In this document: positions 1-13,728 of the stretch, in pieces | Layout of the letters: every line of letters begins with the position of its first letter | Numbering within the stretch: the first letter of the stretch is position 1 | Origin: a virus | IMG/VR virus record: IMGVR_UViG_3300028019_000001 | Coordinates: 1-13,728 of that record | Direction: 5' to 3' (one strand) | DNA: 13,728 bases | The notes under the pieces: model-generated | The model's database searches: none | Told to the model about the DNA's origin: nothing | The model's input: the letters and a program-made list of their open reading frames with translations, nothing else | Translations under genes and position numbers: made by a program

Positions 1-25
1 CCGGCGCGCACGACGCCGGATACCC
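1..25. repeat. Terminal direct repeat copy 1 (CCGGCGCGCACGACGCCGGATACCC), identical to 13704..13728
   Basis: Read directly: the first 25 nt equal the last 25 nt. The frame entering from 13667 continues with no stop into ORF 57..395. This implies a circular or terminally redundant unit of 13,703 bp. Confidence 0.9.
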
Positions 26-395
26 GGCTGCCCCGTGCGCCATCTGCGAGCGCGACATGCTGCCCGGCGAGCGCATCGCCCGCCTGCTGCCGGACTTCTG
101 CCCCGGTGGCTGCGGGGGCCTGACCGAAGACCCGTATGGGGGTCCGTGCCGGGCATGCTGGGACAAGGTGCCCGGACCGTACCCCGGTGACGAGCGGTGC
201 GACTGGTGCCAGAAGTTCCTGTCTGGTGACGGCTTCTGCGACGACGGGCGGATCTTCTGCGGTGAGGACTGTGCCGGGGCGTACGCGGCTGAATGGGGAG
301 TCGGCTTACGGTCTCTCGCGTTGACTGAACCCTGCTCACCCGGTCCGGAACACCGTCTCAGTAACGTCGGATTCCCTGGCGCCCGGTTGACGTAG
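1..395 (+). CDS. Cys-rich multi-CxxC zinc-finger-like protein, 3' portion of a wrap-around gene (start at 13667; about 143 aa once the ends are joined)
   Basis: The frame is open from position 3 to TAG at 393-395 and in phase with the ATG at 13667. Motifs present: CAIC, CPGGC, CRAC, CDWC and FCDDGRIFCGEDC (TRASH/FCS-like CxxC...CxxxC). GC3 is high up to about 300, then a low-GC3 tail follows that includes a TTA codon at 306-308. Confidence 0.75.
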   Translation, partial: GAHDAGYPAAPCAICERDMLPGERIARLLPDFCPGGCGGLTEDPYGGPCRACWDKVPGPYPGDERCDWCQKFLSGDGFCDDGRIFCGEDCAGAYAAEWGVGLRSLALTEPCSPGPEHRLSNVGFPGARLT

Positions 396-509
396 ACGGT
401 TGACCGTGGCGGCGCTCCCCGGCCATGACCGGCCGCGGTTCGGCGCTAGGCCATGGAGGTCGGCCCCGTGCCGCCGCGGGCATCGGCCTGGACCCCATGC
501 GCCGCGGAC

Positions 510-764
510 CTATGCGGAAGGTCCCGCTGATGATCCACTGTTCTGTCCGATGAAGTAACCACCGATGCCAAGCACGCCGAGGATCAAGACCGCTATCCCG
601 ACGGGCATCAGTTGCGGCCGCCGGCCTCCAGGAGCCGTCAGAAGCCTCCTGGAGCGGCCATGCGTCGTTAGGGCTGGAGCGGGGTGAGTCTGGGCCGCGA
701 GCACCTCTGTGAGGCGCTCAGCCACGTCGGCGGGCATCGCAGGGCGCGCGGCGGCGGCGAGCAC
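510..764 (-). CDS. Small membrane-anchored hypothetical protein (84 aa from GTG; alternative ATG at 737)
   Basis: ORF with one clear hydrophobic helix (PVGIAVLILGVLGIGGYFIG). GAAGG lies about 10 nt upstream of the GTG. The N-terminal MPADVAERLTEVLAAQ resembles segments seen in actinobacterial anti-sigma-like membrane proteins (from memory). Codon bias is only moderate. Confidence 0.4.
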   Translation of the reverse strand: MLAAAARPAMPADVAERLTEVLAAQTHPAPALTTHGRSRRLLTAPGGRRPQLMPVGIAVLILGVLGIGGYFIGQNSGSSAGPSA

Positions 765-907
765 CGATCGCTACCTTCGCAACGTCGCGCCGGCCGACCT
801 GATCAAGCCCGGCCAGACGCGGACCTGGCAGCCGGGCGCCTGAGACGTCAGGCGTGAGACGCGGCCGGCGCCGCAAAGCTGAAACAGGAACCTGAAACGG
901 CCCGCGG

Positions 908-1081
908 CTACTTGCCGCCGCGCCGCCGCTTGCCGCCGAGCGGCGCTGACACGCTCGTCCAGCTCCGGCGGCCGGTGCGGACGCCCGCCGATCCCCACAC
1001 GCGGCCCTTGCCGCTTACCGGCGCGCTCAGCCGGATACGGAACGGCCCGATCTTCACGGAGTCGCTGACCCTGACGCCCAT
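908..1081 (-). CDS. DUF4236-like small protein (57 aa)
   Basis: MGVRVSDSVKIGPFRIRLSAPVSGKGRVWGSAGVRTGRRSWTSVSAPLGG follows the DUF4236 pattern as I remember it (MGxRxxxSxKIGPxxRxxLS...G...G.R.G.R...S.P..G). GGAAGGAAA sits 6-7 nt upstream of the ATG at 1081. The start is trimmed from ORF 908..1132. Confidence 0.6.
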   Translation of the reverse strand: MGVRVSDSVKIGPFRIRLSAPVSGKGRVWGSAGVRTGRRSWTSVSAPLGGKRRRGGK

Positions 1082-1177
1082 CGCGTGTTTCCTTCCCGGC
1101 CTCGGGTTGCCGAGAGTGAGACCGTCTGCCATGGAGACGCGCGGCGCGGCCTGGCGGTTGACATCGATGTCCGGCTA

Positions 1178-1193
1178 AGCGGAGCGCTCCGCT
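1178..1193. promoter_or_regulatory. Perfect 16-bp palindrome AGCGGAGC|GCTCCGCT, candidate operator
   Basis: Read directly. It lies in the 434-nt divergent non-coding region between the DUF4236 gene (start 1081, minus strand) and the first late-operon gene (start 1516, plus strand). Confidence 0.4.
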
Positions 1194-1515
1194 AGCCAAC
1201 CTTCAACCAGTACATGAAGGTTCCTGGCTGATATGCACAAGGAACCGAGCCGAAACGCGGCCATTTAGCTGCGATGTCTTGTAGATCATGGTGCCTGGCG
1301 TGGGACAATGGGAAACGTCGCCTTGCGGCGGCCCGGTGCGCTGAGCTTGCCGTACCGGGCCGCCCCCGGTGGTTGTGCAAAGAGCTGGTACCGCCTCAGA
1401 GGGCCGCCCGATCAGCGGCCGGGGCGATGAGCGGCTGAAGGCGCGCGGGGACAGGGCGGCGCAATCACTGCTGCACGCCCCTTTGCGCTGGGGCGTACCC
1501 GTGGAAGGCGACGAC

Positions 1516-1755
1516 ATGAGCTTGACCGAAGACGGCTTCTGCCCGCGGAACAGCGGGCGCCCCGATCTCTACCCGCACGCACTGCCGAAAGCCTCTGGCG
1601 CCGCGGCTGGCCGCCTGGACGAGGTGACCGAGTCCGGTGCGCAGCCGAAGCCGCAGCCCGCCGTACAGGCGCCTCCTGCGGCTGCTGCGCCGCAAGCCGC
1701 GAGTACCGTGCTCCGGCCAGCAACGGCCGCACCCGCCGCGGTGGCGACGCTGTGA
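1516..1755 (+). CDS. Hypothetical Pro/Ala-rich protein (79 aa)
   Basis: ATG at 1516 is preceded by GGAAGG 7 nt upstream. The upstream part of ORF 1369..1755 has poor GC3 (caa, aga, ggt, tca, gta). The stop overlaps the next start (GTGA at 1752-1755). Confidence 0.55.
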   Translation: MSLTEDGFCPRNSGRPDLYPHALPKASGAAAGRLDEVTESGAQPKPQPAVQAPPAAAAPQAASTVLRPATAAPAAVATL

Positions 1756-2432
1756 GGCGCGCAGAGATCCCGGACGGCCTGCTGAAGGCGCGCCGGGCGG
1801 ACATCGACCGGATCCCTGGCCGGGTGCTCGCCAAGATGACCAGGGGCGACCTGCCGGACCGTCTCGTGGCCGCTGGCGAGTACCGGCGGCGCGCGAGCGT
1901 CCCGCACCTGGACGGCGACTTGTACCGGTACCGGCTCGGCCTGGCGACCGAGGTACTGACCACCGATGACTCGCAGCGTGCCGCCGAGCTGGTCAAGGGC
2001 GCCGGAGTCGGCGTGACCATCGGCACCGGGCGCGCGGCACCGCCAGCGTCGGCGGCGGGATCCGCTGCGGGCGGCCGGGTGACGAAGGCGGCGCCCGCCG
2101 AGATCATCAGGTACCCGGCGGTCGATCTCCTGACGCAGAAAGCCGCCGCCGCGCGATCTGTCGCCGTCGCGCTGACCGAGCTGGCCAAGACGGGCCGTCT
2201 CGGCGAGCTGGGCCGAGATCTCACCAGCATGCACCGGGATATCAGTTCCGGCCGGATGGAGCTCGTCAAGGGGCCCGTGGTCGCGGGGCCGCCGGAGAAC
2301 AGCCTGGCGAAGAGCGCCGGAGCGGCAGGCCTGTCGAAGGCCGCCGAGTACGAGCGGAAAGCGGCAGTCGTGACCGATCCGGAACTGAGGCGCGGCTATC
2401 TCGAGCTGGCGCGCCAGGAGCGTGCGTCATGA
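1752..2432 (+). CDS. Hypothetical protein (226 aa)
   Basis: Strong GC3 bias throughout. GTGA overlap with the upstream gene and ATGA overlap with the downstream gene. No motif recognised. Confidence 0.8.
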   Translation: MRRAEIPDGLLKARRADIDRIPGRVLAKMTRGDLPDRLVAAGEYRRRASVPHLDGDLYRYRLGLATEVLTTDDSQRAAELVKGAGVGVTIGTGRAAPPASAAGSAAGGRVTKAAPAEIIRYPAVDLLTQKAAAARSVAVALTELAKTGRLGELGRDLTSMHRDISSGRMELVKGPVVAGPPENSLAKSAGAAGLSKAAEYERKAAVVTDPELRRGYLELARQERAS

Positions 2433-2644
2433 CGGTGACCACGCAGGTGGCGACGGCGCTGTCGGCAGCCAAGCGGTATCAGCTGGCGGTCGGCGCGACG
2501 GCCGCGCAGGCCGGATGCCCGCAGGTCCACATCACTCCCGGCTGGGTCTCAGTGCCCTGCCATGGCGCCGACATCGCCTCGTTCGGCGCGACCCTCGCGG
2601 CCGTGCTCAACAACACGGCCAACTACGGAGGAGCAGGAACATGA
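2429..2644 (+). CDS. Hypothetical protein (71 aa)
   Basis: ATGA overlaps at both ends (2429-2432 and 2641-2644). Good GC3. Confidence 0.7.
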   Translation: MTVTTQVATALSAAKRYQLAVGATAAQAGCPQVHITPGWVSVPCHGADIASFGATLAAVLNNTANYGGAGT

Positions 2645-3774
2645 GCGCGGACACCAGCGGACCGGGCCGCAGGCTGACCCCCGAGCAGGAGCAGCGCGCC
2701 GCCGAGCTGTTCGCCGCCGGGCGCAGTGAACGCGAGGTCGCCGACGAGCTCGGCTGCTCGGCGTCGACTGCGCACCGGCTGCGCGAGCGCCTGGAGCGCG
2801 CCGGCGGCACCCCTGACGAGCCGGAAGCACCGGCGGCGCCCGCTCGCGACGAGCACGAGGCCGCCGGGGCGTTCGAGCTGACCGCGCAGCACCCGCTGCG
2901 CGAGTCCCCCGGCGAGCTGGGGGAGCTTCAGGCCGAGCGCGACCGCCTCGCGGACCTCTTGCAGACCTACGGGGACCGCGCGGCAGCGAGCCGCCAGGCG
3001 CTGGCCGACCTGGAAACCGAGCGCGTGGAACTGCTCACCGAGGGGAAGGACGCGGCGCCGCTGCGGCCGAGGCGGGCGGACGCTGAGGCCGACCTCGCCG
3101 ACAGTGAGACGTCCGCGCAGATCGCCGCCGACCGAGTGGCCGCCGTCGACGTCCGCATCGCGCAGGTGCGGGCAATGCGCGACCTGGCGGAGATGCGGGA
3201 CCAGCTTGAAGCCGCGGTAGCGGAGCGGGACACCGTGTGCGCGGCTACCGGCGATCGCATGCGCGCCGCCGTGCTGGCCGTCAGGCGGGCGGCCGAGGAG
3301 TTCACGGCGGCCCTGGCCGACGAGCGCGCCGCCACGGAGCGCACGGAGCAGCTCGGGCAGGACACGGCGAACCGGGCGCTGGCTCTCGGCGAGCGCGTCC
3401 CGGTCGCGCCGCCGGCGCGCTCCACTGCCCTGTGGGTGGACAACGCCTTTTCCGCGGGGAAGCCGGTGGCGCTTTCGCGAGCGATCAGCGAGGCGCGCAT
3501 CGGGCGTACTGAGGCCGTCGCCACGTGCCTGGGTGAGGCGTTCGGCTGGCTGCCGCCGGATCCGGCCGTGATCGCCGCTGAACGCGAGCGCATGCGGCAA
3601 CTGCGCGCCGCGCCGCCCCCGCCCCCGCCTTCGGTGGAGCATCCCGCGCACTGGCCTGCCGCCGTCAGCGTCGACAGCCACGGCCGGCCGCTCGCGCCGC
3701 CCGACCCGGAACGGCAGCGCGCGCAGACGGCGGTACGTCCTGGCGCGCTCGGCTTTACGCCGTGGCCGGGCTGA
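2641..3774 (+). CDS. N-terminal HTH plus long coiled-coil protein (377 aa); the HTH resembles those of small terminase subunits and Hin/sigma-70 region 4
   Basis: The start is trimmed from ORF 2422..3774 to the ATG at 2641, which has GGAGGAG upstream and an ATGA overlap. RRLTPEQEQRAAELFAAGRSEREVADELGCSASTAHRLRERL is a classic helix-turn-helix. The rest is Ala/Glu/Arg-rich and heptad-like, with a PPPPPP tract near the C-terminus. Confidence 0.8.
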   Translation: MSADTSGPGRRLTPEQEQRAAELFAAGRSEREVADELGCSASTAHRLRERLERAGGTPDEPEAPAAPARDEHEAAGAFELTAQHPLRESPGELGELQAERDRLADLLQTYGDRAAASRQALADLETERVELLTEGKDAAPLRPRRADAEADLADSETSAQIAADRVAAVDVRIAQVRAMRDLAEMRDQLEAAVAERDTVCAATGDRMRAAVLAVRRAAEEFTAALADERAATERTEQLGQDTANRALALGERVPVAPPARSTALWVDNAFSAGKPVALSRAISEARIGRTEAVATCLGEAFGWLPPDPAVIAAERERMRQLRAAPPPPPPSVEHPAHWPAAVSVDSHGRPLAPPDPERQRAQTAVRPGALGFTPWPG

Positions 3775-3793
3775 GCGGCGCGTGACCATGACT

Positions 3794-3830
3794 CCCCGGC
3801 CTGGCTATGACGCGACCGGCCGGGCCGGGG
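3794..3830 (+). terminator. GC-rich hairpin (CCCCGGCC ... GGCCGGGG, 8-bp stem, 21-nt loop) between the HTH/coiled-coil gene and the tape-measure gene
   Basis: Read directly, 20 nt after the stop at 3774. No T-tract follows, so terminator or attenuator function is only a possibility. Confidence 0.25.
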
Positions 3831-3869
3831 ACACAAGCGGAGCACCGGCGGCCGTGAGGAGGTGAGCTG

Positions 3870-6683
3870 ATGGAAGAGGACGTCGCCCTCGCGTTCATTG
3901 CGGATGTTGAGGAAGCAGTAGCCAACGTCCGCGAGCTGCAGGAGGCATCCGCGCAGCTCGCCGAGACGGCCGAGGAATCCTCGTCGGTCGCCGAAGAGGC
4001 GTTCTCGTCGTACGTCGAGGCGTCATCGGCCGCCACGGTGGCCGCTACCGACCTTGAGGAAGCGTCGGCGCGGCTGGCCGAGGTCCAGGCCGACGCGGGC
4101 GCCAGCGCCGAGGACATAGCCGACGCGCAGACTACCTACGGCGCGGCCCTCGACCGGGCAAGCGAAGCGACCATCGCCGCGATCGACGCGCAGGAGCGCC
4201 TTGCCGCGGCCGAAGGCGAGGCGGCCGAGGCCGCCGCGGCGAGCGCGGCGACCCAGGGCGAGGCCGCCGAGACGGTGGCGGCGAAGGATGACCTGGCGGG
4301 CGACGCCGCCGAGGGCATGGGCGCCAAGTACAAGCTGGCGCTGGTGGCCGTCGCCGTCGGCGCGGGGCTGGCGGTCAAGGGCGCGATGAGCTTCCAGCAG
4401 GCCACCACGCGCCTGGTGACCACCGCGGGCGAGTCCGCCAAGAACCTGACCATGGTGCAGCAGGGCATCCTCGGCATGACGGACGCCACCAACCAGAGCG
4501 TCACCAGCCTCTCCAGCGGCATGTACATGGTGGAGTCGGCCGGGTTCCACGGTGCCGCGGGCCTCGAGGTGCTGAAGGCCGCCGGGCAGGGCGCGGCGAT
4601 GGAGCAGGCCAACCTGTACGACGTCGCCAACGCGGTCACGTCCGGCCTGAACGCCTACGGGCTCAGCGCCAGCCACGCCACCAGCTTCACCCAGCAGATG
4701 CTGGCCACCGTCGGCCAGGGCAAGATGACGATGGAAGACCTGGCGTCGTCGCTGTCCGCCGTGCTGCCCTTCGCCGCCGCCGCGCACATCTCGTTCGACC
4801 AGGTGGGCGGCGCGCTCGCCACGATGACCGGTATGGGCATGTCGGCGCAGCAGTCCACGCAGGACCTGGCCAACGTGATCCGGAACATCCTCAAGCCGTC
4901 CGGGACCGCCTCGGCTGAGATGCGCGCCCTCGGCCTGAACGCTAACGAGGTCAGCGCCAGCGTCGGCAAGGTGGGGCTGACCGGCGTGATGCAGGAGTAC
5001 ACCGACGCCATCCTGAAGAACACCAGCGGCGGCATGGTGATGCTCGGCTACATGAAGGAGATGACCCCGCAGGCGCAGGGGCTCGCCCGCGAGATCATGG
5101 CAGGGACGATCAGCACCCAGCAGCTGCGGACAGCGGTGTACGGCCTGAATCCGGAACAGGCCAAGCTGATCAGCCTGTTCGAGACGGCGGCGACGTCGGC
5201 GACGGGCCTCAAGCAGACCTATGCGGGCGCGATGGCCGAGCTGACCGGCGGCGCGACCGGCCTGAACGTGGCGCTGATGCTGACCGGCAGCCACGCGAAA
5301 ACCTTTGCCGACAACGTGAAGACGATCGGTGCCGCAGCGAAGACCAGCGGCAGCGACGTCGCCGGGTGGGGCGCCTACCAGAAGCAGGCGGGCGTCGAGC
5401 TGAGCGAGCTCGTCAAGACGACGGAGGCGATGGGCGACGAGCTCGGCCTGGTGCTGCTGCCTGCCCTCGAAGCCGTTCTCGGCCCGCTGCGTGACCTGTT
5501 CGGCGTGATCGCCCGCAACCGTGCCGCGGCGATCGCCTTCGCCCTCGTCATCGGCACCGTGCTGTCGGGGGTCGCCTTCGTCAAGCTCAAGAACGTCCTG
5601 ACCGAGGCGAAGGACGGGTTCAGCGCGCTCTACGACGTGGTGACCGGCCTCCCGGCCGCCGCGTCATCCGTCGTGTCGTTCGCCTCCACCGTGGCGCAGG
5701 GCCTCTGGCGGGCAACCGTGGCCACGGGAACGTGGATAGCCGAGCACGCCGTCGCGACCGCGCAGTTCATCGCGCAGAACATCGCGCAGGCCGCCAGCGC
5801 GATGGCCGCGTTCGTGGCCGAGAACCTCGCCACGCTCGGTATCGGCATCGCGATCGTCGCGCTGATCGCGGTCATCGTGCTGCTGGCCACGCACTGGAAA
5901 GAGGTCTGGTCGGTCGTCAAGACGGTCGGCCTCGACGCCTGGCACTTCATCGACGGCCGCCTGATCCAGCCGTTCATGGCCGGGGCCGACGAGCTGGTCA
6001 AGTGGGTCGATTCGCACTGGCGGCTGCTCGCGGCGATCATTTCCACGGTGCTGCTGGGGCCGGCGGAATTCCTGATCTCGTTCATCGCGGCGCGCTGGGC
6101 GGAGTTCGCGCGCCTGACGTCGCAGGTCACCGACGCGGTGACCGGGTACTTCGGGCGGCTGCCGGGCCGGATCCTGTCGCAGCTGGCCGCGCTGCCGGCC
6201 GGGTTGTACAACATGGGTCGCAACATCGTCATGGGCCTCATTCACGGCATCGAGGACCAGGCGGGCCCGCTGCTGTCGTACGTCGGCGGCCTCGCCGGTG
6301 ACGTCGAGCACACCTTCGCGTCCGCGCTGCACATCTTCAGCCCCAGCCGCGTCTTCTTCATGCACGGCGTCAATACCATGCTCGGCTACATCAACGGCGT
6401 CAAGTCGATGGCGGCGCAGGTGAAAGCGACGATGGCCGGCGTCGGCGGCCAGGTGGCGGCGGCCGGGACCGGCACCGGCGCCGCGCTCATGCCAGCGGGC
6501 AGCACGGCCGGCGGCAGGATCAATGTCACGGTGCCGCTGTCCGTGGCGTTCAACGCCGGGACGAGCGGTCTCAACTCGCCGCAGTTCTACCAGTACATCC
6601 AGGCCGCCGTTCAGGAAGCCGTGCTCCGGTGGGGGCTGAACAACCCCGGTACCGGGTTCGTGCTCCCAGGGAGGGCCGGATGA
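3870..6683 (+). CDS. Phage tail tape-measure protein (937 aa), TP901-type core
   Basis: GAGGAGG RBS at 3856-3862. Acidic Ala-rich N-terminus. The core KYKLALVAV...FQQATTRLVTTAGES...MYMVESAGFHGAAGLEVLKAAGQGAAMEQANLYDVANAVTSGLNAYGL...MEDLASSLSAVLPFAAAAHISFDQVGGALATMTGMGMSAQQSTQDLANVIRNIL matches the tape-measure core family as I know it. Several hydrophobic helices lie in the C-terminal half. Confidence 0.92.
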   Translation: MEEDVALAFIADVEEAVANVRELQEASAQLAETAEESSSVAEEAFSSYVEASSAATVAATDLEEASARLAEVQADAGASAEDIADAQTTYGAALDRASEATIAAIDAQERLAAAEGEAAEAAAASAATQGEAAETVAAKDDLAGDAAEGMGAKYKLALVAVAVGAGLAVKGAMSFQQATTRLVTTAGESAKNLTMVQQGILGMTDATNQSVTSLSSGMYMVESAGFHGAAGLEVLKAAGQGAAMEQANLYDVANAVTSGLNAYGLSASHATSFTQQMLATVGQGKMTMEDLASSLSAVLPFAAAAHISFDQVGGALATMTGMGMSAQQSTQDLANVIRNILKPSGTASAEMRALGLNANEVSASVGKVGLTGVMQEYTDAILKNTSGGMVMLGYMKEMTPQAQGLAREIMAGTISTQQLRTAVYGLNPEQAKLISLFETAATSATGLKQTYAGAMAELTGGATGLNVALMLTGSHAKTFADNVKTIGAAAKTSGSDVAGWGAYQKQAGVELSELVKTTEAMGDELGLVLLPALEAVLGPLRDLFGVIARNRAAAIAFALVIGTVLSGVAFVKLKNVLTEAKDGFSALYDVVTGLPAAASSVVSFASTVAQGLWRATVATGTWIAEHAVATAQFIAQNIAQAASAMAAFVAENLATLGIGIAIVALIAVIVLLATHWKEVWSVVKTVGLDAWHFIDGRLIQPFMAGADELVKWVDSHWRLLAAIISTVLLGPAEFLISFIAARWAEFARLTSQVTDAVTGYFGRLPGRILSQLAALPAGLYNMGRNIVMGLIHGIEDQAGPLLSYVGGLAGDVEHTFASALHIFSPSRVFFMHGVNTMLGYINGVKSMAAQVKATMAGVGGQVAAAGTGTGAALMPAGSTAGGRINVTVPLSVAFNAGTSGLNSPQFYQYIQAAVQEAVLRWGLNNPGTGFVLPGRAG

Positions 6684-7039
6684 CGCAGGAAGAACTACTC
6701 GGGGCGGCCAGCGCGCTCCGGTTCGTCCTGTGGTCGGTAGACCACGGTCAATGGCTCGCGGCCGGCGGCGATCCGGCCGACGCGCCGCCGTGCCCCGTAA
6801 CCAGCGCCGAGCTTGCGGGGCTGGCCGCTCCGCTCGCGGGCCTTGTCGTCAGCGCCCGGCTTGAGCTCGCGCGGCAGCTCGGCCAGGTCGGCTACAGCGA
6901 GCAGTCCCAGGCCGCGCGCGCCTGGCTCCAGACTGAGCTGGAGGGCGTGGAAATCGCCGCGTCGTTCGCCGCCGTCGACGGCGAGACGGCAGGCCCGCAG
7001 CCCCAACTCCTAGCAAACCCCAACTCCAGTCAGGACTAG
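6680..7039 (+). CDS. Hypothetical protein (119 aa)
   Basis: ATG at 6680 has an ATGA overlap with the tape-measure stop and GGGAGGG upstream. Good GC3 except for the last ~12 codons. Confidence 0.7.
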   Translation: MTQEELLGAASALRFVLWSVDHGQWLAAGGDPADAPPCPVTSAELAGLAAPLAGLVVSARLELARQLGQVGYSEQSQAARAWLQTELEGVEIAASFAAVDGETAGPQPQLLANPNSSQD

Positions 7040-7050
7040 GAGTTCCTGAC
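7001..7050. repeat. Repeat-dense low-GC junction: CCCCAACTCC x2 (7001-7010, 7018-7027), inverted AACTCCTAG/CTAGGAGTT (7005-7013 / 7036-7044), hairpin GTCAGGA-N8-TCCTGAC (7029-7050)
   Basis: Read directly. The TAG stop of gene 6680..7039 sits in the hairpin loop. Confidence 0.6.
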
Positions 7051-7074
7051 GGCATCCGCGACTGAGGCTTCTGA

Positions 7075-7570
7075 CAGGAGATCGCGGCCGAGGCGTACCT
7101 GCGGACGGCCGCGCAGCTCGCCCGTGAGACGGAGCACGACGAGATCGCGGCGTGGTGCGCCGAGACCCGCGCGTGGCAGGCGCTGACCCGCGGCGGCTAC
7201 CGCGAGGCCGTCGCCCTGGCGCGCGCCGCGCAGGAGATCGCCCCGCAGCACAGCAGCGCGTACATCCAGCCGGTCGCGCAGGAAGGGCGCGCGGCACGGG
7301 ACATCCTCGGCGCGCTGGAGCGCCCGGACGGCGGATCGCCGCGCCCGCGCCGGATCGCGCTCGCCCGGCTCGACCTCGGCCTGGCGCTCGTCACCGCGGG
7401 AAAGCTCGACGAGGCGACCGAGGTTGCCCTCGCCGCGGTGCGCTCTGGCCGCCTGGCGCCCGTCGACGCGCCGCGCGTCCGCGAGATCGCCGCCGCGGTG
7501 TCCGGCACGCCGGACGGCCGCGAGCTGGCCGAGGCGTACCGGACCCCGCGCGGCGAGATTCCCCCTGACG
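7075..7570 (+). pseudogene. Start-less C-terminal remnant of an XRE-family/TPR-type transcriptional regulator
   Basis: The frame opens after TGA at 7072-7074 and contains no ATG/GTG/TTG until GTG at 7438. It nevertheless has strong GC3 and reads EIAAEAYLRTAAQLARETEHDEIAAWCAETRAWQALTRGGYREAVALARAAQEIAPQHSSAYIQPVAQEGRA...PRPRRIALARLDLGLALVTAGKLDEATEVALAAVRSGRL...RELAEAYR. From memory, this resembles the C-terminal half of ~400-aa Streptomyces XRE/TPR regulators. The N-terminal HTH is absent and there appears to be an internal deletion. The 3' boundary is approximate. Confidence 0.55.
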
Positions 7571-7587
7571 TCCTGAGATCGGAGTGT

Positions 7588-7612
7588 GCGGGTTCGAGTC
7601 CCGCCCGGCTGC
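7588..7612 (+). other. tRNA 3'-end-like segment (T-arm GCGGG-TTCGAGT-CCCGC plus 7-nt acceptor-like CCGGCTG and one further base); not a complete tRNA
   Basis: Canonical GGTTCGAGTCC T-loop with a perfect 5-bp stem, read directly. I could not fold an anticodon arm, D-arm or matching 5' acceptor strand upstream. It is therefore a fragment, possibly an att-core relic. Confidence 0.45.
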
Positions 7613-7630
7613 CCCGCCTAGCATGGGCGC

Positions 7631-7948
7631 ATGAGCGAACCACTCGCACGATACGAGTTCCCGCCGGGGGCCAAGATCATCTCGTACTGCCCGCTGTGCT
7701 CGTGGCAGCACCACGACGGGCCGCTGCCGGAAGGGTCCGGGGCGACCGCCGACGAGGTGGCCGCGGACATCCTGGCGAAGCACTTCGCTGCCCTCGAGGA
7801 GATCAGCCGGGCTCACCTGGAAACCCATTCGCTCCTGGAGTGGGCACAGGAAGTGACGCGGCTCGGGGGCGAGGCGGCACGGCTCGAGGTCGAGGCGGAA
7901 CGGCTGCGCGGGATCGTGGCCGAACTAACTCCGAAACAGCGGGCGTGA
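7631..7948 (+). CDS. Hypothetical protein (105 aa) with one CxxC and a C-terminal coiled-coil
   Basis: Good GC3 in this frame, in contrast to the overlapping ORFs 7438..8001 and 7391..7828. No clear Shine-Dalgarno sequence. Confidence 0.7.
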   Translation: MSEPLARYEFPPGAKIISYCPLCSWQHHDGPLPEGSGATADEVAADILAKHFAALEEISRAHLETHSLLEWAQEVTRLGGEAARLEVEAERLRGIVAELTPKQRA

Positions 7949-8117
7949 AACAGGTGAAGCAACCCTATCCGGACAGGAAGTGCCCTCAATTCCTGTCCTG
8001 ACCTGCGGAAATGCCGTCCGTTTGGCGTATCGCCAGGTGAAACAGCTCGTGGCCTGAAACTGTTTCTTTCCCAGGTCAGAGCCGGTTTTACGGTGCTCGG
8101 CGCGCTGCTGTTTCACC
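7933..8117. repeat. Cluster of GAAACAG / GTGAAACAG motifs in both orientations
   Basis: GAAACAG at 7933-7939. GTGAAACAG at 7945-7953 and 8037-8045. CTGTTTC at 8060-8066, within GAAAC-T-GTTTC at 8056-8066. CTGTTTCAC at 8108-8116. GGTGAAACAG (8036-8045) is the exact reverse complement of CTGTTTCACC (8108-8117). Confidence 0.7.
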
Positions 8118-8176
8118 GGCGCGCATGACGGCGCCCCGTCGCTCAAGGGAGCAGGCGGGGCGCTGTCTCGGCCGGG

Positions 8177-8437
8177 TCACACGTGGTCGTCGGCCCACTC
8201 GCCGCTCTTACGGTCGAGCAGCGGCTTGCGGTAGTGCGCGCCATGGTGCTCCTCCAGCTCCATCAGCACGTCGGCCAGCGCGTGAATGAGCACGCGGCGG
8301 GCGCGCTGGTCAGTCACGCTGGCGAGCCGCTGGCCGCTCTTGAAAGCGAAGACAACGGGCCGCACGGCCCACCGCAGGTACGCGCCCGCGGCGAGCACGG
8401 CCGCCGCGATGATGCCGGTAATGATCAAGATGTTCAC
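8177..8437 (-). CDS. Small membrane protein (86 aa from GTG), N-terminal transmembrane helix
   Basis: Start trimmed from ORF 8177..8536 to the GTG at 8437 (VNILIITGIIAAAVLAAGAYL...), with GGGGA upstream. The upstream extension is Arg-rich and overlaps a strong hairpin. The exact start is uncertain. Confidence 0.6.
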   Translation of the reverse strand: MNILIITGIIAAAVLAAGAYLRWAVRPVVFAFKSGQRLASVTDQRARRVLIHALADVLMELEEHHGAHYRKPLLDRKSGEWADDHV

Positions 8438-8484
8438 AATCGTCCCCACTCGGGTTATCTCACGTCTTCGGGAAACCGGGCGCC

Positions 8485-8525
8485 GGGGGGGCGGGACGTC
8501 CGCTGAGCAGACGCCCCGCGCCCCC
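8485..8525. terminator. GC-rich imperfect hairpin (14 pairs across a 16-position stem, 9-nt loop)
   Basis: GGGGGGCGGGACGTC (8486-8500) pairs with GACGCCCCGCGCCCC (8510-8524), extended by G8485-C8525; mismatches at 8490/8520 and 8496/8514. It lies between the nuclease remnant and the small membrane gene on the minus strand. No T-tract. Confidence 0.3.
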
Positions 8526-8561
8526 TGGCGGTTCACTCGCGGGCCACCGCGCCGTTTTCAG

Positions 8562-9014
8562 CTACGGAGCGGGTGCCCGCCGGGGCGCGGCCACCGTGCC
8601 GTCCTTGAATACGGCGCGGGTGCCACTGTCGGGAGCTGTCAGACGGGCATCCGGTGCCGTCGCCGGTACCGGAGGGTGGCGCGCCGGTTGCGCCGCCGCC
8701 GGGCCTTGTCGGCGTTGATCACGGCGGCCCCGGCGAGCGCTCTGACGCCAGCCTCGACCACCTCGGGACACGTGGCCCACAGCCATGCTGCCGAGGATCA
8801 TGCCGTGCACGACCGTGCCGAGATCCATGCTCTTGGTCGACTGTTTCGGATGCCGCCGGAAGTGGTCGAAGATCGCCGGGCAGTTCGGGGGCATCAGCAG
8901 CCGCGAACTGGTGACCGACAGCGACCCGCCGTCGACGGGATCAGCGTGGTACTGGTCTTCGGGGATGTCGCCGTAGAGGCCGGGTTCGGTGATGGTGCCG
9001 GTGAACTCAGGCAT
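8562..9014 (-). CDS. PD-(D/E)XK nuclease-like (RecE/DUF3799-type) protein, N-terminal part only; probable frameshift near 8780 and truncation (pseudogene candidate)
   Basis: ATG at 9014 has a GGAGGAG RBS and an 8-nt overlap with the upstream stop. GLYGDIPEDQYHADPVDGGSLSVTSSRLLMPPNCPAIFDHF...MDLGTVVHGMILG matches the conserved N-terminus of this family as I remember it. After ILGS the called frame becomes Arg-rich with poor GC3. The +1 frame (..CPEVVEAGVRALAGAAVINADKARRRRNRRATLRY.., stop at 8639-8641) carries the GC3 signal. No catalytic D...ExK region is visible. Confidence 0.55.
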   Translation of the reverse strand: MPEFTGTITEPGLYGDIPEDQYHADPVDGGSLSVTSSRLLMPPNCPAIFDHFRRHPKQSTKSMDLGTVVHGMILGSMAVGHVSRGGRGWRQSARRGRRDQRRQGPAAAQPARHPPVPATAPDARLTAPDSGTRAVFKDGTVAAPRRAPAP

Positions 9015-9234
9015 CGGGCGCTCCTCCGGTTTCGGCGGGGCGCAGGTTGTAGGTCTGGTAGTCGTCGCAGTAGCCGGGGCAGGTGCAGCCGCCGCACGCG
9101 AAGCAGTGCTGGTGGTCGCATTGCCACTGGTCGAAGTCGTCGTAGCAGGCTTCGTCGCAGTCGTGCTCGCAGGGCTCCGCCTCGTAATCGCAGGGCTCCG
9201 CCTCGTAATCGCCGTCGTACAGCTGACTAGCCAT
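9007..9234 (-). CDS. Hyper-acidic Cys-rich small protein (75 aa: 10 Cys, 12 Asp, 7 Glu, 1 Arg, 0 Lys)
   Basis: Start trimmed to the ATG at 9234 (GGGGGA RBS, 8-nt overlap with the upstream stop). Sequence: MASQLYDGDYEAEPCDYEAEPCEHDCDEACYDDFDQWQCDHQHCFACGGCTCPGYCDDYQTYNLRPAETGGAPDA. Confidence 0.7.
   Translation of the reverse strand: MASQLYDGDYEAEPCDYEAEPCEHDCDEACYDDFDQWQCDHQHCFACGGCTCPGYCDDYQTYNLRPAETGGAPDA
9169..9210. repeat. Perfect 21-bp tandem duplication (GCAGGGCTCCGCCTCGTAATC x2) encoding DYEAEPC x2
   Basis: Read directly: 9169-9189 equals 9190-9210. In frame within CDS 9007..9234. Confidence 0.9.
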
Positions 9235-9532
9235 CGGTCCCCCTGCCTGCGGTGGTCTTGAGTGCACCGCACCAGCCGGATTCCATGCACGGCACGACGC
9301 AGACGCAGTCGCCGGGGTCGCCGATCTCGGTGAGGTCGCTGCAGAACCCGCACGGCTCGATACGGGCGAGCTCGTCGGCGAGCTCCCCGGCACGGCGCAG
9401 GACGATCCGGAGGCCGACCGCGATCAGGCAGAGCACCAGGCCGGCAGGCAGGCCCCACGGCCATCCGGCCGCAGCGCCGATCGCGGCCGCGGCGGCGACG
9501 CAGACCAGGGCGTACGGCAGGTGGCGCCTCAC
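9227..9532 (-). CDS. Membrane protein with Cys-rich C-terminal domain (101 aa)
   Basis: GTG at 9532 with a GTGA overlap with the upstream stop. Hydrophobic LPYALVCVAAAAAIGAAAGWPWGLPAGLVLCLIAVGL is followed by CGFCSDLTEIGDPGDCVCVVPCMESGWCG. Confidence 0.7.
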   Translation of the reverse strand: MRRHLPYALVCVAAAAAIGAAAGWPWGLPAGLVLCLIAVGLRIVLRRAGELADELARIEPCGFCSDLTEIGDPGDCVCVVPCMESGWCGALKTTAGRGTDG

Positions 9533-9984
9533 TGGCGTTCCCCTTCCTCGCCGCACTCCAGGCACCGGTAACCCGGATACGGTGACCCTTGGCATGTGCC
9601 GCAGGTGTACTCGCCGATCATCGTGATGAGGGTGCTGCCGACGACGCTGGCGAGCTTGGCGGCGATGTCGAGCGAGACGTTGGTGCCGTTGACGGCCCGG
9701 GCGATGGTCGGCGCGCTGACTCCGGCGCGTTCCTCCAGTTCGCCCTGTGTCCACCCGAGTGCGCGCAGCCGGGCGCGCAGGTGGGTGGCGTAGCGGGCCA
9801 TCACATCCGGTGTCTCCGGCTTGTCTCCCGTGCCATCGCCGCATACGGAGCAGTTGCCGGAGTCGCAGTAGTGACTAGCAGGGACGGGTGTTTCCTCCGC
9901 CTCCGCGTTGGCTCCCGGCATGCTGGCCAGCACGCGGGCGGCGATCGCGCCGCGGTTCGGACGCGGGTAGAGGTCGTCGGTCAT
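9529..9984 (-). CDS. XRE-family helix-turn-helix protein flanked by Cys clusters (151 aa); candidate repressor/regulator
   Basis: ATG at 9984 with an ATGA overlap. LRARLRALGWTQGELEERAGVSAPTIARAVNGTNVSLDIAAKLASVVG is a typical HTH_3/XRE motif. HYCDSGNCSVCG lies upstream of it and CGTCQGSPYPGYRCLECG (CxxC-N9-CxxC zinc-ribbon pattern) lies downstream. Confidence 0.8.
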   Translation of the reverse strand: MTDDLYPRPNRGAIAARVLASMPGANAEAEETPVPASHYCDSGNCSVCGDGTGDKPETPDVMARYATHLRARLRALGWTQGELEERAGVSAPTIARAVNGTNVSLDIAAKLASVVGSTLITMIGEYTCGTCQGSPYPGYRCLECGEEGERQ

Positions 9985-10238
9985 ACCCACCACTCCCCCC
10001 ACCGGTTGAGCCGGTCGTTCAGCCGGGCTTTCAGGTGCCGGCGGCCGACGCCGTGCACCACGCCGACGGGGCACTGATCGGGGCCGAGGTTGTCGGCGTA
10101 GGGCCGCAGCGTGGCCTCCCACACGCGCCCCAGGCCGTCGACGCGAATGCGCCGGATGTCGGCGACGACCCGGCCGCCGCAGGTGGCGACGGGGTTACGC
10201 CACAGCCGCCGCCACCGCTTGATCCGGATGGTGCTCAT
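9981..10238 (-). CDS. Hypothetical basic protein (85 aa)
   Basis: ATG at 10238 with an ATGA overlap with the upstream stop, and the stop overlaps the next start. Good GC3. ORF 9981..10523 trimmed. Confidence 0.7.
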   Translation of the reverse strand: MSTIRIKRWRRLWRNPVATCGGRVVADIRRIRVDGLGRVWEATLRPYADNLGPDQCPVGVVHGVGRRHLKARLNDRLNRWGEWWV

Positions 10239-10516
10239 GACGCGCCGCCCGGCAATGCAAGCTGCTCGCCGTCGGTGAACACCTGCTCGTCGCGGCGCGC
10301 GCCGAACGACGGCCCGGCGTAGGCGTAGCGGGCCGTCTTGCGGCGCAGTTCGCGGCCGAGGCGGGCGAGCAGCACCAGGCGGCGCGGCCACCGCGCGGCG
10401 GCGATCTCCTCCAGCGCGATGATCCGGGCCTCGAGGTGGCTCAGCTTCTCCTCGGTGACGTACTCCGACCACACGGCATCGCGGGCGAACTGCTCGGCGT
10501 CGAACGGGGCGCTCAC
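10235..10516 (-). CDS. Hypothetical protein (93 aa), paralogue of 10513..10860
   Basis: GTG at 10516 with a GTGA overlap. FDAEQFARDAVWSEYVTEEKLSHLEARIIALEEIAAARWPRRLVLLARLGRELR aligns with LDVERFARASNYQSWLTDWAISALEDRVVRIEELIAARWWQRPGVRRKLARELR in the upstream gene. Confidence 0.75.
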   Translation of the reverse strand: MSAPFDAEQFARDAVWSEYVTEEKLSHLEARIIALEEIAAARWPRRLVLLARLGRELRRKTARYAYAGPSFGARRDEQVFTDGEQLALPGGAS

Positions 10517-10860
10517 AGGGCATCCTCGCTGCCAGCGTTCCGGGCGCGGGTCACCTGCGGGATCCGCACCTCGCCTGCGTACTGCACGCGGCGGGTCGCG
10601 AAGTCGCGCGGCATCCAGTCGCCGTACCCGGCGACCGAGGCGCGCAGCTCGCGCGCCAGCTTCCGGCGCACGCCGGGCCGCTGCCACCAGCGGGCGGCGA
10701 TCAGCTCCTCAATGCGGACAACGCGGTCCTCGAGCGCGCTGATCGCCCAGTCGGTGAGCCAGCTCTGATAGTTGCTCGCGCGGGCGAACCGCTCGACATC
10801 GAGCGGTTCGCGCAGCGCTGCGTTCTCCTCGCGCAGGCGATCGGTCGCGGTTGCGGCCAT
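10513..10860 (-). CDS. Hypothetical protein (115 aa), first gene of the leftward operon, paralogue of 10235..10516
   Basis: ATG at 10860 with a GAGGAG RBS 5 nt upstream. Strong GC3. Confidence 0.8.
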   Translation of the reverse strand: MAATATDRLREENAALREPLDVERFARASNYQSWLTDWAISALEDRVVRIEELIAARWWQRPGVRRKLARELRASVAGYGDWMPRDFATRRVQYAGEVRIPQVTRARNAGSEDAL

Positions 10861-10914
10861 TACGCTCCTCAGGTCGGAGCGTCAGACAAGGATAATCCTC
10901 GCGGTACGTTGCCT

Positions 10915-10940
10915 CGTGACCTGCGTTTTAGCAGGTCACG
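10915..10940. promoter_or_regulatory. Perfect 10-bp inverted repeat CGTGACCTGC-GTTTTA-GCAGGTCACG, candidate operator of the leftward operon
   Basis: Read directly. It lies 55-80 nt upstream of the ATG at 10860, in the 403-nt divergent control region. Confidence 0.5.
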
Positions 10941-11070
10941 CACGTAGCTTAGGCTTGGATACGGGATGAGTAGCCGGTCTGACGCCATCGGTTGAATTAG
11001 CCGCTTGAGCTGGCACTTCTCCGCTCAAGTGGCATCACTATTGCACGCGCGTAGTTGCTCTGTCAAGTAT

Positions 11071-11131
11071 CCGTGTTTCGCGGGACATGAGACCTCGCAC
11101 CGTGCTTCCGGTGTTTGCGGGACATCCGACC
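11071..11131 (+). repeat. Two imperfect 24-nt direct repeats, CCGTGTTTCGCGGGACATGAGACC (11071-11094) and CCGGTGTTTGCGGGACATCCGACC (11108-11131)
   Basis: Read directly. The shared core is GTGTTT(C)GCGGGACAT..GACC, with copies 37 bp apart, in the divergent control region upstream of the rightward operon. Confidence 0.6.
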
Positions 11132-11263
11132 AATCGGCCATAGTGAGCATCGTCCGTGGAACTACACGGAGGTTTTTACCCGAAGACCGCTGGAATGTCA
11201 GTGGCCTCGGTCATCCTGAATCCGGCACACGACACCCGTGGGCTACTACGCACGTAAGTCCCG

Positions 11264-11626
11264 ATGCACAGGACGGTGATCACGATAACAGCTTCATCTA
11301 CGCGCGCCCCCAACCCGGATTACCCCCCGACGCGCACCACACCCGGCGCCCTGGCCCGCCTCGTGACCGAGGACTGGTCCCGGATGACCGCCGCGGCCAA
11401 CGCCAGCCCCAACCACGTCGGCAGCGCCGAGCGGTGGACGAAGAAGGCCCGCGAGGCTAATCCCGCGCTCGACGACAACCAGGCGTACCGCCTCGGCCAG
11501 CTCCTCAAGCGGCAGTTCTACCAGGCCATCGGAAGGAAGTCCGCCGAGGCCCGCCGACTCGCCCGCGACGCACAGCGGATCGAAACCGAGGCCCGGGCCG
11601 AGCTCGCCAGCGCCGAGGCGGGCTGA
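11264..11626 (+). CDS. Hypothetical protein (up to 120 aa), first gene of the rightward operon
   Basis: GC3 bias from about 11300 onward. No Shine-Dalgarno sequence before the ATG at 11264, so it may be leaderless; alternative starts are GTG 11276 or the ATG near 11384. C-terminal helical region: QAYRLGQLLKRQFYQAIGRKSAEARRLARDAQRIETEARAEL. Confidence 0.6.
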   Translation: MHRTVITITASSTRAPNPDYPPTRTTPGALARLVTEDWSRMTAAANASPNHVGSAERWTKKAREANPALDDNQAYRLGQLLKRQFYQAIGRKSAEARRLARDAQRIETEARAELASAEAG

Positions 11627-11666
11627 CCGGCCGCTCATGCCTTACCCGCTAAGATCATCGGTATCG

Positions 11667-11690
11667 GGCGGCCCTATCGCCAGGGCCGCC
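11667..11690 (+). terminator. GC-rich hairpin GGCGGCCCT-ATCGCC-AGGGCCGCC (9-bp stem)
   Basis: Read directly, 41 nt after the stop at 11626. No T-tract follows; I recall such terminators being described in high-GC actinobacteria, but this is unproven here. Confidence 0.35.
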
Positions 11691-11890
11691 GACGCTGTCA
11701 CAAAGGCCATGGCCACCGCGAAGAGCGCCCGCGAGGCGCTAGAGGCGGGCGCGCCGGCGAAGGTGAAGGCGGAGCCGTACAGGCCGCGCGGTGCTCTTGC
11801 CGCGCCTGATGGCCTGCGCATCCCATACCCGCGCGGTCGCTGTGGTGAATCCTGCCCGCCGACCGGCCCTCACCCCCGGAGGCCGCACCC

Positions 11891-12121
11891 ATGCCCGAAC
11901 GACGACAGCGGAATGTCCGCCCTGAGATTGCCAGCGCCCGCGCTCGCCTCGCCGCGCTGACCGCGCGCCGCGCTGATCCCGACGCCATCGCGACCGCCAG
12001 GGCCGCCCTCGCGTCCGCCAGGGCGCGAGCCGCGGTATGCGAGCTGCTCGGCCTGCCCGCGGCCGAGCGTATGCAGCTCGCCGGGCTCTTGCTCACCGGG
12101 AGCGGTGGCGATGGCACCTGA
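11891..12121 (+). CDS. Hypothetical Ala/Arg-rich helical protein (76 aa)
   Basis: GGAGG lies 8 nt upstream of the ATG. Good GC3. Confidence 0.65.
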   Translation: MPERRQRNVRPEIASARARLAALTARRADPDAIATARAALASARARAAVCELLGLPAAERMQLAGLLLTGSGGDGT

Positions 12122-12130
12122 CAAGCGAAA

Positions 12131-12154
12131 CGGCCCGCACCGGAGCACGGGCCG
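12131..12154 (+). terminator. Hairpin CGGCCCG-N10-CGGGCCG (7-bp stem)
   Basis: Read directly, 10 nt after the stop at 12121. No T-tract. Confidence 0.25.
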
Positions 12155-12226
12155 CCAGAAGTCGCCGCCAACGACTAACGCCAGCATAACCGGGTACTTC
12201 GCTGTGCGCGGCGAGGCGGCGCGGTT

Positions 12227-12934
12227 ATGGGCGCATCGAACGCGCTCCGCGCCTACTCGACGTACGCGGCCAGGGTTTCTCCCGCATCGCTCAGCGTGCT
12301 GGTCTACATGGCCCTGGTGTCGATGGACAAGGACGCCGAGCCCTGGTGGTCGCAGGGACACGAGATACTCGCCGCCATACCGCTCGGACGCAGGGGGCCG
12401 ATCAGGAACGCCGACCTGCGCGCCGTCGAACGGGCCATCACGTCACTGTTTGAGGCCGGGGCCATCACGGTCGATAAGCACTCTTCCGGACATCCGGGGA
12501 ATTCGCAGCACGTCCGCTACCGGCTCTGGCTCACCCATCCCGCACCCGACGAAAACCGTCGTGTGGAAAACCGGGCCGCACCCGACGAAAACCGTCGTGT
12601 GGAAAACCGGGCCGCACCCGACGAAAACCGTCGGGCGCCAGGTGATGGCACCCGACGAAAAGTGGTCTCGCACCCGACGAAAAGTGGTCTCGCACCCGAC
12701 GAAAACCGTCGGGCTAAGGAGACAGAGGAGGACGAGGAGCTAAATAACAAGCAGGATGAAGATGACGCTCGACGTACGACCCGTACAGGTTTCGCGCGTG
12801 GGGACGCGGGCGACGACAACGAGAATTTCGACAATTTCCGGCTGGACGAAGAAGCCGAGCGGCGCCGCCAGCTCGACGCCCTCACCGAATGGATGCGGCA
12901 GCATCCCGAGCAGGCCGAGGCGGTGACGCCATGA
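12227..12934 (+). CDS. Replication initiator-like winged-helix protein (235 aa), lambda-O-like architecture with its binding-site array inside the gene
   Basis: The N-terminus LRAYSTYAARVSPASLSVLVYMALVSMDKDAEPWWSQGHEILAAIPLG...RAVERAITSLFEAGAITV is typical of wHTH phage/plasmid initiator-like proteins (from memory). The central part is encoded by the iteron array and the C-terminal third is acidic. An ATGA overlap links it to the next gene. Confidence 0.75.
   Translation: MGASNALRAYSTYAARVSPASLSVLVYMALVSMDKDAEPWWSQGHEILAAIPLGRRGPIRNADLRAVERAITSLFEAGAITVDKHSSGHPGNSQHVRYRLWLTHPAPDENRRVENRAAPDENRRVENRAAPDENRRAPGDGTRRKVVSHPTKSGLAPDENRRAKETEEDEELNNKQDEDDARRTTRTGFARGDAGDDNENFDNFRLDEEAERRRQLDALTEWMRQHPEQAEAVTP
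12542..12714 (+). repeat. Iteron array: six copies of GCACCCGACGAAAA (starts 12542, 12578, 12614, 12648, 12670, 12692); candidate origin of replication
   Basis: Read directly. There are two perfect 36-bp units and one 34-bp unit, then two perfect 22-bp units (GCACCCGACGAAAAGTGGTCTC) and a final copy. Four copies contain the dyad CGACG-AAAAC-CGTCG. An AT-rich stretch at about 12715-12850 follows (GAGCTAAATAACAAGCAGGATGAAGATGAC, AATTTCGACAATTTCC). Confidence 0.85.
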
Positions 12935-13191
12935 TCGTCACCACGACCAACGGCGACCTCGCCGCGCTCGCCCGGGCCGAGCTGGAGCGCCACAAGGCCC
13001 GCACACCGCAGCGGCATGCCGCCGCGATGCTGTGGGTCGCGCTCATCACCACAGAGACCGCCGGCAGCGCCAGGCGGGCACTGGACACGTTCGGCACCGG
13101 CCAGGGCCGCAGCGGCGCGCTCGAGCTGCTCGGGCGCCTCATCGTCGCCATCGGCCAGGACCACGACGCCGCGAAGGACACCGCGCCATGA
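12931..13191 (+). CDS. Hypothetical protein (86 aa)
   Basis: ATG at 12931 with ATGA overlaps at both ends. Trimmed from ORF 12889..13191. Confidence 0.7.
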   Translation: MIVTTTNGDLAALARAELERHKARTPQRHAAAMLWVALITTETAGSARRALDTFGTGQGRSGALELLGRLIVAIGQDHDAAKDTAP

Positions 13192-13670
13192 CCACGACCA
13201 TCACCGTCTACGGCCAGCCCGCGCCGCAGGGCAGCAAGCGCGCGTTCGCCGTACGCGGCAAAGGCGGGGTACCCACCGGCCGCGTCGCCGTCATCGAGTC
13301 ATCGCACGACCGCGTTAAGAGCTGGCGTCAGGCTGTCATCGACGCCGCGGTCTCCGTGCGTCCTGATGTCCCGCTGCACGGCCCGCTCGCCGTCGAGATG
13401 ACGTTCCTCATGCCGAGGCCGAAAGGCCACTACGGCACCGGCCGCAACGCCGGGAGGCTCCGCGACAGCGCCGCGGAGCGCCCATCCGGGAAACCCGACC
13501 TGTCCAAGCTGCTGCGCGCCACCGAAGACGCCCTCACCGACGCCGGAATGTGGGCCGACGACGCCCAGGTCGTCGAGTACGCGCGGCTGGCCAAGACCTA
13601 CGCCGACCACCGGCCGCCTGGCGCCGTCATCACCATCCGAACCCTCGAGTCAGGAGACACAACGCCATGA
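13188..13670 (+). CDS. rusA: RusA-family crossover junction endodeoxyribonuclease (160 aa)
   Basis: ATG at 13188 (ATGA overlap). ITVYGQPAPQGSKR..., then PLAVEMTFLMPRPKGH, then GKPDLSKLLRATEDALTDAGMWADDAQV. This matches the RusA pattern (PDxDNLxKxxxDAL....DD) including the acidic catalytic residues. Confidence 0.9.
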   Translation: MTTTITVYGQPAPQGSKRAFAVRGKGGVPTGRVAVIESSHDRVKSWRQAVIDAAVSVRPDVPLHGPLAVEMTFLMPRPKGHYGTGRNAGRLRDSAAERPSGKPDLSKLLRATEDALTDAGMWADDAQVVEYARLAKTYADHRPPGAVITIRTLESGDTTP

Positions 13671-13728
13671 CCACCACCATGCCGCCCGGAACGCTGCTCG
13701 CCACCGGCGCGCACGACGCCGGATACCC
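13667..13728 (+). CDS. 5' part of the wrap-around Cys-rich protein gene (continues at position 26 of the window)
   Basis: ATG at 13667 with an ATGA overlap with the rusA stop. The frame is in phase with ORF 57..395 through the 25-bp terminal identity. Confidence 0.75.
   Translation, partial: MTTTMPPGTLLATGAHDAGY
13704..13728. repeat. Terminal direct repeat copy 2, identical to 1..25
   Basis: Read directly. Confidence 0.9.

Follow-up and report, generated by a model that had tools for sequence, protein, structure and literature searches.

Background

P4 is a satellite able to persist as a plasmid, and the P4 delta and P2 Ogr proteins are Cys-rich late activators. To our knowledge, carriage of a tail tape measure protein (TMP) is not a feature of the PICI, SaPI or P4 classes. 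TMP-encoding satellites of 11 kb are described in Mycobacteriaceae, namely the Extracellular Prophage-Inducing Particles (EPIPs) of Mycolicibacterium aichiense, e.g. Alyssa1 (OR387110), which are reported as satellites with altered tail length (PMC12822802). In Streptomyces, the satellite MiniFlayer is integrase-less, having lost integration (PMC10690885).

In this work we present an analysis of a window of 13,728 nucleotides (the whole stretch of DNA analysed), which combines a phage-like TMP gene with a replication module of its own and which is supported as the entire sequence of an extrachromosomal element, 13,703 bp long and circular (or circularly permuted), probably a phage satellite.

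Closure of the circle

The two ends of the window, 1..25 and 13704..13728, are identical (CCGGCGCGCACGACGCCGGATACCC); 25 bp is the longest terminal identity, the 25-mer has no further copy on either strand, and, given the window base composition, chance alone would put this 25-mer at the opposite end with a probability of 7.5e-14. The preliminary description had read this identity, with an open reading frame crossing it, as the sign that the genome is complete, 13,703 bp long and circular or circularly permuted, and no slice of a chromosome. The frame belongs to g143, a gene of a Cys-rich zinc-ribbon-like protein, whose ATG overlaps the rusA stop (ATGA, 13667-13670), as described earlier. Its 5' part (13667..13728, + strand) continues in frame from 13728 into the 3' part (26..395, +; TAG at 393-395), and the gene joined over 13728->26 encodes 143 aa with 12 Cys and no internal stop, in agreement with the length of about 143 aa expected earlier.

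An identical 143-aa protein is encoded by one contiguous gene on the contigs L001, L002 and L004, where the 25-bp sequence is single-copy and continuous and a 100-nt string over the join has an exact match. L001 and L004 both come from the ENA contig k141_194056, and L002 is a JGI contig. The ENA contig, a MEGAHIT assembly of 13,786 bp put together here from L004 and L001, has ends that overlap exactly over 141 bp at a different place, window positions 7078-7218, and it crosses the window join at 100% identity; L002 (10,238 bp) covers 10670 -> 13728/26 -> 7204, join included, with 2 mismatches. The closing contigs are identical or nearly so and may stem from one site, one project or related samples, so they are independent in assembler and accession but perhaps not in population. 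GC3 is 0.92 before and 0.80 after the join, and the three-base GC periodicity stays in phase over it. The order of the circle also recurs in diverged relatives: g76-Rep-g86-RusA-g143 is followed by g84-g377-TMP-g119 in the integrated L020, and L019 keeps g76-g86-RusA-g143-g377 up to the contig end, which precedes the TMP gene. Different flanks beyond the ends, which had been named as one observation that would speak against a circle, were found on no contig in exact-protein look-ups. Both assemblies and the synteny of L020 and L019 agree on the circle and demonstrate its closure, and the 25-bp identity most simply represents the assembly overlap left by opening it.

Replication module

The rightward replication operon (+ strand) starts with g120 (11264-11626) and g76 (11891-12121), whose homologs in L036 (64% and 69% identical) lie directly after the integrase; g76 is present also in L012 and L020. 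The next gene, g235 (12227..12934), encodes a lambda-O-like replication initiator (phrog_391, 4.5e-5), with a 62% identical homolog in L036 and no match in phage or plasmid collections. It is followed by g86 (12931..13191), a conserved small protein with homologs in L009, L019, L020 and L036, and the entire g120-g76-Rep-g86 block adjoins the integrase in L036. A putative origin lies within the initiator gene (12540..12725, +), an iteron array of 36-bp and 22-bp units with six exact copies of GCACCCGACGAAAA, i.e. 6 matches against 0.01 expected; the ENA contig is 58 bp shorter at the iterons, and this deletion frameshifts the initiator. Downstream, rusA (13188..13670, +) encodes a 160-aa Holliday-junction resolvase (PF05866, 4e-12; phrog_140, 4e-29). 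On sequence grounds the replication module is a lambda-O-like initiator with six iterons in its own gene and then RusA; neither a P-like loader was recognised nor a partition system found in the window. The g143 protein, with a weak DZR_2 match under the Pfam cut-off (E 0.002), has N-terminal homology in L019 and L020 directly 3' of RusA, and from its position it might be a late-gene regulator.

Late-like module and tape measure protein

A conserved non-coding leader (1317..1512, +) with a GC-rich hairpin at about 1327-1365 (-39 kcal/mol, z = -2.8) precedes the genes g84-g226-g71-g377. Its DNA is about 79% identical to that of L006, L007 and L008, the proteins being only about 45% identical, and few covarying pairs were seen in an alignment of 5 sequences. 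The first gene, g84 (1501..1755, +), encodes a conserved small protein (homologs in L010, L011, L012, L013, L021 and L036). The product of g226 (1752..2432, +) is helical, with a C-terminal helix-loop-helix after a disordered linker (AF2 pLDDT 79), and belongs to a family of 39 representative clusters; it gave no significant Foldseek match and no PHROG match. In hhalign its C-terminus aligns with the last 100 aa of the protein in scaffold position of phage L026 (probability 88.9%, E 2.4e-6), and g226 is a candidate scaffold-like (capsid-binding) protein. After g71 (2429..2644, +), a conserved small protein translationally coupled on both sides (GC3 frame; homologs in L006 and L010), comes the family marker g377 (2641..3774, +), with an N-terminal HTH_23 (Pfam, 2e-7), a long antiparallel coiled coil and 37 homologs (AF2 pLDDT 82). 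Its fold searches gave no significant match, the best viral one being a weak 'small terminase' (E 7.6e-3), and tblastn of g377 or Rep against a phage collection had no match; the predicted architecture may tentatively be called small-terminase-like. Since g377 and the g226 C-terminal motif are also present in L006 and L010, which are TraB-type elements resembling AICEs (integrative and conjugative elements of actinomycetes), both may have a general role in regulation or maintenance instead of acting on packaging or the capsid.

The largest gene (3870..6683, +) encodes 937 aa matching PF10145 (1.7e-20), TIGR01760 and many PHROG TMP families. Residues 1-594 show 78% amino acid identity to P0091, and the gene 82-87% DNA identity to the TMP gene of the L026 phage structural operon, a head-tail operon with protease, scaffold-position protein, tube protein and TMP and with two small ORFs in chaperone position immediately upstream of the latter. 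The similarity covers the full length of the protein, both ends included, and ends at the edges of the gene. Judged by these matches, the ORF is a bona fide phage tail TMP, close to identical with that of a real phage. It is followed, with an ATGA overlap, by g119 (6680..7039, +), a conserved TMP partner that had no match in family searches; its homologs (43-61%) lie directly 3' of a TMP-like gene in L012, L013, L020 and L036. In each of L011, L012, L020 and L036 an intact TMP-like ORF (573-1006 aa) precedes g119, and such conservation across several diverged lineages argues for selection on function.

Remaining genes and integrated relatives

A small ORF, g57 (908..1081, - strand), is called in L001-L004 and has a 57% identical homolog in L036; g105 (7631..7948, +) is a gene call with exact copies in L003, L004 and L005, and g90 (8177..8449, -) is called as a predicted small membrane protein. 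Further leftward genes (all -) are the small early-type g75 and g101 (9007..9532; g75 77% identical to an L006 ORF), g151 (9529..9984), a Cro/CI-type HTH_3 regulator (PF01381, 5.9e-10; PHROG transcriptional regulators, repressors), and the small g85, g93 and g115 (9981..10860; from GC3 frames, with g93 and g115 homologs in L023). The leftward and rightward operons are divided by a divergent intergenic control region (10861..11263) of lower GC, about 58-62%, with a single sigma-70-like match, TTGACA-18-AATAGT (- strand, 11066-11037).

The complete circle has no integrase, Xis or att core (tRNA-derived or other), no capsid, portal, large terminase or TraB/FtsK-like translocase, and no NUDIX, GntR or DUF2637 gene; PADLOC gave no defence family match. 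Of the earlier statement that structural and integration genes are absent, the integration half holds, and the structural half needs correcting for the TMP. The module g84-g226-(g71)-g377-TMP-g119 recurs in 14-15-kb elements integrated in actinomycete chromosomes, e.g. at tRNA-Ser in L012 (14.4 kb, 58-bp att repeat) and at the 3' end of a sigma-70 gene in L036 (15 kb, 25-bp att repeat). No capsid, portal, TerL or TraB is annotated in L011, L012, L020 or L036. The host is a high-GC soil actinomycete. In the best reading, these relatives make up a family of 14-15-kb mobile elements that has not been described before, and the window is an integrase-less, plasmid-state member of it.

A probable phage satellite in plasmid state and its alternatives

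Having its own origin and a phage-like TMP without integrase, capsid or conjugation genes, the element most likely hitch-hikes on a phage from a plasmid state, and from its gene content we consider a phage satellite the probable explanation. Theta-type replication from the iteron origin would maintain it, and it would spread as a satellite of an L026-type siphophage, the helper supplying capsid, tail tube and TMP chaperones. A TMP fitting the tail of the helper would come from the element itself, possibly along with the scaffold-like g226 and the small-terminase-like DNA-binding g377, by which assembly and packaging would be redirected; control of the late-like operon might lie with g143, which is Cys-rich, and with the conserved hairpin leader.

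The strongest competitor, to which we give perhaps one chance in a few, is a cryptic decaying plasmid that arose by deletion from an integrative element. With int, xis and att gone, only a working O-like replicon would keep it alive, and its TMP would be cargo, or a decoy hampering the tail assembly of a related phage as a defence, and no means of transfer. Interference of mobile-element genes with tail assembly is a known defence strategy (PMC11364771), the origin looks functional from its sequence, and the lack of integrase, att, TraB, capsid and terminase would fit. Two pseudogenes, which suggest decay, sit exactly where relatives have xis, regulator or int genes. The first (7072..7640, +) is the C-terminal TPR half of an XRE/NsdA-type regulator (NCBIfam NF053720, 1.6e-8) with strong codon bias; it has no start codon before 7438, its full-length homologs have 250-296 aa and an N-terminal XRE HTH, and by these features it is a 5'-truncated pseudogene or recombination scar where relatives have xis and regulator genes. 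The second (8562..9014, -) is evidently also a pseudogene, the N-terminal fragment of a RecE/exonuclease VIII-like nuclease (phrog_412, 1.1e-14, confined to residues 5-76) that then runs out of frame, as visible in the GC3 plot and translations; it is identical in L003-L005 and so is not an assembly error. Against mere decay speak the intact TMP-like genes and g119 of diverged lineages, the end-to-end similarity to a phage TMP and, for a decoy, the PADLOC result.

The phage satellite reading is compatible with a different topology, a matter separate from the choice between lifestyles: linear, circularly permuted and terminally redundant DNA or a concatemer, as made by headful packaging. Such DNA also assembles as a circle and sequence cannot tell the forms apart; PICMIs and VEIMEs are satellites packaged as concatemers, as far as their citation in PMC12822802 goes, and the Logan contig L003 begins one base before window base 1, hinting at a non-random break. 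The MEGAHIT contig, however, opens at an unrelated point and the iteron origin argues for a circular replicating stage, which leaves a molecule that is not a closed circle rather unlikely.

We regard the excised circle of an ordinary AICE as improbable. Although g377, g71, the g226 motif and the leader are common to elements integrated at tRNA-Arg, those carry a Tyr-integrase, NUDIX, a DnaB-type (L006) or DUF3631 (L010) replication gene, a TraB-like ATPase and DUF2637, and the gene content of the circle contradicts such an origin. An assembly artefact, in which a linear slice only looks closed owing to a dispersed 25-bp repeat or to tandem duplication in the chromosome, is still harder to credit. 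In its favour, 25 bp is no common assembler k-mer and the supporting contigs are near-identical, possibly from related samples, but the 25-mer is unique within the element, the k=141 assembly closes elsewhere and reads through the join, and reading frame, codon bias and inter-lineage synteny run on over it. Least credible is an autonomous very small tailed phage, or cargo for a host contractile injection system (CIS; Sle1/Sle2-type TMP-related effectors exist in Streptomyces, PMC13277306): TMP, RusA, O-like Rep and the Cro/CI-like regulator look phage-like, but besides TMP only g377 (HTH/coiled-coil) exceeds 250 aa, and a capsid protein, portal or TerL would thus find no space. The window has neither a DUF4157 partner nor a sheath gene, and its TMP, of canonical PF10145 type, is the ortholog of the L026 protein; among the tail genes called in that phage there is one for a tube protein but none for a sheath.

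Comparison with known systems

The window resembles the lambdoid replication/nin module in having iterons inside the initiator gene, then RusA, then a small Cys-rich protein before a late-like operon; the O homology is weak (phrog_391, E 4.5e-5), with neither a P-like loader nor Q homology recognised. With AICEs of the pSAM2, SLP1 and pMEA300 type (PMC2440964) and with L006 and L010 it shares the 11-17 kb class, an actinomycete host, relatives integrating in tRNA genes, and the leader, g226 motif, g71 and g377 module. It differs in lacking integrase/att, TraB/FtsK translocase, Spd/DUF2637, NUDIX and GntR Kor, in place of which it has TMP and g119; 'tape measure' did not occur among the matches listed in a search combining it with AICE terms.

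Like PICI/SaPI-type satellites and the P4 plasmid state, the element is small, with its own origin and initiator and without capsid or lysis genes. By analogy, g226 might correspond to CpmB and g377 to TerS as candidate helper-matching genes, and g143 might loosely recall P4 delta and P2 Ogr; yet it lacks an integrase and is homologous to none of the PICI or P4 markers. The Streptomyces satellites MiniFlayer, MulchRoom and Ando (PMC10690885, PMC13587820) also have an actinomycete host, Ando being reported at about 13 kb, but their genes are those for capsid, portal, scaffold and terminase, with none for the tail, whereas the window is the inverse, with a tail TMP and no head genes. The EPIPs are, like the window, small actinobacterial circular contigs with their own TMP and without most tail genes, and we count their HTH protein with repeat-encoded segments as a further likeness. 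Homology between the two is limited to a generic TMP C-terminal motif (33% over 109 aa, E 3e-7); the EPIPs encode a capsid protein, head-tail adaptor, stopper, small terminase and serine integrase, none of which the window has, while the O-like replicon and RusA belong to the window and not to the EPIPs.

Closure of the sequence

Positions 1-25 and 13704-13728 both read CCGGCGCGCACGACGCCGGATACCC, which is the longest terminal identity. This 25-mer is present in two copies only, neither strand of the window holding a third, and the chance of meeting it at the opposite end is 7.5e-14 at the window composition (70.6% GC). The preliminary description had judged such an identity unlikely by chance and had concluded from it, and from a reading frame running across the junction, that the sequence is most simply a complete circular, permuted or terminally redundant genome and not a slice of a chromosome; our results agree with this. 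ATG 13667 overlaps the stop codon of rusA as ATGA, and the frame opened there, when joined from 13728 to 26, continues until the stop at 393-395, giving a protein of 143 aa with 12 Cys (g143; ORFs are named by length in amino acids). On the two sides of the join GC3 is high, at 0.92 and 0.80, with the three-base GC periodicity staying in phase across it.

Other public contigs were located by exact-sequence look-up using two window proteins as queries. When rebuilt from its parts L004 and L001, the ENA contig k141_194056 (ERZ27251138; 13,786 bp) shows an exact terminal overlap of 141 bp, the k-mer signature that MEGAHIT leaves on a circular path. This overlap maps to window 7078-7218, and the contig reads through the window join at 100% identity. 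The JGI contig Ga0310686_103490573 (L002, 10,238 bp) spans the join as well, running from window 10670 through 13728/26 to 7204 with two mismatches; over 7.2 kb, window positions 865 and 2008 are the sole differences, both C/T transitions. Across data sets the population is very clonal, and the supporting contigs resemble one another so closely that a single site may be their source. On L001, L002 and L004 g143 is called as a single 143-aa gene, with the sequence of the joined ORF. The diverged relative L020 has g76-Rep-g86-RusA-g143 followed by g84-g377-TMP-g119 (TMP, tail tape measure protein), the order in which the circle reads through the join, at 41-69% protein identity for most shared genes, while L019 holds the first part of this order up to g377, where its contig ends.

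Different flanks beyond both ends, an observation that had been named as speaking against closure, were seen on none of the contigs found by exact-protein look-up. Since other contigs close or cross the join and none has other flanks, we regard a closed assembly graph as well supported by the sequences compared; they fit a covalently closed circle, permuted or concatemeric DNA alike. An exact scan for the 25-mer in the metagenome_contigs and viral_contigs collections gave no match, the source being absent from both. An assembly artefact is contradicted by the tested features. The 25-mer was also considered as an att core and rejected, because it sits within g143 and has no counterpart among the att repeats of the relatives.

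The Logan contig SRR8392563_618499 (L003) starts with an 'A' equal to window 13703, followed by window 1-10118, and so opens one base before window base 1. Two assemblies break near the same point, perhaps because the population contains a variant there or because the molecule has a physical end.

Gene content

Gene content was derived from GC-frame analysis and from profile searches (Pfam, PHROG and NCBIfam scans of all ORFs). By both, the rightward (+) operon comprises g120, g76, a lambda-O-like initiator (Rep, 12227-12934; phrog_391, 4.5e-5), g86, RusA (PF05866; phrog_140, 4e-29) and g143. Inside the initiator gene, at 12542-12705, there are six exact copies of GCACCCGACGAAAA, where 0.01 are expected. 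The iteron array (12540-12725) differs between assemblies, the ENA contig being shorter there by 58 bp (one 36-bp and one 22-bp unit). This loss frameshifts Rep to 152 aa; the ENA version is a truly defective variant or else the result of an error in assembling the repeats.

Downstream of g143 about 1.1 kb shows little coding signal and contains a non-coding 200-nt leader (1317-1512), which keeps about 79% identity to distant relatives whose proteins are only about 45% identical. The leader contains a GC-rich 15-bp hairpin at about 1327-1365 (-39 kcal/mol, z = -2.8) and could act in front of the g84-g377 module as a regulatory RNA, as an attenuator or as a site of protein binding. The module that follows the leader consists of g84, g226, g71, g377 (HTH_23 and a long coiled coil; AF2 pLDDT 82), the 937-aa TMP and g119.

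Downstream of g119, in the interval before the leftward block, the window has pseudogene debris in place of the xis, GntR and other genes of the integrated relatives. An XRE/NsdA-type fragment at 7072-7640 lies in this interval; it has strong codon bias and no start codon before 7438, and retains the C-terminal TPR half while the N-terminal HTH is missing. Its best homologs come from soil contigs, the named ones including Nocardia and Actinoplanes, and because they are only 47-53% identical over most of the fragment, fresh capture of a host gene is unproven. The leftward (-) block is made of small genes, among them one for a Cro/CI-type HTH_3 protein. A RecE-like fragment (8562-9014, -) matches RecE/exonuclease VIII over its first ~76 residues, the remainder being out of frame. 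As its sequence is identical in three other contigs, it is a genuine pseudogene.

Pfam, PHROG and NCBIfam profiles gave no Phage_integrase or recombinase match in the window, a tRNA scan found no tRNA in it, and the att cores of relatives have no match there. The same three profile sets, applied to all window ORFs, detected no capsid, portal, TerL, tube or lysin gene. The only ORF of head-gene size is that of the HTH and coiled-coil protein g377, and no HK97-fold capsid, portal or large terminase was matched. No TraB/FtsK-SpoIIIE-type translocase was found, the TMP being the only large ORF of the window, and tblastn of window proteins gave no match within the TraB-like ORFs of the relatives L006 or L010. 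Spd, NUDIX (Pif) and GntR (Kor) were likewise absent from window profile scans; accessory genes of these types are present among L006, L010 and L012. No match came from Rfam and PADLOC scans of the window or from whole-window megablast against phage and plasmid collections. In tblastn, Rep had no match among phages or plasmids, and g377 none among phages. The contig is complete, and therefore the missing integrase, capsid, terminase and conjugation motor genes count as data. The earlier statement that structural and integration genes are both absent is right for integration and wrong for structural genes, a 937-aa TMP being present.

The tape measure gene

The ORF at 3870-6683 matches PF10145 (1.7e-20, 74 bits; cut-off 33), TIGR01760 (9.4e-12, 44.6 bits; cut-off 28.8) and PHROG TMP families (down to 2.7e-37). 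The closest homolog, P0091 of the phage contig L026 (JGI 3300076650, Ga0643766_0003477), shares 78% identity with it over residues 1-594, 125 of which form one unbroken identical stretch. In DNA, window 3856-5570 and 5846-6675 match L026 (9987-12725) at 82-87% identity. This similarity has sharp mosaic edges: it extends from 14 nt upstream of the start codon to the stop, with a divergent insert at 5570-5846, and the flanking genes are unrelated between window and L026. P0091 and a further homolog, P0101, lie in phage tail operons. The operon of L026 is an ordinary structural one and encodes an S78 protease, a scaffold-position protein and a tube protein; two small ORFs occupy the chaperone position before the TMP, which a 618-aa protein follows. 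Other close homologs are also found in phage contigs, namely L027, for which capsid and tail genes are recorded, and L028, an IMG/VR viral contig. These data identify a tail TMP orthologous to that of a phage tail operon. The TMP-like genes of the relatives L011, L012 and L020 match that of the window in the C-terminal region only (35-44%). We conclude that a TMP slot is retained in the family and that its occupant was recently exchanged with a phage in the window's lineage.

In g226 a C-terminal helix-loop-helix comes after a disordered linker, and this part of the protein can be aligned to the last 100 residues of the scaffold-position protein of L026 (BLASTP 3e-6; hhalign probability 88.9%, E 2.4e-6). 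The resemblance of g377 to small terminase is weak. Fold searches with g377 (PDB, BFVD) and g226 (BFVD) gave nothing significant, PDB sequence profiles gave no match, and neither fold nor PHROG searches supported a scaffold or small-terminase assignment. We treat a scaffold-like g226 and a small-terminase-like g377 as hypotheses.

Relatives of the element

There are 37 homologs of g377, all on high-GC contigs, with contexts of two types, TraB and TMP. No relatives of g377 were found in IMG/VR, and GTDB genomes gave one MAG locus only (L014). The TraB type is represented by L006 and L010, 15.5 kb in size, which sit in tRNA-Arg(ACG) with 45-bp flanking repeats and carry genes for tyrosine integrase, NUDIX, HTH regulators, DUF2637 and a replication protein of DnaB type (L006) or with DUF3631 (L010); L006 also has an HTH_17 Xis-type gene on record. 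Both encode a 680-aa ATPase (L006 12818-14866, L010 11241-13277) in which Walker A/B and TQRPD motifs are recognized by eye and which Pfam FtsK_SpoIIIE does not match. We read this ATPase as TraB-like, and both elements are organised like an AICE (actinomycete integrative and conjugative element). Elements of this kind would escape AICE finders that rely on profiles, their TraB-like ATPase having no FtsK_SpoIIIE match.

In the TMP type g84-g226-(g71)-g377 is directly followed by a TMP-like protein of 573-1006 aa and a g119 homolog; none of the genes called in these relatives looks like the ATPase that we read as TraB-like in L006 and L010, and their records list no head gene. L012 (14.4 kb) resides in tRNA-Ser(TGA) with a 58-bp repeat, L020 in the same tRNA-Ser(TGA), and L011 is a third example. 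L036, of about 15 kb, is bounded by a 25-bp direct repeat (3991-4015 and 19009-19033) that overlaps the final codons of a sigma-70 gene adjoining dnaG. A non-tRNA attachment site is unusual for this family. Immediately after its integrase L036 has the g120-g76-Rep-g86 block of the window, at 56-69% identity. With the module and TMP/g119 in common with L011, L012, L020 and L036, the window is a TMP-type member without integrase and att region. No description of the family formed by the window and its integrated relatives was found in the literature searched.

Nature of the element

The window is a closed replicon of 13.7 kb that has an initiator and an iteron origin, encodes a TMP orthologous to that of a phage, and lacks any means of its own to integrate, to be encapsidated or to conjugate. 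Our leading reading, to which we give somewhat less than an even chance, is that it persists as a plasmid and moves as a putative satellite of an L026-like siphophage. Maintained as a plasmid, the element would supply its own TMP for the tail and take head, tube and chaperones from the helper. Two features used to define satellites are seen here: genes for an autonomous virion and lysis are absent, and the element has its own origin and initiator (O-like, with six iterons). Candidate genes for matching or redirecting helper morphogenesis are the TMP, g226 and, weakly, g377, the g226 motif and g377 being also present in TraB-type elements. TMP-carrying 11-kb satellites, termed EPIPs (Extracellular Prophage-Inducing Particles), are known in Mycobacteriaceae (PMC12822802), and so is an integrase-less satellite in Streptomyces (PMC10690885).

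The main rival is a decaying cryptic plasmid, in which the TMP would be cargo or a tail-assembly decoy. An excised AICE is contradicted by the lack of integrase, att, TraB translocase, Spd, NUDIX and GntR in the window, and an autonomous phage with a complete Caudoviricetes genome by the lack of capsid, portal and large terminase. A Sle1/Sle2 effector pair of a contractile injection system (CIS), recognized by an adjacent DUF4157 partner and a CIS sheath cluster (PMC13277306), is rejected, g119 having no Pfam match and sheath genes being absent.

A wider proposal, which we consider rather unlikely, is that the window together with L011, L012, L020 and L036 makes up a new class of actinomycete phage satellites with a self-encoded TMP and no head genes. 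Its backbone module would be common with conjugative AICEs, one lineage having swapped the transfer module (TraB/Spd versus TMP/g119), and the window would be the member that gave up integration and lives as a plasmid.

What makes the element of interest is a replicon truly without integrase, capsid, terminase and conjugation motor, yet with a full-length TMP almost identical to that of a phage; with its integrated relatives it defines a family in which a component of phage tails is linked to backbones of AICE type. Should the family consist of satellites, TMP-bearing satellites would extend beyond a single mycobacterial report, transfer-module swapping between conjugation and phage parasitism would be demonstrated, and TMP identity would become a handle to predict helper phages from metagenomes. 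If not, the window is still a clean case of an integrative element that gave rise to an iteron plasmid.

Comparison with known systems

The SaPI protein CpmB mimics the scaffold of its helper, and the g226 C-terminus is reminiscent of such mimicry. AICEs have an integrase with att, usually in a tRNA, a TraB/FtsK translocase and Spd/NUDIX/GntR genes, whereas the window has none of these. The EPIP Alyssa1 (OR387110) has genes for capsid, adaptor, stopper, TerS and serine integrase, and its homology to the window is confined to a generic TMP C-terminal motif; g377 and g226 profiles matched none of the 12 CDS tested of 21 annotated. With only this motif aligning, EPIP membership is rejected. Capsid-forming Streptomyces satellites possess head genes, while the window, L011, L012, L020 and L036 present the inverse arrangement, a TMP without head genes.

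Follow-up and report, generated by a model that had tools for sequence, protein, structure and literature searches.

The stretch of DNA analysed here (13,728 nucleotides, from here on the window) is a complete circular 13.7-kb episome of a soil actinomycete, which carries the gene of a genuine, full-length siphophage-type tape-measure protein (TMP, 937 aa; 3870..6683, + strand) and, according to Pfam and PHROG scans of the 23 other called products, no capsid, portal, terminase, tail-tube, baseplate or lysin gene. The TMP gene has recombined very recently with a real phage TMP gene, that of the bona fide siphophage L004, and is a mosaic with it. The best-fitting reading, which is held tentatively and at somewhat less than an even chance, is that the element is an episome related to actinomycete integrative conjugative elements (AICEs), which contributes a TMP of its own to a helper siphophage and thereby lives as its parasite.

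Bases 1-25 are identical to bases 13704-13728 (100%; direct repeat, no strand assigned), this being the assembly overlap that closes a circle of 13,703 bp. The independent linear contig L002 spans the circle junction, and a third assembly, by MEGAHIT (k141), gave a contig of 13,786 bp, which corresponds to a unit of 13,645 bp plus 141. The completeness of the replicon, as assumed in an earlier interpretation made from the letters alone (the sequence-only reading), is thus borne out by the terminal repeat, the junction-spanning contig and the third assembly. It is extremely improbable that the element is an artefact, namely a fragment or chimera assembled from a larger phage genome, a case that the sequence-only reading had itself considered, or a tandemly amplified chromosomal unit. 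The three records are approximately 100% identical and may share one sample, the assemblies disagree by 58 nt in the iteron region, and a tandem array is compatible with a circular map; however, the same closed or permuted 13.6-13.7-kb unit is found in three assemblies, and the gene order agrees with that of L044, a relative that was sampled independently. Compared as a whole with phage and plasmid collections by megablast, the window had no match, and tRNA and Rfam searches across it were also negative.

The TMP ORF accounts for 2,814 of the 13,703 bp (20.5%, in agreement with the initial estimate of approximately 20%), is uninterrupted, begins with ATG preceded by GGAGG, i.e. its own ribosome-binding site, and shows clean coding periodicity with a GC3 of 0.93. 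Residues 200-383 match PF10145 (PhageMin_Tail, E 1.7e-20), 19 PHROG tape-measure families are matched (best E 2.7e-37), and tblastn searches gave matches to annotated actinophage TMPs. Comparison with the PDB of a profile built from the TMP and its relatives retrieved residues 865-1083 of 6v8i gp57 (E 2e-11), which form the C-terminal part that is embedded in the baseplate in the solved structure of the phage 80alpha TMP, and also 9m8o Gp14 (E 4e-10). The layout comprises an acidic coiled-coil N-terminus, the PF10145 core (200-383), a baseplate-type C-terminal region and a conserved C-terminal tail. The initial identification of the 937-aa ORF as a tape measure therefore stands, on the grounds of the PF10145 and PHROG matches and of the similarity to the C-terminus of a solved TMP.

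The context of the gene is atypical, in that it is not flanked by tail assembly chaperones (G/GT) on one side and distal tail/tip genes on the other: g377 (HTH and coiled coil) lies upstream, and a 119-aa protein (g119), followed by a gene remnant, lies downstream; Pfam and PHROG scans and the g377 model gave no TAC, Dit or Tal match around the TMP. Outside the TMP the largest ORF is of 377 aa and, apart from g377, g226 and the 235-aa initiator, the remaining products do not exceed 160 aa, so that they are too small for an HK97-fold capsid, a portal or a large terminase. Pfam and PHROG matches among the 23 other products were limited to HTH_23, HTH_3, RusA, an O-like initiator, a truncated exonuclease VIII fragment, a TPR fragment and a zinc ribbon. 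The Walker-A pattern [AG]xxxxGK[ST] is absent from all six frames of the window, confirming what had been noted for the called proteins, and with it a TraB/FtsK-type translocase; no P-like helicase loader or helicase of the element's own was matched and no P-loop was found, the window has no integrase with an att site, and PADLOC returned nothing real. The lack of capsid, portal, terminase, tail, baseplate and lysin genes claimed by the sequence-only reading is supported by the HMM scans, the protein sizes and two AF2 models, and the cryptic virion folds that it had envisaged among the hypothetical proteins did not emerge, as the profile scans and the structure searches with the g226 and g377 models gave no capsid, portal or terminase. 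The element lacks the HK97-fold capsid, portal and large terminase of an autonomous tailed phage (Caudoviricetes).

Besides its TMP, phage L004 carries protease, scaffold-like, tube and neck genes; it encodes a putative capsid protein of 632 aa and a distal tail protein of 618 aa, as well as upstream proteins of 152 and 162 aa. The L004 type is represented by contig Ga0643766_0003477 (JGI 3300076650). Its homology with the window extends from 14 nt before the ATG to 8 nt before the stop of the TMP gene, with unrelated flanks, and includes two tracts that are nearly identical at the DNA level (4366-4770, 98-100%; 5946-6445, 96-99%, the latter corresponding to the baseplate-type region), outside which the identity is 60-85%. 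The recombination tracts are in frame. These 96-100% identical tracts relate the TMP to a specific helper-type phage and make the L004-type lineage a defined partner, with which TMP segments were recently exchanged. A genome scan with the TMP alignment gave TMPs only 30-47% identical (in Streptomyces, Kitasatospora, Catenulispora, Kutzneria and others) with no other window gene nearby, and an IMG/VR scan with the TMP returned ordinary phage contigs only. The dN/dS of the window TMP with respect to phage TMP is 0.4-0.8, i.e. constraint is not strong, an observation that weighs against use of the protein in helper tails.

The element is one member of a family, not described before, of integrative or episomal elements that are small (about 14-15 kb), occur in soil actinomycetes and have an AICE-related backbone. 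At least five diverged relatives (40-60% amino acid identity) keep the g226-g377-TMP-g119 operon with the TMP-like ORF intact, and none has head genes. A TMP-like gene occupies the same slot after g377 in L044, L046, L052 and L054, and also in L053, where its C-terminus is frameshifted and unreadable; g119 is retained in L044 and L054, and an extreme C-terminal motif is common to L044, L046, L052, L054 and phage L004. The TMP alleles of the family are each nearer to other TMPs than to one another, which points to repeated allele exchange; some are short (692-794 aa) and without PF10145, a feature that does not favour a role in tails. An integrase is present in L044, L045, L049, L053 and L054. 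L044, an island of 15,018 bp located at the 3' end of a sigma-70 gene, carries an integrase and is cleanly bounded by att repeats of 29 nt (a tRNA-Asn was considered as its att site and discarded in favour of the 29-nt repeat at the sigma gene end); it has no virion genes and no P-loop proteins. L005, with a TMP 59% identical to that of the window, combines integrase, HNH, small terminase (TerS) and TMP, again without head genes.

The TMP gene is part of a rightward operon (g84-g226-g71-g377-TMP-g119) that is found again in diverged relatives. The 4-nt start/stop overlaps agree with the tight coupling described in the sequence-only reading. The operon is preceded by a conserved non-coding leader (1317..1512, + strand), which shares 79% DNA identity with its counterpart between genes in the TraB-type element L049-51; the leader has no Rfam match, and its alignment and RNA fold gave no clear structure. 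The first gene, g84 (1501..1755, +), encodes a small protein with N-terminal homologues in L045, L046, L054 and L055. The product of g226 (1752..2432, +; 24 homologues) has a conserved 88-aa N-domain and a C-terminal motif, AAEYERKAxVVTDPExRxGYLELAxxER, and is followed by g71 (2429..2644, +), a small protein translationally coupled to both g226 and g377 with homologues in L045, L046 and L049. The product of g377 (2641..3774, +; 37 homologues of 340-400 aa) comprises an N-terminal HTH_23 DNA-binding domain (Pfam, 7.8e-7), a long coiled-coil hairpin and a small helical C-domain. Fold prediction for g226 and g377, which had been proposed in the sequence-only reading, gave all-helical AF2 models for both (pLDDT 80 and 83, respectively). 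For g226 no significant Foldseek (BFVD) or PDB profile match was obtained, and Foldseek matches of g377 in the PDB were limited to the HTH, with nothing else significant. The C-terminus of g226 aligns with that of an L004 head-module protein (hhalign probability 84%, E 7e-6), and by this alignment it is possible that it mimics a scaffold C-terminus. Phages yielded no tblastn match to g377 or g226; IMG/VR scans with g377, as a single sequence or as an alignment, found no relatives, and a metagenome scan with its alignment retrieved two short contigs only. The last gene, g119 (6680..7039, +), is translationally coupled to the TMP stop and has homologues directly after the TMP in L044 (50% identical) and L054 (61%); it gave only 13 small-protein clusters among 1.84 billion representatives and no significant PDB profile match. 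Weak matches to EncB (E 0.4-0.6) in the PDB profile searches with g119 and g226 were disregarded. An equivalence with the 102-aa post-TMP gene of L005 was rejected, the two being unrelated.

The distribution of this operon brings in another explanation, according to which the element is an AICE-derived plasmid whose TMP-like protein works outside any virion, in passing the element from cell to cell or in its spread within the mycelium; in the proposed form, the protein could be a membrane or cell-wall conduit that cooperates with a TraB translocase, or is mobilised by one, whether encoded in cis or provided in trans. This is rather unlikely. The g84-g226-g71-g377 module and g75 are common to TraB/DUF2637/NUDIX/tRNA-integrating AICEs, with homologues in L045 and L049-51; L045 and L049, in which the g226/g377 module occurs without a TMP, encode 678-682-aa proteins with GAIPRQGKT and ATQRP motifs, and the module is thus not phage-specific, which also speaks against the satellite reading. 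In L052 a TMP-like gene occurs together with a TraB-like one, an arrangement that again agrees with a transfer function rather than with phage parasitism and that led to rejection of a mutual exclusion of TMP and TraB in the family. Members with a TMP do not separate from TraB-only ones in the g377 tree, which makes the TMP slot look like a family feature, and the four hydrophobic segments of the TMP (155-175, 550-574, 644-680 and 718-741), together with the small membrane proteins g90 and g101, would suit a conduit. However, the window has neither TraB nor any P-loop protein, the TMP forms no diverged private clade, as it shares near-identical tracts and the C-terminal type with a true phage TMP, and a literature search found no link of TMPs to AICE transfer. 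The option of a co-opted membrane protein on a plasmid-like replicon, as listed in the sequence-only reading, gains from the TraB-type AICE-related backbone, which that reading had missed, but the satellite option fits better. It is also conceivable, albeit not likely, that the g226-g377-TMP-g119 operon marks a new class of mobile elements between conjugative AICEs and phage satellites, in which the backbone uses a TraB module, a pirated TMP or, as in L052, both, with an evolutionary switch from mating- to phage-tail-based transfer or, alternatively, with the TMP as a virion-free DNA conduit.

The remainder of the map combines a replication module, small regulators and gene remnants. The rightward replication operon opens with g120 and g76 (11264..12121, +), which are 64% and 69% identical to genes adjoining the L044 integrase, and continues with a lambda-O-like initiator of 235 aa (12227..12934, +; phrog_391, 4.5e-5), the small g86 coupled to it (12931..13191, +) and a RusA-type Holliday-junction resolvase (13188..13670, +; Pfam 2.5e-12, phrog_140 1.2e-28). 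The initiator gene contains four 36-nt iterons (12540-12725) and its product is 62% identical to the L044 initiator, the iteron core being the same in L044. The lambda-like replication module of the sequence-only reading is therefore supported by the O-like initiator, its in-gene iterons and RusA, but lacks the P-like loader. A Cys-rich zinc-ribbon protein, g143, of which the 3' part lies at 57..395 (+; weak DZR_2 match), has its true start at 13667, spans the circularisation junction and is called as 143 aa in L001/L002. A divergent intergenic control region (10861..11263, no strand assigned) of lower GC with one sigma-70-like site (11066-11037) separates the replication operon from a leftward operon of six overlapping small genes (9007..10860, − strand): g75, Cys-rich and acidic, with a 77% identical counterpart in the L049 tra/spd operon; g101, a membrane protein; g151, an HTH_3 Cro/CI-type regulator; g85; and the paralogues g93 and g115.

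Between the two rightward operons, positions 396-1500 are poorly coding except for g57r (908..1081, −), a small conserved ORF that shares 57% identity with an ORF of 54 aa immediately following the L044 homologue of g119. Downstream of g119 are a start-less TPR-type regulator remnant with coding periodicity (7075..7650, +), the small called ORF g105 (7631..7948, +), g90, a small membrane protein (8177..8449, −), and a truncated exonuclease VIII/RecE-like gene (8562..9014, −), residues 5-76 of which match profile positions 132-200 of 440. Such gene remnants do not favour a functional satellite. With the approximately 1.1 kb of poorly coding DNA and the phage-type genes (RusA, O-like initiator and Cro/CI-type regulator), they would agree with a decaying prophage or phage-plasmid remnant that replicates via the O-like module and has the TMP as its last structural gene, a reading with a small probability. 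Simple prophage decay is unlikely, as the 937-codon ORF is unbroken and has its own ribosome-binding site, the recombination tracts are recent and in frame, and the diverged relatives, at least five in number, show the same arrangement without a capsid gene, in which the TMP-like ORF is intact and its neighbours are conserved; one of these relatives is the att-bounded 15-kb island. The heavily decayed phage proposed as one option in the sequence-only reading has lost ground accordingly.

It is doubtful that the element acts in anti-phage interference, with a look-alike TMP, perhaps together with g119, that competes in siphophage tail assembly or blocks TMP-mediated DNA entry. Protection of the host would in turn protect the element, the alleles track local phage TMPs by recombination, the part conserved in the family is the C-terminal half of the TMP, satellite defences that target tail assembly are known (e.g. 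Rta of PLE11), and packaging functions would be unnecessary. Against it, a TMP decoy is without precedent, the TMP is undamaged and of full length, a 2.8-kb gene would be a costly decoy, and PADLOC finds nothing.

In the satellite reading, the lambda-O-like initiator would act on the iterons within its own gene, an L004-type helper siphophage would grow in the same cell, the element TMP would replace, or work alongside, that of the helper to give chimeric tails, and the element would leave the cell inside helper-made particles. From the TMP lengths (937 versus 909 aa), such tails would be expected to be about 4 nm longer. We infer the incorporation of the TMP into helper tails, the packaging of the element and any role of g226, g377 (through DNA binding) and g119. 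The reading draws on the genuine, full-length TMP, whose C-terminal region shares homology with the part of solved TMPs that sits in the baseplate, the near-identical tracts with L004, the retention of a TMP-like gene in the same slot with repeated exchange of alleles, the L044 island, the similarity between the C-termini of the g226 family and the L004 head-module protein, the gene set of L005, and precedent. Of the three options between which the sequence-only reading did not choose, a satellite with its own tape measure is thus the best fit, although Pfam and PHROG scans of the window gave no match to TerS, HNH, a tail assembly chaperone or a hub protein, and no cos/pac similarity was found with the part of L004 that was compared, all of which count against it.

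The precedent comes from TMP-encoding satellites, which were demonstrated only in 2025-2026. Vibrio cholerae PLEs (PLE11 and others) bring a TMP, a tail chaperone and a hub of their own, from which chimeric tails are built together with ICP1 parts (PMC12987554). Like the window, they are small, capsid-less mobile elements with a full TMP gene related to that of a phage and with integrative family members; unlike it, they are parasites of a myovirus and also encode a tail assembly chaperone and baseplate hub, whereas the window is unrelated in sequence, has an actinomycete host and is known from sequence alone. EPIPs, so far described in a preprint, are 11-kb Mycolicibacterium aichiense satellites with a TMP, for which a TMP-dependent tail hijack was proposed (PMC12822802). 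They share with the window an actinobacterial circular contig of approximately 11-14 kb, the presence of a TMP and the absence of tail-tube and lysis genes, but carry TerS, head-to-tail adaptor, stopper, scaffolding protein and serine integrase, none of which is in the window; L005 is closer to them than the window is. AICEs of the pSAM2/SLP1 type are similar in size and in the g84-g226-g71-g377 and g75 backbone and, through the window's relatives, in integrase, xis, NUDIX, GntR and integration at a tRNA or gene 3' end, whereas the window lacks integrase, TraB/FtsK translocase, NUDIX and GntR and has a phage TMP, which is unreported for AICEs. The capsid-forming Streptomyces satellites MiniFlayer, MulchRoom and Ando (PMC10690885, PMC13587820) are also small (13-17 kb), found in Streptomycetales and helper-dependent, a dependence only proposed for the window, but have capsid and packaging proteins and no tail genes, the reverse of the window with its tail gene and no capsid genes. 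As with satellite P4, episomal (window) and integrated (L044) forms exist, a replication initiator is encoded, and L053 has a D5_N/primase-helicase like P4 alpha; P4, however, acts on the capsid (Sid, Psu), carries the cos site of its helper and has no TMP.

No relatives of the family were found in the IMG/VR scans, an observation that is not in favour of a phage satellite and that, on the other hand, suggests that virus-detection pipelines miss such elements. Should the TMP instead serve in virion-free transfer or as a decoy against phages, a core phage protein would have a new function. If the element works like PLEs and EPIPs, tail-level piracy would reach soil actinomycetes, on a backbone derived from conjugative AICEs, and the family would make the switch of a mobile element between conjugation and hitch-hiking on phages amenable to study.

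The open reading frame at 3870..6683 (+), which has a GGAGG ribosome-binding site and is uninterrupted over 937 codons, is by homology a real tape-measure protein (TMP) gene, as the sequence-only reading had it. Its product matches Pfam PF10145 (E 1.7e-20) and 19 TMP families in PHROG, tblastn returns distant matches to TMPs annotated in phages of Arthrobacter, Microbacterium and Rhodococcus, and its profile matches the C-terminal, baseplate-embedded part of the solved TMP of phage 80alpha. The N-terminus is an acidic coiled coil, and four hydrophobic segments are found in the protein.

The element that carries it is a closed 13.7-kb unit, circular or possibly tandem, rather than a piece of a larger phage, because bases 1-25 of the window reappear at its end and three public assemblies (MEGAHIT k141, JGI and Logan contigs), possibly from one common sample, agree, being essentially 100% identical save for 58 nt in a repeat region. 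The JGI contig reads through the end/start junction without a break, and the k141 contig (13,786 bp) comprises a 13,645-bp unit and a 141-nt overlap, bearing out the assumed completeness of the replicon. A 143-aa Cys-rich (multi zinc-ribbon) protein is encoded across the junction (13667-13728 + 26-395), further evidence that the window ends are contiguous. The G+C content is 70%, with a codon-position GC pattern of actinomycete type. The 58-nt difference falls in the 36-nt iteron array of the initiator gene (window 12540-12725; about 5026-5083 of contig L001), owing to which the initiator is called as 152 aa in the k141 contig versus 235 aa in the window; it probably reflects repeat collapse in assembly, and could be real copy-number variation.

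No Walker-A motif occurs in any of the six frames of the window, and Pfam and PHROG scans of all the other called products recognized only seven: the HTH_23 protein g377 (numbers after g give product length in aa), a Cro/CI-type regulator (HTH_3), RusA, the 235-aa lambda-O-like initiator with four iterons within its gene, a zinc-ribbon protein and two fragments. The latter are remnants, namely the C-terminus of a TPR-type regulator at 7075-7650, with coding periodicity retained and the start codon absent, and a truncated exonuclease VIII/RecE-like gene at 8562-9014, which keeps the first ~76 residues and then runs into an out-of-frame tail rich in Arg and Pro. For the two largest unknowns, confident AlphaFold models contain helices only (g377, pLDDT 83, an HTH and, after it, a long coiled-coil hairpin; g226, pLDDT 80), and Foldseek searches of PDB and BFVD matched only generic HTH domains and no cryptic capsid or tail fold. 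The initiator apart, all other products have at most 160 aa. Thus, the reported lack of recognizable capsid, portal, terminase, lysin or P-loop genes stands, as do the 4-nt overlaps of adjacent genes, and the presence of a TMP on a capsid-less element is real and more than chance. In the leftward operon, g93 and g115 (10235-10860, (-) strand) are tandem paralogues, with DNA repeats at 10480-10515/10779-10814 (81%) and 10372-10412/10668-10708.

The closest TMP relatives have differing contexts. That of siphophage L004 (P0002) lies in an ordinary structural module alongside genes for prohead protease, a scaffold-like protein, tube and neck, and another (P0005, contig L006) adjoins a capsid gene. 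A third (P0004, contig L005; 925 aa, 59% identical to the window TMP) belongs to a small island without head genes (1763-15094), encoding a tyrosine integrase, a Gp49/HTH toxin-antitoxin, SocA_Panacea, HNH, the small terminase TerS, four small genes, the TMP, a second HNH and an esterase/lipase; in the 15 kb seen, genes for a large terminase, portal or capsid are lacking. This island resembles the TMP-encoding EPIP satellites and is a candidate EPIP-like satellite.

The DNA match between the window and L004 TMP genes begins 14 nt before the start codon and ends 8 nt before the stop, and the flanking genes are unrelated. Identity reaches 98-100% over 4366-4770 (aa 166-300) and 96-99% over 5946-6445 (aa 693-859, the region aligning with the baseplate-embedded part of solved TMPs), is 60-85% in most remaining segments and essentially nil over 5566-5846. 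This patchwork indicates that the window TMP has recombined in frame, very recently, with a phage TMP pool; dN/dS versus the phage allele (0.4-0.8) is unremarkable. As a weaker lead, the C-terminal motif conserved in the g226 family aligns (hhalign probability 84%) with the C-terminus of a 413-aa L004 head-module protein. This protein is encoded between protease and putative capsid genes, and its middle part matches regions of Gordonia and Microbacterium phages that carry the annotation 'capsid maturation protease'.

The search with g377 told more than that with the TMP, and yielded a family of 37 proteins with several window genes common to their loci. L044, the clearest relative, has counterparts of g120, g76, the initiator (62% identical, iteron core shared), g86, g226, g377, the TMP (1006 aa, 40% identical), g119 and g57r in the window gene order within a 15,018-bp integrated island, which also carries an integrase and GntR regulators, is delimited by a 29-nt direct repeat (3991-4019 and 19009-19037, overlapping the stop codon of a sigma-70 gene) and encodes no capsid, terminase, TraB translocase or any P-loop protein. 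The target is the 3' end of a principal-sigma-factor-like gene adjoining dnaG, the ...LREYLD* terminus of which is restored by the repeat; such a target is unusual compared with the tRNA sites of the related actinomycete integrative conjugative elements (AICEs). The small gene g57r (908-1081, (-) strand; 57% aa conservation in L044) lies within a poorly coding region (396-1500) of the window, which appears rearranged between g119 and g57r, since the L044 homologues are immediately adjacent. Four further loci have a TMP-like gene directly 3' of g377, each matching PHROG TMP families: L054 (794 aa, with integrase, xis, g84, g226 and a g119 homologue of 61% identity), L046 (692 aa), L053 (a frameshifted 554-aa call) and L052 (about 765 aa, split over three frames). 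The TMP alleles of the family are each nearer to other TMPs than to one another, and an extreme C-terminal motif (VTVP..NSPQFYQ..VQEA.LRYG..NPGTG..PGRG) is common to the window, L044, L046, L052, L054 and phage L004 and absent from L005 and L006. From these comparisons, the TMP slot is conserved and its allele swapped, with the C-terminal type linking the family to L004-like phages. The g119 family is tiny, comprising 13 small-protein clusters among 1.84 billion representatives; an IMG/VR search returned no member of the element family. The proposal of a decayed phage accounts for the gene remnants in the window, but is unlikely, given that the capsid-less architecture with an intact TMP persists in relatives only 40-60% identical, and leaves the cleanly att-bounded island of L044 unexplained.

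The g84-g226-g71-g377 module and g75 are also present in L045 and L049-51, which have no TMP and by gene content are textbook AICEs, with an integrase adjoining tRNA-Arg, NUDIX (Pif-like), HTH_17 xis, a DnaB- or DUF3631-type replication gene, DUF2637 and a 678-682-aa protein bearing the GAIPRQGKT and ATQRP motifs of TraB/FtsK translocases. In the g377 tree, members with a TMP are interspersed with those that have only TraB. From this and the shared module, the window is an AICE relative without integrase and TraB, and with a phage TMP. In locus L052, a full-length TMP-like gene occurs together with TraB-like/DUF2637 genes (11181-13475 and 15268-17268), each broken across several reading frames, perhaps through indel errors in long reads or perhaps as true pseudogenes. 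The ~200 non-coding nt upstream of g84 (1317-1512) share 79% identity with the corresponding intergenic stretch in the TraB-type elements L049-51, the flanking proteins being only ~45% identical; they have no Rfam match and might serve as a conserved leader or operator, or as a site acting in cis in transfer or packaging.

The AICE kinship strengthens the earlier suggestion of a co-opted TMP-like protein on a plasmid-like replicon, which nevertheless ranks below a satellite. One rival reading gives the TMP a function outside the virion, in transferring or spreading the element itself, but nothing in the literature searched connects TMPs with AICEs. In another, it would act against related phages by disturbing their tail assembly or the entry of their DNA, but PADLOC gave no support for a known defence system. 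The most likely and best supported mechanism, still tentatively held, is that of a satellite or hitch-hiker, which would contribute its own TMP to the tail assembly of a helper siphophage. The element family, the exchange with L004 and the precedent of Vibrio PLEs, whose own TMP and hub were demonstrated to be incorporated into chimeric tails (PMC12987554), favour it. PLE-like elements and cf-PICIs likewise carry putative tmp genes (PMC12987554), and a TMP contribution to helper tails was proposed for the 11-kb EPIPs of Mycolicibacterium (PMC12822802). Known Streptomyces satellites have capsid genes and no tail genes (PMC13587820), the mirror image of the window with its TMP and no capsid. Substantial gaps stand against it: searches of the window turned up neither TerS nor HNH, nor a cos/pac site, tail chaperone or hub gene; g226 and g377 are shared with AICEs that have no TMP; TMP and TraB coexist in one relative; and dN/dS gives no particular signal. 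The window is best classed as a mobile element of actinomycetes that bears a TMP on an AICE-related backbone and has no capsid gene, for which the satellite mechanism is a proposal.

Follow-up and report, generated by a model that had tools for sequence, protein, structure and literature searches.

A candidate theta-type replication origin inside its own putative initiator gene in a 13.7-kb actinobacterial mobile element

Origins within and beside initiator genes

To our knowledge, few of the replication origins used by phages and small mobile elements of actinobacteria have been mapped. Elsewhere, four groups of systems offer themselves for comparison. The origin of lambdoid phages consists of iterons and an AT-rich tract in the middle of gene O (PMC7466680). 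RepAM, known from pMEA300 of Amycolatopsis and from AICEs, binds multiple repeats inside its own coding sequence; these are identical, 8 bp long, and form a single hairpin at the gene's 3' end, where there is a nick site resembling that of pC194, and the element is predicted to replicate as a rolling circle (PMC2440964). The Rep_3 initiators (RepE of F, pi of R6K, RepA of pPS10 and that of P1) have winged helices and act on directly repeated iterons about two turns apart beside a region that melts easily. In the extrachromosomal mycobacteriophages Miko, Rachaly and Jeeves, finally, repA plus about 170 bp suffices for replication; by analogy to lambda the origin was suspected upstream of or within repA, and repeats were not found (PMC7157519, 2020).

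We analysed a closed 13.7-kb circle, an actinobacterial mobile element, of which the window, the whole stretch of 13,728 nucleotides, comprises IMG/VR virus record IMGVR_UViG_3300028019_000001. A gene for a 235-aa protein, the sole candidate initiator on the circle, contains a repeat array followed by a tract of low duplex stability, and positions 12542-12773 are in our judgement probably a vegetative theta-type origin that sits lambda-style inside its own initiator gene. A preliminary description of this DNA had proposed the architecture of lambda O and ori-lambda. With respect to layout this stood, lambda giving the same picture in the same tests. Homology of the protein to lambda O was looked for and not found: Pfam Phage_rep_O matched neither the 235-aa protein nor 29 relatives, hhalign of the family against lambda O gave a probability of 0.1, and a PDB sequence search for lambda O homology was negative. 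A weak match to phrog_391 'O-like' (E 4.5e-5, 12 of 29 members) is ambiguous, and we did not take it as a sign of lambda O homology. It extends over profile positions 49-168 and needs the linker, for with the first 105 aa by themselves no PHROG was matched; lambda O itself matches positions 133-288, the other half of the profile.

When lambda was run through the same scripts as a control, its annotated iterons were found at codons 117-139 of O (117-145 by their full extent) with a spacing of 20/24/23 bp, in phases 0,2,2,1 and with the design arm-AAAAC-arm; its least stable 50-mer begins 5 bp past the last iteron (z 3.1). As in lambda and the lambdoid Stx phages P27 and 933W, the candidate origin lies mid-gene between the parts coding for an N-terminal DNA-binding and a C-terminal interaction domain, the latter only proposed here. 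Shared with lambda are furthermore 4-6 dyad iterons (TCCCTC-AAAAC-GAGGGA there, CGACG-AAAAC-CGTCG here) about two helical turns apart and in more than one codon phase, and a least-stable tract, rich in purines, a few bp past the last iteron. In both cases, too, the gene belongs to an early operon that reads rightward from a divergent regulatory region and has a gene for a RusA-type resolvase farther downstream. Natural variation of the iteron number alters the length of the protein, as it does in lambdoid phages. Unlike lambda, the element has no recognisable gene for a P-like or DnaC-like loader, and the C-terminal part of the protein is a single helix where lambda O has a globular P-binding domain. 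The putative unwinding tract is GA-rich and contains a conserved GAGGAG...GAGGAGCGAGA motif; its GC content is about 50%, that of the genome 71%. The hosts, moreover, are actinobacteria of high GC content, and the 235-aa protein has relatives whose candidate origin lies outside the ORF.

The element resembles pMEA300 in its size, about 13 kb, and in being mobile in actinomycetes, and some homologues of its protein occur in AICE-like contexts. Its phased 20-bp dyads, however, lie mid-gene beside a candidate unwinding tract and the protein belongs to another family; identity with RepAM was rejected, since PF12307/DUF3631 had no match among 29 family members. With the Rep_3 systems it has in common the winged helix, iterons about two turns apart, a candidate melting region and an iteron sequence that co-varies with the initiator. 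Here one winged helix is found where Rep_3 proteins have two, and Rep_3 iterons lie outside the rep gene; Pfam gave no Rep_3 match for the protein or its 29 relatives, and the Foldseek match to RepE54 was weak (E 0.83). The RepA proteins of Miko, Rachaly and Jeeves are of a different family, have 320-350 aa and are related to the RepA of pMSC262-type plasmids.

Anatomy of the locus

The coordinates of the features are collected in Table 1. The preliminary description had listed six repeats spaced 36/36/34/22/22 bp, four of them with a dyad and all within the 235-aa gene, and the counts bear it out. GCACCCGACGAAAA occurs in six exact copies at this spacing and nowhere else in the window, even allowing 2 mismatches, whereas shuffles let expect 0.10 copies and reached six in 0 of 200 cases. 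Tandem Repeats Finder resolved two perfect arrays, one of period 36 and one of period 22, and the 36-bp units are 100% identical to each other. The full dyad CGACG-AAAAC-CGTCG is present in copies 1, 2, 3 and 6, and copies 4 and 5 have the left half only. Together the iterons occupy codons 105-162 in the codon phases 1,1,1,2,0,1, so that, as had already been pointed out, one DNA repeat is read in different frames, all three being used; the encoded peptides are in order APDENRR (three times), GTRRKVV, SHPTKSG and again APDENRR. As single strands the dyad repeats form a stable fold (z -3.2). This value does not discriminate, since it is expected from dyad repeats, and RNA-level readings were dropped, neither an Rfam family nor a tRNA being found.

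Table 1. Features of the candidate origin and its surroundings (positions in the window)
Feature	Position	Strand	Evidence or remark
Putative replication initiator gene, 235 aa	12227..12934	+	ORF and translation, homologues
N-terminal winged-helix coding region, residues 1-105	12227..12541	+	AlphaFold2, Foldseek, conservation, GC3
Iteron 1, full dyad GCACCCGACGAAAACCGTCG	12542..12561	.	Motif and shuffle counts
Iteron 2, full dyad	12578..12597	.	Within one 36-bp unit missing from the L001/L002 variant
Iteron 3, full dyad	12614..12633	.	
Iteron 4, left half-site type GCACCCGACGAAAAGTGGTCTC	12648..12669	.	Second frame, GTRRKVV
Iteron 5, left half-site type	12670..12691	.	Third frame, SHPTKSG
Iteron 6, full dyad	12692..12711	.	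Adjoins low-stability tract
GA-rich low-stability tract CTAAGGAGACAGAGGAGGACGAGGAGCTAAATAACAAGCAGGATGAAGATGACG...	12714..12773	.	Proposed DNA-unwinding element
C-terminal helix coding region, residues 203-230, ...ERRRQLDALTEWMRQHPE...	12833..12916	+	pLDDT about 90
Downstream ORF, 86 aa	12931..13191	+	Overlaps the 235-aa gene via ATGA
RusA-like Holliday junction resolvase	13188..13670	+	Pfam RusA 2.5e-12, phrog_140 1.2e-28; replication/recombination module context

Of all 50-mers in the window, the one that begins at 12714 has the lowest duplex stability; with windows of 40, 60 and 100 bp the site comes second (z about 3.2 for the 60-mer of the tract). The tract has a GC content of 0.50 and a purine fraction of 0.73 and codes for the acidic patch KETEEDEELNNKQDEDD. 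An AT-rich stretch had been described downstream of the repeats; it is there, with GC 0.57 over 12650-12849 as compared to 0.71 in the window, and, the tract itself being about 50% GC, it is AT-rich solely relative to the 71% GC background.

AlphaFold2 predicts for residues 1-105 a winged-helix-type domain with a pLDDT of about 95 (H3-13, H19-31, H45-50, H61-77, E80-84, E97-100), in agreement with the winged-helix-like N-terminus suspected earlier. Residues ~110-200, the linker encoded by the repeats, are predicted to be disordered, and residues 203-230 are confidently predicted to form a helix, for which we propose a function as interaction module. In the frame of the 235-aa ORF, GC3 is supportive over 12227-12510 and fades over 12511-12870. 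Foldseek matched the N-terminal domain with winged-helix proteins and with phage HTH/replisome-organiser proteins; in the PDB only generic winged-helix matches with E > 0.1 were obtained, and the best viral match is A0A649VM01, an uncharacterised protein of Microbacterium phage Megan (E 7e-6).

Downstream, the 86-aa ORF matched none of the families searched and showed no conservation relative to the small ORFs downstream in two related loci (L015, L018). It had been considered as a P-like partner, a candidate that was dropped because the small downstream ORF differs between the compared loci. The rusA gene already recognised downstream was confirmed by its Pfam match (Table 1). Searches of Pfam, PHROGs and NCBIfam recognised no helicase, primase or loader in any ORF of the element, which is in line with the earlier remark that no loader is evident. 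The cumulative GC skew of the circle, for which a check had been suggested, has its extremes at ~100 and ~10,000, away from the candidate origin, and, its amplitude being small as well, is uninformative. A Streptomyces host had been assumed. Among genomes, however, the nearest relatives come from a Streptosporangiaceae MAG, from Actinomadura and from Micromonospora, and the host is probably one other than Streptomyces.

Array and tract in the protein family

For the 235-aa protein 89 homologues were found, and the family has a size of 789 representative clusters. It is absent from Pfam and NCBIfam, without a member among 50,697 deposited phage genomes and without a match among sequenced plasmids. 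Its best-conserved part is the winged helix; the C-terminal helix is common to about 9 other members, the rest carrying a Zn-ribbon or other C-termini. The genes are located in early replication/recombination modules beside those for RusA, Rad52, UvrD and Dam, and in some relatives in AICE-like contexts with FtsK/TraB, NUDIX and ParA genes. One member (P0075) matches phrog_270 'replication initiation protein' with 1.9e-18 and a 'primosomal protein' PHROG with 8e-14.

Homologues devoid of intragenic repeats would, according to the preliminary description, have spoken against an origin. What was found is a dyad-repeat array of 3-7 copies at the same place in 24 of 24 distinct related loci, each locus having its own. 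The arrays begin at about codons 90-130, right after the part coding for the winged helix, with a conserved spacing (34/22/22 or 23/22/23 bp) and mixed codon phases. The motif that is repeated is lineage-specific (GCACCCGACGAAAAC, CCCTACGGAAACCGTAGG, ACGCCCGACGG, TAGGACGGAA, ACCCCCCGGAAACCGGGGG, ACGGTGGACGGAAACCGTCCACCGT and others), and arrays with differing sequences are kept at 33-60% protein identity. When at least four copies of a 14-mer were required, each with at most 2 mismatches, 22 of 25 target zones but only 4 of 747 control windows had an array; when at least three exact copies of a 10-mer were required, the figures were 22 of 25 and 9 of 747, respectively. A lenient criterion (at least four copies of a 12-mer, each with at most 2 mismatches) was passed by 10% of the controls and was therefore replaced.

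The low-stability tract accompanies the array: in all 24 loci GA-rich DNA, the least stable of the gene, comes next after the repeats. In the window and 10 viral relatives the least stable 50-mer of the ORF is invariably (11 of 11) found at the downstream edge of the array, beginning 1-27 bp past the last iteron in 10 of the 11 loci and overlapping the last repeat copy by 19 bp in the remaining one, L011. The z values of these 50-mers range from 2.6 to 4.5, and in 7 of the 11 loci the 50-mer is the minimum of the entire locus (~12 kb); related loci beyond those 11 show the same low stability at the array edge. The GAGGAG...GAGGAGCGAGA motif and the position of the tract are conserved in relatives, non-coding cases included.

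In two of the relatives, L006 and L023, the array lies entirely past the stop codon of a short, winged-helix-only gene, and in L024 and L021 it spans the stop codon; these arrays partly or wholly outside the ORF contain stop codons. Because the array is partly or wholly untranslated in these four, it must be regarded as an element of the DNA, and an explanation at the level of the peptide is ruled out. The proposal that the DNA repeat rather than the peptide is the selected unit, made from the frames of one gene, has thereby gained support across the family, in which reading in three frames is general. The low-stability tract, too, is conserved as DNA even where it is non-coding. Embedding of the array in the ORF is thus common in the family and not obligatory.

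The element itself, otherwise 100% identical over 13.6 kb, occurs in a form with six iterons and one with four. Six iterons and the full-length 235-aa ORF are found in two JGI assemblies, the exact protein being present on two JGI contigs. Four iterons are found in two ENA assemblies, in which one 36-bp and one 22-bp unit are missing and in which the ORF frameshifts to yield a 152-aa protein that keeps the DNA-binding domain only. The 22-bp unit missing from L001/L002 relative to the window is of the iteron 4/5 type. No further assemblies of the element were found by exact-flank search of viral contigs. Short forms are encoded constitutively by L006, L023 and L024, with the candidate origin downstream. 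One could imagine that the iteron array doubles as a slippage-prone frameshift switch between full-length and short initiator, a speculation to which we attach a low probability.

Alternative readings, mechanism and meaning

A winged-helix protein that binds repeats in its own gene need not be an initiator. The repeats could be operator or roadblock sites at which a regulator acts in or after its own gene, with the origin elsewhere, e.g. at 10861-11263, which we consider unlikely. The fold is generic, the Foldseek matches including regulators of the ArsR, Fur and TFIIE type; one homologue was labelled ArsR-family regulator by JGI; a helicase or loader is absent, and the extremes of the GC skew lie away from the repeats; a regulatory role of intragenic binding sites is raised in the review of RepAM; and the divergent intergenic region 10861-11263 is a second region of low GC content and low stability. 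This region, however, has no iteron array and no match to the iteron motif, just a two-copy 25-mer and short palindromes resembling operators, for which reason it was rejected as alternative origin. Moreover, operator sites would leave unexplained the conserved adjoining least-stable GA-rich tract, the 4-7 phased sites and the links to replication-initiator PHROGs. Regulation and origin function are also compatible with each other: lambda O-type and iteron systems do both. That the repeats are instead a feature of the disordered linker at the protein level, or a recent neutral tandem duplication without function as DNA, is scarcely credible. The region encoded by the repeats is indeed predicted to be disordered, the 36-bp units are as identical as a recent duplication predicts, and copy number varies between assemblies of the same element; but in every lineage the motif is read in three frames, resulting in unrelated peptides, the arrays outlast the protein divergence given above while their sequences change, and the arrays beyond the stop codons of L006, L023, L024 and L021 effectively refute this explanation.

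Two further readings would likewise make the array a DNA site, and we regard both as very improbable. In a rolling-circle, RepAM-like double-strand origin the dyads would extrude as hairpins, at which the protein itself or a partner would nick. Actinomycete elements of this size provide a precedent (PMC2440964), the stable single-strand fold of the dyad repeats would suit it, and some relatives reside in AICE-like contexts. Yet among the 29 scanned members none matched RepAM (PF12307), Rep_1, Rep_2 or HUH, and the 235-aa protein appears to be without a nuclease domain, since the model shows beyond the winged helix just one more helix and, between the two, the disordered linker. An array of phased sites that adjoins an unwinding tract is typical of theta origins, and the sites of RepAM, 8-bp repeats in a single 3'-end hairpin, are of a different kind. 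The other reading is a partition (centromere-like) or pac site bound by the DNA-binding protein encoded next to it, cf. ParR/parC and terS. Centromeres are typified by phased repeats bound by an adjacently encoded small HTH protein, pac sites within terS occur, and in L021 the gene of a ParA-type ATPase is about 6.5 kb away from the array. In the window and in most loci, however, no ParA or ParM is encoded beside the gene, and integrated prophages and islands have the module too. Against a pac site stands that in L018, a prophage of Micromonospora haikouensis, the gene of the large terminase subunit is about 5.5 kb downstream, with >10 genes between, and that no terminase was found in the 13.7-kb window. 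In neither model does the adjoining melting tract have a role.

For the reading that we prefer, a theta-type origin within the initiator gene, we propose the following course of events. The 235-aa protein would be translated from the rightward early operon and would bind with its N-terminal winged helix, probably as dimers, to the six iterons, in which inverted arms of 5-6 bp flank an A-tract centre (CGACG-AAAAC-CGTCG). Since the copies nearest the tract are 22 bp (two turns) apart, the bound proteins would come to lie roughly on one face of the DNA, and could assemble with it into a complex comparable to the O-some of lambda, the DNA being bent or wrapped. This complex would strain the adjoining GA-rich tract, the most easily melted DNA of the element, until it opens, and the disordered linker and the C-terminal helix may then recruit host replication proteins so that replication starts here. 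What we have observed are the anatomy of the sequence, the way it is conserved and co-varies among relatives, and its independence from translation, to which the predicted fold is added. Binding of the repeats, opening of the tract, recruitment of a helicase and a start of replication at this place are inferred, the recruitment purely so, as neither a helicase nor a primase or loader could be recognised among the ORFs of the element. The linker peptide would be largely a by-product of the DNA signals; the same motif could be read in three frames because the linker only needs to stay open and flexible.

That an origin can be situated in the gene of its initiator is textbook knowledge, and what is gained here is therefore breadth and utility rather than a new mechanism. 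A whole uncharacterised family of putative initiators has come into view, each examined member of which is accompanied by a predicted cis-acting origin. The initiator/origin pairs are compact and mutually distinct, and as such are candidate vectors for Actinomadura, Micromonospora and related antibiotic producers. For annotation, the combination of a winged-helix gene, phased dyads and a GAGGAG tract provides a signature of origins in high-GC mobile elements.

If the polymorphism between four and six iterons is real, gain or loss of a 22-bp unit would toggle between a replication-competent and a binding-only initiator, and the full-length protein would be dispensable at times. Should the array indeed act as a switch, the binding-only form could inhibit replication or maintain the copy number. 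In that case the family, with its fused and its split forms, would illustrate how an origin gets inside the gene of its initiator. The family offers a natural series of translated, partly translated and untranslated candidate origins, which bears on the question why the lambda origin sits inside O.

Repeats and low-stability tract in the window

Six copies of GCACCCGACGAAAA, starting at 12542, 12578, 12614, 12648, 12670 and 12692 (spacing 36/36/34/22/22 bp), lie within the 235-aa ORF 12227-12934 of the putative replication initiator, and no further copy with up to 2 mismatches was found elsewhere in the 13,728-base window. Shuffling gave an expectation of 0.10, and none of 200 shuffles had six matches. 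Tandem Repeats Finder resolved these repeats into two arrays, both perfect, with periods of 36 and 22. The dyad CGACG-AAAAC-CGTCG is complete in copies 1, 2, 3 and 6, copies 4 and 5 having the left half only. Spacings of 34 and 22 bp are not divisible by three, so the frame in which the iterons are read shifts, the translations being in order APDENRR, GTRRKVV, SHPTKSG and again APDENRR. The preliminary description, which had reported these positions, spacings and four dyads within the ORF and one DNA repeat read in different frames, was right on both points.

Third-position GC backs the 235-aa frame to about 12510 and weakens over the repeats and the acidic stretch, as expected if a non-coding constraint acts on that DNA. 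Long ORFs in alternative frames, 12105-12743 (+) and 12517-13164 (-), also cross the repeat region; the highest third-position-like GC in 12421-12870 belongs to the 12105 frame (0.72-0.77), which most likely reflects a composition that is GA-rich and constrained by the repeats rather than a second gene. Each 36-bp unit further contains another GGAAAACCGG element (TGTGGAAAACCGGGCC; 12562-12577 and 12598-12613) 18 bp past the centre of the iteron; it resembles the iteron core and may be a degenerate extra half-site.

The least stable 50-bp duplex of the whole window starts at 12714, two bases past the last iteron, where an AT-rich stretch directly 3' of the repeats had been noted before; with 40-, 60- and 100-bp windows this tract ranks second (60-mer z about 3.2). 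In the window and all ten viral relatives tested, the ORF's least stable 50-mer (z 2.6-4.5) sits at the array's downstream edge, beginning 1-27 bp past the last iteron in 10 of the 11 loci and, in the remaining one (L011), sharing 19 bp with the last copy; for 7 of the 11 no 50-mer anywhere in the locus is less stable. Loci collected later agree on this position. When 25 loci were aligned, non-coding cases included, the tract proved to be conserved as DNA with L025 as sole exception: the consensus opens with (C)TAAGGAG or ATAGGAG, continues as NNN-GAGGAG-NNN-GAGGAGCGAGA and passes into an A-rich stretch, the GC content is 43-65% versus 65-73% for the loci, and the top strand is 62-78% purine in every locus except L025.

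Arrays in related loci

Related loci were drawn from viral contigs, metagenomes, genomes and contigs encoding individual homologues, yielding 24 distinct elements with 33-60% protein identity. The preliminary description had held that homologues without intragenic repeats would speak against its reading; an array of 3-7 copies, starting directly past the winged-helix coding part, is present in 24/24. An exact 10-mer in at least 3 copies occurred in 22 of 25 target zones versus 9 of 747 control windows (1.2%) out of the same loci, and a 14-mer with up to 2 mismatches in at least 4 copies in 22 of 25 versus 4 of 747 (0.5%). The motif is lineage-specific, all copies of a locus being of its local variant (see table), and the common design is a pair of inverted arms flanking a GAAAC-type centre. 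Between the downstream-most copies, which fall in mixed codon phases, the spacing is 22-23 or 34 bp, and the three-frame pattern recurs in the homologues' peptides, for example as VPRKP / RPTES / TSHGNRG in a distant clade.

That the array serves as a peptide repeat is effectively excluded. In L006 the ORF ends at 120 aa, and four iterons and the GA-rich tract follow 3' of the stop codon; L023 has a non-coding gap of 220 bp that contains all four iterons and the tract; L024 has three near-perfect 25-bp palindromes straddling and 3' of the stop; and in L021 two copies are within the ORF and two beyond. The array is thus a DNA element, as had been suspected from the shifting frames, and translation through it is common but optional. 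Constant across the family is the linkage in cis of winged-helix gene and array. In the split forms L006 (5231-5740) and L023 (3580-4164) the gene past the predicted, non-coding origin encodes a Cys/His-rich protein with the common motif C..CH.AP.RPHT.YCP, and some long forms (P0003, P0026) terminate in a Phage_zn_bind_8 zinc finger, which hints at fused and split versions with equivalent modules.

The copy number differs between assemblies of the same element. Two ENA MEGAHIT assemblies, L001 and L002, are without exactly one 36-bp and one 22-bp unit (window 12576-12611 and 12648-12669 versus L001 5423-5630, and L002), their only difference; they have 4 iterons and a frameshifted 152-aa product retaining the DNA-binding domain, as against 6 iterons and the 235-aa form in two JGI assemblies. 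The final MEGAHIT k-mer, 141, exceeds the length of the arrays, which speaks against a simple collapse in assembly; the difference may be a real polymorphism or still an assembler effect.

The element and its other genes

The window, about 13.7 kb long, closes into a circle with a 25-nt terminal overlap and is a circular permutation of L001, which has a 141-nt overlap; the window's ends are spanned without interruption by L036, a third and independent contig from JGI with 2 mismatches over 7.2 kb. Two operons diverge from a regulatory region at 10861-11263. The leftward one encodes a Cro/CI-type HTH protein, and the rightward one has the order three small ORFs, putative initiator gene, 86-aa ORF and RusA, the small ORF and RusA having been placed correctly in the preliminary description; beyond RusA follow genes for an HTH_23 protein and for a tape-measure-like protein of 937 aa. 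The repeats and palindromes of the divergent region, which is low in GC, probably serve an immunity-like switch as its operators and promoters. Among the element's genes no capsid, terminase, integrase, helicase, primase, portal or loader is recognisable, the last as noted earlier.

The 377-aa HTH protein, which falls far below the cut-off of NCBIfam IS630 (8.7e-7), could be a recombinase, a small-terminase analogue or a regulator of the element; L020 encodes a similar protein of 307 aa. The ORF matching RecE is a fragment or stand-alone domain. L022, a 13.4-kb JGI contig, has a homologous initiator, a 953-aa PhageMin_Tail protein and an ORF of about 120 aa in the same order as the window, and additionally four tandem tyrosine-integrase genes; together they may define a family of small elements that resemble satellites or AICEs.

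Features of the element and array motifs of related loci
Feature	Locus	Position	Sequence, match or location
HTH protein, 377 aa	window	2641-3774	N-terminal HTH_23 / IS630-transposase-like domain, Pfam 7.8e-7; rest unassigned
Tape-measure-like protein, 937 aa	window	3870-6683	PhageMin_Tail 1.7e-20; TMP PHROGs down to 2.7e-37
150-aa ORF	window	8562-9014 (-)	phrog_412 exonuclease VIII/RecE 1.1e-14, residues 5-76, short internal segment only
Perfect 21-bp tandem repeat, 2.2 copies	window	9167-9212	TCGCAGGGCTCCGCCTCGTAA; near junction of small leftward ORFs 9007-9234 / 9227-9532
Palindrome, perfect 10-bp arms	window	10915-10940	intergenic region 10861-11263
Second palindrome	window	11000-11033	intergenic region 10861-11263
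25-mer, two copies	window	11070-11094, 11107-11131	intergenic region 10861-11263
143-aa ORF across circle junction	window	13667-13728 to 1-395	weak double-zinc-ribbon match DZR_2 5.6e-4, below cut-off
Array motif	window		GCACCCGACGAAAAC
Array motif	L003		CCCTACGGAAACCGTAGG
Array motif	L004, L008		ACGCCCGACGG
Array motif	L007		TAGGACGGAA
Array motif	L010		ACCCCCCGGAAACCGGGGG
Array motif	L024		ACGGTGGACGGAAACCGTCCACCGT
Array motif	L012		ACGGACCCCACTCA

The putative initiator family and its proposed function

The 235-aa protein has no match in Pfam or NCBIfam, and its 89 homologues in a large protein collection are nearly all unnamed. At E <= 0.001 a profile search gave 789 representative clusters, and at E <= 1e-10 it gave 428; among 50,697 deposited phage genomes and 72,556 plasmids no family member was found. 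Since the genomic relatives stem from a Streptosporangiaceae MAG, Actinomadura and Micromonospora, the Streptomyces host assumed initially is not indicated. The AlphaFold2 model, built with the 89-sequence alignment, has a confident N-terminal domain of winged-helix topology (residues 1-105, pLDDT about 95), bearing out the fold proposed in the preliminary description, a disordered part (residues about 110-200) coinciding with the repeats and the acidic patch, and a confident C-terminal helix (residues 203-230). Foldseek returned generic winged-helix matches from the PDB, all with E > 0.1; its hits among viral models were replisome organisers and phage proteins labelled 'helix-turn-helix domain'. 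Family members can differ in their C-terminal module, which is interchangeable: a helix in the window, Zn-ribbon types elsewhere. Links to replication are the homologue P0075, with hits to phrog_270 'replication initiation protein' (1.9e-18) and to a PHROG annotated as 'primosomal protein', and the location of family genes in early modules with RusA, Rad52, UvrD and Dam. The larger relatives L016 and L018 have helicase-type proteins near the initiator, the 13.7-kb element none: L016 a helicase-type SNF2/DEAD protein plus HNH (11115-13109), L018 a UvrD-type protein upstream and an unassigned 583-aa protein downstream (6715-8445, 10959-12710).

Phage lambda, analyzed from its annotated record with the same scripts as positive control, has four iterons (TCCCTC-AAAAC-GAGGGA) at O codons 117, 123, 131 and 139, spaced 20/24/23 bp in phases 0, 2, 2 and 1, and its least stable 50-mer begins 5 bp past the last iteron (z 3.1, 67% purine). 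Lambda and the window both have phased dyads around an AAAAC centre within the initiator gene, a putative one in the window, and the least stable tract 3' of them. In lambdoid phages the origin, made up of iterons plus an AT-rich tract, sits centrally in O, and Stx phages have six iterons rather than four in an O longer by 13 residues (PMC7466680); three-frame reading and copy-number variation are therefore lambda-like and not new. No homology to lambda O was detectable: neither the 235-aa protein nor 29 relatives matched Phage_rep_O, hhalign gave a probability of 0.1, and a weak match to phrog_391 'O-like' (4.5e-5; 12 of 29 members) covers profile positions 49-168, whereas lambda O occupies 133-288, and is lost when the winged helix is queried alone. 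Of the lambda O/ori-lambda reading, the architecture and, as probable, the function are supported; membership of the protein family is not.

The reading with the best support, which we consider probable, is that array and tract form a theta-type origin and that the 235-aa protein is the cognate initiator. Less probable alternatives for the repeats are an operator only, a centromere or pac site, or part of a rolling-circle, RepAM-like system. RepAM, the initiator of pMEA300, was shown to bind repeats within its own gene (PMC2440964); the repeats it binds measure 8 bp and form a 3'-terminal hairpin for which a rolling-circle nick is predicted, and its family, PF12307 (PMC3218068), is matched by no member of the family described here. 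Identity with a Rep_3 plasmid initiator was also ruled out for the 235-aa protein.

For the theta-type origin we infer binding of the dyads by the protein and every later step. Dimers of the winged-helix domain on the phased dyads would form a bent complex, which would open the adjoining GA-rich tract, and the flexible linker and C-terminal module would recruit host replication proteins. Actinobacteria are generally considered to have no DnaC-type loader and instead to depend on DciA, which would make direct recruitment of host factors plausible.

An origin inside its initiator gene is a textbook principle; the family, its origin signature and a practical use in actinomycete genetics appear to have no earlier description. 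The genes constitute a candidate initiator family, uncharacterised, fairly widespread and actinobacterial, with a predicted origin in cis, and provide an instructive series of embedded and non-embedded origin forms.
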